Positions 1 through 64,000 of a DNA stretch of 64,000 nucleotides are shown piece after piece (the first letter of the stretch is position 1; every line of letters begins with the position of its first letter). The DNA is from a virus, in the IMG/VR virus record IMGVR_UViG_3300015360_000032, positions 16,924 through 80,923 of that record; one strand, written 5' to 3'. The notes under the pieces were generated by a model. The model saw nothing but the letters and a program-made list of their open reading frames with translations, was not told where the DNA came from and did no database searches. A program made the translations under genes and the position numbers.

Positions 1-129
1 CAACGGCACGTTGCTCCTCAATCTCCATCATTCGCCTTCCTTCGGCTCCACGATAGCCGCCTGATTCGGGGGCTACATTGGTGGCGCGGGCGCGGGGTAC
101 AACTCTACGTGTAGGCGGGGCCATGGTGT

Positions 130-738
130 TTACTTTCCTGAAAACAGTTGGTGGATGCGGTTCATTAGTTCTTTTGCCAGTCGGGCTGACATACCTGCCA
201 ACACTAGGTCAGCGGTTCTCACTGCTTCGTCTAATCTCACTAGACAACTTCCCTTTCCGATTACGGAAACCATCACCGTCTTACGTGGTAATCCAAGATG
301 GGTCCCGGGGGTTAGGACAATCAGTCGTCGTTCGCTTGTGCGGCGCGACTTCTTAGGTGCTACTTTCGGTGGAGGTTCCATCCACAGTTTAACGATTTTC
401 TCATGGGTCAATGGGGCTAACGTTTGCAATAGCAAATCTACATTTGCATCAAGAGGAAGCTCTTTCCTCTGCGCACCATTGTAAGCAAAGCCCTTAAACA
501 ATGCAAGCTTTTTGTTTGCAGTGGCGTGGCGAAAGTAGTGCATGAATCCGCCGACTACCCGCTGGACTTTGCCTTCATATACCAGGGCCTCTAACCGCGC
601 GTAGACCTCCCTTCTCGGTAGGCGCATGCGCGCTTGCCGATTGAAGATTTGGTTAGCCGATAGCGGCGTCTCACCGGCCCCTGGAATCGCGTCTAGGAAA
701 TGGCGAAGCTGCTCCGGGTGCGGAGCGTAGGCATGCAT
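130..738 (-). CDS. hypothetical protein, possible N-terminal winged-helix
   Basis: 202-aa ORF in tight minus-strand gene run; ETPLSANQIF...RREVYARLEALVYEGKV resembles a wHTH. Confidence 0.55.
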   Translation of the reverse strand: MHAYAPHPEQLRHFLDAIPGAGETPLSANQIFNRQARMRLPRREVYARLEALVYEGKVQRVVGGFMHYFRHATANKKLALFKGFAYNGAQRKELPLDANVDLLLQTLAPLTHEKIVKLWMEPPPKVAPKKSRRTSERRLIVLTPGTHLGLPRKTVMVSVIGKGSCLVRLDEAVRTADLVLAGMSARLAKELMNRIHQLFSGK

Positions 739-750
739 TTGAACTTGATT

Positions 751-1098
751 TCAAAGTCCAAGGTCCGCTAGGTACTCAGCGGCGAAGAGCATGAAGAAGG
801 GATCGTAGGGGTTTTCGTAGGTTGCACAAAGCATCGTGCAAACAGTCGTGCCTGCCTGTAGGAAGACATATTTCTCGTGGGACCAGTCGAGATAGCCCTG
901 GCGATACTCATCGGTCGCGGCTTCAATCAACACGGAGCTTATCGGCCCGTACTCTAGATGCTTATCCCCTGCCGCAATACGAAAGGGCACTCGTCCCGGG
1001 TTGATCGGGCAGTAGTCTACCCAGAGGTTGCCGCTTTGGTTGAAGTATTCAGCCTTTGCCCCGCGCGCTATGGCAAACTTAACTCGATCTATCATCAT
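751..1098 (-). CDS. hypothetical protein
   Basis: 115-aa ORF with AGGGGG RBS; stop codon lies inside a palindrome copy. Confidence 0.65.
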   Translation of the reverse strand: MMIDRVKFAIARGAKAEYFNQSGNLWVDYCPINPGRVPFRIAAGDKHLEYGPISSVLIEAATDEYRQGYLDWSHEKYVFLQAGTTVCTMLCATYENPYDPFFMLFAAEYLADLGL

Positions 1099-1112
1099 GG
1101 TGTTTCCCCCTT

Positions 1113-2072
1113 TTAGAACAGTCTTGCCCCTCGAATCATCGATTCGAATTCCTCGGGCTGTAGTTCGCCCGGGTCCTTGCAGTCGGCGGGGTACTTGACC
1201 TTCATCACAGGTACGTACTTCTCGATTAGGGTTCCGGCATTCTTGACGCCCTTTTCCCCCGCCGCATCGTTGTCATAAAACAAATAAACAGGCAATCCGA
1301 AGTCTTTGAGAATTGCTGCCTGCTTCTCCGTCATTGTACTATGCATAACCGCGACTGCTGGCTGTCCACATTCCCATCCATTGGCATAGTCGAAGAGCCC
1401 TTCGACAACCAGAATCTTGTCGGGCTTCGTCTGCGCGATCAGGTGTGATCCGAGTAGGCATGCCGCTTTCTTTAGGCCGTAGTAGTCCCGTACTTTCAGT
1501 CTGGCTTGGCCCGTGACATCTCTGCCGGTGAGGCCGTACAGGTCTCCCCCCGGCCCGAAGACGGGAAACAGTATTCTCTCTGCCCCATCGGCAGGGTCGT
1601 GAGGATCAATCATCAGTTGCAGAAGCCCCGCCGTCTCATCCGAGATGCCGCGCTCGATCAGGTACGGGTGGCCTGCTGCGCTGTCGTACAAGTCCAGATA
1701 CAGTTCTCTGGCGAGGGCGTGTAGTTCGTCGTCATCCGCTCGCGGGGTATCCCAATCAGGCAAAACGCGGGGGCCAAGGTATGACTCCTCCTCGATTTCA
1801 CCTATCAAGTCTCCAAGGTCTTCCCCCGTGTAGTCGGCATACCTTTTGAGCATGGCGTGGAAGGGGGCTTTGTTGTCACATGTGAAGCAATTGAAGATGC
1901 TTGTCCCTGTCGGATTGATTGAGATACCTGCGGATTCTCTGGTGTCACGTCCATGACGGTGTTCGGCCTGCCATCTAGCTAGCGGGCACCTAATGGATAT
2001 CCATCCATTGATTTCTTTTCCACCTTCGCCAAAAACCTCCCGCAGAACTTGGTTGATACCATCTGCGTTCAT
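1113..2072 (-). CDS. DNA primase (zinc finger + TOPRIM)
   Basis: N-terminal CP...H...CFTC zinc finger, RILFPV, VVEGLFD and FYDNDAAG TOPRIM motifs. Confidence 0.9.
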   Translation of the reverse strand: MNADGINQVLREVFGEGGKEINGWISIRCPLARWQAEHRHGRDTRESAGISINPTGTSIFNCFTCDNKAPFHAMLKRYADYTGEDLGDLIGEIEEESYLGPRVLPDWDTPRADDDELHALARELYLDLYDSAAGHPYLIERGISDETAGLLQLMIDPHDPADGAERILFPVFGPGGDLYGLTGRDVTGQARLKVRDYYGLKKAACLLGSHLIAQTKPDKILVVEGLFDYANGWECGQPAVAVMHSTMTEKQAAILKDFGLPVYLFYDNDAAGEKGVKNAGTLIEKYVPVMKVKYPADCKDPGELQPEEFESMIRGARLF

Positions 2073-2075
2073 AGT

Positions 2076-2627
2076 TTACTTTGTGCGAGTCTTGATCTTG
2101 CAGCGCTCGATTTTCAATCGCTTGCCCATGAGTTGCCCTGGCGTGACATCAGCGATATCCAGTAACTCTTTCTCCGTAAGGTGCTGCCTTGCCTTGCCGA
2201 GCGCTACATCAATTGAACTCCAGAAGATTTCGTTGTTGACCTTGGCGCGGAAGCTCTTCGGGTCAACGAAGGTTTTCTGGTTGCTCCACTGCTCTACGAT
2301 CTTGGCGAGGTGTACCCCGTTCGTATGCTCAAGCAGGTTCGCATCGTTCAAGATAGCGTGGACTGTCTCAGTGGCATCATTCAGTGCTTGGGTTGCCTCG
2401 TCGATCTGGTGTTCGGCTTTTGAAATCAATTTCAATTGCTCGTCGATCCTCTTTCGTGCCGATGCTTCTTTGGCAAATTTCTGGTTTGCCCCTTCCTCCC
2501 GGGCGAGACTGGTTCGAAGCACTAGCGTCTTGGCTTTGTCTGTCCTTGCCGCTATCACTTTCTCCATTGCGGAGGTTTCTACTTTCTTCTGCCCAACTTG
2601 CGCCCTAGTACGCAGCATGACTGCCAT
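2076..2627 (-). CDS. hypothetical protein between polymerase and primase
   Basis: 183-aa ORF with AAGGAG RBS, basic and coiled-coil-like. Confidence 0.75.
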   Translation of the reverse strand: MAVMLRTRAQVGQKKVETSAMEKVIAARTDKAKTLVLRTSLAREEGANQKFAKEASARKRIDEQLKLISKAEHQIDEATQALNDATETVHAILNDANLLEHTNGVHLAKIVEQWSNQKTFVDPKSFRAKVNNEIFWSSIDVALGKARQHLTEKELLDIADVTPGQLMGKRLKIERCKIKTRTK

Positions 2628-2652
2628 GGTATGAACTCCTTTTTGTGGATTG

Positions 2653-5583
2653 TCAAACGGGGGGTCTAGCCCTACGCATTATATGCGCGGAACGGGCTCT
2701 CTTTTCCTCCGCCACCTTAACTATTTTATTGCGGCGATTGATAACCATTTGCTTCAGGCTACGCTCTATCCGCTTTTCTACTTGACGGTTCGTGCCCGCG
2801 CGCATCAGGCGATAACGGCGCACAGCGACATGGACGCTTTCATCCTCCGTGTCCTCAGGGGTGGTGTATGCGGAGCGTTGCAAACGGCCATTGTTTGGGG
2901 GGGTTTTCTGTCGGGGTACCTGGATCAAGGGGTTGCCGTCCTTGTCCGTCAAACCGGCGAAATTGAAAGGTTTGTCGAGGGTGAATCCATCGCATTCGTG
3001 GACCGCCCCTAGATTCTCTCCGAACCCAACGTCCGCGACAATGGGCACCTTGAGAGTGAGACCAAAGCGCTCGTGCAGGGGATTGGTTTCCATGTATCGC
3101 TTCAGAGTCTTCATGCCCCAGTCAACGTATTCCTTCTTGACGTAGGCAATGATGGAGTCGTGGACGAAGCCAACAATTTGCATAGCTTCGGGGTCTAGCT
3201 CCTCATTCATTCTGCCCTGCGCCATCACGCCTAGGCTTGACCCGAACTCCTGCACCGGGGCATTGATCGATTGACGGCCCGCCTCCTGCTGAATGAATTC
3301 CTCGGGTGAGTCGATCATCGGGAGGTGACGGATGCGGCCAGAGAAGGAGCGCACGAACTTGTTCTTCTGTGCGAAGCCGCGCATGGCCTTGTGCCACGGC
3401 TCCAATGAACGGTACTTGGTAAAGAAGTTACTCCGGATGCGCTGCGCGTCCTTCTCGGTAAAGGTGACACCGTAGTCAGTCTTTGCGTAGCCAATGAACT
3501 TGCGCCAGCCCATTCCGTAGATGAATCCGAAATTCACGGCCTTAGCTTTTTGACGGTACTCCTTTTGTTTGTCCTTGGGCAGTAGGTTGAACTGCTCGAC
3601 CGTGAGGCCGGCGACGATAGCCGCAGTTGCGCGGTGGATGTCCCCGCCGATGCGATAGATTTCAATCATCGCCTTGTCACCCGACATGCACGCTGCAATG
3701 CGTAGCTCTGCCTGAGACAAGTCAACTTCAATGGCATAGTAGCCGGGAGGGGCCACGAACATCTCGCGGTATGCCTTGGCTTTCTTTCCGCGCTTGGGGA
3801 AATTCTGGCCGTTCGGGTCGTCGGAGCTTGAGCGCCCGGTGACGGCCTTGTGGAGGTGATAGTTAGGACGGACCTTACCGCCACGGATGTACTTCTTTTC
3901 GAAGCTAATCACGCTCTTGGTCAGCAACGATTCGTCTTGAACGTACTGTGCAAGCTGAACAGTGAACGGCTCGTGGTCAAAGAAGTACGGGAGGTGATCC
4001 TTGGAGGAGACAGAGGGTTCCCGCAACGTCTCGTCATGCAGGTTCTTCGTGCTGTCTGTGAACACCTTCGGCTTGAGGCGAAACCCACGAGGGTGGGTGA
4101 ACAGGACTTGCTTTGTAAACTCGGTTCGCGTGAAGCTCAGTGCGTCCTCTGGTGTTTTTTTCTTGTTCGCCGGCTTGTTCAGAAAGTCAACGACGATGGC
4201 TTGCTTCAGGTCGCGCGGTATCTGCCGCAGCAGATCGGACTTTTGTTGCGCGACTTCCTCGATCATGGTCTGCTTGAAGTTGGCGAGTGCAGTCCCTTCA
4301 TCGATATACATGCCCCGCGTTTCTAGCGCAGCGAAAGCGTTCAAGCCAGGAATCGTGATGTTGCAGTAGTGAGCCCAAAGGTAGTCATCGGCCATGATGT
4401 CGGACTCTAGCCGCGAGTAGAGACGGAACGCAGCATCGGTATCCCCGCAACCGTAGCCGCACATCTCTGCAATGGGTACCTCCCACATGCGGGACTTGTC
4501 GTACGTGGCATTGAACACGTCGGCGTATCCGCCCATCTCGGGTACGTAGATTTTCGTCAGTACGTCGAGGTTTTTTTCTGGCAGGTTCTCGTCAAGGAGT
4601 GCAGCCATCATCAGCGTGTCGCCGCCGATACGGAAACGAATGCCCTCTGCCATCCAAAGCCCAACGTTATCAAACTTGGGATTTTGCCCAACCACTACCC
4701 GATCCGGCTTGCAGAGTAGCCGACGCAGTTGGTTGCGCAGCTTGGGTTTCTTGCCCTCGGGTATGGGGTTCTCCGGGTGATCCCAGACCAGCATGTATCC
4801 CTTGCCCGCCGCCGTGGTGAACTGCATCGTCAGAATTTGAAACTTGGGCTTGAATGTAGACTTGCCCTTGTGAAGCGCCGGCCGGTAGCTGCGGACATCG
4901 GCTCCCTCTTGGTACCAGCGAAGGCCCGTCGTCTCCGTGTCGAACGACAGTAGCTCCGCATCCTCTTCGATAAGGAATTCCAGATCATCGATAAGCTCGT
5001 ACTCGCCTTTCTGCTGGCTCGCGGCGGCAGCGACATCGTACTCAGCATCGACTGACCGAGAGAACGATTGGACATCCGCATCGAACACGGGAGCGTTCTG
5101 CGGGTACATGACGACGACGCCAGGAGACATCATCGGGAACACCGCGCAACCAAGCTCTTCAGACTGGCTTACAAACCCCCGGACCTTGGTAATCTTCGTG
5201 GCCTTGCCGAACACCTGAGACGCGGCGGCAGCACCTAGCGGGATAATTGCCTCGTAGTCGTGAGACTCGACTTCCGCCTGAAAGTGCTGGCGACAGTGCT
5301 TCATAGCCGCAGTCTTTATCTTCTGGACATGGGCATTGGGGTCGTACGCGCAATGACAGGTCGGGGTGAACCTGAAGTCCCCCTTGCCGAATCCAATGTC
5401 AATGAGTTTGCCGCTCAGCATCTTCGACTGATGGTTCGTCATCAATCGATCTTCTTCCGCCGACTTCATGGACGGGACATCGGTGACGATCAGGAAGCGA
5501 GCATCCTCGGGGCCGCGCGCCCCCAGAGGAAGGTAGACGCCCTGGATTGGGCAGCCTTCACATAGGTCGGGGTTAAAGCTCAC
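2653..5583 (-). CDS. polA: Family A DNA polymerase with N-terminal uracil-DNA-glycosylase-like domain and 3'-5' exonuclease
   Basis: Exo motifs FDTETTG, NPKFD, YGCGD; polymerase motifs TGRSSS, DLSQAELR, RQKAKAVNFGFIYG, VHDS; N-terminus CEGCP...FLIVTDVP...IIPLG is family-4 UDG-like. Confidence 0.95.
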   Translation of the reverse strand: MSFNPDLCEGCPIQGVYLPLGARGPEDARFLIVTDVPSMKSAEEDRLMTNHQSKMLSGKLIDIGFGKGDFRFTPTCHCAYDPNAHVQKIKTAAMKHCRQHFQAEVESHDYEAIIPLGAAAASQVFGKATKITKVRGFVSQSEELGCAVFPMMSPGVVVMYPQNAPVFDADVQSFSRSVDAEYDVAAAASQQKGEYELIDDLEFLIEEDAELLSFDTETTGLRWYQEGADVRSYRPALHKGKSTFKPKFQILTMQFTTAAGKGYMLVWDHPENPIPEGKKPKLRNQLRRLLCKPDRVVVGQNPKFDNVGLWMAEGIRFRIGGDTLMMAALLDENLPEKNLDVLTKIYVPEMGGYADVFNATYDKSRMWEVPIAEMCGYGCGDTDAAFRLYSRLESDIMADDYLWAHYCNITIPGLNAFAALETRGMYIDEGTALANFKQTMIEEVAQQKSDLLRQIPRDLKQAIVVDFLNKPANKKKTPEDALSFTRTEFTKQVLFTHPRGFRLKPKVFTDSTKNLHDETLREPSVSSKDHLPYFFDHEPFTVQLAQYVQDESLLTKSVISFEKKYIRGGKVRPNYHLHKAVTGRSSSDDPNGQNFPKRGKKAKAYREMFVAPPGYYAIEVDLSQAELRIAACMSGDKAMIEIYRIGGDIHRATAAIVAGLTVEQFNLLPKDKQKEYRQKAKAVNFGFIYGMGWRKFIGYAKTDYGVTFTEKDAQRIRSNFFTKYRSLEPWHKAMRGFAQKNKFVRSFSGRIRHLPMIDSPEEFIQQEAGRQSINAPVQEFGSSLGVMAQGRMNEELDPEAMQIVGFVHDSIIAYVKKEYVDWGMKTLKRYMETNPLHERFGLTLKVPIVADVGFGENLGAVHECDGFTLDKPFNFAGLTDKDGNPLIQVPRQKTPPNNGRLQRSAYTTPEDTEDESVHVAVRRYRLMRAGTNRQVEKRIERSLKQMVINRRNKIVKVAEEKRARSAHIMRRARPPV

Positions 5584-5822
5584 AGGGGGTCGCGCTCCAT
5601 CTTTGACTGTACGGCACTGATTGCAAGGATCAGTCTCTCTCGCGCACTGTCCTGCATAATTTGCGCGGCATCAGCGGCGGTGTCTGCCACGGCCCGCGCC
5701 TGTATCGCTTTGGCAAGCTGCACTGCCTCTACCGAGTACCTGTGTCCCCGGCAGTACGCGGCTAGGCTAAAGGGGACATCCATGTACCGCGAGAAAATAT
5801 CCATCGGTGCTAGATCGCTCAT
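5580..5822 (-). CDS. hypothetical protein
   Basis: 80-aa ORF filling helicase-polymerase gap, 4-bp overlap with polA start. Confidence 0.6.
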   Translation of the reverse strand: MSDLAPMDIFSRYMDVPFSLAAYCRGHRYSVEAVQLAKAIQARAVADTAADAAQIMQDSARERLILAISAVQSKMERDPL

Positions 5823-5825
5823 TGC

Positions 5826-7145
5826 TCACTCCCTGTAATAGTCAGAGGTTCTTCGCCCAGGGTCTGGAGACCGCCGGCCCATCCACTGAACGGTGCCCTC
5901 GGTTACTTCCCCTTCCGCCTCGCGCTCTGCAACACTCATTTCGCCCATGTCGAGCGGAGCAAATTTGAAATTGATTGCAACGCTGCCGTGTTCACCCTCT
6001 CTGCCCTTTAGAAAGTCGAACACTCTGGAGTCACGAACATTCTCTGTGGGGCCGTCTTTGAGGGCGATGACCTGAGACGAGTGGGTGCCCACCGCATCAG
6101 TGAAGCTGATGGTTTCAAGGCTTCCCTCTTTGCCCGACCGTCCCGCCTGCCGGTTAAACTGAGTGGACAGGACGAAGGGGCATCCGATGTCTAGGTTCAT
6201 GCCGCGTAGCTCATCGTAGACCGCATGGACTTTTTCTGTTCGGTTGGCGTTGCGCCCCATCTCGCTAGGGCGGAGCAAGTATACCCCATCAATGAAGATG
6301 ATATCGGGTGCGAATTCATCAGCAAGGCGAGCGATGGAATCGCACTTGGCATTCATGCCGACGCTGAATACTTTGAACCTCTCCCCGCCGATCATATCTC
6401 GGTAGACTGCGTTGATGCGCTCTCGCATGTAGGTGGAGATAGTGCCGTTCTTCAGCAATGTGGGGTTCACGCCGGTAACTAGGGCAGCGTAGCGGCGAGC
6501 CATCTGCTCGATACTCATCTCCGTGGTGACGAACAGGACATGCGCCCCGGCAAGGTGAGCGTTCTGTGCCTGCCTCAGCATCACATACGTTTTGCCGAGC
6601 CCCATTCTCCCTACCCAGGTGATCATGTCACCGTTCTGGTAGCCGCCTGTCATGTAGTCAAAAGTGGGCCAGCCGGTGGTGATGCCAGATACGCCGCCCG
6701 TTCCTTGGATTTGTCTCAGTCTGGCGGTTACGAGGTGGCCTGCCTCATTCATGTTCATTGCCTCGCCGGTCTGGCTTGCGCCCCTGCGCCGACGACGCAG
6801 CACGGACGATATCCCGGAGACCGTGTCGGCCACTAGCGCCATGTTCTTTGTTGCCAGTGCCTCCCGCAGAGGCCCGAACCGATCCCGGATCAGGTTGTAC
6901 TCGTACCGCTCGTTAACAAGGTCGATGTAGTAGGCCAGGGGTTCATTGGCAGCGGGCAGTCGAATGCCAAGCTCTTCCTGCACTGTCTGGCTGGCCGGCA
7001 ATTCTCTGTACTGTCGGAGGTGTCCTCTCACAAAGTCGTATGCTGTTATCTCCTGATCTAAAAGCATTTCTCGCTCGACCGACGACAACGCCCTGGGGGA
7101 GTTGGCAGTTAAAGCTGCTGAAATCAATTTCAAACCGTCGCTCAT
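5826..7145 (-). CDS. DnaB-like (SF4) replicative helicase
   Basis: GITTGW, Walker A GRMGLGKT, TTEM, IFIDG, STQFNR, KGREG motifs. Confidence 0.92.
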   Translation of the reverse strand: MSDGLKLISAALTANSPRALSSVEREMLLDQEITAYDFVRGHLRQYRELPASQTVQEELGIRLPAANEPLAYYIDLVNERYEYNLIRDRFGPLREALATKNMALVADTVSGISSVLRRRRRGASQTGEAMNMNEAGHLVTARLRQIQGTGGVSGITTGWPTFDYMTGGYQNGDMITWVGRMGLGKTYVMLRQAQNAHLAGAHVLFVTTEMSIEQMARRYAALVTGVNPTLLKNGTISTYMRERINAVYRDMIGGERFKVFSVGMNAKCDSIARLADEFAPDIIFIDGVYLLRPSEMGRNANRTEKVHAVYDELRGMNLDIGCPFVLSTQFNRQAGRSGKEGSLETISFTDAVGTHSSQVIALKDGPTENVRDSRVFDFLKGREGEHGSVAINFKFAPLDMGEMSVAEREAEGEVTEGTVQWMGRRSPDPGRRTSDYYRE

Positions 7146-7152
7146 GTATCGC

Positions 7153-7758
7153 TTACTTTATTGGAATTGCGTGGAAGCTAGAGAAAAGCTCTAGGAACTC
7201 TGGCAAGTACGGGGCGGGTTCGTCTAGGTCAAGCTCGCCAAGGATTAGGCCACCGCCGCTGTTCACATGTCTTGCCAGAATGTGCTGGGCGTATTGCCAT
7301 TCGTGCTTGGGCCAATCTTCAATGCTGCGAGAAATGTCAGGTACTACGAGATACCCCCTCCCGTCGAGGTTTGCAGCTTCCTCCAAACTCGCGCGGGGGT
7401 CTAGGGCATACCTAGCCCACATGAAAAGCTGAGCAATGGGTACGTATTGGACTGACTTGTTCCGAACAACTAGCTCCTTCGCAAAGATAGCACAGGCCCG
7501 TATCACTCGACCCTGCTTTGCATTGGGTACCCTTTGCAACAGGTAGCTTCGATAACCGAACTCACCCATTGAGTACGAGCCCTCTTCGAGGATGCCAGCT
7601 AAAATTAATTGCCTGTCATCTTCAAGGCTCTCCTCGTAAGCGTAGATAGGAATCTTTGCCGCGCGCATTCTAGCCAGCATGCCAACATTGTTAGCGGCCA
7701 TGCTTGGCATAGTTCTTCGTTCCACCCTCCTGCCACTCCGGGGGTTCCCAATCATCAT
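7153..7758 (-). CDS. degenerate DnaC/IstB-like helicase loader (putative)
   Basis: Lies between initiator and helicase; AKIP..Y, SVQYVPIAQL and YLVVPDI recall DnaC-like AAA+, but no canonical Walker A. Confidence 0.5.
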   Translation of the reverse strand: MMIGNPRSGRRVERRTMPSMAANNVGMLARMRAAKIPIYAYEESLEDDRQLILAGILEEGSYSMGEFGYRSYLLQRVPNAKQGRVIRACAIFAKELVVRNKSVQYVPIAQLFMWARYALDPRASLEEAANLDGRGYLVVPDISRSIEDWPKHEWQYAQHILARHVNSGGGLILGELDLDEPAPYLPEFLELFSSFHAIPIK

Positions 7759-9088
7759 CTAGCTCCTTGTTTGATTCTTTTACGTTGATGGTGGTTAGAG
7801 GCGTCAAGGGCGCGCGACGAGTGCGGCGCATAACCTCTAAGGTATTTCTTGATGTTTGTCTTTCCGTCGCAAGCGCGGATTCAAGCTCTGCGATCCGCTG
7901 CTGATCGCCGGTCTTCTTGCTTATGTTCAGGTTGCCCCTGCGGTTAGCGTAGGCCGCGATGAAGTAAGGCAGTCGGTAGGCCAGCGGGGAAAAGCTCGGG
8001 GCCTCAGGAAGAACACTGCCCTTCGAGTACCTGCCCGGGTCCCGTATGAAAGCCGCGCGATTTTGCAGATGAAGTATCGTCCACTCGCGGATGCAGAATT
8101 CTATGAAGTCGCGTAGGTCAGGTAGCTCGGCAGCCCGTATTCGTTTCTTCATCACGCCGAATGCTCTTTCGGTGACGATGATTCTCGGTAGCTCGGGATG
8201 ATGCACCTTCATGCATGTGTCCAGCATCGCCTGCAAATTCGCGGTGTTGATTTCTCCCGACACGGCGGCGGCGACCCGGGCAACCCGGCGAACAACACTG
8301 GCCTTGGTAGCAGACGCAATTGCCTCCATCGCTGTGTCGTGGGCGGGACCAACGGGGCGAGGTTTTTTGGGTGCTGGTAAGTTGTGCATACCTACTGAAT
8401 TTTTGGTTTGAATTTCCGCAGCTACCATCGCCGTGTCGAAGACCGGCGAAAGTAGTTGGTTAGATTTATCTAACCTGAGATTTGTATGCATTGCCGAAGG
8501 CAATACATGTATATTACATGAAGAGGTGTGAAAGTTTTTTATAGGGGGGGTCCCCGTTTTCTTGGCTGCGCGGGCCACCCTCTCCTCTACTTTCAGCCTC
8601 TTTTCTTCAATAACTTTGGCCTCAATAGCGACTAAAAGACGGAGGTTTCTCCCCTCTACATCGCATGTATTGGCTATCTTTTTGACATTGATTTCAAACA
8701 TTCTGGAGTCATTTTCAGCGCCGGAAGCCCTAGACTTTACGCAGTGAGCATGCACAATATCTGACTCTATCAGGGCCTTTAGATGCTTTCGAATAGTCGG
8801 GAGTGACAGTTGAAGTGGCTTGATAAACTGCTCATCGTCGCCCTCAATACCCTCTAAAAACTCTCGATAGGGGACTCTCTCCGCCGCTTTCCCTACCAAT
8901 ATTGTCCTGTTTGCCAGCCATAAAAGGATCGAGATGGCGGAAGGATCGAGGGTGCAGACCAATTCGCGGGCTACGACGGACAGAAAAAGAGACCCGTATT
9001 CCAGCCTCGCGGAAATAATATCTTCCTTGTCCTTGATTACAGCGGTGTATTCCCGCTGAAGGTAGGTGTAGATCATTTTTCTTCCCAC
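7691..9088 (-). CDS. putative replication initiator (N-terminal winged helix)
   Basis: LQLSLPTIRKHLKALIESDIV wHTH, low-complexity linker, upstream of loader and helicase as in lambda O-like modules. Confidence 0.6.
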   Translation of the reverse strand: MGRKMIYTYLQREYTAVIKDKEDIISARLEYGSLFLSVVARELVCTLDPSAISILLWLANRTILVGKAAERVPYREFLEGIEGDDEQFIKPLQLSLPTIRKHLKALIESDIVHAHCVKSRASGAENDSRMFEINVKKIANTCDVEGRNLRLLVAIEAKVIEEKRLKVEERVARAAKKTGTPPIKNFHTSSCNIHVLPSAMHTNLRLDKSNQLLSPVFDTAMVAAEIQTKNSVGMHNLPAPKKPRPVGPAHDTAMEAIASATKASVVRRVARVAAAVSGEINTANLQAMLDTCMKVHHPELPRIIVTERAFGVMKKRIRAAELPDLRDFIEFCIREWTILHLQNRAAFIRDPGRYSKGSVLPEAPSFSPLAYRLPYFIAAYANRRGNLNISKKTGDQQRIAELESALATERQTSRNTLEVMRRTRRAPLTPLTTINVKESNKELDDDWEPPEWQEGGTKNYAKHGR

Positions 9089-9609
9089 TCTACTAGGACA
9101 TCGACTACCTTTTTTTCCCCTAAAGAGTCCTTGATCATCGCCTCTATAGCCTCTTGGTAGTTAGATAACTTCATCGGCAGAAGGCGAAAAACAATCGGGG
9201 TATCCATACTCCAATGCACTCCTGCCGATGTCAGGGGGTCTAAGGTGAAGTGCTTTGTGTACCTCTTCGGGTCATAAACCCTGTTCTCTTGGGGGTCGTT
9301 GAGTACCGCGCCACGGAAATGCAAGTCTTGCAAGGCGCTGATGTAGTCGAGAAGCCTCATGGATACGGGACCCCCGAAGATCATGCCATTGATGCGCGTG
9401 ACGTTCTCTGTAGCCTCCCGACCCGTCATTACATACTGGTCTACCCCAAGTAAGTGCATCCTACCGCAGACCTGTGCCCCCAAAAACAGCGCATCCTTGC
9501 AGATAGCTCCTGAGATAAAAAGCGAATTCAGTGCGTAGGCCACCTGTATTGCACAGACATTTTCTTCTCCCGCCTCTGTTTCAGGCGGGAAGTCCAGTAT
9601 GTCAGCCAT
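9073..9609 (-). CDS. hypothetical protein
   Basis: 178-aa ORF in the replication operon. Confidence 0.7.
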   Translation of the reverse strand: MADILDFPPETEAGEENVCAIQVAYALNSLFISGAICKDALFLGAQVCGRMHLLGVDQYVMTGREATENVTRINGMIFGGPVSMRLLDYISALQDLHFRGAVLNDPQENRVYDPKRYTKHFTLDPLTSAGVHWSMDTPIVFRLLPMKLSNYQEAIEAMIKDSLGEKKVVDVLVEWEEK

Positions 9610-9612
9610 GTT

Positions 9613-9927
9613 CTACACCATCGTATAAAGGTGTGAGGAGTGCCCGAAGCCTACGGGTGAGCCCGGTTTGACTTCGAGAAACTTGTTCCTTGTAAGCCAC
9701 TCTATCGCGTAATTCATTGTCTCCCTTCGGCATCCCGTGCCCTCCACGAATTCTCCCTCCTTTTCAAACCCCTCGTTTATCTGCCGAAGAGTAAGCTCTA
9801 GAGGGAACCCTCCCGTTAGCTCGGCGGCTCCGATAAACCAGACGGCTAGTCGGGCGGTGGCGTTAGAGATATCAGGATGTTTGTAGGTAACCTTGCGACA
9901 GAAGTTCATCGCTAAATTCGGCGACAT
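9613..9927 (-). CDS. small winged-helix-like protein
   Basis: AGGAGG RBS; LTLRQI...TGCRRETMNYAIEWLTRNKFLEV fits wHTH; first gene after a strong promoter. Confidence 0.6.
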   Translation of the reverse strand: MSPNLAMNFCRKVTYKHPDISNATARLAVWFIGAAELTGGFPLELTLRQINEGFEKEGEFVEGTGCRRETMNYAIEWLTRNKFLEVKPGSPVGFGHSSHLYTMV

Positions 9928-9954
9928 GCGGGACCCTCCTAAATGTATGCGTAC

Positions 9955-9983
9955 ATTCTAGTGCATATCCTTCCAGGAGTCAA
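9955..9983 (-). promoter_or_regulatory. sigma70-type promoter of replication operon
   Basis: Minus strand TTGACT-N17-TAGAAT just upstream of the 9927 start. Confidence 0.75.
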
Positions 9984-10255
9984 TCGTCGTCGCGCTCTCC
10001 CGAGGCTCGACGTTTCATATCAATTTCCCCTGGCGAGAGCGCCCGCATGCGGGGGTAAATTGTGTGCAATTTGTAGGCTTTAACCGGCGCGGGAGCCCTG
10101 GCGGGTACGTGGATGCTCCGGGCTCTGGTCTCAAGAATTTGCCGGTGAATTGGGTCCTCCAGATACTCGTCTAGAGACACCCTCCAATGATCGCGGCGTA
10201 TGGCATTGAACGCCCGAAACAACAATTCTCTGCTGACTGGCGGGCGTTCGGGCAT
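9980..10255 (-). CDS. hypothetical protein
   Basis: 91-aa ORF ending DMKRRASGERDDD, contiguous with neighbours. Confidence 0.65.
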   Translation of the reverse strand: MPERPPVSRELLFRAFNAIRRDHWRVSLDEYLEDPIHRQILETRARSIHVPARAPAPVKAYKLHTIYPRMRALSPGEIDMKRRASGERDDD

Positions 10256-10257
10256 GA

Positions 10258-10608
10258 TCAGAGGGCCGGCAGGTTAGGGGTGATTCCCCGGATAAACTTC
10301 AGAGCCGCGAGCCCTTCGGTACTATTGCGCCCAACCCCCTCAAGACGACAGGCATTCAGCCAAGCTACCTCCACTTGACGAGCCCCTTCATAACTCTTAA
10401 AGCCTTCGCAGAGTTCTGGCGGGTAGCTGAGAGGAATAGCGGAATCATCGTTTGGGTAACAAAGCGACCACGTTTGAGTCTCTTCATTGAATTTGATTTC
10501 AGTCGCTCGGTGAATCTCTTGCCTACCTAGAAACCCGAGGGGAAACTTGTCGTTGTGCATGGCCTGCACCTCCCCTGCCGGAGTGAAGTCGATGACGTGT
10601 CCTACCAT
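10258..10608 (-). CDS. small protein typical of Ycf46/DUF1257/DUF2997 clusters
   Basis: VIDFTPAG...LGRQEIHRATEIKFNEETQTW...EVAWL pattern, recalled as the fourth partner of such clusters; AGGAG RBS. Confidence 0.65.
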   Translation of the reverse strand: MVGHVIDFTPAGEVQAMHNDKFPLGFLGRQEIHRATEIKFNEETQTWSLCYPNDDSAIPLSYPPELCEGFKSYEGARQVEVAWLNACRLEGVGRNSTEGLAALKFIRGITPNLPAL

Positions 10609-10632
10609 GGTATCTCTCCTTTGAAATCAATG

Positions 10633-10947
10633 TCAAAAGTTTCCGGGTTGCGCAACCGCGCGGGTGAGTGCCATCATGCCCTCTTGGAAGTGCGTCTTAG
10701 CGACGGCTATCCAGCGGGTTGGCTCGGCTTGCTGGATTCTCAAAAACTCGGCATCTTGCTCTGCGGTCAAATCCCCCTCATGCTCCGCGCCGCGAAGGGC
10801 ATCGGTAGCCTGATGCTTCAAGTGTATCTGGGCCTTCAGCAAAAGAATCGCTAGGGCGAAACCCTCTTGCTTGATTTCATTCATCAGGTTAATTTCTTCC
10901 GCGCTCAGATCACGGTACCCTTTGATCAGTCGATGTTGATTTTCCAT
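10633..10947 (-). CDS. acb2: Anti-CBASS protein Acb2 homologue (cyclic nucleotide sponge)
   Basis: MENQHRLIKGYRDLSAEEINLMNEIK and AEPTRWIAVAKTHFQEGMMALTRAVAQP closely match Pseudomonas phage Acb2 as recalled, with Y11 and K26 retained. Confidence 0.88.
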   Translation of the reverse strand: MENQHRLIKGYRDLSAEEINLMNEIKQEGFALAILLLKAQIHLKHQATDALRGAEHEGDLTAEQDAEFLRIQQAEPTRWIAVAKTHFQEGMMALTRAVAQPGNF

Positions 10948-10949
10948 GG

Positions 10950-11144
10950 CTAGCTCCGCTGCCCGATGCCCGTGCCGGTCTGCACGTAGAAGTCAGGCTT
11001 CTTGTTATCCTTGATTTCCCCCCCGGGGCCAGCAAGGACAAGCTCAAGCTCGCGGGTAGCAAGGGCGCATGACTGGCCCTGGAAACCTTGCGCATCAATG
11101 CTCGACGTACCGTCGGGCTTGATTTCAACCACAATCTTTCTCAT
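10950..11144 (-). CDS. DUF2997 family protein
   Basis: IVVEIKPDG...AQGFQGQSCALATRELE...KPDFY is the DUF2997 signature. Confidence 0.85.
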   Translation of the reverse strand: MRKIVVEIKPDGTSSIDAQGFQGQSCALATRELELVLAGPGGEIKDNKKPDFYVQTGTGIGQRS

Positions 11145-11168
11145 GGATATCTCTCCTGTTTTGCGTAG

Positions 11169-11245
11169 TGGCGTGGCGTAAGGGAGTCGAACCCCTGACC
11201 TACCCCTTAGAAGGGGGTTGCTCTATCCTGCTGAGCTAACGCCAC
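11169..11245 (-). tRNA. tRNA-Arg (anticodon UCU)
   Basis: GTGGCGT/ACGCCAC acceptor stem, TAGCTCAG..GGATAGAGC D-arm, ACCCC-CTTCTAA-GGGGT anticodon arm, GGTTCGACTCC T-arm, encoded CCA; 77 nt. Confidence 0.95.
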
Positions 11246-11256
11246 GAGTTGTTGTA

Positions 11257-11703
11257 TTACAGACCCGCGCCGGTGATTTCCAGTGCGACTGTGCCGTCCA
11301 GCTTAGAGATGCGGCGAACCATGTGACCCTTGCGGCGTGCCGCTTCCGTGGTCGCGTGAATGCCATACATCTGAAACAGCTTGCCCATCTGCGCCTGTTC
11401 GCGCGTCTCCGGGCAAGACGCCTTGGCCCCGAGTGCGGCTGCAACGCCACCGCCATAGAAGTCCGTGCGAGCTTCGTAGCTGCCGTCCGCTGTCTTGTAG
11501 AGGCCGACATCATAGCTGGACGAAGCCAGATGGATGACGAAGTCTGCTTGGCCCATGCCTGCCTGATTGGTGAAGTAGGCGCGGGGCGTGGCGTTCTCAA
11601 CCAGGGTGCAAGCAATTCCGCTCTTTGCAAGCTCCTCGACTGCGGCGCGCAGCGCGGAGACGGATTGAATCTTGATCGACTTGATCGAAGAGGTGTGGGA
11701 CAT
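11257..11703 (-). CDS. DUF1257 / Ycf35-like protein
   Basis: MSH start, ALRAAVEEL, YDVG...DGSY...DFY, ARRKGH...DGTVALEI match the family pattern. Confidence 0.82.
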   Translation of the reverse strand: MSHTSSIKSIKIQSVSALRAAVEELAKSGIACTLVENATPRAYFTNQAGMGQADFVIHLASSSYDVGLYKTADGSYEARTDFYGGGVAAALGAKASCPETREQAQMGKLFQMYGIHATTEAARRKGHMVRRISKLDGTVALEITGAGL

Positions 11704-11737
11704 AGGTGCCTTTCGTGTGTTGGGCTAGAGAATTGAA

Positions 11738-11766
11738 AGTGTACTGGAAAATGAAATTGATTTCAA
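11738..11766 (-). promoter_or_regulatory. sigma70-type promoter whose -35 box lies within a palindrome copy
   Basis: Minus strand TTGAAA-N17-TACACT upstream of the DUF1257 gene. Confidence 0.6.
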
Positions 11767-11769
11767 AGG

Positions 11770-12381
11770 TCAGGTCCTCCTCTTAAGGATGATTCTGCGG
11801 GTAGGTGTATCCGCGATTTCCCTCATCTGGATACCTGTCGGGGTCGAGATTGCTTTCAGGCTCGGGCGGGGAATGGACTCGGGCTGGCTCTCCAGAATCT
11901 CAAAGCACTCCCCGATTTCCTCCTCCTCCATGAAGCGGCGAATGTATGAGTTATTGATTTCGATCATCTGCTGTTCTAGCTCTTCCGCGTTCAGGATGTC
12001 CGCATACCCACTGAACATCATGAATCTGTCTCCACACATGTTCTCCCATCCAGTTGGAATGAAAGCCATGATGTTGTAAAGCGGTGCCCCGACCCGCAGG
12101 CGAAGGAACAACGCACCCTCCCTCAGTGGTGCGCCGTTGCGCTTCCAGCTAGCCTGCAAAAGAATCACAGTACCTAGCGGATGCTCAACAGGCGCGGTAA
12201 TCAGTACGCCGGTATGCTCGAATTGTCCTACCTGCATCCTGCTCTGCGCCCCCCGACTGGCCCCGCTAGTAACTGCGGAGATGCGAGCAAACGGCGCAGA
12301 GACCTTCATGGCCCCGTAGGTCGCAAGCGTGTTGCTCATGTTGGCTTTGCCAAAGCCGATTGTGACGGTTGCTTTAGACAT
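11770..12381 (-). CDS. hypothetical protein
   Basis: 203-aa ORF 2 bp after the AAA ATPase stop; basic C-terminal tail. Confidence 0.75.
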   Translation of the reverse strand: MSKATVTIGFGKANMSNTLATYGAMKVSAPFARISAVTSGASRGAQSRMQVGQFEHTGVLITAPVEHPLGTVILLQASWKRNGAPLREGALFLRLRVGAPLYNIMAFIPTGWENMCGDRFMMFSGYADILNAEELEQQMIEINNSYIRRFMEEEEIGECFEILESQPESIPRPSLKAISTPTGIQMREIADTPTRRIILKRRT

Positions 12382-12383
12382 GG

Positions 12384-14066
12384 TTAGCCCCTGCTAGGGG
12401 TAAGAATGCGACGAGTCCTAGGCGTTGCTCCCCCGGGTGATCCCGCTGCTGCGGGCTCGTAGCTCACCGGGGTTGCGTTGTCTTTGGCCCATTTGAGAAT
12501 GCGGTCGATGTTCTCTTTGTGCGATTTTGACATAGGCACCATCTCGCGGATAGCCTTCACGATATGCCGCATTTCCAAGTCTTGCGCATCCTCATCATTG
12601 TAGGAATCGATCAATGCCGACTTGACTGCTGACTCAATCTCCGCAGGGACGTACCCCTCAGTTACTGCCATGAACTCAGCAATCTCCGCAGATTTGAATT
12701 TCTTGATGTCACGCTTGCGCTTGCGAAGGTGAATAGCAAGCACGTCTCTACGGTCGATTGCGTCTGGCAACCCCGATGCAAAGATTTCGTCGAAGCGACC
12801 ACGGCGAAGTAGCTCGGGCGGCAAGCTGTCGATACGGTTCGCGGTGACGATGGTAAAGACTGGCGCGGTGTTCTCCTGCAACCAAGTTAGGAACGTTCCA
12901 AGCACGCGGGACGATGATCCTGCATCGCCGCCGCCTGCGCCTGCTCCCCCTAGTCCCTTGTCGATTTCATCTACGAACAAGACCACGGGGGCCATGCCCT
13001 CGATCATCTTCAATGCCTGACGTACGCGGCTTTCCGAATCGCCAAGCCACTTAGAGAAGACGCGGCCAAAATCCAAACGGACCAGAGGAATCTCAAGCTC
13101 GAAAGCTGCTGCCTTTGCGACAAGGCTCTTTCCGGTTCCGGGTACGCCGGCCAGTACGATCCCCTTCGGCGGCTGAATCCCGTACTCTCGGGCTTCGTCC
13201 GTGAAGCAAGTAGCGCGCAGGCGCAACCAATCCTTAAGCCGGCCCATACCACCGACGTTCTCAATGTCTTCGGTGTGAGTCAGTTCGAGGATTTCTGATT
13301 GCCTAACTATGGCAGTTTTCCCCCTCGCTACCCCTTCAAGCAGCCTGTCCGCAGTGATGGCATCGTCCTGCGCCAAACTCGCATCAATGACGGAAATTGC
13401 CACATAGGTTTCGAACTCCTGCAAGGATAGGCCGAGGCCCATGTTTGCAATCTTGATCAGTTGCTCCTCCGTGACTGTCGAACCTTTCGGGAACGTGCTT
13501 TTGTTCTTCGTCATGTCCTTGATGGAGCGCGAAAGAATGGCCCGCAGTTCCTCTGAATCCGGGGTAGGCAAGTCCGCGACAACTACGGTACCCACGGCAA
13601 GCTCCGTGATCGGGACATCCGGCGTAACGAGAATCGTGCAAACGTTTGTCGATGGCAGGATCGCGGAGTATTGCTGAAGCATCTCCGTGACAATCGGCAT
13701 GCCCACGAGGAACGGCATCGGGTTGATGTAGATAAAGTAGTGAACCTTGTCCCTGCGCAGCGAGACTTGGCTTGTCGGGCCGCGAAGGTCTTCCAGCGGA
13801 GCGCGCAACGCTTCAAGAAAGTCTTTACCGTCGCCTGTTACCTTATGGTCCGCAAAGTTCTCCGTAGTGAAGACGCGGAACCCATTGGTAATGTCCCATT
13901 CCTTATAGGGCTCTCCCGAGCCGACAAGATTCTTTCGCAGGATAAGCGCGGCCCGTAAAACCTCCCGGGTACGTATCTGGATAACTGATCCGCCAGCATC
14001 TGCAAGACGGTGAATGCTGCCCATCAGCATAGCTTCGCTGTGGGGCGCTTGTGCAATAGAAGACAT
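12384..14066 (-). CDS. Ycf46-like AAA+ ATPase
   Basis: VGGMGRLKDWL, PKGIVLAGVPGTGKS, VLFVDEIDK, FLTWLQE, TAN...LPPELLRRGRFDEIF, plus a degenerate N-terminal AAA-like domain. Confidence 0.92.
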   Translation of the reverse strand: MSSIAQAPHSEAMLMGSIHRLADAGGSVIQIRTREVLRAALILRKNLVGSGEPYKEWDITNGFRVFTTENFADHKVTGDGKDFLEALRAPLEDLRGPTSQVSLRRDKVHYFIYINPMPFLVGMPIVTEMLQQYSAILPSTNVCTILVTPDVPITELAVGTVVVADLPTPDSEELRAILSRSIKDMTKNKSTFPKGSTVTEEQLIKIANMGLGLSLQEFETYVAISVIDASLAQDDAITADRLLEGVARGKTAIVRQSEILELTHTEDIENVGGMGRLKDWLRLRATCFTDEAREYGIQPPKGIVLAGVPGTGKSLVAKAAAFELEIPLVRLDFGRVFSKWLGDSESRVRQALKMIEGMAPVVLFVDEIDKGLGGAGAGGGDAGSSSRVLGTFLTWLQENTAPVFTIVTANRIDSLPPELLRRGRFDEIFASGLPDAIDRRDVLAIHLRKRKRDIKKFKSAEIAEFMAVTEGYVPAEIESAVKSALIDSYNDEDAQDLEMRHIVKAIREMVPMSKSHKENIDRILKWAKDNATPVSYEPAAAGSPGGATPRTRRILTPSRG

Positions 14067-14144
14067 GAATTGTTCCTTATGAGGGGCTTACGCCCGGTCG
14101 TACTTGGACCGATATGGGGGCTGGAATAGCGACCCATGGGGAAC

Positions 14145-14173
14145 ATTGTAGGACATGTCAACCGACTTGGCTA
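14145..14173 (-). promoter_or_regulatory. promoter of the AAA module (GTAG-type -35)
   Basis: Minus strand (G)TAGCCA-N17-TACAAT in intergenic DNA downstream of a terminator. Confidence 0.55.
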
Positions 14174-14220
14174 CTTCAGTTTCATTGAAATCAATTTCAT
14201 TTGTGAGTTGAACGCCCAAT

Positions 14221-14243
14221 AAAAAAGCGCCCCGAAGGGCGCT
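14221..14243 (-). terminator. rho-independent terminator
   Basis: AGCGCCC-TTCG-GGGCGCT followed by a T run on the minus strand. Confidence 0.85.
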
Positions 14244-14268
14244 CTGTCCGAAGGCCGTAGCCTGCGGG

Positions 14269-14721
14269 TTAGACCAGGGCGGTGTAGTCGCCGTAGGTAC
14301 CTTGGTCGGCATCAGCAACCGCTTGACCGACAGCAACCTTCTCGACGAAACGAGCTTGGAAGCGGCCACCGAGAGTGGCTACGGTGAGGGCGACATCAGT
14401 GCCAGCGCCATTCTTAGCATGCGTGACCTTCACAGCGGTAACGCCAGGAGCCACCGCACCGCCGTAGCCAGCAGCGCTGACAGTGGTGTAGACCTTGTCT
14501 GCGCCGTAGACCGCGTAGTCGCCAGCAACAGCTTGCGGATCATCGCTGGTGAAAGCCAGGGTCACATCGCTCGGGCCAGCCACCGAGAAAAAGATGTCGT
14601 GCGTCTTGGTCGGATCAAGGCCGGTGACCTTGGTAACCGATGTGTTGGCAGTGAACGTAACGGCGTTGACTTGGTCGTTGCCGATTCTGGCGAGGCCGGT
14701 ACGGCCAATGGGGGTGCTCAT
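14269..14721 (-). CDS. probable virion structural/decoration protein
   Basis: Ala/Val/Thr/Gly-rich beta-type 150 aa, AAGGAG RBS, followed by a terminator. Confidence 0.6.
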   Translation of the reverse strand: MSTPIGRTGLARIGNDQVNAVTFTANTSVTKVTGLDPTKTHDIFFSVAGPSDVTLAFTSDDPQAVAGDYAVYGADKVYTTVSAAGYGGAVAPGVTAVKVTHAKNGAGTDVALTVATLGGRFQARFVEKVAVGQAVADADQGTYGDYTALV

Positions 14722-14765
14722 AAAACTCCTTGTGTTGCGGATATCTCCGCGTTGGGTTCGCGCAG

Positions 14766-15089
14766 CTACGGAGTAGCCCGCTCCTTTTGGACTACTATTT
14801 CAAGGTAGTCAGCTAACGTGGTGTGCCGCTGGATGCATTCGGCCAAAGCCTTTGCCATGTCTGCGTAGTCTTGTAGCAGCGACCCCACCTCGTTGGCGGG
14901 CATTGCTGCCGGCAATCCTTCACATCGCTTCAACCAATCCATCTTGATGTTGGCTACTGCAACCTCAGTTTCCGACTTGAATTTAATTTCAGGCCGTACC
15001 TCGTTATGCGCGCAACCAACCAACACTGCGATTATGGCTGCGATCCCGACGCTGGCAAAGGGGCGACAAGCTGTCTGGCCTTTTTCCAT
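14766..15089 (-). CDS. o-spanin (Rz1-like lipoprotein)
   Basis: Lipobox VLVG-C, overlaps the i-spanin 3' end, ECIQRH C-terminal motif. Confidence 0.75.
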   Translation of the reverse strand: MEKGQTACRPFASVGIAAIIAVLVGCAHNEVRPEIKFKSETEVAVANIKMDWLKRCEGLPAAMPANEVGSLLQDYADMAKALAECIQRHTTLADYLEIVVQKERATP

Positions 15090-15436
15090 TCTTCATATCC
15101 CCCGGGCGGCAGTGGTTGGGCGTAAAACTCACGAACGATTTCGCGCTCTTTCGTGATGTTGTTCGTGATGGTGGTGTGTTCTATCTTGATTTTTGCAATG
15201 GATTGCAAAAGCTCTTCTCTTCTCTTCTCTGCAAGGTCGCGGTAGAACTTTGTCGAGGCGGCGTGCTTGTCTATCTCTTTCTGGATGTTTAGTACCGCCT
15301 CACTCACGGCCTGCAATTTTCTTTCCTCTTCGCCAGCGCGAGTTACGTTCCAAGTAGTATAGATTGTCAGCGCGACAAGCGCGGCGAATGCGCCTAGCTT
15401 GAGATACAGGGACCAGGGCGCTAGCCAGCTAAACAT
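15032..15436 (-). CDS. i-spanin (Rz-like)
   Basis: N-terminal TM helix followed by coiled coil, downstream of endolysin. Confidence 0.75.
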   Translation of the reverse strand: MFSWLAPWSLYLKLGAFAALVALTIYTTWNVTRAGEEERKLQAVSEAVLNIQKEIDKHAASTKFYRDLAEKRREELLQSIAKIKIEHTTITNNITKEREIVREFYAQPLPPGGYEEWKKARQLVAPLPASGSQP

Positions 15437-15439
15437 CGC

Positions 15440-15799
15440 TTAGCTCTTCGAGGCGTAGCCCTGAACCACAGAGCTAGTGCCCGCTGCCTTGATTCGAACG
15501 TTCTGCACGCCCCTAACGTCGAGCTTGATCCAGTGGATGCCAACGCCTGCGGCGGCAAGGTTACCGGACGCCTTCAAGATCGGGTGATTCGGAGTGGTGA
15601 AGTCGCCCGACACACCGGCCATGGGGAGCCAGTTACCCGCACCGACGATTTGATACTCGACGGTGAAGGCACTCAAAGCGGCCGTAGCAACGGAGAAATC
15701 CAGCCACAGCACCGAGTAATCGGATACTTGAAGGGTAGCGACAACCTCTAGGGCGTCGATATCCAGATTAACGAAATTCTCTCTCTTTGACAGTGCCAT
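15440..15799 (-). CDS. hypothetical beta-rich protein inside the lysis cassette
   Basis: 119 aa, AGGAG RBS. Confidence 0.65.
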   Translation of the reverse strand: MALSKRENFVNLDIDALEVVATLQVSDYSVLWLDFSVATAALSAFTVEYQIVGAGNWLPMAGVSGDFTTPNHPILKASGNLAAAGVGIHWIKLDVRGVQNVRIKAAGTSSVVQGYASKS

Positions 15800-15817
15800 T
15801 TCGAACTCCTAGTAAGG

Positions 15818-16369
15818 TTAGGTGACGCGGTGCAAAACCCAGCCAAAGATAAAATCTTCTTGTGATTGGTTCTTTTCCGCGATGTCCATATAGCGACAGG
15901 TTTGCAGGCCGTTCAAGATTCGGAGCATGACTTTTTCGCCATCGGGGTATCGATTCATGAGGAAGGTTTTCAGCGTATGCACAGTCATCTTTCCGATCTT
16001 GCCATCAACAGTAAGGTCCGGATATCTCTTGCCCTGCGCGTTGAGCGCGTTCAATGCTTTTTGCAACCAGCGGCTCGGGTGATCCGGCCCCATATTCACC
16101 CCTGTGTCGAACATCTCTTCGGCTATAGCTTCGCTGACTGTGGAGACCATCCAGAATCCCGTGGCAATCCAGTATCTCTCTTGGTAGATACTTGCCGCGA
16201 GCGTCTTTGAAATTGATTTCATATCGCCAGTGTATCCCCACGCTCTGGCAACTTGCTCTGTGATCCCATGGTTGGTCGGGCCACCGCGATCATTGGGGTG
16301 GTCTACATAGCCGCCCTCTCGGGCGATTAGATCATCAATGTACTTCTGGACTTTCGGGTTCATCATCAT
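15818..16369 (-). CDS. endolysin, glycosyl hydrolase 108 with peptidoglycan-binding domain
   Basis: REGGYVDHPNDRGGPTNHGIT, FDTGVNMG, VDGKIG, FIFGW. Confidence 0.95.
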   Translation of the reverse strand: MMMNPKVQKYIDDLIAREGGYVDHPNDRGGPTNHGITEQVARAWGYTGDMKSISKTLAASIYQERYWIATGFWMVSTVSEAIAEEMFDTGVNMGPDHPSRWLQKALNALNAQGKRYPDLTVDGKIGKMTVHTLKTFLMNRYPDGEKVMLRILNGLQTCRYMDIAEKNQSQEDFIFGWVLHRVT

Positions 16370-16809
16370 TGGGGTTTCTCTTCAGCTTGTGGGGGAGGCA
16401 TGTTGACAGGGGGGGTCTTCACTCCGCGATAAACATCAAGGGCCTGCATAACAAGTAACGAGCCTGACCATACGGATGCGTAGAGGACGAACTCCTCCAT
16501 TTGAATTTTGTCGTTCAACACACGAACAAAGATCGCCCATGTGTGAGTCATGCAGCAGATGAAAGCAAAAAGCCTTCCCGAGGAGAGCTTACCGCTGTCG
16601 GCGCGAAGAAAATCGCTGGCATCAAAGTGGCTGCTCTTCTGTGCCTTGAACAGCACCCAGACAAACATCGCCGCCATGCCGATCAGAGTCAGCAATGGCA
16701 TTAGCCTGTCAAACGCAAAGGCGCTAAACAGAGAGGCCGCAGCCTTTACGTAGTCGGGTCCGTCCATTCTTGTTTCCAGTAAGGAGAATGCCCCGGCGCT
16801 TCGCGGCAA
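16366..16809 (-). CDS. putative holin
   Basis: Three hydrophobic segments, DSGKLSSGR motif, overlaps endolysin start; true start may be near 16767. Confidence 0.65.
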   Translation of the reverse strand: MPRSAGAFSLLETRMDGPDYVKAAASLFSAFAFDRLMPLLTLIGMAAMFVWVLFKAQKSSHFDASDFLRADSGKLSSGRLFAFICCMTHTWAIFVRVLNDKIQMEEFVLYASVWSGSLLVMQALDVYRGVKTPPVNMPPPQAEEKPQ

Positions 16810-16824
16810 CCGGGGCGTGGCCCT

Positions 16825-17187
16825 TTAGGCCGGGGGCGTATCGGCAGGCACATCCTCAGCCGGATCAGGAGCGGGTGCCGGTGCGGAGGAGGCCAGCGCG
16901 GCGGTAATCTGGGCCTGGACCGCGTCCAGATCATCGGCGGCTTTCTGGAGCATCACCGGGTCACAGTGATTCACCATCGCTTCAGCAAGTTGCGTCTTCA
17001 GCGACATGAGGGCGTTGACCGCCAACACAGCAACTTGCTTGGTCTCCTCGACTTCTTTGGCGAGATTATTGGATGCTTGGTTCATGATTTTTGCCCTTTC
17101 TATGAGCTTGTCAACGGACAGTCGGAGTGAAGTCAGCAAGTCTGGCGCTTGCTTCTTCGGCGGAAAAATCCACTCAAATAGGCACAT
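16825..17187 (-). CDS. coiled-coil hypothetical protein
   Basis: 120-aa helical ORF with Pro/Ala tail. Confidence 0.65.
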   Translation of the reverse strand: MCLFEWIFPPKKQAPDLLTSLRLSVDKLIERAKIMNQASNNLAKEVEETKQVAVLAVNALMSLKTQLAEAMVNHCDPVMLQKAADDLDAVQAQITAALASSAPAPAPDPAEDVPADTPPA

Positions 17188-17519
17188 TACTTTCCCTTCC
17201 CATTTGAATTGCCAGACGCCTCTTTGCGTAATTCTTCTACGTTTTTTTGTAAATCTTTCAGAGAGCTTTCGATGCGCAGCAAGGAGGTATTGATAGCCAA
17301 GTCCTGCTGGGTGTCCCTCTCCCTCTGATAAATCTTGGCCTCTTCGAGAACGATCACTCGTTTGTCTAGGCTTGACCAGCCAATGAACAGAGCGATTGCC
17401 ATTCCAAAGAAGGTGAGGAGGTGCCCTGCGTTAATGGTGGGGTCAAAGGTAAGGCCCCTTCTGTTGTGCGGTGGCATAGGGTTATCCTCGTAACGATTAT
17501 CTTCGAAGTTCACAAGCAT
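17187..17519 (-). CDS. membrane protein (single TM + coiled coil), lysis-associated
   Basis: FDPTINAGHLLTF TM segment followed by a heptad pattern. Confidence 0.65.
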   Translation of the reverse strand: MLVNFEDNRYEDNPMPPHNRRGLTFDPTINAGHLLTFFGMAIALFIGWSSLDKRVIVLEEAKIYQRERDTQQDLAINTSLLRIESSLKDLQKNVEELRKEASGNSNGKGK

Positions 17520-17890
17520 GGAGTGCCCGATTTAGGTTTACGGGGGCGCCTAAAAAGGCCACTATTCGAATTGAATCTCATGACCGCGTCTGGGTTGTTT
17601 TCCAGAGCGTCTGCCGCTTCAGCCCACGTCAATTCATCCAGAATCATGTGTCCGCATTCCATGAGACACCAGCTACGGCTGTTGACCGTGGCTGAATCGA
17701 ATATTCTTTTTAGCCCCTCACTTTTTCCTTCTTGATTCTCGTAGCGAAACGGAGGGGGGCTTCGAATAAGAGGGGGCCTCGGTGGGGAGGGCCTATAGCG
17801 AGCTTCCCTGGCTTCCTCTGGTTCGTCGTCTAGGGCGAAGCGGGACTTGAAGAGTCCCCCCCAAACCCGAAACTGCTTATCGAGCATCAC
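17510..17890 (-). CDS. hypothetical protein
   Basis: 126-aa ORF coupled to neighbours by short overlaps. Confidence 0.5.
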   Translation of the reverse strand: MMLDKQFRVWGGLFKSRFALDDEPEEAREARYRPSPPRPPLIRSPPPFRYENQEGKSEGLKRIFDSATVNSRSWCLMECGHMILDELTWAEAADALENNPDAVMRFNSNSGLFRRPRKPKSGTPCL

Positions 17891-18645
17891 TGCACCGAGC
17901 AGAGAGCGACAGGGTTTGCAATCGCTACTTGTGTGCCGCTAGGCGCGGGAACAGGAACAGAGCAGTAGTCGCTCGTCGGTGTACTCCAAATCTCTTTGGT
18001 ACACGAGCAGACTGTGTACTGAGCTACCCGGGCATACGTGGCCTTGAATTGATTTGCAGCCGGGGGGACGCCACGAATAAAATCAAAGACTGCGCGGGTG
18101 CCGATGGGGACGGCGTTGCTAGGGGCCTTGACCACTTTGAACACCGGATCGGGCGGCTTCATTGCAAGCATGGCTCCGTAGTGCGGGCACCAGATCGCAA
18201 GTCTTGCCGGATCAGCGGCAGAGGGGAGAGGATACTTCTTTATTGCCAGCTTCGCGGAGGCAAGACGGTCTGCTGAGGAGAGTACCCCGGGAAGCTCTCC
18301 CGTCATGGTGGACATCTCTGCGAATGTCCATGCACCCATCGCCCAATTCCACGTAGTCTTCGTGGGGCAGAATTGCCAGAGGGTAACCCCCGCACTTGCG
18401 CCGGCGAGGACGGACTTGTAATCAAACCCTTTGCCTGTTCCCCCGAAGAGGGTAGGAAGGCACTGGATCGGGTCGAGCGGCGTTGCCGCAGTATCAGTGG
18501 AGTTGACTCTCGTGGGGCCGGTGAGGCCTCCGTACGCCACGCAGACATGGTTCGTTGTCGGCGGGGGTGTACTGGGGCCATCAACCTGCGCCAGGAGGGG
18601 CGCGGGCAAAAGCAAGGCGAGCAGGAGAAAACAAAAGCGGTACAT
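17887..18645 (-). CDS. exported Cys/Pro-rich protein
   Basis: Sec-type signal MYRFCFLLLALLLPAPLLA-Q and multiple cysteines. Confidence 0.7.
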   Translation of the reverse strand: MYRFCFLLLALLLPAPLLAQVDGPSTPPPTTNHVCVAYGGLTGPTRVNSTDTAATPLDPIQCLPTLFGGTGKGFDYKSVLAGASAGVTLWQFCPTKTTWNWAMGAWTFAEMSTMTGELPGVLSSADRLASAKLAIKKYPLPSAADPARLAIWCPHYGAMLAMKPPDPVFKVVKAPSNAVPIGTRAVFDFIRGVPPAANQFKATYARVAQYTVCSCTKEIWSTPTSDYCSVPVPAPSGTQVAIANPVALCSVQ

Positions 18646-18728
18646 ATCTCAACCCTCTGGAGAGGATTACAAAGACATGGCCTGCCGCCAAGATTTGCAA
18701 TCAATTTCAAATATGTACCGTTGTCGAG

Positions 18729-18758
18729 ATTATAGAGGCACAGTATCTCCCGTGGCTA
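18729..18758 (-). promoter_or_regulatory. promoter upstream of exported protein and lysis genes
   Basis: (G)TAGCCA-N18-TATAAT with a palindrome copy just downstream (18695-18710). Confidence 0.5.
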
Positions 18759-18770
18759 CCAAACTACATA

Positions 18771-20039
18771 CTACGAGACAGTCGGAACCAACCCAACCAC
18801 AGCGATAGACCCCGCGCCGGGCTTAGCTACATAGCTACCGACAGTGTATGAGCCACTACCCGTGAATGTGAGAACCGTTTCTTCTCCCGTCGTTGTGACT
18901 GTCGGGGAGCCCGTGTGGTTACCACTATAGTTAAAAGTGAGCAGGCGCAGGATAACAACACCGGAGCCGCCTGCACCGCCAACACCGCCTGCGCCATTAA
19001 GACCGCCGCCACCGCCACCGCCATTACCCCGGTTAGCCGTATCCGTAGACCCTGCGGTACTCGTCGTTTCTAAACCACCCTCGCCGCCCGCTGCGTATGT
19101 CACGGCAGACCCGGAGATGGTACTAACTAAGCCGCTGCCCGCAGTAGTGACGCCACCGGCGCTGCCCGCGCCACCACCACCGCCACCTTTGCAGGCTGTG
19201 GAGCCAAACGTTCCTATGCCTGCACCGCCATTGTTACCCTGGCCTGCGGTGCCAGCACCACCCGCAGCGCTACCGGCAGTACCACCGCCACTACCGCCAG
19301 CGCCACCCAACTGGAAGCCGCCTCGACCGCCGCCCGTACAAGTTACGGTCGTGAACCCGTCCCCAGAGATAGATGAATCGCTTCCTGCGATTCCGGGGAC
19401 GCCACTCGGGCTGGCCGCGCCTGCACCTACCGTTACAGTAATCACGACTCCGCTAGCCAACGTAGTAAGCTTGCCGGTTTTCAAGCCCCCCGCGCCACCG
19501 CCACCGCCCCCGACGCTAGCGCCGCCGCCGCTACCGCTACCTCCACCGGCCGCGACCAGATAGCTAATGCCATCTGAACGATCAACCACAGGGGCTAGAC
19601 CACTAAACGTGGCTGATCCTTGTGCTGGCGAACGAGTCGAGATAACGGTAGGTGCGAGACCCGCAAACGATACGCTGCCCCTCCCGGTTACGGCATATAT
19701 TGTTGTATTGAGAGCCGTAGGGGCATATGTCGTAATGCTTAGTGCGCGGCTGCCCACCGCAATCGGCAAGCCACGGAAGATATCCAAACCTACCGGGAAG
19801 TTGTTGGTGGTAATTCCGAAGAAGATAGCAGGGTCAGCGCGTACATTGACCGCAAACGGGTTGGGCGTTGCGCTTCCTGTGAATGTAGTCGGGGCGTCAC
19901 GTAGATTGACCGCAAAAGGATTCGGGGTAGCGCGTCCTAAGAATATATACGGGGACTCGCTGAGCAATACGGGAAATGAGTTAACCCCCACACCACGGAA
20001 GACATTATTGTTTCCAAAGATATATGGGTTAACTATCAC
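18771..20039 (-). CDS. glycine-rich tail/fibre protein
   Basis: YLVAAGGG...GGGGAGG...GGSGVVILR glycine-rich domain plus fibre-type repeats. Confidence 0.75.
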   Translation of the reverse strand: MIVNPYIFGNNNVFRGVGVNSFPVLLSESPYIFLGRATPNPFAVNLRDAPTTFTGSATPNPFAVNVRADPAIFFGITTNNFPVGLDIFRGLPIAVGSRALSITTYAPTALNTTIYAVTGRGSVSFAGLAPTVISTRSPAQGSATFSGLAPVVDRSDGISYLVAAGGGSGSGGGASVGGGGGGAGGLKTGKLTTLASGVVITVTVGAGAASPSGVPGIAGSDSSISGDGFTTVTCTGGGRGGFQLGGAGGSGGGTAGSAAGGAGTAGQGNNGGAGIGTFGSTACKGGGGGGAGSAGGVTTAGSGLVSTISGSAVTYAAGGEGGLETTSTAGSTDTANRGNGGGGGGGLNGAGGVGGAGGSGVVILRLLTFNYSGNHTGSPTVTTTGEETVLTFTGSGSYTVGSYVAKPGAGSIAVVGLVPTVS

Positions 20040-20051
20040 CGCAAATCCTAA

Positions 20052-20624
20052 TTAGTAAGTCCAAAGACTCGGGAACTCAATCTTCAGGTTCCGAATACGG
20101 TAATTCGTACCGGAGACGATACTGACATCAGGTATTTCCAGATCGGAACCAGAGCCTGGAAGACCTACCGTACCTATAAGGCTATGCCGGATACTGTCGC
20201 TAAACTGTCCGCCGCCGTTACCCATTCGCAAATGCCACCAAAACCAGGTTGCTGTGCCCGACACAACCGCCGTTTTATACCCTGACGTGATAGTTGACGG
20301 ATTGCTTGTTTGGTCTGTCAGCGCAAAATCATCCGTAGCATACCCCGGGTTGGCACCATCAGCGTGGTGTGTACATTGAAAATTGACAAGAATATCTGCT
20401 GACCGAGCAGAGAAGCCCGTCAAAGAGGCCAGGGAAGCAATGGTGCCTCTCATTATGCCAATCTGGCCCCACGTACCCGGATCGAAGTAGTTACCTGCGT
20501 TCTTCGCCATTAACAGTCCGGCTATAGGCGCGCTGATGCCGAGGCCGTTAGACTCCACGTCCCGCCGAATAACCCGCGCCGGCAACCCAGCCATTATCCC
20601 TGCACTAAGTTCAACTGAAGCCAT
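20052..20624 (-). CDS. virion structural protein
   Basis: GTATWFW...GTVG...GSDL motif; paralogous to the neighbouring gene. Confidence 0.65.
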   Translation of the reverse strand: MASVELSAGIMAGLPARVIRRDVESNGLGISAPIAGLLMAKNAGNYFDPGTWGQIGIMRGTIASLASLTGFSARSADILVNFQCTHHADGANPGYATDDFALTDQTSNPSTITSGYKTAVVSGTATWFWWHLRMGNGGGQFSDSIRHSLIGTVGLPGSGSDLEIPDVSIVSGTNYRIRNLKIEFPSLWTY

Positions 20625-20642
20625 TTTGAATTCTCCTAAAAA

Positions 20643-21098
20643 TTAAGACATTGTGGCGGCAAGGCTACCGTCGATGATTACTTTGCTAACACCGGACGTA
20701 AAGGCGGTACTAGAGAATCTAAGAATGCCGACTCCACCCGCATCGCTTACATCACCAACAGTGAAAATCGTTGTAGGTAGAGCCGCATTCATTGCACCTA
20801 GCGCGGGATTCGTTCCCCAGAGAATGCACCAAGTTCCAGTACCTGTATTGCTCGCGTTGACGGCAGCAGGAATGGCAGACAGGGAAAGCGTGTTAGTGGA
20901 GTACGCCCATGTTGCCCCTACGTAATGCGCCAAGAAGTTTGCGTTGCCGCTGTTGTACGACGCAAAGGCTGCGGCGATACCTGCGGCGGAAGGCTTCGAT
21001 CCCGAGTAAATAGTGATTGCAAAGGGCGAAGCCATAGCCGCAAAGACGCCTTGGTAAACGAAGAGGCCCGCGAGCGATGGGGAATATTGCATTGTCAT
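20643..21098 (-). CDS. virion structural protein
   Basis: ITIYSGSKP...GTGTW...GDVS pattern common in tail-associated proteins. Confidence 0.65.
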   Translation of the reverse strand: MTMQYSPSLAGLFVYQGVFAAMASPFAITIYSGSKPSAAGIAAAFASYNSGNANFLAHYVGATWAYSTNTLSLSAIPAAVNASNTGTGTWCILWGTNPALGAMNAALPTTIFTVGDVSDAGGVGILRFSSTAFTSGVSKVIIDGSLAATMS

Positions 21099-21125
21099 AT
21101 CAGTTTCCTTAGATTGAAATCAATT

Positions 21126-21842
21126 TCAATACGATCCGATGAGGGTGGCTACGAGCCCTTTTGCGGTACCGTTACCTATCTGGGTTACGTGGATAGTGAC
21201 CCGCGAATCGTCGGCAATGGCGACATCGCTGATAACCGCAGGAGTGACAGCCGTAACACTGGTTGTTTCTGTGTTGTCGATGGTGAGCAATGTACTTAGA
21301 ACGGTTACTCCATTCTCTCTGATGTCCACAGTGAAGAGCGCGCCGCTTGCTTGCGCCGTTTGCAGAGAGATTCTAACCGCAGCCAGGGTAAATGCGCGGG
21401 GCTGGCGCCAACCCATAACTTCACCAACCTCCAATGGACTCAGATCATAGTCTGAGCAAGCTACTTGCTTTTCATAGTAGTTGGTAATGCCCAGAAGACT
21501 GGTCAGCGTCACCCAGTTAGCAGAGACGTAGGAGTAGTAGCGGGCCTCATCGACCGCGAAAACCAGCCAACCAGATTTGGGGGGAAAGAATTCCCAGATC
21601 GTACCGTTGTACCTTGCGATTTTCTTGTCATGGGTTGACCAAGACCCTGTAGCCGCTGGACCTACGATGTAGGTATCCCCCGAGGTAGGTGACCCGGGTG
21701 GCGCAGTCAAGTCCTTGTCAATCACCTTGGCTTGAGCTAGAGCGTCAACCTTTCTCAGGTTGGCGTTCATGGCATCGCCCCAGAGTGTTTCTCCAAGGAC
21801 CCAACCATGCATCAGTTCAATATTTTGAAGAGCAGCAGGCAT
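21126..21842 (-). CDS. DUF2793-domain tail protein
   Basis: DLTAPPGSPTSGDTYIVGPAATGSW...W.F.PP..GW DUF2793 signature. Confidence 0.85.
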   Translation of the reverse strand: MPAALQNIELMHGWVLGETLWGDAMNANLRKVDALAQAKVIDKDLTAPPGSPTSGDTYIVGPAATGSWSTHDKKIARYNGTIWEFFPPKSGWLVFAVDEARYYSYVSANWVTLTSLLGITNYYEKQVACSDYDLSPLEVGEVMGWRQPRAFTLAAVRISLQTAQASGALFTVDIRENGVTVLSTLLTIDNTETTSVTAVTPAVISDVAIADDSRVTIHVTQIGNGTAKGLVATLIGSY

Positions 21843-21893
21843 ATCAATTCACCTTTTCTGAAATCAATTTCAATTTAGTAGATTGTAGGACAG

Positions 21894-24638
21894 TTACGGG
21901 GTACCGCCCCAGTCATAGCCCCAACCAACGCCCCAGCCCTTAGTAATGGCTTTCGGCTCATTACCAGATAGAGTGATCGTTCCGGTACCAGGGGCAACGC
22001 CCTGAGTCATAAAGAAGTCAACTACGTATTTTTGGTATGACTCTAGAGCAGACCGTACAGACCACAACTCAACTCGAATGCTGTACGGGCTGCCGTCGCT
22101 CTGCCAATCACTATAGTTGTACGTGTAGCTGAGACCAGTGATTCCCGCAACTGTCCGGAGAACTGCACTGGTAATCCGGTTCGTGATCTTAACCGTGTAC
22201 GTCGTTCCCGCCTCAGGTGATACGCTTGAATCTTGGTGATATACCAGATTTTCAAACTGAGTTAGACGGTTTCTATGGAACCAGCTAAGGGCGAAGCTAC
22301 CCGGGCGGCTGATCACATTAGGGAAGGGAATTCCATTAAATTGAACGTTTGCCGGGGGGTACGGACGGGGATGACGAAGCACCATCGTCTTCGTAACCGG
22401 AGGAGCCAGAGAGAAAGCTAGCGTGCCGTTAGAAGTACGGGTAAGCGCTCTGCCCGTGACCTCCTCAGTTTCAGAGTAGTAGGTAGGATCGCGCCCCCAC
22501 CCACTTAGATAGAAATACATCCGAGATAGTGCAGCATGACTTTGAGGAATAGTGTCAGCACATCCTCGGGCTATAGCCATCACTCCTGTTCCAGCGTCGA
22601 AACTAACTATTCTGACAATCTCATCATTAATCATGGCAGGCAATCCCGCCACAATACCCTGCCCAACGAGGCTCGAAACTACGATTGAAGTCTGTAGTGG
22701 GGTTAGGGCAAGCACACAGACGCAACTAGGCGTCCATTTACCCGTTCCTTTTACACTAAAGGCTCCACCTGTAATGCCGGTATGAATTCCATAATCCAGA
22801 GACAGAGGTGTCGGCCTGACAGAAAGCAACGTGACGAACGTTTCATTGCCGGTCAAGGCATAAAACTGCGGTGCCGCCATCGCCTTTAGCAAGAAAATAT
22901 ATGGCGACTCGACCATTGCCGTAGCAGTCGCGGCTATCGGAGGGGCGCCTGATGGCGGGGTAACGATGGGGTCAGACCCAACAAAAGATGTAGCCGATAG
23001 GCCAAACACGTCTTGCAGAGCGGTGACGGCCATGGTGCCGTCGTCCTGGCTGCGATCTTCAATCTTGCCAACGCGCAAAAGCATAGCGCCTATGCTGCGA
23101 TTTGCGTCACTAAATCTAAAAACTTGGCCCGGAGTCAGCCTCCATGCCCTGCGATCCATGATGAACTTAAAGCGGCGAATGGGTGTTCCGCCGACTCTCA
23201 GGTCTCTTTGGGCAAGGCGGGCAGCTAACTCTGGGGTAGGAATGCCAGGGTAGCTCACTGACTTGCTGTATATTGCTCCCGTAGCCTGCGCGGAGCCAAC
23301 ATTTTGCGCTCTGACCTGTCGAGTATCCCCCGTAACAGCGTCCGTGTAGCTGAGAACGACTTCATTGATCAGCGTTTGCGGAGAGGAAGAATCGTCTTCC
23401 TCGATAGAGAGAATGCCGCTGCTGGTCGTGAATTCGGTCAGGTCTTCGATTCGGGTAGCGTCCCGCATAATTCGTAGGTGAATCAGCCCACTTTCGCGGC
23501 TCTCAAAAAGAACCCCACCTATGTGGTCAATGACTTGCTGAACAAAAGCCTCGACAGTGTCTTCCCGCGTCCATCGGATACACAAACCAAGCTTCTCAGC
23601 GTAGAGGCTGTCCGCGACCTTAGTAAACGTTTCGTTGTCCAGTTTCGCCCGTGGTAAACCTCTGCCCCAGTCTCTATTTGTCAGACACTCATAGATAATA
23701 TGCGCGGGGTTCATTGCCTTTATGGTTGCGCGCTCTGTCGATAGGCCCCCGTTAACAGCCGCAGGGGGAGCAAGTCGATCAATCGTATAGAGGATTTCTA
23801 CCGCCTCACCGGGAGCTATGTAGGTGCCGGCGATGACTTCCGCAGTAGTCCAACTAACCGCGCCTGCATCTAGTTGTGGGGTGCCTATCTCAAAACCACG
23901 GTAAAAAACAGAGAGGACACTCGTGGCTAGGATGCCGTCTGTGTACCAGGGTATCGTAAGTCCGTCCGACCCGACGTAGGAATATTGAGACAGTGTTACT
24001 GTTTCCGTAGCCCCCGAGGCAGGTGCAGGAGTCTCACCGGGGCGAAACAGTTCGATGACGGCTTTTTCTGGGTACCAAACGGCACCATCCCAGCCCATCA
24101 ATGCGCGGCGTACTCGAAACTTCCACGGCTTAGGGTATGCGCTCATAGCGCAAATCATGCCGTCAAAGAACAGGGTGAACATGCCTCGGAAGCCAGAGAC
24201 AAGACCACCAAGGAATGCTTGTAGACGGGGATTGACAGGCTGATTTGCCTCGCCCATCAAAACCTCTAAAGAGCCTTGAACACCCCCTTCTTTTTCCTCC
24301 CCGCCGAATAGCTCGGGGACGTTGATAGAAATAGTGCCAGATGTCGTGACGGGAGGCGCAGAGTCAATGATTACTTCTGAGGGGGGAACACATGTCTCGA
24401 CGACTGCTAGGTTAATACCCGGTATACCCGTAAACGAGTACGTGCATCCGCCGGCTGTTTGAACGGTACTACCAACAGGCCACGCTGTTTTGTCGCCAAT
24501 TTTTATTTCGACAAGAGCATCCACTGGGCCACGACATACGCCCATGTGAAGCTTCATAAAATAACGATATCCAATCGTTACTGGATCGCCCCCACTACTC
24601 ATTTTTTGCCTCAGCTTCTCTTTGAGCAAACGCCACAA
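21894..24638 (-). CDS. tail tip / central tail fibre protein
   Basis: GYRY, LFGGEEKEGG, MNPAHIIYECLTNRDWG, PYPPAN motifs of siphoviral tail proteins; start may be 24602. Confidence 0.85.
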   Translation of the reverse strand: MWRLLKEKLRQKMSSGGDPVTIGYRYFMKLHMGVCRGPVDALVEIKIGDKTAWPVGSTVQTAGGCTYSFTGIPGINLAVVETCVPPSEVIIDSAPPVTTSGTISINVPELFGGEEKEGGVQGSLEVLMGEANQPVNPRLQAFLGGLVSGFRGMFTLFFDGMICAMSAYPKPWKFRVRRALMGWDGAVWYPEKAVIELFRPGETPAPASGATETVTLSQYSYVGSDGLTIPWYTDGILATSVLSVFYRGFEIGTPQLDAGAVSWTTAEVIAGTYIAPGEAVEILYTIDRLAPPAAVNGGLSTERATIKAMNPAHIIYECLTNRDWGRGLPRAKLDNETFTKVADSLYAEKLGLCIRWTREDTVEAFVQQVIDHIGGVLFESRESGLIHLRIMRDATRIEDLTEFTTSSGILSIEEDDSSSPQTLINEVVLSYTDAVTGDTRQVRAQNVGSAQATGAIYSKSVSYPGIPTPELAARLAQRDLRVGGTPIRRFKFIMDRRAWRLTPGQVFRFSDANRSIGAMLLRVGKIEDRSQDDGTMAVTALQDVFGLSATSFVGSDPIVTPPSGAPPIAATATAMVESPYIFLLKAMAAPQFYALTGNETFVTLLSVRPTPLSLDYGIHTGITGGAFSVKGTGKWTPSCVCVLALTPLQTSIVVSSLVGQGIVAGLPAMINDEIVRIVSFDAGTGVMAIARGCADTIPQSHAALSRMYFYLSGWGRDPTYYSETEEVTGRALTRTSNGTLAFSLAPPVTKTMVLRHPRPYPPANVQFNGIPFPNVISRPGSFALSWFHRNRLTQFENLVYHQDSSVSPEAGTTYTVKITNRITSAVLRTVAGITGLSYTYNYSDWQSDGSPYSIRVELWSVRSALESYQKYVVDFFMTQGVAPGTGTITLSGNEPKAITKGWGVGWGYDWGGTP

Positions 24639-24810
24639 TAGCTTCGACCATAGGACCGCCAGTCGCGGCTAAGTCCGGTGCGGGTATTCCACTCTTGATA
24701 AAGTCCCGCCAATCAAGCCCATAGTGTATGAACCAGTCTCTGGCCCCGGGTGTTAAGCAGTAGCCGCACGACCGTATGTGGCGAGGATAAATACGAAGCT
24801 CATTAGCCAT
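24595..24810 (-). CDS. small tail assembly protein
   Basis: HIR...YC..GAR.WF..YGLDW.DF motif in the conserved position. Confidence 0.8.
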   Translation of the reverse strand: MANELRIYPRHIRSCGYCLTPGARDWFIHYGLDWRDFIKSGIPAPDLAATGGPMVEAIVAFAQREAEAKNE

Positions 24811-24814
24811 ATGG

Positions 24815-25123
24815 TTACCCCCGCTCTATCGGGGTGGTTGTCAGGTCGCCGTAACTCAGAACCATCCACCCGCCTGTCCAACAATCACCGAAAATAACCG
24901 CTTGTGCAGTTCCCTCGTCTGCCTGCGGGAATTCAAAGTCTTCTATGGTTGCGGCTTGTGGCTGTTGTGTCTTTGGTTTGGGGGCCAGCGCGCTAGAAAC
25001 TATTGCGATGATCACCATAATGATGAAGTCATCCCACCCCATCAAGGCACCGAAATAATGCCCCTCAATCACCGGGGCATTTAGAGCTTGCCAAAAGACA
25101 AACAGATTATGCAGGATGTCCAT
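24815..25123 (-). CDS. small tail tip assembly protein
   Basis: APKPK...DFEFPQADEG...VIFG motif; start may be further downstream. Confidence 0.75.
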   Translation of the reverse strand: MDILHNLFVFWQALNAPVIEGHYFGALMGWDDFIIMVIIAIVSSALAPKPKTQQPQAATIEDFEFPQADEGTAQAVIFGDCWTGGWMVLSYGDLTTTPIERG

Positions 25124-25144
25124 CGTTATTCCTTGAAATCAATT

Positions 25145-25999
25145 TCAAAAAACAGGGTTTCCGTCGAAAGGGCTCTTACCCTGTAGGTGATTGATCCCAC
25201 CGTAATTCACCATGTTGTTAAACTTCTCACTGCACACACTCGCTATTCTGGCACAGCCGGGGAACGAAGCAACCGTATCGCCTGTGCTAAGTGGTGATGT
25301 CAACCCTTGCAGGGTGATTGTGTCGCCAATATGAGTGCTGATACCCATTCTTTCCGTCACCCCGGCAAGGCTCTCCCACTCAATAAAGCCACCGGAAAAG
25401 TATCCATCGGGCGATAGTGCGAGAGAAGTATGCGCTATCGTTATTGCGTCCACTATAGTGATAAACGCCAGAGTCACCAGAAAAGAGTTTCTGTTTACGT
25501 TGCACCCGCGACCGTAGAGCACATGCGGGCAGTTGCGAGCCCACGATAGGCGCAAGCCCCCACGAGCTAAGGTGATCTGGCTTGTGTTACACACAAAGAC
25601 TCGTTCGTTGAGCTTCGTGCGCTTGATAGTTAGGATTGATCCATTCCAATGCACAGGCGCATCCCCAATCAGCGCGGGGCCAGTGACTACGTTAGCGACG
25701 GCTTCATCGATATGTATTTTTCTCAGCCTGATCTGAATCTCTTCGCTAGGGGTGATCGTATCAAGGTAAGTACAAAGCGGTGCATCCGTGGCTATCGTGA
25801 TGCTCAGGTCATCAGACGCGGCATCGCCGCTCTGTAGTACCGACCCTATCGAAATGGCTACCGGGGTATACACGTTACCTAAAAACGTGATGGGCGTTTC
25901 CAAGTTGGTGTACCGCCACGTAATGCCGGTGCGATAGAACTCATAGAGAAACCCCGGTCGCCCGTCCTGCGCCGAAGTTTCACGACTGTTGAATGACAT
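25145..25999 (-). CDS. BR0599/DUF2163-family tail protein (gpL-like)
   Basis: CPHVLYGRGC, FSGG, PGC......C..KFNN..NYGG cysteine pattern. Confidence 0.88.
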   Translation of the reverse strand: MSFNSRETSAQDGRPGFLYEFYRTGITWRYTNLETPITFLGNVYTPVAISIGSVLQSGDAASDDLSITIATDAPLCTYLDTITPSEEIQIRLRKIHIDEAVANVVTGPALIGDAPVHWNGSILTIKRTKLNERVFVCNTSQITLARGGLRLSWARNCPHVLYGRGCNVNRNSFLVTLAFITIVDAITIAHTSLALSPDGYFSGGFIEWESLAGVTERMGISTHIGDTITLQGLTSPLSTGDTVASFPGCARIASVCSEKFNNMVNYGGINHLQGKSPFDGNPVF

Positions 26000-26002
26000 G
26001 GT

Positions 26003-29000
26003 TTACCTTTTTGAAATCAATTTATAATCTACGAGCAAGACAACCGCTAAGTCGCTAACACTGGCGACGATAGCTGCATCGCTCGGGGCGGTGGCAATAT
26101 CAATCTTGACTACGTTGCTTCGGTATCCCGGGCTATTCAGATTCCAAATCCATTGACGGAGTGTGGTTAGTTGCAACCAAACCCCTGTGGCTGCGCTGAT
26201 GGGAGATGAGGGTGGAGTACCCGACGTAACTGTTAATTTAACCCAGTGCGTGTTTCCTACCCCCGCCAGGATAGACGAATACCAGCTTGATCCTGAAGCA
26301 CTGCCGTTGCCCGTTGTCGATAGCGCGCCGTCTGTGTAGAAATAGACTCCGCAACTGGCGCTGCTTGGCAGTAGTACCTCGTCATTAATGTCGAAAACAG
26401 GAATCGGATTTACCACGCCTGGGGGAGGTGCCGGCACTACGCCGCCGATGATTACCGCGCCGGCGGGCGGTGTAGAGACTACCGGAGGAAAGCCCAAGGT
26501 TTCTACTGTGCCCTGCTGTCCAGCGCCATTGCAAAGATATTGAACCTGCAAACTTTGCACGGAGCCCGTTAAAGCAGGAGGTGTTTGTGTGCCTGTTGCA
26601 ATGAATTGCCATGTCAATGCAATGCAGAATCCAGCACCACCATAGCAAGTAGCCCAGTGATCGATTTCAGCTTCGACCGCAGCGGCGGGCGATCCATAGG
26701 TATAGCCAGAAACCGGAGCGCCGCAACTTGCTGTATTCGGGCCGTTGTACCGCCAAAGGCTAGACTGGGGCGGAGGCGGAGGCGGAGGCGGGGGCGGAGG
26801 CGGAGGCGGAGGCGGGGGCGGAGGCGGAGGCGAAGGCGGAGGCGGACAAAGCTGTTTTATCGAAACAGCATCATGGAACATTGTGTACCCTGCGTCGTTC
26901 GTTGATCCCATTTCAATGTAGTTGATGTTCGAGTTGAACCAAGGCGTAGAGGCAAGACTGCCTGTAAACGCCAAAACACCATCTAAAAGTACGCTGATTG
27001 TGTAGGTATCGACCCGTATCGTGACATTGATAGCCCCCGGCCCGGTGGGGGCTACCGCTTCATACAGACTAAACTCTTCACCGCCTGTTCTGTTTCGTAT
27101 AGTGATTTCTAGATAACTTGCTCCCAGGTCTGCTCGGTTGCTATACCAATAGACCACAGCGCTACCGCTGATCCCTATGTTGAACAGAAAATACCCAAAA
27201 GCATCGTACGATGTCGGGCTACCGTTGTACGTGCTGTGTGCTTGGAAATTGATTTCAAAAGGCACAGTAATGGGTATGTTGACCGCCGTGCCAATTCCCC
27301 CAACGACAAGCTCTCCGGGGGTAGTGTGAGCCCCCGCAGCGGAAGAGGACACGCTGCCTGTGCCGTCTAGAATAATTACATCAGAGGGGTTAGCAGGCCA
27401 CGGGCGCCACTGGAATGTCGTAGGGGCTATATCCGGGGTGTGCGCCGTTATTGCAGTCCCCGCCGTACCCGTAAAAGTATCCCTAAAGAGGAAATTCGGA
27501 ATACAAATCGTAGTAGCGGGGGGTACGCCATCTTCGAAGTCCCAGTAGTTGTTTCCACCACCTGTCAACACAGGAGGGGTGCCAATCGCTTGTCCCGGAA
27601 AACTCCACACAACTACACATTGGGTTAAGCCTTCCGTGTCAGCCTTGTGGTTTATCTCAATGCTGTCTAGATCGAGGTGCCCCAAAGCCAGGTAGCTGAT
27701 GCAGCGAATGTCATTGATTTCAATGGTTTGGGAGAACGCGGAATTGACACCGATTGCTTCCGTGTCTGCGTCAATCACAAGACTATCTGTGATCCGCCTT
27801 ACGATGTTTGTCCCGTTGCGAAGCTGAATCAGAATACGGTTGCGTCCCTCTTGAAGAGCGAGGTTGGCGGTGTACCCAATATTGCGAATAACGAAGCTCG
27901 CTTGCCCGTTCGGAATTGCCTCCACCACTGTGAAGTCGCTCATGAAGGTAGGCAGCCATATCGAGGTGTGCCGACCGCGCAGATAGTAGAGCAGTTTGCG
28001 CAGATCGTGATTGGCTTCAACGCCCTTGAAAGACCACCGATACGCTATGCTGCTGTACGTGGCGTTAGACGGATTCATTATCGAGGGCAGGGAGATTCCG
28101 TTGTCTATGATTAGGAACTGTTGCCCGTACTCGAAAGACAAATCCTCGCTATCGTCTGGCCGTTGCGTCAGGATAGGGATGCCACCAAGCGTAGCGTCGA
28201 AGGCAGAGGCAGCAGATGATTCGTTTATCGCAGTAAAGCCAGCCGGAATCGGGTACGTCATCTCGGCTGCGGTCGAGTGCAGCGTGCAGGTAAATGTAGG
28301 GATGTGCGGAAGGTGGTACAACTCGGGCTTGATCGCGGCACCAGCGAAAGAGGTCAGAGTCGAATATGGCTTGAAGTCAGTAGCCGGGTCGGGTAACGCG
28401 CCACTCTCTGACCCAGACCAGAGAGCCCACGCCCCATCCCTTCCAAGCCAGATGTGCCCAAGTTCAATGTCTACCGCGAACATCAAAGTTCGGGGACCGG
28501 ACCACTGCGTAGCCATAGAGAAGGGGTTACTACCCCCCAGGCTGTAAATGTTGGGGACCGCACCTATGGATTCAAGTATGAGTCCTTGATAGATACAGGC
28601 CAGTCGATGCCCCGCAGCCGTGACAAATCCGCACCATCCTACGTCGTTAGAGGCGGAGCTTTGGTCATGAACAAAGACTTCCCAGTAGACCTTACCCGTC
28701 GAGTTTGAGAATCTGTTACCTGTGACGTTGTGGTAAGTGTGCGGAGAACTGTTGATGAATCCGCCAATCGTTGCGGTCTTGTTGTTGTTCGAAAGCACTG
28801 GCACACCGGAAGACACCCAGAAAACGTCTGGAGAATCAACCACGGTATACGGGTATTTATTGTTCTCTCTGTAGTCGAATCGCATCGACACTTCAAAGAG
28901 TTCATCGCTCTTCTTGGCAGCTTTAGTTTGCTCAGAGATGTACGCAATGGATGCGGGGTAAACTAGAGTGGTAAGGGGCCACTCTCGGTCCAGCGGCGGA

Positions 29001-29866
29001 CTAATAGTTACCGTATCGTCGGTCGAGGAGACAATTTCGTATGCTCTGCCCTCTAGCGCATCTGGGCTCAGCAGGACAAGATATTCAGCTTTGTCGTATT
29101 CACGATATTTAGCATCAACACTGATGATTGTTTGGCCGACACCCAGCCCAGTGGGGTATACAGCACGCTGGGAGGCCCCCCACGTCTTACCAGAAAGGGA
29201 GTGAAGTGTATCCCAGGTGATACCGTCATTGGAGCCCTGTAAATTGAACGATGTAGGGTAAATCCCAAGAACGTCGGCGGCACTACCGATTGCATAGGAT
29301 CGAACTACCTGAGCTTGACCTAAATCAATCTGAAGCCAGTGCGGCGGCGGAGTCCCAAACAGAAACAACGATTGACTAAATCCTAGGTAATTTTCGTCAG
29401 TAATTTCATTTTGGAATACAGTTATTCCGCCTTGTGTGCTAGATGCAGTTATAAAAGTTTTTCTGCCGGGCGTCAGATTTGTCCCCGTACCGTCAGAATT
29501 TAGCCGTAGCTCAAACTCAGCAAGCCCGGAATAGCTCGCGGCATAGCCGGCCAAAATATTTAGCTTGAAGTAGCGGTAAGCCCTCTCTCTCAGTCTAGAG
29601 ACTTGATGCCACCGAGGGACGATCCAGAATGGCGTATGAACCGCCGACATCAGTACATCGAAGTGCTGTCGATTCTTCTTATCGATCAGGAACGTCGCTT
29701 CGAAGGATCGGCGCGGCCAGACCCTTCTGGCAATTCTCTGCTCTTCCGTTGATTCACTGCTCTTTAGAATGTCCGTCTTCCACTCAAGCCGTTCAAGTAC
29801 CCCATTCTCCCAGTTGGGGCGGAAGGGAAAGAGGGGAGGATTAGTGACAGACATTTCATCTTCCAA
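26003..29866 (-). CDS. distal-tail-like protein with inserted receptor-binding domains
   Basis: PNW..GV.ERLEW.TD...EQR core after the tape measure; discoidin-like WLQIDLG...QGSNDG.TW; SPRY-like GKVYWE...FAVD...IWLG; poly-Pro linker. Confidence 0.8.
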   Translation of the reverse strand: MEDEMSVTNPPLFPFRPNWENGVLERLEWKTDILKSSESTEEQRIARRVWPRRSFEATFLIDKKNRQHFDVLMSAVHTPFWIVPRWHQVSRLRERAYRYFKLNILAGYAASYSGLAEFELRLNSDGTGTNLTPGRKTFITASSTQGGITVFQNEITDENYLGFSQSLFLFGTPPPHWLQIDLGQAQVVRSYAIGSAADVLGIYPTSFNLQGSNDGITWDTLHSLSGKTWGASQRAVYPTGLGVGQTIISVDAKYREYDKAEYLVLLSPDALEGRAYEIVSSTDDTVTISPPLDREWPLTTLVYPASIAYISEQTKAAKKSDELFEVSMRFDYRENNKYPYTVVDSPDVFWVSSGVPVLSNNNKTATIGGFINSSPHTYHNVTGNRFSNSTGKVYWEVFVHDQSSASNDVGWCGFVTAAGHRLACIYQGLILESIGAVPNIYSLGGSNPFSMATQWSGPRTLMFAVDIELGHIWLGRDGAWALWSGSESGALPDPATDFKPYSTLTSFAGAAIKPELYHLPHIPTFTCTLHSTAAEMTYPIPAGFTAINESSAASAFDATLGGIPILTQRPDDSEDLSFEYGQQFLIIDNGISLPSIMNPSNATYSSIAYRWSFKGVEANHDLRKLLYYLRGRHTSIWLPTFMSDFTVVEAIPNGQASFVIRNIGYTANLALQEGRNRILIQLRNGTNIVRRITDSLVIDADTEAIGVNSAFSQTIEINDIRCISYLALGHLDLDSIEINHKADTEGLTQCVVVWSFPGQAIGTPPVLTGGGNNYWDFEDGVPPATTICIPNFLFRDTFTGTAGTAITAHTPDIAPTTFQWRPWPANPSDVIILDGTGSVSSSAAGAHTTPGELVVGGIGTAVNIPITVPFEINFQAHSTYNGSPTSYDAFGYFLFNIGISGSAVVYWYSNRADLGASYLEITIRNRTGGEEFSLYEAVAPTGPGAINVTIRVDTYTISVLLDGVLAFTGSLASTPWFNSNINYIEMGSTNDAGYTMFHDAVSIKQLCPPPPSPPPPPPPPPPPPPPPPPPPPPQSSLWRYNGPNTASCGAPVSGYTYGSPAAAVEAEIDHWATCYGGAGFCIALTWQFIATGTQTPPALTGSVQSLQVQYLCNGAGQQGTVETLGFPPVVSTPPAGAVIIGGVVPAPPPGVVNPIPVFDINDEVLLPSSASCGVYFYTDGALSTTGNGSASGSSWYSSILAGVGNTHWVKLTVTSGTPPSSPISAATGVWLQLTTLRQWIWNLNSPGYRSNVVKIDIATAPSDAAIVASVSDLAVVLLVDYKLISKR
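26768..26845 (-). repeat. CCGCCT-type microsatellite encoding P4-S-P21
   Basis: GGCGGA repeats on the plus strand. Confidence 0.95.
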
Positions 29867-32800
29867 TCATTTGCCGAAGCGTTGACCTGTTCCGCGAAAC
29901 GAAGTTGAGTAACACTTGTTCGCCCTGCGCTGAAGACATTGCATCCGGAACAAACTTCGGATCAGTGACGAGAACGCTTCTGATGCTAACCTCTTTGCCC
30001 GAAGCTCCTGCGGTAAGCGCAGTGTCAATCGATTGATTCTGGCGCTCCGTCAACACGGTTTCTGCCTTCTCCAAAATCGCGGGCACTTCGTTGGACTTAA
30101 GACCTGATACCTTGTTCACACCATCGTGAAACTTTTGGGCATTCTTGAAGACCGCAGGGTTCACCAACCTCTGACGACCGCCGTTGGCAACATCGCCACC
30201 TTCGTGGAAGAAAGATGCGAACAAACCAACGAGGGAACCAATGCCCCCGCCCCCGCCCGCTCCACCACCGCTGAAAAGTCCGCTGAATAGATCACTTAAC
30301 GACGAGCCCAGACCTTCGAAGACGCTGAGGAGCGTATCGGTGAGCTTGAACAAAACATCGTCAATTTGAGTGATGAAGCTGTTCAGCATTCCAGTGATGC
30401 CCCCCGGTGCATTGGGGTCGGGCGGGCCAATGTTCGGGTCCGCAGTCTTGGTCACGTTGCCTAGTGGAGTTTTGCGCGGGTCGGGGATCAGCGTGCCATC
30501 GACGTTCTTCACGTAGAAGGGATTGATCGGTGAGCCGTCTGCCTTGCCAGTGAAACCTCCCGAGCTTCCCGGCGTCGTGCCCACTCCGAACAAGCCACCG
30601 ATACCACTGATAATTCCACCCAACCCAGGGAACACCGCATTAAACAGGCCGGTAATGGGATTGCCGCCTTGCACCTGAGAGGATGCGCCAGTGCTTGTAT
30701 TACCTGCGTTATTGACGACATTACCAAGTGTGCTAGCTGTCCCCGCCAGAGCATCAAAGTTTCTAACGTAGATAGGATCGACAGCAGTGCCTAGCGGACC
30801 ATTGCCATCAGGCTTTTGCAGAACTTTCTGGAAGAACCCGCCGACGCCGCCTGCGCCCCCACTACCAATGCCTCTGATAATTTCTTCAGCAATTTTATCC
30901 GCGAAGAGCTTCTGGACAGAGCCGACAACACTTCGCAAAAAGTCCTTGACAACATCCTTGAACTTGTCAATGCCAATGCGTTGCAATGCGTCCGACAAGC
31001 TGTCGGTGATCGACTTGTTCAGGTCGCGGGCAACCTTGTCTGTCTCCAGGAAAAGCTGCTGAAGCTTCAAACGTAGTGCATCGATCTGAGCGATCTGACG
31101 GTCCATGACATCCTGGGTAACCCCTTCAGTCAATTTCAGAACGTCGAGTTGCTTTTGGTAGAGGCGAATTTGCTCCTCAATTTTCGGGATCGTTTGCTGC
31201 ACAACATCAGCGTAAGCACGCTCCGCTTCTTGTGCAGTAATAGAGCCGGTGGCCCGAGCAATGTCAATACGCTGTTGATCCTGCCCGAGCTTGGTGTACA
31301 CCCGCTCCATTGCATTCGTGATGGGCTGGATAGAAGACTCGAAAGCCTTTACGTTCAAGCTAGCTAGCAATGCCTCTGCCAAGTCTCCGCGCCCATTAGC
31401 CCGAAGCTCATCAACGAACTTTTGCTGAGCGCCTAACAGAGCATCAAAGTTGGCAGCAAAAATCTGATCAACGTTTTGCGGCAGGAAGCCATCAGTGAAT
31501 AGGGTAGCCGTGAGTTGCTTGGCGGACTGTGCAAACTGCTGTTGCGCCTGTTCGATATTGAACTTGATGTCAACGGGAATTTCCAGGCGGCGCTGCTCAA
31601 GCACCTTAAGGTCGCCCTTGGTTCTCTCAAGATCAGTTTCTAGGCGTACTTTCTCAGAGCCCTTGAGTTTCGGCTTTGTTAGCTCGAACTCAGCCGCCGC
31701 CTTGTCCGAATTTTTTCTCTTAATCTCTGCGTCGATGTTAGCAATCTCAATGCGTTGCTTCTCCTTATAGAAACTTGAAATCGATATCAAACCCTCGTCG
31801 TACAGTTTTTGATCCGCTGCCGCCAATTGTTTGTTGATTCCCTCCTTAAGCTTCAGTTCATTCTCGGCTACAACTTTCTTGAAAGCGAGTTGGGCTCTAG
31901 CCAGTTTGCGAGCCTCGGACTCCTCCCCTCCTCCCGTTTTCGCCGGAGCGGCAAGCCCACCCGTGGCCTTCCCGTCGGGTACTTGGGCATTTTTACCCGT
32001 GAACCCTTTGGCGGTCTTTATCTTCAGGGCATTGATTAGTCCCTCTGCTTCGGCCTGCGCAAGTGTAAAGAAGGTAGAACCGGGCAGAGCGGTCAAGGCA
32101 TCTTTTGCGGCCTTGGAGATTCCAGGCATTGAGAGCAGTGTCTTAATGAAGGTATCCATGCTCAGCTTCAGGCTGTCCAGTGCTACTCGCTGATCTTTCA
32201 CCTGGGCGTTAGTCTCCTCCGCAGTTTTCTTGGCCGCATCCCCCCCACTTTGTGCGGCAGCTATTTGTGTTTTATACAATTCCGTAAGCCTCTCAATCTC
32301 CGTTTGTGCCTTAACGACAGGAATTAGGTAGGCGTTTACAACTCTCACTGTCTCGTCAGTGAACATGCTTTGGATGAGCGGCGCTATCGCCTGAAATGCA
32401 GCCCCTGTTCTATTCGCAGTGTCCGCGACTCCCTGCAAACGCGCGCTATAGGCATCCATTTGATCCCGCGCTTTAACCTGAGTCGCCTCTAGGGCTTCGA
32501 TGTCCTTTTTCAGAAATTCGACCGGCCCCTTCAGGGCAGGGTTGTTGGGCTGCCTAGCGGACACTCGAAGGGCATCGTTCAGGTCTTCTTGACGCTGTAG
32601 AAGCCTGTTTCGGCCTTCAATCAGGGCCTGCTCCTGAATACGGATCAGGTCTTCAATGTTCTTTCTCTCTTCCTCCCCGATTTTCTTTGTTTGATTAGGG
32701 TCGCTCGCGGCAAGAATAGAACCTAGCTGCTTGGTTGCAGTCTCTCTCTGTTGCGGGCTGTCTGACCGCGCTGCTTGCTGAACGATCTTGTCCACTTTCT

Positions 32801-35261
32801 GGGTATCAAGCTCTCCGCGCACATCAAGGTTTTCGCGCAATGCTTTTGTCTGTGCTTCAATCGCTTCTGTCTGCGCTACCCACTTTTTCTTCGCCTCTTC
32901 GACAGCGATAGCTTGGTCCCTGTTCGCCTTGGACGTAAGGCCAATGGCATCGGTCAGACGCTGGAAAAGAGGAGACAGTTTATCGATGATGCCGAGCATG
33001 TCGGCAATGGTGAATAGGATACTCACCCAGAAAAACGCCCCTGCCGCAATACGAGCCAGACCGAGCAAGCCGCTTGCAATGGTACGCATAGCAATACCAA
33101 GACTATTAAATGCAGTCTTGGCGGCATTCGTAGCGGTGGTAAGCGCGAAGACTTTACTTGTCGCCCCAGATACGGCTGCGCCCGCTGTACCTGCCTCTGC
33201 TGCCAAGTTTGAGGCGTTGTTAGCTCTGGTATTTTTGCGGGTATTAAGACCGTCTAGTGTGCCGTTTCTCTGGATTAGAGCAAGACGCTGTGCATTGGTT
33301 TGTTTCTGTAGCTCTGCATTATCGATAGCCGCTTGCCTAGCGTAATACGCCTGTGTCGAGCGAATCTGCCTATCGTAGGAAGCCTGAGTCAGCGCGATCT
33401 GGTTTGCTTTCTCAGCTTGGAGTGAGGCAAGTCCCTTGCGTGTACCTGTAGCATCAATGACGGCGCGGTCAGCGTTATACTTTGTTTGAATCTGAATCAA
33501 ACGTTGCTGCTTCAGAGTTTCCGCAGCCGCAATTTTCTCGGCTAACACCTTTTGCTGTTGAACAACAGCCGCGGCTTGTCTTGCTTCGGCATCGCGCAGA
33601 GCTTGACGCTGCGCCGAGGCATTGGCAGAGGCAGTAGCAATGCGCGGGTCTAGTGCGGTGACGGAAGACTGCGCTTGAAATTTTTGCTGTTCTTTATTCT
33701 TGAAAGCAAGCTGTGCAGCCTGCAACTCCCCCTGGGCTACTTTCTGTCTATCAATCGAAGCGTTGTATGTGTTTTGTAATGCGACGGCTTCTTTAATCCC
33801 TAGCGCGGTGAGTGCCCAGTTCTTGACTATTGAACCGGACAGTGTACCTTGCGTAGCTAGGGCTCCTGCGCTGGCGGTACTTAGTTTGCCTGTTGCTACG
33901 GTGGCGGCTGTTGCCCCGATTGCAATCGATTTCAAAGTCACACCAAACAAGCTGAACTTGCCGACGATGCCAATGATCGTCTCTGCAAGCTTCAGGCTGA
34001 TGAAGACCTGGAGAACGCGGATGAAGTTATCCCAGTTAATATTGAATCCCGCGACTACCTTGATAGCAGTAGCGAAGAATCCTATGAGCCCGCCTATAGC
34101 AGCGACTGCGGTGTCAACGAACGTCCTGACCCCCGGGGTTTGCAATGCGGCAGAAAGTTCCCGGGTGTACCTAGTTAATGGCTCAAGCAAAGCATTGGCA
34201 CTATCCGTACCAAGTTTGAACAACGTGTTGCGAAGAATTTCCGCTTGCTTGTTAAGCGTGTTGAGGACAACAGACTGCTCTTTGATGGCAGAGAGTCCCG
34301 ACTTGCCCTCAGTGGCGGATTCAAAGTTCTTTGTCAGAACCGTATTGTTTACGTCTTGAATTAGCTTATTGATTAGCGCGCCAATTCGCCCGCCGCCAAA
34401 AAGCTTAACGATTTGCGCTTGTTGATCCTGCGGCTTGAGCTTGCGCAAGCCATCGAGGACAAGCTTGATTGTGCTTAGACCGTCTGCTTTAAGCAGGCCG
34501 ATAAAGTCGTCTGCCGATCCCGCGAACCCAACACCCGCCCTGTTCAAGATCGCGGCAAACTTGTCCGCATCCTCAAACATGGAGGAGAAAACCTTGGTAA
34601 ACGAGGTGCCAACCACTTCAGCCGATTGGCCGAAGTCCAAACCCGTTGCGGCCAGCGCGGCTACCTGATCTAGCTTAAGAGAGCCCGCTGCATCACCGAT
34701 CCGCCGAATAACGTCCAACAAGTCTTTGCCGTTGGCGGTAGAGTTGTTCGATACCTCATTGAAGATGGATACCGCGTTTTCCACCTCTTTCAGCGGTACC
34801 TTGAAGATGTTGACGATCTTGCCGATATTATCGCCAGCCTCTTCGGCGGTAATATCGAGCACAGATGCCATGCGTTGCACCGCGTCCGTGAACGCCACAA
34901 CACCTTCAACCCCGAATCGGCCTAGACCCTGCTCGCCGGCAATGGCTGCGATCTTCGCAAGGTCGAGCGCGGAGATGTTTGTCCTCAGGGACATATCCAG
35001 CAAGGCAGTGCCAAGCTGATCAATACTTCCCTTTGTCTTGGCTAGCTCACCGCGCGTGAAGTCGGTGGTCTTTGAGACGTTCGCCAATGCCTCTTCAAAG
35101 TCAGCCGCAGCCCGGATAGGCGCAGTGCTGATCCGAAGAGCCGCGAGCGAGGCACTGATGGCCCCGACTACGCGGATGATTCTGGATTCAAGTTTGCTGA
35201 GGTCGGGGCTGAGTTCGTCTCGACCCCGGATTACTACGTCGATCTGGCTGGTTTGGGCCAT
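29856..35261 (-). CDS. tape measure protein
   Basis: 1801 aa, Ala-rich helical, TP901-like core (AADFEEALANVSKT), C-terminal FHEGG/NEVPAILE. Confidence 0.93.
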   Translation of the reverse strand: MAQTSQIDVVIRGRDELSPDLSKLESRIIRVVGAISASLAALRISTAPIRAAADFEEALANVSKTTDFTRGELAKTKGSIDQLGTALLDMSLRTNISALDLAKIAAIAGEQGLGRFGVEGVVAFTDAVQRMASVLDITAEEAGDNIGKIVNIFKVPLKEVENAVSIFNEVSNNSTANGKDLLDVIRRIGDAAGSLKLDQVAALAATGLDFGQSAEVVGTSFTKVFSSMFEDADKFAAILNRAGVGFAGSADDFIGLLKADGLSTIKLVLDGLRKLKPQDQQAQIVKLFGGGRIGALINKLIQDVNNTVLTKNFESATEGKSGLSAIKEQSVVLNTLNKQAEILRNTLFKLGTDSANALLEPLTRYTRELSAALQTPGVRTFVDTAVAAIGGLIGFFATAIKVVAGFNINWDNFIRVLQVFISLKLAETIIGIVGKFSLFGVTLKSIAIGATAATVATGKLSTASAGALATQGTLSGSIVKNWALTALGIKEAVALQNTYNASIDRQKVAQGELQAAQLAFKNKEQQKFQAQSSVTALDPRIATASANASAQRQALRDAEARQAAAVVQQQKVLAEKIAAAETLKQQRLIQIQTKYNADRAVIDATGTRKGLASLQAEKANQIALTQASYDRQIRSTQAYYARQAAIDNAELQKQTNAQRLALIQRNGTLDGLNTRKNTRANNASNLAAEAGTAGAAVSGATSKVFALTTATNAAKTAFNSLGIAMRTIASGLLGLARIAAGAFFWVSILFTIADMLGIIDKLSPLFQRLTDAIGLTSKANRDQAIAVEEAKKKWVAQTEAIEAQTKALRENLDVRGELDTQKVDKIVQQAARSDSPQQRETATKQLGSILAASDPNQTKKIGEEERKNIEDLIRIQEQALIEGRNRLLQRQEDLNDALRVSARQPNNPALKGPVEFLKKDIEALEATQVKARDQMDAYSARLQGVADTANRTGAAFQAIAPLIQSMFTDETVRVVNAYLIPVVKAQTEIERLTELYKTQIAAAQSGGDAAKKTAEETNAQVKDQRVALDSLKLSMDTFIKTLLSMPGISKAAKDALTALPGSTFFTLAQAEAEGLINALKIKTAKGFTGKNAQVPDGKATGGLAAPAKTGGGEESEARKLARAQLAFKKVVAENELKLKEGINKQLAAADQKLYDEGLISISSFYKEKQRIEIANIDAEIKRKNSDKAAAEFELTKPKLKGSEKVRLETDLERTKGDLKVLEQRRLEIPVDIKFNIEQAQQQFAQSAKQLTATLFTDGFLPQNVDQIFAANFDALLGAQQKFVDELRANGRGDLAEALLASLNVKAFESSIQPITNAMERVYTKLGQDQQRIDIARATGSITAQEAERAYADVVQQTIPKIEEQIRLYQKQLDVLKLTEGVTQDVMDRQIAQIDALRLKLQQLFLETDKVARDLNKSITDSLSDALQRIGIDKFKDVVKDFLRSVVGSVQKLFADKIAEEIIRGIGSGGAGGVGGFFQKVLQKPDGNGPLGTAVDPIYVRNFDALAGTASTLGNVVNNAGNTSTGASSQVQGGNPITGLFNAVFPGLGGIISGIGGLFGVGTTPGSSGGFTGKADGSPINPFYVKNVDGTLIPDPRKTPLGNVTKTADPNIGPPDPNAPGGITGMLNSFITQIDDVLFKLTDTLLSVFEGLGSSLSDLFSGLFSGGGAGGGGGIGSLVGLFASFFHEGGDVANGGRQRLVNPAVFKNAQKFHDGVNKVSGLKSNEVPAILEKAETVLTERQNQSIDTALTAGASGKEVSIRSVLVTDPKFVPDAMSSAQGEQVLLNFVSRNRSTLRQMIGR

Positions 35262-35577
35262 GTTCTTTCACTCCTGCGGCTACTGCCTCAAGCAAATGCG
35301 TGTGCATAGTCACAGGAGATGGTTGCCTATCAGAGAACATGCTACCTACGACAGTAGCTAGGTCGGTGACTGTAGCCGTTCTCTCCTGTGCATCAATTTC
35401 TACTATCGCTTCCAGACACATCATAAATCTGGATATCGGGTAGTCCCTGATGTCTCGGAGGCTATGGCCTTTCTGCACTAGCCTATTCACTGACTGATTC
35501 AACCAACGTGCTTCACTCAGGGTGTAGCCTTCCCCGTCCCTTTTCTCATGTCTTTGAGGGAATTTTTGCTTGCCCAC
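35188..35577 (-). CDS. tail assembly chaperone C-terminal extension (gpT-like)
   Basis: W...V.RLV..GH...I..Y motif; -1 frame relative to the upstream ORF and open through the slippery site. Confidence 0.65.
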   Translation of the reverse strand: MGKQKFPQRHEKRDGEGYTLSEARWLNQSVNRLVQKGHSLRDIRDYPISRFMMCLEAIVEIDAQERTATVTDLATVVGSMFSDRQPSPVTMHTHLLEAVAAGVKEHGPNQPDRRSNPGSRRTQPRPQQT

Positions 35578-36155
35578 AACTTTGTGAAGACCATCAATGT
35601 CGGGGGCAAGCTCCGGGAAAAAAAATGGTAATTCACCAGGAAGACGGTGCCCACCACTAGAGCCCCTTCGTCTGCCGTAAGATCACCGAATTCGTCTTCG
35701 TCAATGCTGGCGAAGGTAGCGATGAGTTCGGGGACGATTTCCAGGGAGGCCGCGAGCAAGGCCATGAGGAGACTGACGTTTCCGAGAGCCTTGCCCACAA
35801 CCTCCTCAGAGGTGAGGAAAGATAGATCGACCTTCGAGGGGTCTTTGCCCGCCGAGATTGCAGCGCGTTGCGCGGTTGCAAAGAGGTCGATCAGATCAGC
35901 AAGTTGCCGCTTGTCCAGAGCATCCAGAATTCTCTGGAAGAACTTCATGAGCAAGGGAAGCTGCTTCATGGTGGCGGGGTAAATCCTTACCTCCCGCCCC
36001 CGAAACTTGACGGTGTTATCGTGTTCGTCGAACAGAATTCCCGCAGCTAAGGAGATGTCCGTACCGGAGTCATGATCGGATGACTCGGTTAGAGACGGAG
36101 TGGTTTCCAGCATTGTTTGTACCCTTAGGCGACATGTACCGCCGCAACTTTTCAA
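35517..36155 (-). CDS. tail assembly chaperone (gpG-like)
   Basis: Between tube and tape measure, ends in VNYHFF motif; probable start 36113 (MLETTP). Confidence 0.7.
   Translation of the reverse strand: MKSCGGTCRLRVQTMLETTPSLTESSDHDSGTDISLAAGILFDEHDNTVKFRGREVRIYPATMKQLPLLMKFFQRILDALDKRQLADLIDLFATAQRAAISAGKDPSKVDLSFLTSEEVVGKALGNVSLLMALLAASLEIVPELIATFASIDEDEFGDLTADEGALVVGTVFLVNYHFFSRSLPPTLMVFTKLWASKNSLKDMRKGTGKATP
35618..35625 (-). other. putative -1 ribosomal frameshift site U UUU UUU
   Basis: In-frame CAT TTT TTT TCC; the -1 frame is open into 35188..35577. Confidence 0.6.
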
Positions 36156-36390
36156 CAGGGCTAAGGGCTTCTACCCGATCTAACAGCGCTTCGGTCTCAT
36201 CCACCTTCTTCGCTATTGAACCGGAACCTTCTCCCAACCTAAAGGGACGTGCCGCATTTGATCGCGCTAAAGACTTTTGATTCTTCTCGCTTAGTGCGTC
36301 AAACACATCCCCCGCCTTGTATTCTGCATTACCTAACAACACTTTTCCAAGAGCTAGCACGGGAAACGCAAATTTTGACCTGTCTGTCAT
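36070..36390 (-). CDS. hypothetical protein
   Basis: 106 aa with AGGA RBS, after the tail-tube terminator. Confidence 0.6.
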   Translation of the reverse strand: MTDRSKFAFPVLALGKVLLGNAEYKAGDVFDALSEKNQKSLARSNAARPFRLGEGSGSIAKKVDETEALLDRVEALSPVEKLRRYMSPKGTNNAGNHSVSNRVIRS

Positions 36391-36411
36391 GGTATTTCCT
36401 AAGTTAAAATG

Positions 36412-36440
36412 AAAAGGGCCGGGTAGATTATCCCGGCCCC
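36412..36440 (-). terminator. rho-independent terminator after tail tube gene
   Basis: GGGCCGGG-ATAATCTA-CCCGGCCC-TTTT. Confidence 0.8.
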
Positions 36441-36462
36441 TGCTTTGAAATCAATTTCAAAG

Positions 36463-37248
36463 TTACGCGGCGATGCGGCGCTCGGTGAAATACTTCGACA
36501 ACGCCGGGTTGGTAACCAGCGGGTCGGGCAGCATGGTGCCGCCGAATTCGCCAGAGCCCAACTCTTCGTTGATGAACTCCATGCCAGTCAGCGGATCGAA
36601 CGCAGCGCGCGGGATTTCGATCAGGCGGAACGTACCGTCAATCGTGTTCAGGCCTTCGAAGCGCAGGAAACGCTCCGGGGGCGTGCCCGTGGTAAACGAC
36701 TCGATCTTGTCGTGCGTGGCGTACGTGTAATCGACCTCCACCATCTCGCCCGGGTCCGCATCAACTACGGTAGACGTAGAGCGGATGTAGACCATGCCGA
36801 ACTCGAAGTCCACATGATAGTCCACACCTTCGACCAGAGCGGTCGGGGTCACAACCGTCATGATGCTCAGCGCCGAGACATCCGGGAACTTCAGCGGGAT
36901 GCCAAAGCCACGACGGGCAAGGTGGGCTTCATTCAGGACAGCCGCGCCGGTAACAGACGACCGCGAGCCGTACAGACCGAGGGCCAGCAGATCGAGGGTC
37001 AGGGACTCAGAGGTGAACTTGAAGTTCGCCTTGCGCTCCTGGATGATCGTCAGGTCAACGGCACGCTCGCCGCTCATCGATTCCTTGTGTTCGAACTTCG
37101 TGATTTCGATGTCGATGGACAGCGAGGTTACGTTACCGACGAAGACAACGTTCTTCCATTCGCCAGTGCTGGGGTTTCTATCGCCAATACCCAGACGGCC
37201 TTGACCGCTGTAGTAGTAGGACGTGGGGACAGGACGTACGGTAGGCAT
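36463..37248 (-). CDS. major tail tube protein
   Basis: YYSGQG...VGNV..L...HKESMSG...LRFEGLN motifs. Confidence 0.88.
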   Translation of the reverse strand: MPTVRPVPTSYYYSGQGRLGIGDRNPSTGEWKNVVFVGNVTSLSIDIEITKFEHKESMSGERAVDLTIIQERKANFKFTSESLTLDLLALGLYGSRSSVTGAAVLNEAHLARRGFGIPLKFPDVSALSIMTVVTPTALVEGVDYHVDFEFGMVYIRSTSTVVDADPGEMVEVDYTYATHDKIESFTTGTPPERFLRFEGLNTIDGTFRLIEIPRAAFDPLTGMEFINEELGSGEFGGTMLPDPLVTNPALSKYFTERRIAA

Positions 37249-37270
37249 TTCGGAAATCTCCTTGGAGGGG

Positions 37271-37795
37271 TTAAGTAACTATCGGGCCTACGGTGATCAC
37301 CGCAACACGCCACACTTGTGCGTAATACAGCATCGTATCAGTAGACTCTGGGATGTTGGGTCCCTCTCTTGCAAACGCCCAAGTCCTGTTTGCAAGGTCC
37401 CCAGAAATGTGTGTACCAAGAATCCTGCGACGCAGAACCGTCAACAGTTTTGCGGCTTTCGCCCGCTCATCACACGTCTTGCCTGTAGGTACCGCGAGGA
37501 TGATTTGAAATATGTAGTCAATGGTCTTTGCCGCCTGTCCACCGGCCACATTCAAATGATCCTTCGGGTTCGTTGTTATCCTCGTCGGCTCAGCACCCGC
37601 ATATGCTACCCCAACTCCGATCTTTTGGCACAGGTCTGTCTCTGTTTTGTTCTCTAAGTCGTCAATGCTGAACACGCCATACACAGTTTGAGCGATTCCG
37701 GCCGCAGTAACTGCAAGCTGAACCTTGTCAACTAGGTCCTGCTCCATGCGCGAGAGCATGTCATCATCAGCGTTTAGTCTTAGTACCGTAGCCAT
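37271..37795 (-). CDS. tail terminator-like protein
   Basis: Size and position just upstream of the tube; C-terminal LYYAQVW. Confidence 0.65.
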   Translation of the reverse strand: MATVLRLNADDDMLSRMEQDLVDKVQLAVTAAGIAQTVYGVFSIDDLENKTETDLCQKIGVGVAYAGAEPTRITTNPKDHLNVAGGQAAKTIDYIFQIILAVPTGKTCDERAKAAKLLTVLRRRILGTHISGDLANRTWAFAREGPNIPESTDTMLYYAQVWRVAVITVGPIVT

Positions 37796-38274
37796 CAGGC
37801 GCCCTCGATTTGTCTTGCTTTGCGTCTCATGAGGCTGTCAACCGCCCGCACATCCAGAGCCGCGATTCCTAGGAACCTGCGAGCCGGAATCCTGCCCGTG
37901 CCGTTGTTTTGCACTCGGGCGTATTCTGCAATGTCCGGGTCTTGAATACCGATGCGGAATCCGCCGCCCGTGTTGATTGCGAAGCTGCCCAGGCCACCCA
38001 CAACTCGACGGATCGAATTTCGTAGGTCTCTGGTGTTGACCAAAATCTTGCTGCCGCCGAAGTTTTTCTTTCGACGCTTTAGTGTGGCGTCGGACAGCGG
38101 AGCCCACGGTATCCCGTCTGGAGTCACTTCGCTGTCAAAACGCTGCAATGTGCGGCGAAGAATGAGGGCACCGACCTCCTCCGTGAGCGGCGGGAGTGCA
38201 GCCGTCCTACGGATTCTTGCTATACGGTCTCTGAGCTTATCGGCACCGCGAACGAATGGAGTATCCGTAGCCAT
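37795..38274 (-). CDS. virion morphogenesis (tail completion) protein
   Basis: RF.....PDG.PWAPLS..T...IL......LRNSI...YA...IPARRFLG. Confidence 0.88.
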   Translation of the reverse strand: MATDTPFVRGADKLRDRIARIRRTAALPPLTEEVGALILRRTLQRFDSEVTPDGIPWAPLSDATLKRRKKNFGGSKILVNTRDLRNSIRRVVGGLGSFAINTGGGFRIGIQDPDIAEYARVQNNGTGRIPARRFLGIAALDVRAVDSLMRRKARQIEGA

Positions 38275-38942
38275 CAGCTATCTCTTGCCTCGCCCCAGAT
38301 CACTTGCTGTCGCGGGCGCTGATACCGGCTGTAGATTCGGGTGGTAATAATTCTTTGCAGACTGGACGAGACGAAATTGGTGTCCATCTCCTTAGTCAGT
38401 CGCGGCGATAGATGCTCGACGCGATACCACTGCACAAGACAATCAACAACAATTGCCTTTAGCCATAGAGGGATGTTTTCTAGAACTCTTTGACACTCAT
38501 CGTAAGGGGTAGGCAAAGGGGATGGCGTGATCGGCTCAAACCCAGAGATGTACGAAACAGTGATCACCCCTTTGTTCCAGTTTTCAAGGGTGATGATCCC
38601 TTTATGAAGATCGATGTCGTCTTCCGCCGTGAAATCAATTTCAATTCCCTCCGCGTCGAACATCTGCAACGTGTCGGGTACAACAAATCCGTTGGTCAGG
38701 CGCAGAATCAACGTAGGCGTGGGCGGGTTCAGCGAGGGAAAAGTCGGCGCGATATAGGCGGGCAAACGAAACCGATCAACATGCTCGCCCAGGGTAAGGC
38801 TATCCACATTCAGAGCATCCTCTACCCGGGGGGTGATTAGCTCTAGGATCGAAATCATTCCCGCGTCTGTGTCGGAAATTACAGACCCCCCGCAGCTAGC
38901 TCCTATGGCTAATGCGACTGCTGACGGTGAAATCAAAAGCAT
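38274..38942 (-). CDS. head-tail connector/adaptor
   Basis: Position, ITVSYISGF and IPLWLK motifs. Confidence 0.65.
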   Translation of the reverse strand: MLLISPSAVALAIGASCGGSVISDTDAGMISILELITPRVEDALNVDSLTLGEHVDRFRLPAYIAPTFPSLNPPTPTLILRLTNGFVVPDTLQMFDAEGIEIDFTAEDDIDLHKGIITLENWNKGVITVSYISGFEPITPSPLPTPYDECQRVLENIPLWLKAIVVDCLVQWYRVEHLSPRLTKEMDTNFVSSSLQRIITTRIYSRYQRPRQQVIWGEARDS

Positions 38943-38963
38943 GGGGGTCGCCTTAGTTGCGGT

Positions 38964-39308
38964 TTAAGCCGTGGCTTGCGCAGTGCGCGTACGCATCGTA
39001 CGCCGGCGCTGCGGCGGGGCTGTTTCTTTCTCGTCATCATCCCCGGCAACCTCTTCGATCAATCGCTTGGGCTTGTTCGGCACTGCCGTGAGCTTGACCT
39101 CAGAGAAGTCCCAGTGATATGCCGTTTCCGAGGGCTGCTCCGTCCAGTAGGCAATGAATTCGCCTTCCGCGTTAGTACGTCCGGATTCGAGAAGCTTTTC
39201 AGCAACTTCATCCGAGAACAGGCAGCACTCTTTTTTCTTGACAATAGTGCCCATCGTTGCACGACCAACGTACGTTTGCAGTGCGACAAGCTTCAAAATC
39301 TTCGACAT
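38964..39308 (-). CDS. hypothetical head-associated protein
   Basis: 114 aa with AAGGA RBS and Arg-rich C-terminus. Confidence 0.7.
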   Translation of the reverse strand: MSKILKLVALQTYVGRATMGTIVKKKECCLFSDEVAEKLLESGRTNAEGEFIAYWTEQPSETAYHWDFSEVKLTAVPNKPKRLIEEVAGDDDEKETAPPQRRRTMRTRTAQATA

Positions 39309-39384
39309 GTTTCATTCCTTCAGGGTTAGAGCGTGTACCACGCCGAATAGGGCACAGTATTATGTGCCATAGAAAACCCCAAAG

Positions 39385-39696
39385 CTACATAGATCGACCA
39401 ATCAACACGATTGATCTGTCGAGTGTCAATGGCGAGGCCCCAGATGTAGTGATGCGGCAAGTGACTGTGTACTTCACTTTGTCCACAACGCCAAAGATGT
39501 CCAGGCTGACAACTCCTGCAAGCGCGGTAAGAGAGACTACCGTGAGTGGCATACCCACCGGCAGAACAATTTCAAAGGAGGCGATTGTGAGTCCCCCTTT
39601 GGAAGTTAGCCACGGATTAAAATTCCAGTGATACCTGCCCGTGTTGTTCGGGTCGAGGTATCTGCGCGGGGGGATGTACGGGGTTTCGCAACTCAT
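39385..39696 (-). CDS. fibre adaptor-like protein
   Basis: LDP....Y.WNF..WL...YTVTCRITT....TLDRSI pattern. Confidence 0.65.
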   Translation of the reverse strand: MSCETPYIPPRRYLDPNNTGRYHWNFNPWLTSKGGLTIASFEIVLPVGMPLTVVSLTALAGVVSLDIFGVVDKVKYTVTCRITTSGASPLTLDRSIVLIGRSM

Positions 39697-39719
39697 GGTA
39701 GTTCCTTCAATATTGTAGA

Positions 39720-42338
39720 TTAGACACTAAAAGTGTCGCCTTCGCCACAGGGCTCTACAGCATCTTCTGGTTGGGCACATACCTCTACGTTATCCGTCTC
39801 GCCATAAACGATAACAGTGTCTTCTTCCGCGCCTATGATTATCTGGCCTGCAAGGATTGCCCCGCCGACTCTGACAGTAGGCAGACGGCCTAGGATTACT
39901 ACCGTGCCAGTGCCTGCGTTAGCTGTCTTGCTAACCGTCGCGGTAGGGGCAAAACCTTGAAGCGCAATAGAGCCCGCACCGACCTCTAGGGCTGACTTTG
40001 TTGTCTGCGGGGTTTGCCCTTCGACGCGGATAAGTCCTGACGGAACCCCGACGAAGACATTTCCGTCAATCCGAGGCGCCTGCCCTTGGGTAGATACTGA
40101 CCCCGCGCCAGCTTGTATGACGACACTTACGACAACCGTAGGTGCGGGGCCTTCTAGCGAAACTGCTCCCGCGCCAGGACTAGCCGACGAAGCTGCACTC
40201 GCCGAAGGCGTCTGGCCTGCAACAGATACGACGCCCGAGCCCGGCTGGGTCAGTTGGTTGCCAAGAATCGTAGAGGTTTGACCCGCAACCGATACCGACC
40301 CCACGCCCGGTGAGACAACGAAGCCAACATTTACGATGGGGGCTGCCCCGGCTATCGTGACCTGTCCACTTGTCGGCTGAGCAATACGGTTTTGGATGAC
40401 CGTAGGCGCTAGGCCCGTGATCGAAACGTTGCCCGCACCCGGTTGCTCTATGGCGTTAACCAGTAGAGCCGGGGCCAGACCTGTGATCGAGACCGCGCCT
40501 GTCGGCACTCCAACCGCACGACCAATCAGTATGCTAGGCGTGAGCCCTTGAATCGCAATCGAGCCCGCAGGGATCGGCATACCCAGCAACAAGCCGGGTG
40601 CATAGCTGACAATCGAAATTTGCCCTGCGTTGGGCGCAAAATTAGTATTCCCCGGCGCAGTGATGATTACTGACGGGGCGCTTCCTGCAAGGGATATCAG
40701 GCCCGAGCCGGGAACAAAGACTCTGCCGGTTACCGCATTCGGCGCACGCCCTGTGAAATTGATTTCAAAAGTTGCAGGCTGGACGACGCGCCCAGACACC
40801 AGCGTAGACGTGAGTCCGCTGATCGATATAGAGCCGGCTCCGGGCTGGACAAGCCCGCCACGGATGATTGCGGGCGCTAGGCCGGCGAGGGAAACATTGC
40901 CCTGCCCTGGCTGCTCAATTTGCCCAATTAACGCCTGTGGGGCCTGCCCTGCTACCGAGAGAGCCCCTGCCCCTGGGCTGACGACGAATCCTCGAATAGC
41001 TGCGGTATTTTGCCCAACAAAAGCAACGCTACCGACCGCAACAGGGAAGGCGCGATCAAGACCCGGGGCTTGGCCGGATACAGTGATTGCTCCGGGTCCT
41101 GGCTGCGCGATAGACCCGCGAAGGGCAATCGGGGTAAGACCAGTCAGCGTTACAGAGCCAGAAGCGGGAGTAGCTGCCGCTTCTTGGTTTAGAGAAGGTG
41201 TTTGTCCGTTTACCGCGATCTGGCCCGCACTCGGCGCGGCAACAGACCCGAGCAATGCAATCGGGGTCTGTCCTATTGCATTGACTGCCCCCGCGCCGAC
41301 CGATATCGATACACCGGCTGACGCCGTGGTGAACGTGGCACTGACATCGACATTCGAGTCAGTCGTACCATCCGACCAAACAAACGCTAGCTTGTAATCA
41401 GTACCCGCTGTGAGTCCTGTGGCGGGATTCGACAGCGTAAAAGTCGTGGTCGCAGTGGGGGATGACTCATGGCCTGCCGCGATTGCTGCGCTGCTTGTGG
41501 CGTCTTGCCCAGCCTTGATTTGCGCAGCATTCGGCGCGCTGCCTGCGGCGGCATAGATTACCCAGTAAATCTGTGGATTGACTAGGGTTTGGCCGATGAC
41601 GTTAATTGCACCGACAGGAACGCTGATAACCGTGAAGTTAAGGACTGCGGGAGTCTGCCCAGCAATCGTGATGGAGCCGACTGGAACACCGATGATGGTC
41701 GGGGCGACAGCATCCGGAGTGAGACCTACAGACGTGATTACACCCGCGCCGATAGAGACGATGGTGTCTCTGAGAGCAACGGGTGTTTGGCCGGATACGG
41801 CGATAGTTCCCTGCGCGGGAGCAGTAATCGAGCCCACAAGGGCTATAGGCGGCGGGCCTGTGATTGTCGCCGCACCAGACCCTGGCGCGAGAATGTCACC
41901 TCTCAGTGAAATTGATTGCAATCCTGTGGTCGTGATTGCCCCGACTCCGGGGGAGGCAAACGCCGCTACAAAAGCAACCGTGGTTTGCCCGGTAACAGTA
42001 ACCGCCCCTTGAGCCACGCCAATAACCGTATCACGAAGAGCGACAGGAAGCTGCCCAGAAGCTGCAATAACGCCGGAAGGAATACCAATGAGTGTGGCTT
42101 GAGCAACAGCGGGGGTTTGCCCCGAGATGACGGTAGCCCCCTGCGCTACCTCAATGATCGTATCTCTTAGAAGTGCAGGAGTCTGGCCTGTAACGCCTAT
42201 TGAACCGGAATCGGGCGTGACAGCGACGTTAGGGTCAGCGATTCCAAACGATAGAGACGAGTCGAACCACGCCAGCGGCGAGACGAACTGCGCGCCGAAG
42301 GGATCATTGATTGGGGAGGCTTTTCGGGGTAGAGGCAC
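39720..42338 (-). CDS. long repetitive fibre protein with inserted FN3-like domain
   Basis: More than 30 ~21-aa repeats P-G-x-G-x-I/V-x-x-x-G-x-x-P; insert ...TGLTAGTDYKLAFV...FTT. Confidence 0.8.
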   Translation of the reverse strand: MPLPRKASPINDPFGAQFVSPLAWFDSSLSFGIADPNVAVTPDSGSIGVTGQTPALLRDTIIEVAQGATVISGQTPAVAQATLIGIPSGVIAASGQLPVALRDTVIGVAQGAVTVTGQTTVAFVAAFASPGVGAITTTGLQSISLRGDILAPGSGAATITGPPPIALVGSITAPAQGTIAVSGQTPVALRDTIVSIGAGVITSVGLTPDAVAPTIIGVPVGSITIAGQTPAVLNFTVISVPVGAINVIGQTLVNPQIYWVIYAAAGSAPNAAQIKAGQDATSSAAIAAGHESSPTATTTFTLSNPATGLTAGTDYKLAFVWSDGTTDSNVDVSATFTTASAGVSISVGAGAVNAIGQTPIALLGSVAAPSAGQIAVNGQTPSLNQEAAATPASGSVTLTGLTPIALRGSIAQPGPGAITVSGQAPGLDRAFPVAVGSVAFVGQNTAAIRGFVVSPGAGALSVAGQAPQALIGQIEQPGQGNVSLAGLAPAIIRGGLVQPGAGSISISGLTSTLVSGRVVQPATFEINFTGRAPNAVTGRVFVPGSGLISLAGSAPSVIITAPGNTNFAPNAGQISIVSYAPGLLLGMPIPAGSIAIQGLTPSILIGRAVGVPTGAVSITGLAPALLVNAIEQPGAGNVSITGLAPTVIQNRIAQPTSGQVTIAGAAPIVNVGFVVSPGVGSVSVAGQTSTILGNQLTQPGSGVVSVAGQTPSASAASSASPGAGAVSLEGPAPTVVVSVVIQAGAGSVSTQGQAPRIDGNVFVGVPSGLIRVEGQTPQTTKSALEVGAGSIALQGFAPTATVSKTANAGTGTVVILGRLPTVRVGGAILAGQIIIGAEEDTVIVYGETDNVEVCAQPEDAVEPCGEGDTFSV

Positions 42339-42382
42339 GACTGGACTCTTTTGGGATTAAATATCTGGGGCTTAACTACCGC

Positions 42383-43642
42383 TTAGTTATCGCTCACGCA
42401 GCTATGCCCGGCAAGCTCAAACGCTGAGGTCGTCACAGTCACGTTTGCCGTACCGTTCGACATGGCAAGCTCCTGACCCATGAATGCAGTAATCAGTGGG
42501 ATAGTCGTGCTAGTTGTCGTGTCCACCAGAGTTGTGCCTGTTGAGCCATCAACCAGAGCATAACCAATGACACCGCCACTCGGCGCAGACCATATAAAGG
42601 CATCGAACCATTGACCGGCCGCAAGAGCGGCCCCGAGGGTGATCGCTGCCTTGGTAGCTGTCGTGCCGTCTCGTGTCACAAAATTCAGCACAGTGGCCGC
42701 TTCAGTCGTGTCATGCCAGAACCCGCAGCCGTTGCCGGTGAGCGTATCTGAAATGACCCACCCCGCATTGCTGTCGTTGAGACCTACGAAGAGCCGCACT
42801 GTCGCGGCGGGCCACAGCCCGATCTGAAAACGGGCGTGGAAATCCCAGCCCCCAAGCCCGGCTGCATTACCTCTCCAAAATCTTTTTTCTGCTGTCTCGG
42901 TTCTCAGCCCGAGAATCTGATTTGTTGTCGTGACAATGTTGGCCCAGCGGGTACGTTTTTGTTGATTGTAAAGCGCAGGAGCCGTGCTTGACGGGGTAGG
43001 GTGAGAGACTGTCCCGCCCGTAGTCCATCCAAGGCCGTAGTTCAAGCCGACCGTGGTGCCGTTGTTCGGCAAGTACATTGAATAGCCGTTTTCGCTAAGC
43101 TTGTCCTGCACCGTCTGGTCTACCCCTGACGGGACGATGTACTTTAGCTTCATTCGCCCTGCACGTTTGCGGGCAAACACAGCTAGAGTATCTGTGTCTG
43201 CGGCGGGGTGAGTGCCACCGATGTAAGCCCCGAATATCAAATCTTGAATCGTGCCCTGGAGCTTGATGACGCCATCGGCACCGTAGTATGTCCAGCCACC
43301 ACCCTCATCCAGTATCACTCTCTCCCCCGCGAGCAGCGTGCCTTTCCACAGAATAGCGGCGTCAGTGCCGTCGAACATATCTACAGTGCAGAGATTCGAC
43401 GTGGCCGCGTTATTGTGCGCCGTGATTTCCCTGACGCTGCGGGCCGTACTTGCGGCCGGGCTGCCGATAATGGTAGTCGTTGCAGCCGTTGTGATATTCG
43501 TTGGCACGTCGCCGAAAACAGTAAAATTCGATGAGGACGACATCGGGTTCGGCACGTCCACGTAGGAGACCGAGACTTCGATGTCTCCTACTGACCCGGG
43601 GGTAAGGCGGATGACCTGGGAGGTAGTGGTGAGGGCTTTCAT
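42383..43642 (-). CDS. fibre-associated/receptor-binding protein
   Basis: Thr/Gly-rich beta protein with lectin-like C-terminal half. Confidence 0.65.
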   Translation of the reverse strand: MKALTTTSQVIRLTPGSVGDIEVSVSYVDVPNPMSSSSNFTVFGDVPTNITTAATTTIIGSPAASTARSVREITAHNNAATSNLCTVDMFDGTDAAILWKGTLLAGERVILDEGGGWTYYGADGVIKLQGTIQDLIFGAYIGGTHPAADTDTLAVFARKRAGRMKLKYIVPSGVDQTVQDKLSENGYSMYLPNNGTTVGLNYGLGWTTGGTVSHPTPSSTAPALYNQQKRTRWANIVTTTNQILGLRTETAEKRFWRGNAAGLGGWDFHARFQIGLWPAATVRLFVGLNDSNAGWVISDTLTGNGCGFWHDTTEAATVLNFVTRDGTTATKAAITLGAALAAGQWFDAFIWSAPSGGVIGYALVDGSTGTTLVDTTTSTTIPLITAFMGQELAMSNGTANVTVTTSAFELAGHSCVSDN

Positions 43643-43656
43643 AGCAGGGTAGTTCC

Positions 43657-43818
43657 TTAGAAAGTGATCGTCACGCGGGGCGTAACAGTCGTTGTCATAA
43701 TTGCGGTTACGGTCGCGGCAGAAAGGACAGGGGCGGGTACTTGACCCTGATACGCCGGCACCAACAACGCTTTGTCCGTCGCGTCATACCGGGGAATGAA
43801 GACCGCTTGGGTGGTCAT
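43657..43818 (-). CDS. small hypothetical protein
   Basis: ATGA-coupled start (MTTQAV) to the upstream gene. Confidence 0.5.
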   Translation of the reverse strand: MTTQAVFIPRYDATDKALLVPAYQGQVPAPVLSAATVTAIMTTTVTPRVTITF

Positions 43819-44114
43819 TGCTGTACCCAACCAAAGACGCCGGGCTCCCACGCATTAGAGTTAATGGCTGAAGTCCATTTACAGTCTGCATGGAGAACAA
43901 ATGCCCCTAAGGCATAGGCACTTTGGGGGTCTACAGGGCGCACCCACGGCAAAGTCAAATCCGCCAATGTCACGTCTTCTGCGTAGTAGGTCCATCCTTC
44001 CGGGGGAAGTGTTCCATCCGCATAATCCGCTACATACAGGGTATAGGCGGGCGTGGCTATGTACCTGTGTGCCACAACCATTTCACCATTAACGATCCCG
44101 ACGAGTCTTGGCAT
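43815..44114 (-). CDS. small protein with C-terminal CBM5/12-like module
   Basis: PWV.P....AYALGA.V.H....WTS....NAWEPGVFGW. Confidence 0.7.
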   Translation of the reverse strand: MPRLVGIVNGEMVVAHRYIATPAYTLYVADYADGTLPPEGWTYYAEDVTLADLTLPWVRPVDPQSAYALGAFVLHADCKWTSAINSNAWEPGVFGWVQQ

Positions 44115-44128
44115 GATTTATTTTCCTT

Positions 44129-46426
44129 TTAGCCTGTCACCGTCCAGCCTTTGGCCGTGGCAATACTAGGATTGTCCCCCGCCGTGCCGTAGTTATTGGA
44201 GACCGTTATGGTTCTCGCTGCGACTCCCGACTTCAGATTGGTGTAGATGCGGTTAAGCTCAGTGGCGGATAGTTTGCATCCCGTATATGAGTGCGTAATA
44301 GGTGTTCCCGCGAGTGCGGCAGATTGCAGTGAGAAGCAGCTAATAAACATATTGCTGAAAATCGTACCTGCTGCCGTGTTGAACAGCGGTACAGATTGCA
44401 GAGTGCGGCAGTTATTAAACATGCTGCCGAAATTCGTACCTGCTGCCGTGTTGAACAGCGGTACAGATTGCAGTGAGTAGCAGTTAATAAACATGCTGCT
44501 GAAATTCGTACCTGCTGCCGTGTTGAACAGCGGTACAGATTGCAGAGCGCGGCAGTTATTAAACATGTTGCTGAAACTCGTACCTGCTGCCGTGTTGAAC
44601 AGTGGTACAGATTGCAATGCGAAGCAGTTAATAAACATGCTGCTGAAACTCGTACCTGCTGCCGTGTTGAACAGTGGTACAGATTGCAATGCGAAGCAGT
44701 TATTAAACATGTTGCTGAAACCCGTACCTGCTGCCGTGTTGAACAGCGGTAGGGATTGCAGTGCGAGGCAGCTAATAAACATGCTGCTGAAATTCGTACC
44801 TGCTGCCGTGTTGAACAGCGGTACAGATTGCAGTGAGTAGCAGCTAATAAACATGCTGCTGAAATTCGTACCTGCTGCCGTGTTGAACAGCGGTAGGGAT
44901 TGCAGTGCGGAGCAGCTATTAAACATGCTGCTGAAATCCGCACCTGCTGCCGTGTTGAACAGCGGTAGGGATTGCAGTGAGTAGCAGTTAATAAACATGC
45001 TGCTGAAACTCGTACCTGCTGCCGTGTTGAACAGTGGTAGGGATTGCAGTGCGGAGCAGCTATTAAACATGTTGCTGAAATTCGTACCACGCACCACGTT
45101 GCCGCTGCCGTCTGTAGTTAACGCTATTGCATCCCCACCATAACTAAAGGCGACCTGAAAAGTATTGGCTGTCTGACCAACAACAAAGTAGCTTGAGTAG
45201 GCACTGATTTCGGTTGTGCTGGTGATGCTGGTGAAGATCGCGGTATCACCATTGCGAAACCCGTGGGCCGTTGCGGTTACTGTGTCACCAGCATCTTGGA
45301 AAGTGCAAGCCAGAGTGGCGGAAGCGGTAGCGCTAGTCACCAACTGCGCTATGTTGAGCAATTTATAGTTGTTGAAAAACAGATAGTCTAGTTGCCGCAA
45401 ATCGCTGTTAACTATGCTGGCTCTTTGTAGCTCAGAAAAATTAATGACCTGTGTAGGGTCCCCAGGAGTTTGCACTCCGATCCGCAAATCTGTCATCGCG
45501 GCAAACGACATTGCGATGTCTAAGAACAGGGATGAGTAAGTCTGCAACAACGCTGTTGAATGTTTGACGTGCAAATTCAACTGGGTGATGGTTGAAGCGT
45601 TTGGCACTACTGTGATGATGACTTGACGGTACTGGGGGACATAGACCGACCCGCTGCCGTTTGTAGTCAATGCAATTGCAGACCCGCCAATCGTCGAAGC
45701 TACTTGGAATGTGTTGGTTGTTTGACTGACCACGTAGTAAGTGGTGTACGTGCTGATGCCGGTGGTGCTGGTAATCGCCGAGAAGGCGACAGCCCGTCCG
45801 TTTGCCCAACCGTGAGCATTAAGGGTTACGGTATCCCCCGTGTCCTGAAAAGTGCAAGCCACTGCGGTTGCAATACCTACGTCAGAGGTATTGAGAGCGC
45901 TGGCCCAGGTGATTTCCTTTTCAGCCGTGCCCCCGCTGGCTACGTTTTGCGTAGCAGAGCCATCACCCCAGTCAACCGTGTAGTTGCCGGCAGCAGAGAA
46001 TGCTACGAAATTGCCTTCGGGCCAGACAGCGTGCAATCCTGCGAACTTCTCATCGCTTGAGATGATCGAAGGCATCGCCAACCACGCGGCGGGGCGAACC
46101 CAGGTACTCACTGGTCCGATTGATGTGCCGGAAGCAATGGAGGCAACTTCGAGCTTCGATGCAAAGACCGGCGAGTCGCGGTGATCGGTGAGGTTGCGCT
46201 TGTAGCAAATCAGAAAGCCAAACTCACCAACGGCCAGACCTGTCACGTTGTCGAGGTCAATCTTGATCCAACCATCCGCGTCTGTGGTCAAGACTCCCGA
46301 CTTTCCCTTGATCTGGGTAAAGTCAACAACGGAAGCTGAGTCTAGCCACACGACTTCAATCGCAGTCTGATTCGCCATGGGCGAGCCGGCTGCGTTGTAT
46401 AGACGAACTTCTACGCCCTTAGGCAT
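44129..46426 (-). CDS. BspA/DUF285-type leucine-rich-repeat virion protein
   Basis: YTVDWGDG, two duplicated ~70-aa domains (ACTFQD.GDTVT..AHG), eleven FSxMFxxCxxLQSxPLFNTAAGTx repeats, IATAKGWTV cap. Confidence 0.88.
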   Translation of the reverse strand: MPKGVEVRLYNAAGSPMANQTAIEVVWLDSASVVDFTQIKGKSGVLTTDADGWIKIDLDNVTGLAVGEFGFLICYKRNLTDHRDSPVFASKLEVASIASGTSIGPVSTWVRPAAWLAMPSIISSDEKFAGLHAVWPEGNFVAFSAAGNYTVDWGDGSATQNVASGGTAEKEITWASALNTSDVGIATAVACTFQDTGDTVTLNAHGWANGRAVAFSAITSTTGISTYTTYYVVSQTTNTFQVASTIGGSAIALTTNGSGSVYVPQYRQVIITVVPNASTITQLNLHVKHSTALLQTYSSLFLDIAMSFAAMTDLRIGVQTPGDPTQVINFSELQRASIVNSDLRQLDYLFFNNYKLLNIAQLVTSATASATLACTFQDAGDTVTATAHGFRNGDTAIFTSITSTTEISAYSSYFVVGQTANTFQVAFSYGGDAIALTTDGSGNVVRGTNFSNMFNSCSALQSLPLFNTAAGTSFSSMFINCYSLQSLPLFNTAAGADFSSMFNSCSALQSLPLFNTAAGTNFSSMFISCYSLQSVPLFNTAAGTNFSSMFISCLALQSLPLFNTAAGTGFSNMFNNCFALQSVPLFNTAAGTSFSSMFINCFALQSVPLFNTAAGTSFSNMFNNCRALQSVPLFNTAAGTNFSSMFINCYSLQSVPLFNTAAGTNFGSMFNNCRTLQSVPLFNTAAGTIFSNMFISCFSLQSAALAGTPITHSYTGCKLSATELNRIYTNLKSGVAARTITVSNNYGTAGDNPSIATAKGWTVTG
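44321..45088 (-). repeat. 72-bp tandem repeat, 10 full copies plus 1 partial
   Basis: GTACCTGCTGCCGTGTTGAACAG recurs at 44364, 44436, 44508 and so on. Confidence 0.95.
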
Positions 46427-46525
46427 GTGGACTCCAGGCGGCGAAAACTAGGCGTGGGTAAGGTGCATTACTGCATTTTTGAAATCAATTTCAAAGCCCT
46501 AGGGTCGGGTTTACCCAAGCTACCC

Positions 46526-46960
46526 TTAAACCATCGTGAAGATTCCAAGCGCGTTGTTCTGGATCGTCAACGTGTTCGGTGACGTGATCGTGAACTGAGC
46601 GGTAGACAGCCTCGACCAGCACAGCGCCTTGGCACCGGAAGTGCCAATGACGGCGAACTTCACGTTGATCAGCGACGAACCAGATGCGGTGAACACCAAG
46701 TCAGCCGCGTTAAAGCGGAAAGACTTAGCAGAGGCACCTACCGTCCAAGTCATCGTAGCCAGTAGCCGGCCACCAACGACATAACCCCCACGGGCTGAAA
46801 TCTCATTCGTGATAGCGGCGAAGGTCGAGAGGGTGAAGGTAGAGGCATTTGAAGCTGAAGTGTGGAGCTTCATCTTCATAACAGTCGTCCCAAGGACGAT
46901 GGTGCCATTACCAATGTACTTTTTAGCAGTGTTGTAAAGCAGCCAAGCGGTAGCGGGCAT
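46526..46960 (-). CDS. virion structural (fibre hinge-like) protein
   Basis: YN.AK...G...L...KL...E.S..GGY..GG..L...F.AAD...W/F pattern. Confidence 0.65.
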   Translation of the reverse strand: MPATAWLLYNTAKKYIGNGTIVLGTTVMKMKLHTSASNASTFTLSTFAAITNEISARGGYVVGGRLLATMTWTVGASAKSFRFNAADLVFTASGSSLINVKFAVIGTSGAKALCWSRLSTAQFTITSPNTLTIQNNALGIFTMV

Positions 46961-46962
46961 GA

Positions 46963-48462
46963 TTAGGATTCCTTTTGATGGGAGGTTGCGATATCAGAGC
47001 CAGTTTGAATCATGTGCCTAATGAGTCCGTCACCGTAGACGGCAAGTTCAACCTCGTCACCCAGCATCTGGACGACATCCCGAAATTCAGCCGCCTGGGA
47101 CATCATCCAAGGCGTGCATTCAAATGTGCGGCCACCGCACGTTAACGGGAACAAGGGTGCCCCGTCATTTTCTTTTTGCTCGTATGCATGATGCTTGCCA
47201 TTAGGCAACGCACAAGAATCGAAACCAAAGACATGCATGCGGTAATAGCCAAGCATGCGCAGAAGCGGAATGGCTCTCAGCACAACGGTAGAGCCGCCCG
47301 GGATGGGGTAGCAAGTACCATATTTCTCTAGAATTTTGTCGCCGTTCTCCGCATCGATGCAGGCATGCCACAGGAAGGTTCTCTCCTTCGGCAATCCCTC
47401 AAATACGCTAGGATGCGCCTGCGAGGCAATCAGGTAGCGGCAGGTGTCAACTTGCGGCTTGACGAACCGTGCATTGAATTCGCGGCCATCAATAACGACT
47501 TGAGCACTCGGGACCAAGCCCTTTTCAATTGCCCAGTTATAGGCGCCATTGCAAGTAACCAGTGCGCAACCGTCTTCCCGCAATTGGCGAATCCGATCTA
47601 GCTCGCTCTCCATGCTTGGGCCACCGGCAAGAAGAATTACTTCGCGGTCTTGTCTGTCGTACGGTTCTGCCTGCATCCAGCCGTTATTGATATTGATTTC
47701 AATATTTTTGTTTAGTTGCTCATCAGTGATATTGATCGTCCCGACTTTGCAGACATCCGCAACTTGCTTCCACGCACTGCAATAGATGTCGCAGGAAATT
47801 TCGTCTTTTTGGGTCCAATGAATAACTGCACCAAGCTCTCTAAGCTGCTCAACCCACCAAGACAAAGGCTTGACGGTCAGGTGCAGAGACTCACCAATCG
47901 TCTTGCCAAAGTGGTCGTCAATGGTGGAGATGCTGAAAAAGACATGTTCGGCGGCACCAAGAATATTGTTCAACACCTTCGACACATCATCTGTAGGGAT
48001 ATGCTCCATGACATCGCAGCAGTACCCGTAGGCCGTTGCGGTCGGAATGTTCTTTGTCAAATCTTGCTGGCGGAAGGTAATTCTTCCGCGCTGTGTCTCA
48101 CACGCTTGTGCAACTTCAGCATCGAGGCAGTTCTCGGTAAAGTCCATCATCGTGACTTTCATACCAAAAATACCGAGCATCAAAGCTTCGCGGCCTGATC
48201 CACATCCAAAACAAGTCACTTCGCTATCATGCGGGGCGCGAGCAACCTCCATAAACGTAGACGACTTTGACTCGCCGGGAGACACCTTGCGGTAGTCGGG
48301 GCCAGCCCACAATTGTTCGTACTTTTTCTTCTCGGGGTTTTCTTCGACGACTGCTACAGGCGCTACTTGCTCAATGGCGGCAACTTTAGGCTTCCAGCCG
48401 GGAATCGGCTTAATCAAAACCTTAGGTGTTTGCCCTGCCATGCCTGTGCGAACCGTTGACAT
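46963..48462 (-). CDS. SAM-dependent methyltransferase fused to Maf/DUF115-like domain
   Basis: FGCGSG and CCDVMEHIP methyltransferase motifs; LAGGPS, TCNGA, ASQAHP, GGSTV, LGY...FGFDSC...HAY Maf-like motifs. Confidence 0.8.
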   Translation of the reverse strand: MSTVRTGMAGQTPKVLIKPIPGWKPKVAAIEQVAPVAVVEENPEKKKYEQLWAGPDYRKVSPGESKSSTFMEVARAPHDSEVTCFGCGSGREALMLGIFGMKVTMMDFTENCLDAEVAQACETQRGRITFRQQDLTKNIPTATAYGYCCDVMEHIPTDDVSKVLNNILGAAEHVFFSISTIDDHFGKTIGESLHLTVKPLSWWVEQLRELGAVIHWTQKDEISCDIYCSAWKQVADVCKVGTINITDEQLNKNIEININNGWMQAEPYDRQDREVILLAGGPSMESELDRIRQLREDGCALVTCNGAYNWAIEKGLVPSAQVVIDGREFNARFVKPQVDTCRYLIASQAHPSVFEGLPKERTFLWHACIDAENGDKILEKYGTCYPIPGGSTVVLRAIPLLRMLGYYRMHVFGFDSCALPNGKHHAYEQKENDGAPLFPLTCGGRTFECTPWMMSQAAEFRDVVQMLGDEVELAVYGDGLIRHMIQTGSDIATSHQKES

Positions 48463-48514
48463 TTTTTCCTCTTACTTGCCGTTCTCAGGCAAAGTGAAAT
48501 TGATTTCAAACCCT

Positions 48515-48546
48515 AAAAAGGGGCCAGAGCGGTAGCCCTGGCCCCT
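48515..48546 (-). terminator. rho-independent terminator after major capsid gene
   Basis: AGGGGCCAG-GGCTACCGCT-CTGGCCCCT-TTTT. Confidence 0.8.
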
Positions 48547-48563
48547 CACGGCCTTCGGCTCGA

Positions 48564-49508
48564 TTAGATGTTTTCGAGCTTCACGACTGCATCAGCGTCA
48601 TCGATCTGGAGACCGCAACGCATCGTCAAAACAATCACCCACTCGCGCGAGCGAATATCCTTGTCCGTCTCGACCGTGATATCGCGGCGGATGCCGAAAA
48701 TCAGGTTCTTCGGGAAAGTCACCAGACCCGTAGCGCCGATGCCGTCAGCAGCAATCATCGGAGCGCCTTCCAACTTCAGGCCGTGAGCCATGATCGGGAG
48801 GTTTTCTTGCAACGTGGTATCGCCGTAGCCGGTTTGGCGCTGAGCGACCTTCTGACGATAGCGAAGGGTATTCGCCACCGAAATGAAGCCACGCATTTGC
48901 GGCAGGTAACGGAGATACTTTTGCGGCAGAGCCAGCAGCGCATCGACAACGAGGTCAGGGTTGATGCCCGCGCCCAGATTGTCCGCAACGTGAGCCGTTG
49001 CACGCTTGAGCCAGCCGTTTTGCAGCGCGAGGTACGCATCGGCAGAAGCCGTGTCGGCCCACAGTGCAAACTCCTCCAAGTCGAGAGCGGCCTGCTGCGC
49101 GATGAGGCGCATGATGTGCGCTTCGAGCGACTGACCTTCGATGTTGTCTTCCAGCGCTTCGTAAGGGATGCGAACTTCCGCGATAACTTCCGAAGAGGTT
49201 AGTTGGATTTGCGAAGACACGGGCTTCGCACGGTCAGCAGCGCGAACATATCTGTCGTTGCCGCCAGCGTCGAGTTCAGAGCCTGCGGTACGCGCGGCAC
49301 GCAGGATACGACTTCCAAAACCTATGCGGTTGATCTTGACTTCCGGGGCGCCCATGCGGACGACACGAGCTTGAGGAAGAACCGTGGGTTCATCAAGAAT
49401 CAAGTCAATAAACGCATTGGCTTGCTCGGGCAGAAGCAAACCGCCGTTGGTGTTCAGGTCCGCAATTGCAAGGTCTGCGCGGGCCAGATTTTCGTTTCTC
49501 GTAGGCAT
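48564..49508 (-). CDS. major capsid protein
   Basis: GGLLLPEQANAF, LEDNIEG, GWLK, LPQKY, NLIFGIRRDI; strong RBS; follows portal, protease and scaffold. Confidence 0.92.
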   Translation of the reverse strand: MPTRNENLARADLAIADLNTNGGLLLPEQANAFIDLILDEPTVLPQARVVRMGAPEVKINRIGFGSRILRAARTAGSELDAGGNDRYVRAADRAKPVSSQIQLTSSEVIAEVRIPYEALEDNIEGQSLEAHIMRLIAQQAALDLEEFALWADTASADAYLALQNGWLKRATAHVADNLGAGINPDLVVDALLALPQKYLRYLPQMRGFISVANTLRYRQKVAQRQTGYGDTTLQENLPIMAHGLKLEGAPMIAADGIGATGLVTFPKNLIFGIRRDITVETDKDIRSREWVIVLTMRCGLQIDDADAVVKLENI

Positions 49509-49541
49509 AGTAAAAGACTCCTTGGTGTTGGTGTGTTCAGT

Positions 49542-50981
49542 TTAGGCCGTTGCTTTGCCGCGAAGGCCGCTGAAAGCACCACGGAAAACGTCAGTCGTCT
49601 TTTCCTTGCTTTCACCTTCTTTACTTGCCGGGGGACTGCTTTCTTGCTGTGAGCGAACCAGGGTTTGCCCCGCCAAGCTCTCCACTCTTTCGGTTACGGG
49701 CTTCATGACTTCTTCCATGATGGCCTTGATGTCCGACCGGCTCAGCGTTTCGCTGGCGGGAGCGGCCACTGCGGCGACTGCGGCGGGGGCGGCAGTAAGC
49801 TCAACCCCTGCGGGCTTGGCGGCTTCGAAAGCGGCTTTGACGCCCTCGATCACACCACTACGGATCATCTCGGTCACTTCTGCGCGAGTCAGTGGCGAAT
49901 CCGCCTTCTGAACTTCGATGGGCTTGGCTTCTGGGGTGGCCGCGCCGCTGGCTGCTGTCGTCATTAAATTCTCCTGGTTAGGTTTTGCGGATCGAACCAC
50001 CGACACCAAGAGTTGGCGCGGCAGAGAGTCCATCACTGTTCCGACGTATTCACCGAACTGCGCAAGTGCGCGGTTGGCGAGTTCTTTTCGCATGTCCAGG
50101 GATAGGCGACTCCAAATCACGATATCGAGGAGGATCGACTTCAGCATGTAGATGGAGTCTTCCATCGCAACACTAAATTCTTGATCCGCCATCGCTGCCG
50201 CGAAGTCGAGTTGCCCCCATCCCCAGTTTCCGTAGGCTGCTTCATTCACGACAGCAACGAAGCCATCAGGAATGCTTGCAACATCCGAACGAACTATGAC
50301 GGCAGTGATGCCATCTTCGAGTGCCATCTGGCGAGTTTCCTCCCCCTCTGGCACCGCGCTCCGTCTAACCACGTAGCATTCGTCAGGATTCTGCGGTTCT
50401 TCGACGGTGCCGTCAACACATTTTTCGGCAACCCATCGCTTAACGTCTTCCAAGGTGTACTTGGCCGCGTCAAAATTCATATGCGCCACTGTCAGCGCGG
50501 CTTTCTCGCCGACCGCCGGAGTGGCGTCAGCCATGCGAGCAATCGTTGCGGTCAAGCCTTCTTCGTTCAGCTTGATAGCCATCGTCGTGTCGTTTGAAAT
50601 TGATTTCAAATCTGCACGGATGGCAACGATGGTGTTTTCTGTCTTCTCGATCCGGTATCCGGAGAGACCATAGTTCTTAAGCGCAGCTTCGACAAATTCT
50701 TCGTTCGCGTCTGGCGGGAACGTAAGTTGAAGGATGGGTCCGGGCTCTTCACTGCGCTTTGTGCGGCGCAACAGTGGTGTACGCATTTTGGGAGCCCCTT
50801 CCGTGTCCGAGCGGACAATTTTGAATCCAGTTTGATTGGCGGGCAAACCCACCATACTCAGCATCTTTGGTTTGCTGATCGCCACCAGCGCGCCCTCGAC
50901 TGGCGTGGCGTCCACTACCGCTTCATCAGCCCGTTTGATCGGGCGGGGATTACGAACAAGCATCTTGGCTCTCCTTTTCAA
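49542..50981 (-). CDS. scaffold / prohead assembly protein
   Basis: Directly upstream of capsid gene; LSMVGLPANQTGF, Ala-rich C-terminus ending DVFRGAF. Confidence 0.7.
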   Translation of the reverse strand: MKRRAKMLVRNPRPIKRADEAVVDATPVEGALVAISKPKMLSMVGLPANQTGFKIVRSDTEGAPKMRTPLLRRTKRSEEPGPILQLTFPPDANEEFVEAALKNYGLSGYRIEKTENTIVAIRADLKSISNDTTMAIKLNEEGLTATIARMADATPAVGEKAALTVAHMNFDAAKYTLEDVKRWVAEKCVDGTVEEPQNPDECYVVRRSAVPEGEETRQMALEDGITAVIVRSDVASIPDGFVAVVNEAAYGNWGWGQLDFAAAMADQEFSVAMEDSIYMLKSILLDIVIWSRLSLDMRKELANRALAQFGEYVGTVMDSLPRQLLVSVVRSAKPNQENLMTTAASGAATPEAKPIEVQKADSPLTRAEVTEMIRSGVIEGVKAAFEAAKPAGVELTAAPAAVAAVAAPASETLSRSDIKAIMEEVMKPVTERVESLAGQTLVRSQQESSPPASKEGESKEKTTDVFRGAFSGLRGKATA

Positions 50982-51583
50982 TGCGTCAAAACTTGATATC
51001 GGTGGTTGTGTTCCCCCGCACCAAACAAACTAATCGCTACATTGGTCACTGTATGGATCGAGATTCTATGCGAATGTCCATCCGTAACTCCAGTTCCGCC
51101 AGATATGGGCTGATTTAGAGCGTTTAACAGGACAAGGTAGGTGTGGGTGTGACCGTCGGTCAGGTCGGGCTGGGTGGTGCCAGTAACCTGCCTATTTCGC
51201 AGATTCTGGATGACTACATCGGTCATGAAGCAGTCGGCTTGGTAACTGAATCCGTTCAGCTTGCCGTCTAGCACCATCTGCCATGTCTCGTCATCGAGTA
51301 CCTTCATGGCAATGACCCACGATCCCTCAGCAAAATCGGGGTCCCCCGGGCGGGCTATGAAAGACTCTACGAGAAGAAGCTTCTCCCCGTTCACATCAAT
51401 CAGATCATGATCGATGTCCAGACCAAACCCATGCTCTGCATAGGCGTAGACGAAATCCTTGATGGCTTCTCGGGTATAGATGTCCCCGTAGCAGTTAGGC
51501 ACGTCGGGGGACAGCAACTCGCACATCACAACCCGCTCGTACTCGTCATCCCCTCTTTTGATGAGTCTGATTCCGGACATCAC
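50978..51583 (-). CDS. XkdF-like prohead serine protease with His-rich tail
   Basis: P.VP..YGD, DIDHD, VESFIAR, GSWV..KV....W..V..G.LNGFS. Confidence 0.85.
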   Translation of the reverse strand: MMSGIRLIKRGDDEYERVVMCELLSPDVPNCYGDIYTREAIKDFVYAYAEHGFGLDIDHDLIDVNGEKLLLVESFIARPGDPDFAEGSWVIAMKVLDDETWQMVLDGKLNGFSYQADCFMTDVVIQNLRNRQVTGTTQPDLTDGHTHTYLVLLNALNQPISGGTGVTDGHSHRISIHTVTNVAISLFGAGEHNHRYQVLTH

Positions 51584-53172
51584 TGCTCCCCGTTTTTGAC
51601 GGCTTGCTGGCTAGCGTCCCCAGACTCCTCCACCTTCTTGGTAGCCTCGTCCTTGGCTGCTTGGTCGTTCTGGGCTTTCTGGGCACCCGTGGTGATAACA
51701 AGCGGCTTATCCATCCACGCCTCGTAACCCTCTGCGCCCTTCTCAGGGTACGGAGCAAGCTCGGTTTGAAGCGTCTTGTTCGCGGCTTTCTGAGCCTCGC
51801 GCGGGGTGACTGCACCCATGACGTTCAAAGCGGTCAGCGCCTTGATCAGCATTTCCGGGGAGGTAATAGACGGCGTGCGGCTAACCAGCTTTACAGTCTT
51901 CAGGTTCAAGCCATTTGCACCATTGATCAGCAGTCTGTTTAGCCGACCATCGTTCTTTTCCCGCTCTGGGGCAAACACCTGCGACTCAGCGACAAATTGC
52001 GACACATTGGCCGTCGCAAAGTTAACGTCTTGGGACATGCCTACAGTGACTGGGGGTAGCCGGAAACTTGACCGGACCTTTGCCATGTTGGCCTCATCGT
52101 AGGCGCGGAATAGGCCGTCTGACTGCCGGGTGTCAGAAAGCTTTTCAACCTTAAGCTCGATGCTCTGGGCTTTGCCGTCTAGGGAATCCCCTTCGCCTAT
52201 GGCTTCCAGAAGCATAATGCGATTCTGGCGCTCTTTTCCAAGCTTTTCGTCGTTTAGGACCCGGGTAAGCTCTTTGTACGACTGCTGAGTCAATCTGCCG
52301 TTTCCGACCAGAAGCATCATCGGTGGTACGGTATTGTCTTGGAAGTACCGCATGTTCACCTCTTCCGCTTCGCGGGAGCCGATGATCGAGGGTAGCTGGT
52401 TGATCCATTGCGGAATGCCGTACCACTCTGTGGATGGTCTCTTAAAGTGGACAATTTCGGTGGCAAGTCTCTTCGGGCTGAATCCCGATTGATTGAAAAA
52501 TGCTCCGTTCGTGTAGTCCATCTGGCGCGGATCGCCAAACTCTTTGAACCACACTTGCTGACCATTCACAATCTGAATGAATCTGCGGAACTTGCGGTAC
52601 TCCCGAACATTGGTCACTCGCCGGCCGCGTGTAACCTTGTACTCTACAAGAATCTCTGTCGGGTCTTTGGCACACAGGCGCGTGTAAAGGGAGGGGCAAT
52701 GTCTCCAGATCGATGGAAGTTTAGATTGGTCGCGGATAACTTCCAGAAATCCAAAGCCAACAGACTCGCGGTCCCGAATAACACTGTCCATCACATCAGA
52801 CAGGGACTCCTCAGAGTTGGCATTGTCGATAAACGACTGAAGCTCAGATCGCTCAGTTTCATCAACCTGACGGCCACGGTCGGTAGCCATGGTTTCCCAG
52901 CCAGTAAGCACGATGTTAGTGACGTACGCATCAATACACTGCCGAACCATGTTCGACTGACTGATAATTTCAAAAAGCCTGCCCGGATTGTAAGGCGCGG
53001 GGAGAATGATCGTAGCGCCTGCGGCAGACGCCAGAGATAGGAACTCATCATTAAGAACAACTTGACGGCTGGTGCTGTCGTCTGCTCTAGTAATGTTGAA
53101 AACCGTAGCCCGTACAGAGGCTTCTTTCACCCGCGATCTTGTGGATCGAAATAGCTTGCGCACCTCGGCCAT
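51580..53172 (-). CDS. portal protein (PBSX/HK97-type)
   Basis: GFGFLEVIR, FKEFGDPR, YGIPQW, YFQDNTVP, FRLPP..VG...N.ATA. Confidence 0.92.
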   Translation of the reverse strand: MAEVRKLFRSTRSRVKEASVRATVFNITRADDSTSRQVVLNDEFLSLASAAGATIILPAPYNPGRLFEIISQSNMVRQCIDAYVTNIVLTGWETMATDRGRQVDETERSELQSFIDNANSEESLSDVMDSVIRDRESVGFGFLEVIRDQSKLPSIWRHCPSLYTRLCAKDPTEILVEYKVTRGRRVTNVREYRKFRRFIQIVNGQQVWFKEFGDPRQMDYTNGAFFNQSGFSPKRLATEIVHFKRPSTEWYGIPQWINQLPSIIGSREAEEVNMRYFQDNTVPPMMLLVGNGRLTQQSYKELTRVLNDEKLGKERQNRIMLLEAIGEGDSLDGKAQSIELKVEKLSDTRQSDGLFRAYDEANMAKVRSSFRLPPVTVGMSQDVNFATANVSQFVAESQVFAPEREKNDGRLNRLLINGANGLNLKTVKLVSRTPSITSPEMLIKALTALNVMGAVTPREAQKAANKTLQTELAPYPEKGAEGYEAWMDKPLVITTGAQKAQNDQAAKDEATKKVEESGDASQQAVKNGEQ

Positions 53173-53176
53173 GAAT

Positions 53177-53521
53177 TCACCCTCTCTTGAACTCGTAGCC
53201 GTTGGCTATGAGGTAGTCGTTTACATTGACAGCCCCCTCGGGTGCTTCAACGACCAGAACCACAACCCAGCTATTTGTGTTGCGATTCACCACCGTAATT
53301 TTAGATTTACGGCCCCGGGTCATCTGCCTAATGAAGCTTCGTAGCTGGCCCGCCTCAGTGGAGCCGCTGGCACTGATTGCATTCGGGGTATCTACACCCG
53401 AAAGTCTCAGACGTTGCTTCTTAAAAAGATTTTCTACCCCTAGATCAACCATTGCGATAAGGTCATCTCCTGAGAAAACCTCTTTGACTTCGCAACTATA
53501 TTCCGTTTGTGCTGGTACCAT
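53177..53521 (-). CDS. staphylococcal-nuclease-like protein, possibly degenerate
   Basis: VFSGDDL...VDLG...RLSGVDTP...VNDYLIANGY. Confidence 0.8.
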   Translation of the reverse strand: MVPAQTEYSCEVKEVFSGDDLIAMVDLGVENLFKKQRLRLSGVDTPNAISASGSTEAGQLRSFIRQMTRGRKSKITVVNRNTNSWVVVLVVEAPEGAVNVNDYLIANGYEFKRG

Positions 53522-53580
53522 TTCCGCGCCTCTTTATCAAAACCAGCGCGATGATACAACAGAGCTTTTATTTTGGACAC

Positions 53581-53606
53581 AAAAAAGCCGCAGAGTATGC
53601 GGCTTT
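53581..53606 (-). terminator. rho-independent terminator ending the early gene block
   Basis: AAAGCCGCA-TACTC-TGCGGCTTTTTT. Confidence 0.85.
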
Positions 53607-53634
53607 GTGGTTTAGGGGCGGATTGAAATTGATT

Positions 53635-53838
53635 TCAAGCGGCTAAAAGATGCGGTCTTAGCTTCCAATACAAACGCCAGGAGGCCTGCGGCCTGCGCTG
53701 CCAGCGATTAAACTTCCCGATGCGCGGGGCGGGGTCCCCTACGTATCCGGGGCATGGAAAGTGTCCGCGAGCCATCCACAGCCGATCTAATGCATTTGGC
53801 TTCAACTCCTTATTGTACGTACCTACCTTGCTTGCCAT
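53635..53838 (-). CDS. hypothetical basic protein
   Basis: TAATG-coupled to the upstream gene; stop lies inside a palindrome copy. Confidence 0.55.
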   Translation of the reverse strand: MASKVGTYNKELKPNALDRLWMARGHFPCPGYVGDPAPRIGKFNRWQRRPQASWRLYWKLRPHLLAA

Positions 53839-54440
53839 TATTTCTTTGGCCCCCTGTCTTTCGGCGGCAGTGGTGCGGAAGTGATCGGAGGTACTGGTAC
53901 AGCTTTCATAGCTTGCCTGAAAGATTCTGGTGTAAGTCGCGCCCTAGCGTTCCTTGGCCCCTCTCGCTGGGCTTCCGGCACAGGCTCAAACTCAGGCTCT
54001 TTGAAACTCGCGGACTTCAAAAATTTATCCTTCGGCCATTCCCCTGCGCCCTGGTCTTTGTCAGACTTCAAACGGACAAAAGGAAACTCCCCCTCGACGT
54101 AGTAAGTCACACCGATTCGGTCGTACTTCGCTTTGGTCGCTTCTAGGTCTGTCTCGTCTTTGCAGAAACGGGTGAACACCGCATTGACCACCGTACGCAT
54201 ATCCCGGTCTGCGTCGATCCCCATCAGGTGGTGCGCGCCGTACAAGAAAACGTGCAGATCACAAAGAGCATCGCGGGCCTTTTCTACATCCTTGTCTCTG
54301 AGTGCATCCTTCAATTCGTTGTATTCGGAGGGAATATTCTTGCACTGATTCTCAAGGCGCGCCCAGTCGATGTTATTTGGATCACCTCGTTCGTTGCCGA
54401 ACATCTGGTTCATCGTGGACACTCTACGGAAGGAATTCAT
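53838..54440 (-). CDS. MazG-like / PRA-PH nucleotide pyrophosphohydrolase
   Basis: EYNEL..A......RDALCDL.VF.YG all-alpha NTP-PPase motif; KFLKS..F.EP. Confidence 0.8.
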   Translation of the reverse strand: MNSFRRVSTMNQMFGNERGDPNNIDWARLENQCKNIPSEYNELKDALRDKDVEKARDALCDLHVFLYGAHHLMGIDADRDMRTVVNAVFTRFCKDETDLEATKAKYDRIGVTYYVEGEFPFVRLKSDKDQGAGEWPKDKFLKSASFKEPEFEPVPEAQREGPRNARARLTPESFRQAMKAVPVPPITSAPLPPKDRGPKK

Positions 54441-54872
54441 TTACATTGCTCCATCGGTTGCGGTTTCGTCTTCGGTCTCATCCTCGTCGTCCTCGTCATC
54501 CTCGGGTACTTCCCCGGACTCTGAGGCCAGACGGGCCTGTGTCTTCTTGTTGAACGGGTTCACGCCCATTCTGAAGGGGTGCAAGGCACAGGTATCAACA
54601 GGGCATTCATTGACTTCCTTCAGGGACCCGCCGCTGCATTCAACGCACTTGGCTCGAATCGCGGTGCGCGGGTTCTTCACCTTCTGCGCATATCGAGCAA
54701 TGGTAGTCATCCATTCATTCGATTCCGCTTCTAATCGAAGCTTGTCCAGAAGTTCTTTGCCCCGCGCGGTCTGCTCTACAGCTACTTTTTTCACAGGAGC
54801 GGCGGCAATGGGGATGATGACCCGCTTGATGGGGATCAAAGGCCTTCCGGCAGTTCTACGGATAATTGTCAT
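54441..54872 (-). CDS. Cys4 zinc-binding protein with acidic tail
   Basis: AIRAKCVECSGG...EV..C....CALHPFRMG.NP. Confidence 0.75.
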   Translation of the reverse strand: MTIIRRTAGRPLIPIKRVIIPIAAAPVKKVAVEQTARGKELLDKLRLEAESNEWMTTIARYAQKVKNPRTAIRAKCVECSGGSLKEVNECPVDTCALHPFRMGVNPFNKKTQARLASESGEVPEDDEDDEDETEDETATDGAM

Positions 54873-55215
54873 TTTCAGCCTTCACGGGTATGAATTTTAA
54901 CCAAGGTGGTTTGGAGGCCATGGGGCCTGCCCACATTAAAGCTCTTGCGCTCTCGTCTGCATAGCAGGCGAAGACTTTGTACTCTTTTTTGTCGCATTCA
55001 ACAAAGATGTATGCAGTATCTTTAGGGGACACGCCCCTCGGCAGCTTCTTGCCTACCGCCGTAGCAAACGATTCAGAAAACGCGATATAACAGTAGTATC
55101 GTCCCCCCGCGCTCGGTCCAAGGATAGCGACGACACTGCTGACGAACTCGTAGGGAAAACAACGGAAGGATCGGTTGGCGGCGCGGATGCCGTAGTGCTT
55201 GTATTCTCTGGACAT
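54856..55215 (-). CDS. hypothetical protein
   Basis: 119-aa ORF in the gene run. Confidence 0.6.
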   Translation of the reverse strand: MSREYKHYGIRAANRSFRCFPYEFVSSVVAILGPSAGGRYYCYIAFSESFATAVGKKLPRGVSPKDTAYIFVECDKKEYKVFACYADESARALMWAGPMASKPPWLKFIPVKAENDNYP

Positions 55216-55622
55216 GGCTCTTTCAATCTATATGCAAGGCGGATTTTTATGTCTTTATCCACGACGATTCCATGATAGATTCGTTCAGGATACCGCATCT
55301 TAATAGTTTTACTAGTGCGATTGTGAAACGTGACCGTCAAGTCACTTAGGTACTCTAGCGACGATATTTCAAAGGCGTTATTAAATTGATAATACAGGTG
55401 CCCGTCCTCCATTACCTTAACCGGCACTGGCAGGCATACTTGATCGTCTTCCCAAGTCGGAATTGCGGGAGGCACGTAAGGCTGTAGCGGCCTCAGAGTG
55501 AATTTATTCATTGGTCGTGTCTCGACTTCATAGCGAGCGCCAAGCCTGCCCGCGAACCACTTTGATAGCTCCCTGCTGTCGTCTTGCAATAGACCCGGGG
55601 GCCAACCTGTTGTCATTCCCAT
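55053..55622 (-). CDS. hypothetical protein
   Basis: ORF fills the gap but overlaps the next gene by ~160 bp; boundaries uncertain. Confidence 0.45.
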   Translation of the reverse strand: MGMTTGWPPGLLQDDSRELSKWFAGRLGARYEVETRPMNKFTLRPLQPYVPPAIPTWEDDQVCLPVPVKVMEDGHLYYQFNNAFEISSLEYLSDLTVTFHNRTSKTIKMRYPERIYHGIVVDKDIKIRLAYRLKEPCPENTSTTASAPPTDPSVVFPTSSSAVSSLSLDRARGDDTTVISRFLNRLLRR

Positions 55623-56767
55623 CTCAATACTTGATCGACATCGATACAGGCAACGATAGATTGATCGCCCGCCGCCGAAAACTCCACCCCGGGTTGACCC
55701 CGCAGGGTTAACAATTCAAGGGTTGAGGATAGTTCGCGCTCTGTAGGAAGGCCGACCACAAAGGTAATCTTGTCCTTTCGCCAATCGTTGTAATCTGCGC
55801 GGAGTCTATTTACGTGGCTAACGTACCCCGCAGTAATGGGCATTCGGTTAATCAATAGATTGTCGATCATCCAATCATAGACGGTACCTGCCGCCGCGAA
55901 AGCGTCTTGCACCGAGTCGAGATTCAATGACGGTATGTTCTTGACGCCCTCTGAAATTGATTTCAAATCAAAGAGCCAATCGGAGACCATGGTGTACTTG
56001 CTCACACGCATGTGCTGGTACTGCTGGAATCCCCCTCCGTGGTATGTTGGATACCCTGCCCCGCGCCAATCGTGCGCAAGGCCGTTGTTTTGCAAGTCCG
56101 CAAAAGCTCTCGTCTTAGCTAACTGCGTAGCGTACTGGCGATAGTCAGGCTTGACCTTCCGCCTGCCAGTATACCGATTCTCATAGAACGCTTCGCGCGG
56201 GCGACCCCGCTCTACCTCGTCTGCGGATATCGCTAAACACAGGTAAGGAGACTCGCTGTAGGTAATCATCCGCGAGTATGGGATGTTCAAGTAGTCGAGG
56301 GCGTGGGCTAGTCCTATGGGGCTTCCTACGGCCGACTCAGGCGCATACAAGTCCATGATCGCGGGAAAGCCCCCTGAAACCCATCGATGTACGCAGATGT
56401 CCGCAGCCGCGCCAAGATCGAATCTATGGTGGCTTGGCTTGTCTGGGTCTTGGTACTTTACGAGCGCTTTGGATACCTGCGGGGAGATGTACCCGTAGCC
56501 TATGGACAAAGGCCCAAACTCCGCCAATATCGGCTCTAGTCCGTGTTCGCAAAGGGCTTTCACGTTGTCGAGCTTCTTGTAATAAAACTCGTCAAATTCA
56601 ACGACGTTGGCGAGCCCCCTTGAGTACACGGAATGATTCCCGAGAAAGTCGCTTAGCAGGAAATGCTTCGATAGCCAAGTACGGCACGGATGGATTTCCA
56701 TGGCAACTTCAGTGCCCGCGAGTTGATACCTGCGCGGGGAAGAGACTACTGGCAACCGCGCTGTCAC
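55613..56767 (-). CDS. peptidase M15-like protein with internally duplicated fold
   Basis: LSKHFLLSDFL...LEPIL..FG....YGY...SHH......AADI; second degenerate copy RVSKYTMVSDWL...ITAGY. Confidence 0.6.
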   Translation of the reverse strand: MTARLPVVSSPRRYQLAGTEVAMEIHPCRTWLSKHFLLSDFLGNHSVYSRGLANVVEFDEFYYKKLDNVKALCEHGLEPILAEFGPLSIGYGYISPQVSKALVKYQDPDKPSHHRFDLGAAADICVHRWVSGGFPAIMDLYAPESAVGSPIGLAHALDYLNIPYSRMITYSESPYLCLAISADEVERGRPREAFYENRYTGRRKVKPDYRQYATQLAKTRAFADLQNNGLAHDWRGAGYPTYHGGGFQQYQHMRVSKYTMVSDWLFDLKSISEGVKNIPSLNLDSVQDAFAAAGTVYDWMIDNLLINRMPITAGYVSHVNRLRADYNDWRKDKITFVVGLPTERELSSTLELLTLRGQPGVEFSAAGDQSIVACIDVDQVLRWE

Positions 56768-57095
56768 TGGATAGGCTATGCGTCATGAAGTTGACGAGGT
56801 CTTTCAGCTTACCCTCGCCCTGTTCAAGTAGTTCCTGAGTGCCGTAGCGGTGCGCAAACTCTGCATCGAAGAATGCGCGTCGATAGGCTTCCGCGACTGC
56901 AATACCCCACGGAGTTATTTCGGGATTGCCAATCTCGTATAGGTAATCGCGCATGTGATACGCGAGTGCTGTAGCGACGGCCGGGTTGCCTTCTGTGAAC
57001 CCGCCTAGCCAATCAAAGACGTTGGATGCGTTCATGTCGCAGTTCATGATTGCGTCGTGCAATGGCTGGAAAATTGTCTTGATTTCTTGTTTCAT
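56709..57095 (-). CDS. hypothetical protein
   Basis: ORF with likely start MKQEIK after a GGGG RBS. Confidence 0.6.
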   Translation of the reverse strand: MKQEIKTIFQPLHDAIMNCDMNASNVFDWLGGFTEGNPAVATALAYHMRDYLYEIGNPEITPWGIAVAEAYRRAFFDAEFAHRYGTQELLEQGEGKLKDLVNFMTHSLSSDSAVASSLFPAQVSTRGH

Positions 57096-57150
57096 GTCTG
57101 CCCCGTTGATGAGTATGTATTGTACCAAATACACCGCAATTTAGCGAGTT

Positions 57151-57597
57151 TTAGCTCGAAATTGGGAGGACTGTGCGACGGCGGTACCCGACTGCGGGTT
57201 TAGGTACTGGCGCAGGTACTACGGGCGTCCTGCGTACGGGCGTACGAGTCAGCTTACTCTTAGCTGGCAGCAATACGGAATTTAGCTGCTGGAGGATACT
57301 GCCATCTTGTACTGACTCAAGGTAGACGAGCGCAGCGTGTTGAACGACCCGTGGGTAGCTTTTCTGCTTGATGTTATACCCCGTAGTCTCCTCAAGTCGG
57401 GGCCGTTTGATCAGCTTGAGATGGGGGTGCTTGATCCTTGACCAGTTGGTATCAAGTCGCTGGCATAGTAGATCGTATGCCTCATCTGTCATCGGGGATT
57501 GATCCAGATGATAGTAGAGGTACGACGCCAGGAGGTAATGCTGAACCAATAGGGTGTGGGGGAGCCGCGCTATCAACTCCTTTTGCAGGAGGGCCAT
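57151..57597 (-). CDS. stand-alone NAD-dependent DNA ligase subdomain Ia-like protein
   Basis: YLYYHLDQSPMTDEAYDLL matches the LigA YYxxDxPxxxDxxYD motif; no KxDG adenylation motif. Confidence 0.7.
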   Translation of the reverse strand: MALLQKELIARLPHTLLVQHYLLASYLYYHLDQSPMTDEAYDLLCQRLDTNWSRIKHPHLKLIKRPRLEETTGYNIKQKSYPRVVQHAALVYLESVQDGSILQQLNSVLLPAKSKLTRTPVRRTPVVPAPVPKPAVGYRRRTVLPISS

Positions 57598-57606
57598 GGT
57601 GCGCCC

Positions 57607-58371
57607 TTACTTTGCAGAATCGCGCGATGACTTCATAGCCATCTTAAGGATATCGTCTACGCTGACCTTTGATTTCTCGTGGTCGTGATCGTGAACGACA
57701 CCTTGCAATAGCTTGGTCAGTTGTTCTTTGGATTCGTTGACAAGGAATTGCCCGAAACCACTCATCAGGTCGGCTATGCCGCCTGCTTTCTTTATCGCAG
57801 CATTCAATGCCTTTGTTGGTGATATGGGCTCGGTGATAGCCTCGACAACGCAGCTAAGGCAATGGCACTTCATACCAGAGAACGTGCCACCTTTGACCGC
57901 TCTGTCCCAACCAAAGAAGTAGAGTGGCACGCGACTCATAGCAAAGAATCCGATCCTTTGCAGAGCCTTCTCATCCGCGTGGGCTCCCTGGATTATGTCT
58001 TCGGGGATTCCATAGTTTTCTTCCCACGCCTTGGCGTGCCCTTCAGTAAGGGTCGATGCATGCTTTTGCAGCGAACGAAGAAACTCATCTCTTAGCCCCG
58101 AAATTGCTTTGTACGTCTCGTCGTCAGTAATGAGCAAAAGTTTTGCTTCGATCTTGCTGATGGAATCCCTCAGGGTGGCTACATGCTCGTAGCCCGCCTG
58201 AGTGAAATACTCGCGGGAATATTCGACCCCCAAGGCTACGCCGCTGTAAACAAGCGTCATCCACATCTCTTCGCCTGAGATGTTATCGACTGCCGCCTGA
58301 GAGACGATGTCTTTGACTTTTGCTTCCAGCGTGTTGTCCTGCGATAGCACTTCGGACATTGATTGGGCCAT
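57607..58371 (-). CDS. hypothetical protein
   Basis: About 254 aa, GGAG RBS, CHCLSC motif. Confidence 0.7.
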   Translation of the reverse strand: MAQSMSEVLSQDNTLEAKVKDIVSQAAVDNISGEEMWMTLVYSGVALGVEYSREYFTQAGYEHVATLRDSISKIEAKLLLITDDETYKAISGLRDEFLRSLQKHASTLTEGHAKAWEENYGIPEDIIQGAHADEKALQRIGFFAMSRVPLYFFGWDRAVKGGTFSGMKCHCLSCVVEAITEPISPTKALNAAIKKAGGIADLMSGFGQFLVNESKEQLTKLLQGVVHDHDHEKSKVSVDDILKMAMKSSRDSAK

Positions 58372-58373
58372 GA

Positions 58374-58724
58374 TTATCTCTCCCCGAAAATTCGCTCCCA
58401 CCAAGGTTTTTTCTGGCGGGCGAGGTAGGAACCGTACTCTACGGCGCGAAGGTAATAGTCGTTTGCCCTGAAGGCCGCAGTCCCCTGCTCTAGGGACGAA
58501 ATTATCGCATCGGGCCAGTATGAGACGATTTTGAGAATCGCGGCCTGTGGACTTCTATCCCGAACAATCGCGGTATACATCACGCTGTCGAAGTTCAATG
58601 ACGTGCTGACGTACGCAAAATCGGGGAGCGCTGCGGGTCTGACAACGGGGGTGAAGAATTGAATCCTGAATGGCATCTCCCGATTAATTACAGGGGGCTC
58701 TATCATAGAAATTGGCGCTGACAT
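58374..58724 (-). CDS. hypothetical protein
   Basis: GAGG RBS; C-terminal KKPWWERIFG amphipathic motif. Confidence 0.65.
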   Translation of the reverse strand: MSAPISMIEPPVINREMPFRIQFFTPVVRPAALPDFAYVSTSLNFDSVMYTAIVRDRSPQAAILKIVSYWPDAIISSLEQGTAAFRANDYYLRAVEYGSYLARQKKPWWERIFGER

Positions 58725-58995
58725 GGTGTCCTCTTTTGAAATTGATTTCAACTAGATTCTACGTCTGCTTTGCGTACTCTCCTATCGACACCTCCATTAG
58801 CCCTCCGTATGTCCTCGACATCAACCCCAAGCAAGGAACGCCTCAATCTTACGGGTTTTATGGGCTCTTCCGCATCAGGGTGAGTGGCCGAAAGGCTACC
58901 CGCTATCCCCCCTAGATTCGGAAAGGGGCATACGGCAGGATGGGTAACTCTGCCTGCGGGGAGACGTAGGGGGCTAACCGTATTTGACATTGATT

Positions 58996-59346
58996 TCAAA
59001 GCTGATAACGAACCGCGTAAAAGCCGATGTTTTTTGCGGGCTCGACGTAGAGGTGCAGGGTCGCGCCTACGGGCGTTTTTGCTGCCGCAGTTGCGTACTC
59101 CGTAGCCGTGCAAGACAGGCCATGGGCAATGCCGTAGTCTACCCAATGCATGACCTTGCCAGGAAAAACTGTTTGAGGATCAACGAAGCCGACAGGAACA
59201 ACTAGCTCGCCCTCAGAAATGAACTGCATTGCGCCGAACTGGCTCAACGTGAATAGATACTTTTCCACCGCGCGGAAGCTGCGCGGCCGGTAAACCGCCT
59301 TAGAGCGCTGGAAAACAGCTTCTGTCGGTATTCTTAGGTGGCTCAT
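58996..59346 (-). CDS. hypothetical protein
   Basis: 116 aa; stop inside a palindrome copy. Confidence 0.6.
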   Translation of the reverse strand: MSHLRIPTEAVFQRSKAVYRPRSFRAVEKYLFTLSQFGAMQFISEGELVVPVGFVDPQTVFPGKVMHWVDYGIAHGLSCTATEYATAAAKTPVGATLHLYVEPAKNIGFYAVRYQL

Positions 59347-59383
59347 TTTTTCCCCGAATTGGAGGGCATAAGGAGCCTGTATT

Positions 59384-59602
59384 CTATTCGAGCCCCGCGT
59401 TAGGAACTACATGAGGCGGCGGGATCGGCTGAAATCTCTTTGCGTCCTCCCTGTGTAATTCCCTGAAGATAGTTTCTTGCTCTATAGCTCGGGCGAATCC
59501 CACGATCATCGATAGCCAAGTCGGCAGATGATCGACATCGCTAGCTACACTGCCCCATAGCTCCATGATGCGATCATCGGTAAGCTGGATGTCAGTGATC
59601 AT
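59384..59602 (-). CDS. hypothetical protein
   Basis: GGAGG RBS, LTDDRI...FARAIE motif common in proteobacterial phages. Confidence 0.6.
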   Translation of the reverse strand: MITDIQLTDDRIMELWGSVASDVDHLPTWLSMIVGFARAIEQETIFRELHREDAKRFQPIPPPHVVPNAGLE

Positions 59603-59859
59603 CTCGTGGCCTCCATAGATGCCGCTCGGTAGCATGTCGCGCATTCCGGAGCGCTCCCTCCGCAGTAGGGGTAGCCACAAGTCACCGCCCCCGAGGCAGG
59701 CTCTGTCTCATGCAGGTTCTTGCGTGCGTCGTTGGCGCTGCCTGGCGTGTGCGGCCAGCAGTATTTCGAAGCCAGTGCGCGGCAGCACTTGTTACGGCAC
59801 GCCGGCACTGCGCACTTCGGCCAAGCGTCCAAGAACCATTGCGGTATCTCATCATTCAC
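59599..59859 (-). CDS. small Cys-rich hypothetical protein
   Basis: GGAG RBS with GTG start; multiple Cys/His. Confidence 0.5.
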   Translation of the reverse strand: MNDEIPQWFLDAWPKCAVPACRNKCCRALASKYCWPHTPGSANDARKNLHETEPASGAVTCGYPYCGGSAPECATCYRAASMEATR

Positions 59860-59961
59860 AGCGTTTCTCCAAAACTGACGCCTAACCCTGCGCTCAACCG
59901 GAGCGCCAACGGCAGTGGTGCATCTTCATGCTTCAGGGCGTCGCCGGGTTGATGGGGTCTG

Positions 59962-60222
59962 TCATTCTTTGTCCCACTTTTCGTAGAGAGCAAGTTTCAT
60001 TTCGGCCTTAGCGTAAATCTCTTGCTCACGCAAACGAAGCTCCTTTGTCACGAAGGCCATTGCCGCCAGAACATCGCTCATCTCCTCGACAAGTCGGTCA
60101 TCCAGATTAAAGCCGTCGTAATGCACAACGCTTGGGAGGACAGAAAGCCTCTTCGCCGCGACTTCGATCAACTCTCCGCACTCTTCCATGAGCTTAACCA
60201 GCCCACCTCCTGGCATTGGCAT
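59962..60222 (-). CDS. MazG-like nucleotide pyrophosphohydrolase
   Basis: KLMEECGELI...K...EEMSDV motif. Confidence 0.8.
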   Translation of the reverse strand: MPMPGGGLVKLMEECGELIEVAAKRLSVLPSVVHYDGFNLDDRLVEEMSDVLAAMAFVTKELRLREQEIYAKAEMKLALYEKWDKE

Positions 60223-60223
60223 G

Positions 60224-60475
60224 TCATTTCCTCTTTGAAATCAATTTCATTTGATGGTCAATCGCGGCTCCAACATCCAAGGTATCTGCTGGAACCCAAC
60301 CCATACCTCCACAGGTCAGGGCAAGGATATAGCGCATGCCGGGTTGGCTATACCCTTTCCCGACAATAGGCCCTAGATAGATCGAGCCGCTATCGATAAG
60401 GAACCTGTACCGCGCGGCCTGAGTCTCCACGGAATCTACTTCCGCGACTGGCTTTGTTCGTTTCTTGTAAATCAT
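60224..60475 (-). CDS. hypothetical protein
   Basis: AARYRFL...AAID motif; ATGA coupling. Confidence 0.6.
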   Translation of the reverse strand: MIYKKRTKPVAEVDSVETQAARYRFLIDSGSIYLGPIVGKGYSQPGMRYILALTCGGMGWVPADTLDVGAAIDHQMKLISKRK

Positions 60476-60681
60476 GGTTTGCTCGCAAGACCGCGCCATT
60501 CGTCCCCGTCGTCATCTGCTAGCTCAACCCACATACCGTCGCTAGGGTCATGCCAGCCAAATGTATGCCCGTTAAAATACATTTTCACGATTGCGGTGTA
60601 ACACCAACCGCGAAATTCGTAATACCCCCTTCGTACCGGCTTGACGGGGTATTGAAACCAATCTGTCAGTATTTCGTCCAT
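60472..60681 (-). CDS. hypothetical protein
   Basis: GGAGG RBS; TDWF...KPVRRGYYE...WRGL motif. Confidence 0.7.
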   Translation of the reverse strand: MDEILTDWFQYPVKPVRRGYYEFRGWCYTAIVKMYFNGHTFGWHDPSDGMWVELADDDGDEWRGLASKP

Positions 60682-60703
60682 GGTGTTTTCCTCCTTCCGG
60701 GTA

Positions 60704-60895
60704 CTAGGGCTCAAGGTCAGTGCCCTCTATCCTGTACGCCTGAAAGTTGTCGATGAACTTGTACGTCTTCACGTTTGGGCAATCTGCGGGTAAGCAATCT
60801 TCTTTGATTGCGTACCGTGCCCTAGCCTCCTCTTCAGGAGTATCTAGGTAGCACTCGAAGCCGCTGGTGTGCCCTATTACTGTCAATGTGTGCAT
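60704..60895 (-). CDS. hypothetical protein
   Basis: 63-aa ORF in the gene run. Confidence 0.5.
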   Translation of the reverse strand: MHTLTVIGHTSGFECYLDTPEEEARARYAIKEDCLPADCPNVKTYKFIDNFQAYRIEGTDLEP

Positions 60896-61107
60896 ATTGG
60901 CTTGCCGGCGCTAATCAACTGAGCTAACGGCCCTTGCTTTACACGACTACAGTAGCGGGATACCTTTTGCGGTACTCGACCACCATTGCACAGGCCGTAG
61001 TAAGGATGCTGGCGGTACCTCGCGTACATGACTGTCTCATGAATTTGAGTAATTTTCATATCCTCTCTCATGACCCATCCACCTCCACGTAATTTGAACT
61101 TTGACAT
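60883..61107 (-). CDS. hypothetical protein
   Basis: First ORF after a putative promoter; start uncertain. Confidence 0.45.
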   Translation of the reverse strand: MSKFKLRGGGWVMREDMKITQIHETVMYARYRQHPYYGLCNGGRVPQKVSRYCSRVKQGPLAQLISAGKPICTH

Positions 61108-61226
61108 TGATTTCAAAACGAATTCAAAAATTTCCCCAGATACCAGAACGGGTCACTCTTGACTAGCTCTTGAAAGTGATGGGGGGGTGCCATGACGGAG
61201 TTCATGACTGAGTTCATGATGAGAGC

Positions 61227-61255
61227 ATTATAGCCTATGACTGGACTAGCGACTA
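61227..61255 (-). promoter_or_regulatory. promoter heading the small-gene block
   Basis: (G)TAGTCG-N17-TATAAT in non-coding DNA. Confidence 0.5.
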
Positions 61256-61338
61256 CCTACCGGAAAGAAGACGAAGAAAGTGACTAGGGTACCTTCCAAC
61301 CCTGTCCCTAAATAATTTCTCCAGCACCCCGGCGAAAT

Positions 61339-61362
61339 AAAAAAAACGGCACGCCACTGCCG
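61339..61362 (-). terminator. rho-independent terminator
   Basis: CGGCA-GTGGCG-TGCCG followed by T8. Confidence 0.7.
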
Positions 61363-61413
61363 ATTTTCTTGAACTGTCAACCCCCCTACATGAGGGATTG
61401 ACATTGTTTTTTA

Positions 61414-61587
61414 CTATCGTCCGAATCGGAAGATAGCTCGGAGCGATGAGACCGCGCGAACATCGGCGCGGCGTACGTTGCGGGCGGGTGCTTGCCATTC
61501 GACCGGCTGGCGCGAGGGAACCGGCGCGCCTATCGCGCGGAGTGCCTGCGCGTAAAGCGCCATGTTCGCGTCTCGTTCGTTTTTCAT
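61414..61587 (-). CDS. small basic hypothetical protein
   Basis: AGGAG RBS before MKNERDAN. Confidence 0.55.
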   Translation of the reverse strand: MKNERDANMALYAQALRAIGAPVPSRQPVEWQAPARNVRRADVRAVSSLRAIFRFGR

Positions 61588-61660
61588 GTCTGTAGGCTCC
61601 TGAAGGGGGGGGGGTGGTGGTGTAGGGGCGCGGGTCTGGTTTGCCGCGCCCCTGAAGGCT

Positions 61661-62137
61661 CTAGAGGGGCTTGACGCCGGAGAAGGCCCGAGGGGCTGTC
61701 GCGCTTTTGCCTGTCGTGAGGAGGTCGAAAAACATTTCGACCGATGATGGGTCGATGCCGCGTGGCGCAAACCGGGCAAGGCCCGTTTCGTTCAACTCCA
61801 ACATGGGTACGCCATTCTCGACGTACTGTATGAACGCCGAGGGTTTGTCATTGCCGCCCGTATGCCATCCGATGGCTGTCTGGCCCCATACGCGGGCGAG
61901 GGTCTGACGTGAGACCGCCGAGCCTTGAAACAAGCCGAGGGCCTCAAAAGCCGCTGCGGTATGGGCGGCAAGCATCCCTTTCCCGTTGCCGGACCCGGGA
62001 CGGTTCAAGAGAACGAACCGGACGCCGATCTCGACGACCGGCTTAGCCGCGACCGGGGCGACCGGGGCGACCGGGGCGACCGTGGCGACCTGGGCGACGA
62101 CCGGGGCGACAACTGCAACTGATGTTTGAGCATTCAT
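61661..62137 (-). CDS. hypothetical protein with N-terminal (VAP)n repeat
   Basis: 9-bp GCGACCGGG-type repeats at 62049-62110; GAAAG RBS. Confidence 0.65.
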   Translation of the reverse strand: MNAQTSVAVVAPVVAQVATVAPVAPVAPVAAKPVVEIGVRFVLLNRPGSGNGKGMLAAHTAAAFEALGLFQGSAVSRQTLARVWGQTAIGWHTGGNDKPSAFIQYVENGVPMLELNETGLARFAPRGIDPSSVEMFFDLLTTGKSATAPRAFSGVKPL

Positions 62138-62435
62138 GGTGAGCTTTCTAGGTGAGAGGGAAACCGGAAACCGGCCCCGGTCTATATGCATAGCCCGTGC
62201 CATGCTGTTTGACCCCGTTTTTCGTTGTTTTTATATTGAAATCGATGTCAATGTGACGTGAAACGTCATTTTGACATGACGTGAATTGTCATACATGACG
62301 CATTCTGTCTGTTACGGTGGATTTTGCTTGGCATGATCCTATCCATCCCCAATCTGGTGCATTAGCGTTCGCTGATATTCGGTTTTCGGCGCTTTTGAGC
62401 CGACCAGGTTGTTCGCGCTCGGCGTGGCCGGGGCA

Positions 62436-62672
62436 CTGTACCAGTACAGTAAAAGCACATGCCACCACTTCACGATGTCAGGGCACCAGCAGTGCCACCA
62501 GTACAGCACAAGCACCTGCCAGCACCTCAGGTCTTCACCTCACCAGCAGCACCAGTACACCACCAGTCACGCACGTACACCAGCACTGCACCAGCACTTC
62601 ACCAGCAGCAGAAAAAATCTTTCACGATAATCACCACTACACTCAGTTCGTTTAATTCACATGCCAGCACCT
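62436..62672. repeat. CACCAG/CACCAC-rich low-complexity array 1
   Basis: Many CACCA units, strongly C/A-skewed, non-coding. Confidence 0.8.
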
Positions 62673-62687
62673 GTAGTCTCGGGGCGT

Positions 62688-62713
62688 AAAAAAAGCCACG
62701 TCTCAGCATGGCC
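62688..62713 (-). terminator. rho-independent terminator
   Basis: GCCATG-CTGAGA-CGTGGC followed by T7. Confidence 0.7.
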
Positions 62714-62731
62714 TTGATCAGGGGGTAGGGA

Positions 62732-62941
62732 TCAGTCGATGATGAACTTGCCTGTCCAGCCCAGGCTGATACGGTGTCCGTCGATTATCAGATCGATAAC
62801 ACTGTGATCCCGGGGGTCCGCGCTGAAACTCACGAGGGCCTTCACCTCGGTGTCTTCATACTTGCGCAGAAGCTCCCGCGCCTTGACCAGTTGCGGATCA
62901 ACACCCTCCATGACTTCACCGTGTTCGTTGCGTTCGTCCAT
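62732..62941 (-). CDS. hypothetical protein
   Basis: AAGGAG RBS. Confidence 0.65.
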   Translation of the reverse strand: MDERNEHGEVMEGVDPQLVKARELLRKYEDTEVKALVSFSADPRDHSVIDLIIDGHRISLGWTGKFIID

Positions 62942-63048
62942 GATTGCTCCTTTCAGAGACCGTTATCCATCAGGTTGCAGATCATCATGAGGGCTACGTA
63001 GACAGCGAGCCCTGTTGCTATCCATATCTGTACTTCAGTCATACCGGC

Positions 63049-63273
63049 TTACCAGCGATACCCGCATTTGTCGCGCAGGGTTTCGTACACTTCGATCTGT
63101 ACCGCTTCCGTTGCCACCATACCTTTGCGGGAGTTGCGTTGGTCGGAGAGCCAGCAATCAAAAGCGCAACCGACATGCTGTGGCAGGGTATCAGGCGCGC
63201 CCTTCAGATCGAGCATGGAGAAGGTAGCGCGCTGAACAATGCAGGCGACTTCTTGATTCACGAAGAGAGACAT
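63049..63273 (-). CDS. hypothetical protein
   Basis: AAGGAG RBS before MSLFVNQ. Confidence 0.6.
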   Translation of the reverse strand: MSLFVNQEVACIVQRATFSMLDLKGAPDTLPQHVGCAFDCWLSDQRNSRKGMVATEAVQIEVYETLRDKCGYRW

Positions 63274-63323
63274 ATCAGGACTCCTTTGAAATCGATTGCA
63301 AGGGCCGAAGCCCCTGCCGTTGT

Positions 63324-63665
63324 TTACTGTGTGACGATCGAGGCGCAAAGGCCAAGACCGCGCCGCTGGATGTAGCCGGCCGCTGCATCCTCGCTTGCGA
63401 AGACGCCGAACAAAGACCCGTTTGCGTTGACGCGTTCGCCGCGCATCTTCTGTGCAAGCCCGTTGCTCGCAACGTAGTGCAAGACCGGGAGGGCGCATCC
63501 GACTGGCGCGGGAATGGCCTCATCGAGTGCGGCGATGGTGGCGCGAGCGAGGCGCGAGACCGGCTGGACGTACGTCTCGCCTTGCGAGGTGATCGTGCAA
63601 GCCGAGGGCATCCGCGCGGCGCGCTGGCTGGCTGCATTCCCGCGTCCGACTGTGATCTTCTTCAT
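63324..63665 (-). CDS. hypothetical protein
   Basis: GAAAGG RBS before MKKITVG. Confidence 0.6.
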   Translation of the reverse strand: MKKITVGRGNAASQRAARMPSACTITSQGETYVQPVSRLARATIAALDEAIPAPVGCALPVLHYVASNGLAQKMRGERVNANGSLFGVFASEDAAAGYIQRRGLGLCASIVTQ

Positions 63666-63810
63666 TTTGTGCCTTTCTAGGTCAACCCGCCGAGGATGGC
63701 GTAAGGGCATTCTATGGTGATTTGCCAAACGCAAGTGAGCACCTTTCATATTTATTTTCAAGCACGTTTGCGGGCGAACATGTACTTCACATAGACATAG
63801 AGGAAACATT

Positions 63811-64000
63811 CACCACTTCACCACTGCACCACTGCACCACTTCACCACTGCACCACCACTTCACAAAACGCGGAGGAACCCACCACTGCACCACCTCACC
63901 ACCTCACCACTTCATCACTCACCACTGCATCAGTTATGAATAATACATGCCAGCACCCACCCACCATAGACATACACCATAGACATACACCATAGACATA
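63811..64000. repeat. CACCACT-rich array 2 and 13-bp tandem repeat CCATAGACATACA
   Basis: CACCACT(T/G) octamer-like units at 63811-63930; 13-mer at 63964, 63977, 63990 running off the window. Confidence 0.9.

Follow-up and report, generated by a model that had tools for sequence, protein, structure and literature searches.

Why would a compact phage genome carry the same 16-bp palindrome every couple of kilobases, inside its genes as well as between them? The question is raised by G000, an uncultured phage of ~100 kb represented by a contig of 80,923 bp (85% complete, 54% GC), of which a stretch of 64,000 nucleotides, here called the window, was analysed; coordinates are those of the window unless the contig is named. 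The answer that we consider probable is that one phage-encoded, dimeric, sequence-specific protein, with a role that concerns the whole chromosome, docks on duplex DNA at these palindromes.

The palindrome lattice of G000

The repeated word is TTGAAAT-YR-ATTTCAA, a 16-bp dyad of 7-2-7 geometry. In the window, between 739 and 63301, TTGAAATYRATTTCAA occurs 8 times exactly and 36 times with at most 2 mismatches, against 0.00-0.01 expected from dinucleotide shuffles, and a pattern that leaves the centre free retrieves 37, the additional copy being the one at 15193, in which both arms read TTGCAAT; the whole 80,923-bp contig holds 47 dyad copies. The lattice of about 35 copies that the original prediction had drawn from the letters is thereby confirmed, as is its rhythm, given there as about 1.8 kb with a largest gap of about 4.5 kb and found in the window to be a mean gap of 1.77 kb and a maximum of 4,573 bp. 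All G000 genes lie on one strand, and the dyad centres (CA, TG, CG or TA) occur in either orientation relative to this single direction of transcription, without strand bias, CA and TG being about equally frequent on the transcribed strand. Since both centre orientations are found, the element is a true dyad, and it looks like the site of a dimeric protein on DNA, as had been proposed. The two arm variants singled out at that time both recur as single-arm changes, TTGACAT 6 times and TTGCAAT in about 11 arms. The motif had not been recognised as a known box, and our searches of the literature likewise gave no match to it and no paper describing a 16-bp lattice in these phages.

Positions of the sites relative to genes

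Of the window sites, about 18 lie well within genes, and about 19 are found between genes or no more than ~15 nt from a gene boundary, in keeping with the earlier estimate of roughly half inside open reading frames. In what follows a site has one mismatch unless stated otherwise. Several junction sites share their letters with the signals of neighbouring genes: at 739-754 the left arm contains the TGA of the upstream gene, and gene 130-738 starts with its ATG directly after the site, at 10621-10636 the TGA of an Acb2-like gene lies in an arm and is followed by AGGAG and an ATG 12 nt downstream, and the exact sites at 21114-21129 and 25133-25148 also hold a TGA in an arm, the former with a Shine-Dalgarno (SD) sequence and ATG 15 nt downstream and the latter with an ATG 9 nt downstream. 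The exact junction site at 58736-58751 has an SD (AAGAGGA) and ATG within 11 nt, the junction site at 7118-7133 falls within the helicase ORF, 12 nt from its annotated 5' end, and the site at 63286-63301 leads directly into AGGAG and the start codon (ATG) of a small ORF. At the ends of genes, the site at 26011-26026 (two mismatches) takes up the last codons of the gene for a 1287-aa tail protein, with the next gene's ATG 11 nt downstream, that at 60235-60250 lies at the 3' end of gene 60224-60499, with an SD and ATG 12 nt downstream, and that at 61101-61116 is at or just before the start of the small ORF 60883-61116.

The intergenic sites are those at 11751-11766 (between genes 11770-12381 and 11257-11703), 14185-14200 (upstream of an AAA+ ATPase gene), 18695-18710 (between genes 18771-20039 and 17887-18645), 21858-21873 (ATG 15 nt downstream), 36445-36460 (exact, 2 nt beyond the stop codon of gene 36463-37248, the major tail gene), 46479-46494 (exact, between genes 46526-46960 and 44129-46426), 48494-48509 (preceded by the capsid gene and by a hairpin, 48538-48521, that resembles a terminator), 53623-53638 (exact, with the upstream gene's TGA in an arm; the strongest terminator of the minus strand, 53606-53584, follows after 16 nt) and 62236-62251 (upstream of gene 61661-62203). 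Overall, sites are 3-4 fold enriched at gene junctions, and also beside terminators. No -10/-35 partners were found at the G000 sites, where promoter-like matches number 7 against a shuffle expectation of 13.3; a promoter reading was rejected on this count and because about half of the sites are intragenic.

The intragenic sites run through conserved proteins too, among them a helicase, the tape measure, the scaffold and the endolysin. The exact site at 2420-2435 lies in the 183-aa gene 2076-2627 and is read as the peptide LKLISK, and the exact site at 50594-50609 lies in the scaffold-like gene 49542-50981 and is read as LKSIS, both peptides being as originally claimed. A TTGCAAT arm marks the site at 5965-5980 in the DnaB-like helicase gene 5826-7145, and a TTGACAT arm those at 8682-8697 in the 465-aa gene 7691-9088 and at 58984-58999 in gene 58748-59146. 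The tape measure gene 29856-35261 holds three sites (31558-31573, with two mismatches, 31775-31790 and 33920-33935), the 872-aa gene 39720-42338 two (40753-40768 and, with two mismatches, 41906-41921), and the gene of the 1287-aa tail protein a further one at 27243-27258. The others lie at 10487-10502 (two mismatches, gene 10258-10608), 14977-14992 (two mismatches, gene 14766-15089), 16207-16222 (gene 15818-16369), 38629-38644 (gene 38274-38942), 47687-47702 (gene 46963-48462) and 55951-55966 (endolysin gene 55613-56767). The free-centre variant at 15193-15208, inside gene 15032-15436, reads TTGCAAT-GG-ATTGCAA on the + strand, so that both arms are of the C type and the centre along transcription is CC and not YR. 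With at most 1 mismatch there are 21 intragenic sites, against 0.65±0.74 under synonymous-codon shuffling and 0.06 under codon-order shuffling, and the enrichment thus stands up to the codon-preserving control that had been called for.

Even spacing of the sites

The gaps between G000 sites are far more regular than chance would give, with a coefficient of variation (CV) of 0.58 against 0.97±0.13 for random placement (p<0.0002), and also against a null that keeps the preference for junctions (null CV 0.98, p<0.0002). Even spacing is found independently in 8 genomes, G000 and seven others (p <0.0002 to 0.024), the gap CVs of the latter being 0.60 in G059, 0.40 in G060, 0.65 in G005, 0.60 in Pseudomonas phage SM1, 0.46 in Stenotrophomonas phage DLP5, 0.63 in Agrobacterium phage JP1 and 0.56 in G003. 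When gaps are pooled, both extremes are depleted: 12 are shorter than 0.2 times the mean where 48 are expected, and 3 are longer than 2.5 times the mean where 21.8 are expected. The suggestion that the number and even spacing of the sites go beyond what promoter control needs is supported.

Lineage dialects of the lattice

The same 7-2-7 dyad tiles every relative examined, namely G059, G060, G005, G461, SM1, DLP5 and JP1, although homologous proteins across the lattice genera have only about one-third to one-half of their residues in common. The cultured members of this clade are SM1, PaMx31, PA_L9 and UF_RH6 (P. aeruginosa), DLP3, DLP5 and Summit (S. maltophilia), and JP1 (A. tumefaciens). 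The word itself comes in lineage dialects: TTGAAAT-YR in G000, G003 and L121, TTGCAAT-CG in G060 and G005, GTGCAAT-CA/TG in G059, NTGCAAT-CA/TG in DLP5, GTGCAA-RCGY in SM1, TTGCAAA-CG in JP1 and TGMAAT-TA in G461. Of 162 mappable sites, 37 fall at orthologous codons where 3.8 would be expected, and at these shared sites the DNA word switches with the lineage and the protein follows, site and peptide co-evolving. The G000 site at 2420, for instance, encodes LKLIS where its orthologs in G059 and G060 encode MQSIA or LQSIA, and the position orthologous to site 50594 is occupied in G059 and in SM1, each in its own dialect. Taken with the codon-shuffle test, the shared orthologous sites and the peptides that track the lineage word show that the intragenic copies are under selection.

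Some sites also correspond when they are placed relative to the capsid gene. In L121, the closest relative, one site follows that gene at roughly the offset of site 48494 (judged by distance, unaligned) and another lies at roughly the offset of site 50594, and site 53623 is matched in this way to motif-plus-hairpin sites in G059 (L122 5858) and G060 (L126 5943).

A phage-encoded dimer as the probable reader

In the explanation that we favour, a dimeric phage protein would bind the dyads throughout the chromosome, and not individual promoters, and its task, which we infer from the spacing, might be the coating, organising, marking or global silencing of the phage chromosome. Each dyad would cover a territory of ~1-3 kb, and selection would therefore maintain the copy number and limit the gaps, a site being placed in an intergenic spacer where one is present and otherwise in coding sequence. 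Drift in the specificity of the reader would draw the sites along with it and so give rise to the dialects. That the reader is encoded by the phage and not by the host is suggested by the fact that the lattice is common to phages of Pseudomonas, Stenotrophomonas and Agrobacterium, and that 400 sampled Gammaproteobacteria hold 0-6 copies each, though the true host may lie elsewhere. On these same two grounds the earlier idea of decoys titrating a host regulator, or of another host feature, is not supported.

Compact phage genomes here devote 35-50 sites, and many substitutions in conserved proteins, to one DNA word, and this cost, together with the even spacing across distant genera, argues for a whole-chromosome function that nobody has described. 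One might go further and envision, as a speculation that we would not bet on, that a phage protein covers or marks self-DNA along the entire chromosome from evenly spaced, lineage-specific loading sites, sparing host DNA, in a very large and widespread group of ~100-kb phages. In one variant of this idea a sliding ParB-fold clamp with a fused transferase would install the heavy modification found on the DNA of DLP3 and DLP5; in another a MerR-type architectural protein would organise the replicating chromosome. If true, such a system would be a new viral way to distinguish self from host DNA, and the lattice may link to two unexplained traits of the group, heavily modified DNA and phagemid lysogeny.

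As to the identity of the reader, the three winged-helix candidates put forward in the original prediction (9613-9927, 130-738 and 7691-9088) have no detectable DNA-binding domain, and the first is also unconserved in relatives. Better candidates lie just outside the window, and both families are present in the lattice-bearing genomes examined, save that the A2 profile on the ParB side misses JP1. The first is a MerR-type winged-HTH gene of ~170 aa (contig 13857-14399, minus strand), ~2.5 kb left of the window, which sits between an SF2 helicase and RecA/UvsX in 6 of 7 lineages; in JP1 a single member is detected, elsewhere in the genome, behind a RuvC-like gene. The protein, which carries HTH_17/MerR_1 domains, is detectable in G000, G059, G060, G005, SM1, DLP5, G461 and JP1, with weak homology in DLP5, G461 and JP1 (E 6e-4 to 6e-3), and has 11 database homologues only, its range being limited to the lattice clade. 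Its AF2 model shows an HTH and wing at pLDDT >90 and two long C-terminal helices, a predicted arrangement of N-terminal winged HTH and then dimerisation helices that would be of the MerR type, and its best PDB matches are RacA and DNA-bound structures of the MerR family, namely BmrR, HiNmlR, MtaN, CueR and CadR (probability 0.9-1.0, E 0.03-0.3). Unlike the operators of classical MerR activators, the lattice sites do not lie between the -35 and -10 elements of a sigma-70 promoter with a long spacer. We regard this protein as a tentative candidate for the reader, at clearly less than even chances. The second candidate is a pair near the terminase genes, a ParB_N protein of 231 aa (contig 7962-8657) and a tandem-ParB_N-methyltransferase of 507 aa (contig 6433-7956), in both of which ParB_N scores above the Pfam cut-off; by predicted structure the 231-aa protein is close to Noc, ParB and KorB (E 1e-6). 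Jointly, these two are a possible reader, at odds only slightly lower, and the remaining probability falls to some other protein. A site just upstream of the candidate genes is not consistently present for either family, and the co-variation of candidate residues with dialect is inseparable from phylogeny.

Alternative explanations

A specific version of the docking-site explanation, possible though unlikely in our judgement, is a clamp of the ParB/KorB/Noc type, in which the ParB_N protein or the ParB_N-methyltransferase would load at the dyads and slide or spread over 1-2 kb, so that evenly spaced loading would cover the phage DNA from end to end or confine the action of a tethered transferase to it. 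The 16-bp, 7-2-7 palindrome has the geometry of parS and sopC, the capped gaps would suit a limited spreading distance, the fold matches Noc, ParB-CDP and KorB, and the genes for the ParB_N protein and for the tandem-ParB_N-Methyltransf_23 fusion rank among the best conserved (50-62% identity). However, the ParB_N domain of the 231-aa protein is widespread in phages that lack the lattice, including ones in which it is 50% identical, it is frequent on the DNA methylases of phages at large, and the A2 profile barely reaches DLP5. The contig, at 85% completeness, shows no ParA (PF13614, PF01656), with control profiles matched in 14 of 14 genomes, and no match to HTH_ParB (PF17762), and the GERRxRA box is degenerate, reading GHTRTEA or GHQRTRV. 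On the other side, the DNA of DLP5 and DLP3 is heavily modified, by a chemistry that is unknown, and DLP5 is a phagemid (PMC5834331, PMC7326821), while fusions of the ParB-CTPase and Methyltransf_23 domains are enriched in phages and uncharacterised (PMC12704722).

Alternatively, and improbably, the lattice could serve a stoperator-like silencing, in which a repressor bound across a one-directional unit of 100 kb would stop elongating RNA polymerase and quiet a plasmid-prophage. The single-strand gene layout and the enrichment at junctions and beside terminators fit this idea, DLP5 is temperate as a phagemid (PMC5834331) and Cluster A stoperators provide the precedent (PMC6550527, PMC4351075), but the sites, unlike stoperators, are symmetric and without orientation, about half are deep in genes, the SM1-type relative UF_RH6 is reported to be lytic (PMC10281142), and no repressor or integrase module was identified in G000.

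Quite unlikely, too, is a role in replication or recombination, with dyads that recruit a primosome or helicase, or that serve recombination or fork restart, at Okazaki-like intervals; being palindromic, they would act on either strand. The clade-restricted MerR-like gene does lie within a replication-recombination module (SF2 helicase, RecA/UvsX, two resolvases and an exonuclease), and the spacing of 1.8-3 kb is near the length of bacterial Okazaki fragments, but this reading is inferential, the sites show no strand or skew signal, and we know of no primase or helicase loader that uses a 16-bp duplex palindrome at such density.

The lattice is not a hairpin, a promoter, a mobile element or a feature of a host genome. 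A host-related element, that is, a REP/REPIN-type or host-factor site mimicked or acquired by the phage, is very improbable. What speaks for it is that the phage comes from a microbial mat and that the identical 16-mer forms the apex of a ~140-bp REPIN/MITE-like intergenic repeat with ~300 copies in two Thiotrichaceae-family MAGs (G001 and G002), whose copies are REPIN-like in being intergenic (49 of 54), with conserved flanks and in pairs 70-130 bp apart. The phage copies, by contrast, are bare 16-mers without conserved flanks and about half of them lie in genes, for which reason a REP, REPIN or MITE identity was rejected, the MAGs have 36-39% GC against 54% in the phage, 53 of 55 Thiotrichaceae-family genomes hold 0-16 copies so that only the two repeat-burst MAGs are enriched, and related phages of other hosts retain the lattice in dialects of their own. 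A host-genome-wide word such as an uptake sequence, Chi or a HIP-like element was rejected for lack of enrichment in the sampled Gammaproteobacteria. A 7-bp arm carries ~16 bits, so one chance match among the repeat families of ~200,000 genomes is plausible, and the identity of the MAG apex with the phage 16-mer looks coincidental. The least probable reading is an RNA or structural element, either a cruciform or a hairpin in the mRNA with a part in its processing, stability or termination. Several sites do lie by terminators or in the interval from a stop codon to the following SD. However, the G000 hairpin has a minimum free energy of only -1.3 kcal/mol, 38 of 44 arm pairs are broken in variants (3 wobble, 3 compensated), a U tract is absent, the transcribed strand shows both centre orientations, and no Rfam family was found in the three bacterial MAG repeat loci searched.

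Comparison with known systems

RacA is a cellular sporulation protein whose ram sites cluster near the origin. This MerR-type winged-HTH protein of Bacillus subtilis (structure 5I44) acts on many copies of one short palindrome in organising or anchoring the chromosome, and in fold it is among the best structural matches to the model of the MerR-like phage protein, at a weak E of 0.04. KorB with the 12 OB operators of the IncP plasmid RK2, ParB-parS and Noc-NBS offer scattered palindromic sites of 13-16 bp, some far from promoters or in genes, read by dimers of the ParB-CTPase fold that are able to slide off the site (PMC11790492). G000, with its 47 dyads, resembles them in having a multi-copy palindrome of this size and, by prediction, ParB_N-fold proteins, but it has no ParA, no canonical ParB HTH and a degenerate CTP box, and its sites are evenly spaced and 3-5 times denser. 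The stoperators of Cluster A phages, some of which are extrachromosomal prophages, comprise ~25-35 repressor sites genome-wide, often at gene junctions, in lineage variants that co-evolve with the repressor (PMC6550527). They are, however, asymmetric 13-mers oriented with transcription, and the lattice, with symmetric, unoriented 16-mers, about half deep in genes, and nearly equal CA and TG centres on the transcribed strand, does not belong among them.

The closest known system is that of the Cluster O mycobacteriophages, represented by Corndog, with 17-bp dyads of the form TGTTCGG-NNN-CCGAACA (Cresawn et al. 2015, PMC4351075). Here, too, more than 30 copies of one dyad with 7-bp arms are found throughout a siphovirus genome, intergenic and coding and without orientation, as are the 47 in 81 kb of G000, and the genome also encodes proteins with ParB-like domains (PMC4351075). 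The phages and the motif are nevertheless unrelated, the geometry is 7-3-7 as against 7-2-7, the A1 and A2 candidate-reader profiles have no match among the Corndog ORFs, and the 37 Corndog sites show no even spacing (gap CV 0.93, P=0.44) and are denser at the right end, compared with CVs of 0.40-0.65 in the lattice clade. Unlike Cluster O, this clade extends over several genera and host classes; its dialects co-evolve, and its sites run through conserved proteins. It provides a much larger comparative data set for the Cluster O dyads, a puzzle of long standing, with cultured members that live in tractable hosts.

The genome and its relatives

The genome under study, G000, is a siphovirus that encodes its own replication and recombination genes and was recovered from the assembled contigs of a 2018 microbial-mat metagenome; its IMG/VR virus contig of 80,923 bp is about 85% complete, and the window takes up the 64 kb at the right-hand end. 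The replication and recombination set comprises a PolA that has a UDG-like domain at its N-terminus, helicases of the DnaB-like and SF2 types, a primase, RecA, two resolvases and an exonuclease, and the other genes include a 1801-aa tape measure, portal, protease and capsid. Since blastn of G000 against cultured phages gave no match, cultured relatives were found by protein searches. The closest infect P. aeruginosa, namely SM1, PaMx31, PA_L9, UF_RH6 and BHU-1 (capsid 62%, PolA 56% identity), and the remoter ones infect Stenotrophomonas (DLP5 and Summit; capsid 49%) or Agrobacterium (JP1; PolA 38%).

Several other genes of the window deserve mention. The family A DNA polymerase (2653-5583, minus strand) is conserved in SM1 and the other relatives; besides a 3'-5' exonuclease domain it has, at its N-terminus, a domain of the uracil-DNA-glycosylase superfamily. 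An Acb2/Tad1 hairpin domain (PF24729, E 3e-15) marks the 104-aa product of 10633-10947 (minus) as a likely anti-CBASS/anti-Thoeris nucleotide sponge, and a tRNA-Arg (anticodon TCT; 11169-11245, minus) lies within an AAA+ ATPase/DUF1257 gene block. The 765-aa protein at 44129-46426 (minus), which contains DUF285 (BspA-type leucine-rich repeat) in three stretches, is without a homologue in most relatives and is for that reason a probable host-recognition cassette. Of the domains of a DNA ligase, the 148-aa protein at 57151-57597 (minus) has only the NAD+-binding Ia domain from the N-terminus (PF22745, E 5e-10).

A symmetric dyad along the whole chromosome

The 16-bp palindrome first noticed from the sequence alone is real: a pattern scan of the window for TTGAAATYRATTTCAA found 8 exact copies and 36 at two or fewer mismatches between 739 and 63301, where dinucleotide shuffles predict 0.00-0.01, and a copy at 15193 with a non-YR centre raises the total to 37. 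The motif runs on through the remaining 17 kb, giving 47 dyads in the whole contig. Nearly all genes are on the minus strand. When the sites are read along the transcribed direction, their central dinucleotides are CA (about 21 sites), TG (about 18), CG (4) and TA (2); because CA and TG centres both occur on the transcribed strand, the motif is a true dyad without preferred orientation. The most frequent deviations, TTGACAT and TTGCAAT, are present as changes of one arm at symmetric positions, as originally described.

The original prediction also placed roughly half of the copies inside ORFs, and about 18 of the 37 window sites do lie deep within genes, the other 19 or so falling between genes or no more than about 15 nt from a gene boundary. 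At eight junctions of the contig (six in the window) the TGA stop of the upstream gene lies in the TTGA of the motif, in most cases with an SD sequence and start codon 0-15 nt downstream. The codon-preserving control that the original prediction called for bears it out: 21 intragenic dyads are observed, against 0.65+-0.74 after synonymous codons were shuffled within genes with the proteins unchanged, and against 0.06 after codon order was shuffled. Spelling the word has thus bent the choice of codons as well as the amino-acid sequence.

The dyads are also evenly spaced. The coefficient of variation (CV) of the gaps in G000 is 0.58, compared with 0.97+-0.13 under random placement, and a null that retains the bias of the dyads towards gene junctions gives the same result (p<0.0002). 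Six relatives, namely G059 (0.60), G060 (0.40) and G005 (0.65) and the cultured SM1 (0.60), DLP5 (0.46) and JP1 (0.63), are each evenly spaced singly, all at p<=0.001. When 265 gaps were pooled, each normalised to the mean of its own genome, only 12 were shorter than 0.2x the mean against 48 expected, 3 exceeded 2.5x against 21.8 expected, and 1 exceeded 3x against 13.2. Close pairs of dyads are avoided and voids are capped.

Dialects of the clade and orthologous sites

The same 7-2-7 dyad is found in every relative examined, in a version specific to the lineage, which we term its dialect. The relatives L121 (capsid 74% identical) and G003 use TTGAAAT-YR-ATTTCAA; G060 (99 kb, complete) uses TTGCAAT-CG-ATTGCAA, as does G005 (102 kb, terminal repeats) with A-type arms mixed in; and G059 (104 kb, terminal repeats) uses GTGCAAT-CA/TG-ATTGCAC. 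The dialect of SM1 is GTGCAA-RCGY-TTGCAC, with 34 sites against 2.7 in shuffles, that of DLP5 is NTGCAAT-CA/TG-ATTGCAN (35 sites), that of JP1 TTGCAAA-CG-TTTGCAA (49 sites), and that of G461 TGMAAT-TA-ATTKCA (23 sites). In all dialects the central step is YR, and across 45 further clade members arm position 4 covers a continuous range from near-pure A to near-pure C. The lattice is absent from distant capsid relatives at 27-33% identity (L132-L144), which sets the limits of the trait's range.

Mapping the dyads between genomes through protein alignments gave 162 mappable sites, 37 of which have a dyad at the orthologous position of the other genome, against 3.8 expected. G059 and SM1 share 9 of 18 positions and G060 and G005 10 of 18. 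G000 has the purest A-type arms of the compared genomes. It shares only 5 of 77 mappable positions with G059, G060, G005 and SM1, so that its lattice appears largely rewritten, perhaps after a change of dialect.

Where a position is shared, each lineage spells the word in its own dialect and the protein sequence follows it. In a 183-aa gene, the shared site reads TTGCAATCGATTGCA in G060 (LQSIA), ATGCAATCAATTGCA in G059 (MQSIA) and TTGAAATTGATTTCA in G000 (LKLIS), while SM1 has no dyad there and the peptide LQLIA. A 465-aa gene carries the site at identical codons in four lineages, each in its own version. A gene that follows the major tail gene has the motif starting right at its ATG, so that its product opens with MQTLAP in SM1 and with MQSIAP in G059.

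Site positions turn over while number and spacing persist, and dyads occupy spacers where available and coding sequence elsewhere. This turnover and placement, together with the depletion of both gap tails, suggest a function of the whole chromosome with a reach of about 1-3 kb, and comparative evidence of this kind favours such a role over gene-by-gene regulation. No part of the chromosome could then be more than about 1-3 kb away from a dyad, from which a phage protein would coat, organise, mark or globally silence the phage DNA. The DNA of the cultured relatives DLP3 and DLP5 is heavily modified, and that of DLP3 was resistant to 15 of 15 enzymes (PMC7326821); these published facts may be connected to the lattice. 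The dyad is mentioned in neither of the papers on DLP3 and DLP5, and in the one on DLP3 'palindrom' occurs 0 times.

Candidate readers of the dyad

A symmetric, conserved duplex site, uncompensated half-site variants and concerted drift of the dialects point to a dimeric sequence-specific protein as the reader, and conservation of the lattice across hosts points to its being the product of a phage gene. The three winged-HTH candidates proposed at the outset did not hold up, as 9613-9927, 130-738 and 7691-9088 have no Pfam or PHROG DNA-binding match and 9613-9927 is not conserved. Two other families, MerR-type and ParB_N, were found in all lattice-bearing genomes examined.

The MerR-type winged-HTH candidate, of about 170 aa, lies between the SF2 helicase and RecA/UvsX genes (contig 13857-14399, minus strand, in G000), directly after the helicase gene, whose 3' end it overlaps in a different reading frame. 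The conserved ORF of SM1 (39853-40362) has 169 codons; the SM1 record under-annotates it, gp044 being its last 62 codons only. Independent gene calls gave proteins of 160-194 aa with HTH_17/MerR_1 domains, and the AlphaFold model has a confident HTH and wing and two long C-terminal helices, with DNA-bound BmrR, HiNmlR, MtaN, CueR, CadR and RacA as best matches. Only 11 homologues were found among 5.8 billion proteins. Weaker members, syntenic or detectable by profile, are DLP5 gp059 (MerR_1 3e-6), a protein of G461 and JP1_076 (annotated 'MerR-like'). The narrow range of the candidate matches that of the lattice.

The reader could possibly be a ParB-fold protein instead, encoded in a terminase-adjacent cassette (contig 6433-10074 and 1150-2735, both minus). 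The cassette encodes a 441-aa protein whose linker is rich in Ala, Lys and Pro and histone-H1-like, a ParB_N protein of 231 aa whose modelled fold has matches in Noc, ParB-CDP and KorB (E 1e-6 to 1e-4), and a 507-aa protein, the most conserved of the group, in which two ParB_N-like segments are fused to a Methyltransf_23 domain; the ParB-like gp051 of SM1 has a counterpart in G000, and ParB-like homologues number more than 500. However, the ParB_N part is common in phages at large, where it forms the N-terminus of DNA methylases, no lattice is present in outgroup phages whose ParB_N domain is 50% identical, the nucleotide box is degenerate, and neither ParA nor the canonical ParB HTH domain was found in the G000 contig. 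Further products of the cassette are a putative small terminase that contains an HTH and a second protein of SAM-methyltransferase fold.

In both the MerR-type and the ParB_N candidates many alignment columns separate the dialect groups, but these groups are also clades, and no site lies just upstream of either gene as a signature of autoregulation.

Other readings of the repeat

The dyad is not a word of the host genome: no general enrichment was found at the family or class level, the maximum was 6 copies in any of 400 sampled Gammaproteobacteria, and the lattice is kept across phages of three host genera and two classes. An exact-word scan of bacterial genome contigs did single out two MAGs of one family with about 300 copies each, 'Gammaproteobacteria bacterium CSMAG_1672' (G001; 313) and 'Thiotrichaceae bacterium GMC7.concoct.148' (G002; 279), against 2 for the control; the remaining genomes of the family have 0-16. 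In these MAGs (L265-L284, L150, L164, L192 and L216 in G001; L205 and L218 in G002) the 16-mer sits at the hairpin apex of an intergenic repeat, gtaactactcagcc-16mer-ggctgaaagctaaag..., which is longer, conserved and arranged in inverted pairs 70-130 bp apart. The repeat is REPIN/MITE-like, and a minor family has both arms altered (TTGAGAT..ATCTCAA). Rfam returned no family in the three MAG repeat loci searched. Because the GC content differs (36-39% in the MAGs, 54% in the phage) and one 7-bp arm holds only about 16 bits of information, the identity of the 16-mer is probably a coincidence. The observation behind the original prediction is confirmed and its interpretation is partly supported, in sites that look like those of a dimeric protein and in a number and spacing beyond promoter control, and not in its candidate binders or in a decoy for a host regulator.

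A promoter is rejected because neither the TTGAAA nor the TTGACA arm is followed by a conserved -10, and because a sigma-70-like scan gave fewer matches than shuffles. An RNA hairpin or terminator is rejected on the weak fold of the G000 16-mer (-1.3 kcal/mol) and on the arm-pair variants (n=44), of which 38 are broken, 3 wobble and 3 compensated. Mobility is dismissed since the phage copies are bare 16-mers, in frame within conserved genes.

Some sites lie directly before an intrinsic terminator hairpin (SM1 71560, 74625 and 88851; G059 locus L122 5858; G060 locus L126 5943; window 53623-53584). Such a pair precedes the HNH-endonuclease/portal genes in G000, G059, G060 and SM1; protein mapping shows the sites to coincide for G059 and G060 only. 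The G000 site matches these two in how far it lies from the capsid gene, and the SM1 site is 38 nt off in the mapping.

Comparison with known systems

The motif words had no match in the literature searched. Genome-wide dyad repeats of phages are already known as a kind, and the one in this clade is undescribed as far as that search extends; its presence in cultured phages makes the lattice directly testable. It resembles KorB-OB, ParB-parS and Noc-NBS in its palindromic site and possibly in the protein fold, but differs in density and spacing and is without a ParA partner or a canonical HTH. With stoperators it shares genome-wide spread and co-evolving dialects, although stoperators are asymmetric and oriented, whereas the dyads of G000 are symmetric and unoriented. 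The nearest described feature is the 17-bp dyad of the Cluster O mycobacteriophages, with 34 copies in Corndog and no assigned function, for which its authors predicted a dimeric binder acting outside transcription initiation (PMC4351075). When we tested the Corndog dyads directly, 37 sites gave a gap CV of 0.93 (P=0.44), so that even spacing is a real difference between the lattice and the Cluster O dyads.

Follow-up and report, generated by a model that had tools for sequence, protein, structure and literature searches.

A conserved five-gene module around a Ycf46-family AAA+ ATPase in a clade of tailed phages

A phage gene for an AAA+ ATPase opens a conserved unit of five genes, which encode the ATPase, protein X, a DUF1257 protein, a DUF2997 protein and a 116-residue protein, P116. 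The genes for a tRNA-Arg and an Acb2 homologue that share the region are unrelated insertions at operon gene junctions. Our model is that the module specifies a hexameric unfoldase, with a DUF1257–DUF2997 cofactor and partners addressed to it by their tails, which would serve a core step of infection from the head of the early/replication operon of the phage. We consider this the best explanation of the region and put its probability, for operon position and mechanism jointly, at about 0.5. A first-pass annotation of the DNA had recognized a four-gene module; the gene for P116 proved to be a conserved member, which makes five. The set had also been thought undescribed, and we too found no paper describing it.

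The DNA analysed (the window) is a stretch of 64 000 nucleotides from IMG/VR record IMGVR_UViG_3300015360_000032. The phage, which is uncultured, comes from a microbial mat, and its record is about 85% complete. RNA runs that contain this DNA were looked for and none was found. All genes of the module region lie on the minus strand (Table 1), and every gene that had been listed is present. The start codon of X lies 2 nt past the stop codon of the ATPase gene. The earlier description of a bounded unit holds at one end. The terminator on the 3' side of the upstream gene is strong (a 9 bp stem with six GC pairs, capped by a UUCG loop and followed by a U6 run; folding of the 53 nt stretch 14210–14262 gave an MFE of −23.9 kcal/mol, with z = −3.0) and forms the 5' boundary. 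The proposed promoter matches at nine of 12 positions, and promoter-like sites in the region are no more frequent than in shuffled sequence (five found, 4.5 expected). There is no 3' boundary, since the next gene begins 2 nt past the P116 gene and the operon continues into replication genes. The module as a whole is placed after the lysis genes and before those for DnaB, PolA and primase.

Table 1. Features of the module region, with positions in the window.
Feature	Position	Strand	Remarks
Intrinsic terminator, 3' of upstream 150-residue gene	14224-14245	-	Stem-loop and T-run
Palindrome copy, exact	14186-14199	.	Upstream of promoter-like site
Sigma-70-like promoter match, weak	14145-14173	-	TAGCCA, 17 nt, TACAAT
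AAA+ ATPase, 560 residues	12384-14066	-	PF00004, phrog_8638
X, 203 residues	11770-12381	-	No family match
Palindrome copy, exact	11752-11765	.	X/DUF1257 intergenic gap
DUF1257 (Ycf35-like), 148 residues	11257-11703	-	PF06868 below cut-off, ESM Atlas, MSH start
tRNA-Arg (anticodon UCU; tct)	11169-11245	-	
DUF2997, 64 residues	10950-11144	-	PF11211
Acb2 homologue, 104 residues	10633-10947	-	PF24729, PDB entry 8h2j
Palindrome copy, one mismatch	10622-10635	.	14 nt 5' of P116 gene start codon
P116, 116 residues	10258-10608	-	phrog_38408

Of 18 distinct loci in related phages, 16 keep the five-gene order, namely those of Pseudomonas phage SM1, Aeromonas phage HJ05 and Rhodobacter phage RcDurkin, all cultured phages, and 13 distinct IMG/VR loci; in this gene-neighbourhood survey the cluster is thus a unit that other phages conserve. 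In JP1 and L018 the protein at the position of X is a weak match to X at most, or X is undetected. The DUF1257 gene is linked to the ATPase gene in every one of the 18 distinct module loci whose downstream sequence was long enough, and 17 cultured-phage records carry the DUF1257 gene. The survey shows the module to be conserved by vertical descent across a large clade of tailed phages of about 80–110 kb; such conservation does not prove essentiality. Corndog-type mycobacteriophages have the ATPase without recognizable partners. DUF1257, DUF2997 and AAA genes form an operon in Pirellulales, adjoining a serine recombinase, and in two mobile-element loci short homologues of P116 (80–85 residues) follow the AAA/DUF1257/DUF2997 genes. 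A P116 homologue is encoded in a Lacipirellula genome (E = 8.8e-8), and none was found in three Gloeobacterales genomes.

The families named at first reading for the ATPase, DUF1257 and DUF2997 proteins were upheld. The ATPase matches PF00004 (Pfam, E = 1.8e-30) and phrog_8638 (E = 1.7e-151). Residues 1–265 constitute a non-ATPase N-domain, for which neither Pfam nor the PDB gave a sequence match; residues 266–510 match archaeal VAT (PDB entry 5g4g, E = 5e-73), and VAT and Cdc48 D2 are the best solved matches of the AAA domain. Walker A (GVPGTGKS, 307–314), Walker B (Asp366 and Glu367), sensor 1 (Asn410) and the arginine fingers (Arg421 and Arg424) are all intact, and none of them varies among 28 homologues; the pore loop is KWLG (339–342). 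The similarity to a Nostoc 'stress-responsive protein Ycf46' (36% identity, E = 1e-76, residues 103–526) reaches past the AAA domain into part of the N-domain and, judged from its sequence, the ATPase is a member of the Ycf46 family. In a quick tree a single clade (SH-aLRT 98) unites the Ycf46-type ATPases, cyanobacterial ones included, to the exclusion of other AAA proteins; within it the 17 module-bearing phage ATPases constitute one deep clade (SH-aLRT 100). An NCBIfam scan of the ATPase returned generic AAA models only, all far under their cut-offs, and no Ycf46-specific model. In five homologues the Walker A P-loop of the gene is split by inteins.

The DUF1257 protein scores 20.8 bits against PF06868, just below the gathering cut-off of 22.2, which its orthologues pass (SM1, 24.6 bits; HJ05, 34.6 bits). 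It is placed with DUF1257 clusters in the ESM Atlas (score 0.92, TM 0.74–0.86) and matches a cyanobacterial DUF1257 protein (BLASTP E = 8e-7); profile, language-model features, predicted structure and the MSH motif all assign it to the family. The profile matches 2666 clusters at 50% identity. An 'MSH' N-terminal motif has been described for Ycf35 (PMC13060386). The DUF2997 protein matches PF11211 at 34.3 bits (cut-off 24.1); Gly12, Gly23 and Cys26 are invariant, planctomycete members of the alignment included, there is a KP(D/E)F(Y/F) motif, and the G..G..C core is visible in cyanobacterial sequences too. An ESM Atlas cluster of 193-residue bacterial proteins has DUF2997 in 90% of its members and DUF1257 in 12%, which points to a fusion. 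P116, the product of the conserved last gene of the module, is of an unnamed family (phrog_38408, E = 2e-20) with an N-terminal β-hairpin and a FxxYE.AR..EV.WLN helix.

X appears to be a partner found only in the module-bearing phage clade. Its predicted model (pLDDT 91.9) is a β-sandwich that also has three short helices and ends in a disordered, Arg-rich tail at the C-terminus (...TPTRRIILKRRT); no solved structural relative was found, and BFVD returned its orthologues alone. Arg196 is invariant and Arg195 nearly so, despite the low confidence of the model in the tail. The C-terminal tail of the ATPase is also Arg-rich (...PRTRRILTPSRG), and mutually unrelated extra proteins in the modules of relatives share the tail of the ATPase and X. 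Of the 32 ATPase and X proteins, 27 carry a net charge of at least +4 in the last 14 residues, compared with 33 of the 286 remaining ORFs (Fisher p = 9e-18, which overstates independence since the sequences are related). Within the window a clear Arg-rich tail is present on the ATPase and X only.

In our model the ATPase would assemble into a hexameric ring and thread polypeptide through its canonical aromatic pore loop. A dedicated cofactor of the motor would be formed by DUF1257 and DUF2997 bound to each other, and the Arg-rich C-terminal peptide that the ATPase shares with X and with the extra proteins in relatives would act as the address for one common docking site, with the tail-bearing proteins as adaptors or clients; what the tail binds could, however, be nucleic acid and not a site on a protein. 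We infer the adaptor roles of the small proteins, and those given to X and DUF1257 are guesses. The module would serve a core infection step, for example take-over or replication set-up, and not accessory counter-defence. A core function, as opposed to anti-defence cargo, is suggested by the fixed place of the module where the replication block begins and by the one deep clade of its ATPases; the P-loop inteins in some relatives and the chromosomal stress-gene homologues in cyanobacteria point the same way.

The first-pass annotation had linked the module to counter-defence or host take-over. In a counter-defence machine the unfoldase and its partners would dismantle or unfold host immune complexes alongside the Acb2 sponge. 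The early position in the operon, behind the terminator and promoter-like site, is in keeping with this idea, as are the start of the Acb2 gene 2 nt past the DUF2997 stop codon and the resemblance of the AAA domain to IetA of IetAS, from which it follows that such ATPases occur in conflict systems. Acb2 lies within the module in just one of 18 distinct module loci, however, that of the present phage, and is carried by many unrelated phages that lack the module. The module itself is syntenic and clade-wide rather than patchy, cyanobacteria carry its homologues on the chromosome as stress genes (PMC13683863), PADLOC matches the AAA domain only and no protease partner was found. The observation made in that annotation is confirmed and its interpretation partly supported, and counter-defence is in our judgement distinctly unlikely. 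An accessory role in replication or other DNA transactions is unlikely; replisome or nucleoid proteins would then be remodelled or loaded by the motor, and the tails would keep both the ATPase and X attached to DNA. Genes for a 465-residue protein conserved with SM1 gp34 and then DnaB helicase, PolA and primase directly follow the module, a DnaN-like clamp adjoins it in the mobile-element locus L027, and the tails are strongly basic (pI about 11.5–11.8). Nevertheless, no DNA-binding domain was detected, cyanobacterial Ycf46 is without a strongly basic tail and gene position alone is weak evidence.

The N-terminus of DUF1257 can be read in terms of a two-part protease like HslUV or PAN-20S, in which the ATPase would feed DUF1257, acting as an N-terminal-nucleophile peptidase; removal of Met would expose an invariant Ser-His and the ATPase would dock via its C-terminal tail, which is conserved. 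Met-Ser-His is near-invariant across 60 diverse DUF1257 proteins, in which Asp81 and Tyr113 are invariant, and 144 of the 150 listed profile matches align from residue 1. Such an enzyme is very unlikely given the predicted DUF1257 model (pLDDT 92.4), which has no informative structural neighbour and no Ntn-hydrolase among its Foldseek or VIA matches, the best being KA1-like α/β domains with a Z of 5.3, within background. DUF1257 proteins are moreover small (117–150 residues), and the presence of the same tail on X is a misfit with a docking-only role. We give least weight to a redox- or radical-linked protein modification, in which DUF2997 would contribute its one conserved Cys and DUF1257 its Ser-His to chemistry that ferredoxin or radical-SAM partners support in other lineages. 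A ferredoxin gene does follow DUF2997–ycf35 in cyanobacteria (PMC4284462), as also seen in this analysis, and a CxxCxxCC-domain protein is a neighbour in L027, but the phage record, at about 85% complete, contains no radical-SAM gene, no Fe–S protein occurs among the module neighbours scanned with Pfam, and a monomer cannot assemble a cluster from a lone conserved Cys.

Cyanobacterial and plastid Ycf46, Ycf35 and DUF2997 resemble the phage set in the homologous ATPase, the MSH start and the G..G..C core with an aromatic motif. Pairwise gene linkage is also alike, with ycf46 followed by a DUF1257 paralogue, and DUF2997 placed upstream of ycf35, each in 20 of 20 sampled cyanobacterial genomes. 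In contrast to the phage module, the cyanobacterial set is divided over two loci, with two DUF1257 paralogues, an extra ferredoxin and no X, and cyanobacterial Ycf46 has GSMVG where the phage ATPase has its canonical KWLG pore loop. Induction by stress and ppGpp and an interaction with KaiC have been reported for cyanobacterial Ycf46 (PMC13683863). The phage ATPase shares a classical-clade AAA domain with Cdc48, p97 and VAT but differs in having one ATPase domain and a novel N-domain. Cdc48, p97 and VAT work with cofactors, and PAN docks the 20S particle through C-terminal HbYX tails; short terminal peptides may also dock partners in the phage, although the partner families are unrelated and the tail is Arg-rich, not HbYX or acidic. 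Tail-addressed delivery to ClpX makes use of the XB tail of SspB and the basic C-terminal tag of MuA. The likeness is that unrelated proteins carry one short terminal peptide as a putative address to one AAA+ machine, but there is no homology and in the phage module the motor itself bears the peptide.

The IetAS defence pair and the sgiAT pair of SGI1 (AAA+ ATPase and S8 protease) are similar to the module in the AAA domain (PADLOC IetA, E = 7e-21; NCBIfam IteA, E = 7e-15; match confined to residues 289–528), whereas the N-domain and neighbours differ. An IetAS-type defence system was considered and rejected, because the PADLOC match covers the AAA domain only and no protease family was matched in the ten genes scanned with Pfam across 9073–14721 (six module proteins, three downstream and one upstream).

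The Acb2 homologue, which matches PF24729 at 56.5 bits (cut-off 27), belongs to the anti-CBASS cyclic-nucleotide sponge family and may bind cyclic oligonucleotide signals. It is 46% identical over its full length to Acb2 of Pseudomonas phage PaMx33 (p26; PDB entries 8h2j and 8ixz; E = 2e-20 against 8h2j) and retains the ligand-contacting Tyr11 and Lys26, but has 11 extra residues in the central segment and is embedded in an AAA module. Acb2 occurs in 215 phage records, the best among the matches listed being phages of about 40–46 kb, and is independent cargo. The tRNA-Arg gene is a lineage-specific insertion between DUF1257 and DUF2997; none of the 16 module-bearing phage loci scanned has a tRNA at this junction. 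AGA accounts for 16% of the Arg codons in the window ORFs. Since Acb2 and the tRNA are inside the module in the present phage only, they are local insertions among its genes, as had been proposed.

A palindrome of 14–16 bp, tTGAAATYRATTTCAa, is dispersed through the window, with 29 sites at no more than one mismatch; the expected count is 0.44 for a looser search that allows two mismatches. The copy between X and DUF1257 overlaps a promoter-like −35 hexamer, TTGAAA, and the copy upstream of P116 overlaps the −35-like hexamer TTGACA.

The window forms part of an 80.9 kb IMG/VR virus record. The only sequencing run listed as containing this DNA in full is a microbial-mat metagenome, which may be its source, and no RNA run is listed for it. 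Every gene between 10258 and 14066 lies on the minus strand, and the table lists them in order of transcription. The family assignments of the first-pass annotation largely held: the ATPase matches its family, and the DUF2997 protein and the Acb2 homologue exceed their cut-offs, the latter with 56.5 bits for the Acb2/Tad1 hairpin domain (cut-off 27). Amongst solved structures the Acb2 homologue matches PaMx33 p26 (PDB 8h2j; E 2e-20) and retains Tyr11 and Lys26, but its central part is 11 residues longer. The DUF1257-like protein falls below threshold. We nevertheless consider this assignment to hold, since the orthologues in Pseudomonas phage SM1 and Aeromonas phage HJ05 score above the Pfam cut-off, the ESM Atlas places the window protein amongst DUF1257 clusters (score 0.92, TM 0.74-0.86), BLASTP aligns it with a cyanobacterial DUF1257 protein (E 8e-7) and its N-terminus is Met-Ser-His, a start reported for essentially all Ycf35 proteins (PMC13060386). 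The DUF1257 profile itself matches 2,666 clusters (formed at 50% identity); of the 150 matches listed, 144 align from residue 1.

Features of the ATPase region, a further basic-tailed protein and example palindrome sites, in window coordinates
Feature	Position	Strand	Remarks
Intrinsic terminator, strong	14224-14245		9-bp stem, UUCG loop, U6 run
AAA+ ATPase, 560 aa	12384-14066	-	PF00004 E 1.8e-30; phrog_8638 E 1.7e-151
X, 203 aa	11770-12381	-	Starts 2 nt past ATPase stop codon
DUF1257-like protein, 148 aa	11257-11703	-	20.8 bits, cut-off 22.2
tRNA-Arg	11169-11245	-	Anticodon UCU
DUF2997 protein, 64 aa	10950-11144	-	34.3 bits, cut-off 24.1
Acb2 homologue, 104 aa	10633-10947	-	Starts 2 nt past DUF2997
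P116, 116 aa	10258-10608	-	
183-aa protein	2076-2627	-	Between primase and polymerase genes
Palindrome sites, examples	14186-14199, 11752-11765, 10622-10635, 21115-21128, 25134-25147, 46480-46493, 60236-60249		

Upstream of the module are genes for a GH108 endolysin, an Rz1-like protein and a 150-aa protein, and the terminator that separates them from the ATPase gene folds well (MFE -23.9 kcal/mol for the 53 nt stretch 14210-14262). The region had been described as a bounded unit. This is correct for the upstream side, but the 3' end is open, with a 91-aa gene starting 2 nt past P116. Nor could we sustain the promoter proposed at 14145-14173, which matches nine of 12 positions; such sites are no commoner than in shuffled sequence. 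The operon runs on into genes for a 465-aa protein, whose conserved counterpart in SM1 is gp34, and for three replication proteins, namely DnaB helicase, family-A polymerase and Toprim primase. With the terminator and lysis genes upstream and replication genes downstream, the module heads the replication block directly after the lysis genes. Its position is equivalent in SM1, Agrobacterium phage JP1 and Rhodobacter phage RcDurkin.

Megablast found nothing similar to the region amongst phage records; tblastn with the ATPase detected homologues in Pseudomonas Samunavirus phages (47% identity), HJ05, JP1, RcDurkin and cluster O mycobacteriophages. We applied iterative profile searches to the ORFs of three cultured-phage loci and of IMG/VR loci, then counted gene order in the distinct loci with sufficient downstream DNA, RcDurkin added (n = 18). 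The ATPase, X (about 205 aa), DUF1257 (about 147), DUF2997 (about 65) and P116 (about 115-130) occur on one strand in that order in 16 of the 18. The module is therefore conserved as a unit in other phages and comprises five genes, not four, with X and P116 included. At JP1 and the phage locus L018 the protein in the X position matches the X profile weakly (E 6e-4 and 5e-3, respectively). No recognizable partner genes are found near the ATPase of mycobacteriophage Corndog (gp96). The ATPase has over 2,900 metagenomic homologues at E <= 1e-10; of the 120 listed, roughly one in three comes from a contig of 88-106 kb. A scan of viral contigs with the single protein returned no match, whereas the alignment-based scan did. 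X is restricted to this phage clade. P116 was found only in phages and mobile-element loci; its family was not detected in three Gloeobacterales genomes, which is no proof of absence.

The conserved motifs identify the ATPase as an intact classical AAA+ motor. Walker A (GVPGTGKS), Walker B (DE), sensor 1 (Asn410) and the arginine fingers Arg421 and Arg424 are invariant amongst 28 homologues. Pore loop 1 reads KWLG in the window protein and KYVG in the family consensus; both fit the aromatic-hydrophobic-glycine form of substrate-threading AAA proteins. The best solved matches, archaeal VAT and Cdc48 D2, cover residues 266-510 only, and the N-domain (residues 1-265) has no match in Pfam or in PDB sequences. 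In five metagenomic homologues (P0013, P0028, P0033, P0073 and P0087) the P-loop of Walker A is interrupted by inteins (PF14890), at least one of which contains an HNH domain; the insertion points map near residues 311-316 of the ATPase described here.

When one genome from each prokaryotic species was scanned, the ATPase had its closest cellular relatives amongst cyanobacterial proteins. Exact look-up showed that NCBI and UniRef call these, like a second cyanobacterial set, 'ycf46' or 'stress-responsive protein Ycf46'. Identity with Nostoc Ycf46 is 36% over residues 103-526, reaching well into the non-ATPase N-domain. A quick maximum-likelihood tree (IQ-TREE) sets the Ycf46-type proteins apart from other AAA proteins (SH-aLRT 98) and places the 17 module-bearing phage ATPases in a single clade (SH-aLRT 100) separate from the cyanobacterial clades, which argues against recent capture from cyanobacteria.

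The partner genes recur in cellular genomes. In all 20 sampled cyanobacterial genomes (loci L115-L134 and L086-L105) ycf46 is followed on its own strand, after about 75-170 nt, by a DUF1257 paralogue of about 117 aa; the higher-scoring DUF1257 gene, ycf35, directly follows DUF2997 in 20 of 20. The 'three-gene ycf46 operon' of S. elongatus (PMC13683863) may, given the paralogue that follows ycf46, include a DUF1257 gene. Three Gloeobacterales loci examined in full have a ferredoxin gene after ycf35, in agreement with the reported duf2997-ycf35-fed7 cluster (PMC4284462). Two Pirellulales genomes have the order DUF1257, DUF2997, AAA, one of them beside a large serine recombinase, and two MAG contigs of about 20 kb, where the neighbours are ThiF, PAC2 and a DnaN-like clamp, have the order AAA, DUF1257, DUF2997, short P116 homologue. 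Fusions of the two are hinted at by bacterial proteins of 193 aa that form one cluster in the ESM Atlas, with DUF2997 in 90% of members and DUF1257 in 12%. In phages, mobile elements and cyanobacteria alike, the motor has DUF1257 and DUF2997 as obligate genomic partners. The AAA-DUF1257 and DUF1257-DUF2997 linkages are thus old and recurrent. As a separate observation, the non-phage copies of the AAA/DUF1257/DUF2997/P116 set (L027:1816-11288 and L030:1953-8458) are in mobile-element contexts: PAC2, ThiF, a CxxCxxCC protein and a DnaN-like clamp accompany one, a large serine recombinase the other. Each locus also holds a protein with a common 'GKPKIFRDS' motif and an RR-type tail at its end.

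The ATPase ends in ...PRTRRILTPSRG and X in ...TPTRRIILKRRT. Across the loci, a net charge of at least +4 in the last 14 residues is found in 27 of 32 ATPase and X proteins against 33 of 286 other ORFs (Fisher p 9e-18, which overstates independence because the sequences are related), and in none of the DUF1257, DUF2997 or P116 proteins examined. In X, Arg196 is invariant and Arg195 nearly so, both within a low-confidence, apparently disordered tail. The extra proteins encoded between X and DUF1257 in some relatives (loci L007/L012, L010 and L017) end in a tail of the same kind and are mutually unrelated, except for the L007/L012 pair. The weakly X-like proteins of L018 and JP1 carry it too, and SM1 gp028 has a looser Arg-rich version. 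A conserved tail peptide is common to the motor and otherwise unrelated module proteins. A pattern scan of about 120 minus-strand ORFs of the window (at least 60 aa) returned four, of which the ATPase and X are clear, a 183-aa protein is marginal and the last is a short, likely spurious ORF. The basic tail of the 183-aa protein, ...KRLKIERCKIKTRTK, is loosely like those of the ATPase and X.

We propose, tentatively and with a probability of about 0.3, that the Arg-rich peptide (roughly RR-h-x-h-RR) is a transferable address tag that brings unrelated proteins to a Ycf46-type motor and its DUF1257-DUF2997 cofactor, a tag-and-thread system common to phages and mobile elements and reduced in cyanobacteria and red-lineage plastids. 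The more general reading, which we hold to be about as likely as not, is that the motor would form a hexamer and unfold or disassemble proteins, that DUF1257 and DUF2997 would serve as its cofactor, and that the tail would direct proteins to one docking site. The module would then belong to the class of AAA+ unfoldases with dedicated cofactors.

The first-pass annotation suggested a machine for counter-defence or host takeover, with the Acb2 gene as part of its case, and had the module interleaved with anti-defence cargo. The interleaving is right: amongst the loci compared an Acb2 homologue lies inside the module in the window only, none of 16 module-bearing phage loci scanned has a tRNA at the DUF1257/DUF2997 position, and in other loci the X|DUF1257 and DUF2997|P116 junctions are occupied by other insertions. 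These include an HNH-endonuclease-like ORF in L006 (read by eye), an RNase H in JP1 (named from the record annotation) and extra proteins of about 200-380 aa, tail-bearing ones amongst them. Acb2 homologues occur in 215 phage records from many unrelated groups, the best matches listed being Pseudomonas and Aeromonas phages of about 40-46 kb. As a neighbour, Acb2 carries no information on module function. Clade-wide synteny, the fixed place ahead of the replication genes, the deep monophyletic phage clade, the P-loop inteins and the homology of the ATPase to chromosomal stress genes (ycf46; PMC13683863) point to a core infection function rather than accessory counter-defence, which we regard as unlikely. 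A replication or DNA-linked role, for a module that heads the replication block, is doubtful but somewhat easier to entertain. An HslUV-like protease with DUF1257 as the peptidase seems very improbable. Redox or radical chemistry is perhaps the least probable reading; a ferredoxin gene adjoins ycf35 in Gloeobacterales, and the phage record has no match to Radical_SAM (PF04055).

Predicted structures of X and DUF1257 provide no functional lead. X is modelled with high confidence as a β-sandwich with three short helices (pLDDT 91.9); Foldseek found no PDB match with E below 0.02, a wide VIA-align search reached Z 4.1 with generic Ig or C2 sandwiches and BFVD returned only its own orthologues. 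The DUF1257 model, also of high confidence, is an α/β domain (pLDDT 92.4) with Foldseek E values against the PDB of 0.2 or worse. Its best VIA neighbours, KA1-like domains at Z 5.3, lie within background and are uninformative. Used as profiles, neither the DUF1257 nor the DUF2997 alignment matched any PDB sequence. Even at lenient thresholds Pfam had no match to the N-domain of the ATPase, to X or to P116; a possible DUF2997-like hairpin at the start of P116 reached an hhalign probability of 29%.

Literature searches turned up no paper describing the module and no functional study of it. The DUFs that make it up are catalogued, and its cyanobacterial neighbourhood is already on record. The window contributes the Acb2 and tRNA insertions, an X fold without solved relatives and the cyanobacterial linkage counts, and presents a conserved early operon whose junctions accept cargo. 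For decades ycf46 and ycf35 have had names yet stayed orphans in the genomes of cyanobacteria and plastids; the phage module joins their homologues and DUF2997 in one operon, also in cultured, genetically tractable phages (Pseudomonas SM1 and PaMx31, RcDurkin, HJ05 and JP1). The shared tail offers an experimental handle on partner choice by the motor. If the address-tag reading is true, resolving it in a cultured phage would give these orphan genes a function.

Two further features concern the genome as a whole. The tRNA-Arg(UCU) is the sole tRNA in the window, and since AGA accounts for 16% of arginine codons in the phage ORFs its role may be genome-wide rather than tied to the module. A palindrome, tTGAAATYRATTTCAa (14-16 bp), occurs at 29 window sites with at most one mismatch; the chance expectation of 0.44 is for a looser two-mismatch search of the window. 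Twelve sites fall in non-coding DNA (about 6% of the window), and many copies precede a start codon by 11-17 nt or a gene by 50-120 nt. The 2 nt spacer between the arms argues for a putative target of a dimeric DNA-binding protein and against an RNA hairpin. Amongst the 134 fetched loci the palindrome is present only in the window genome and L016.
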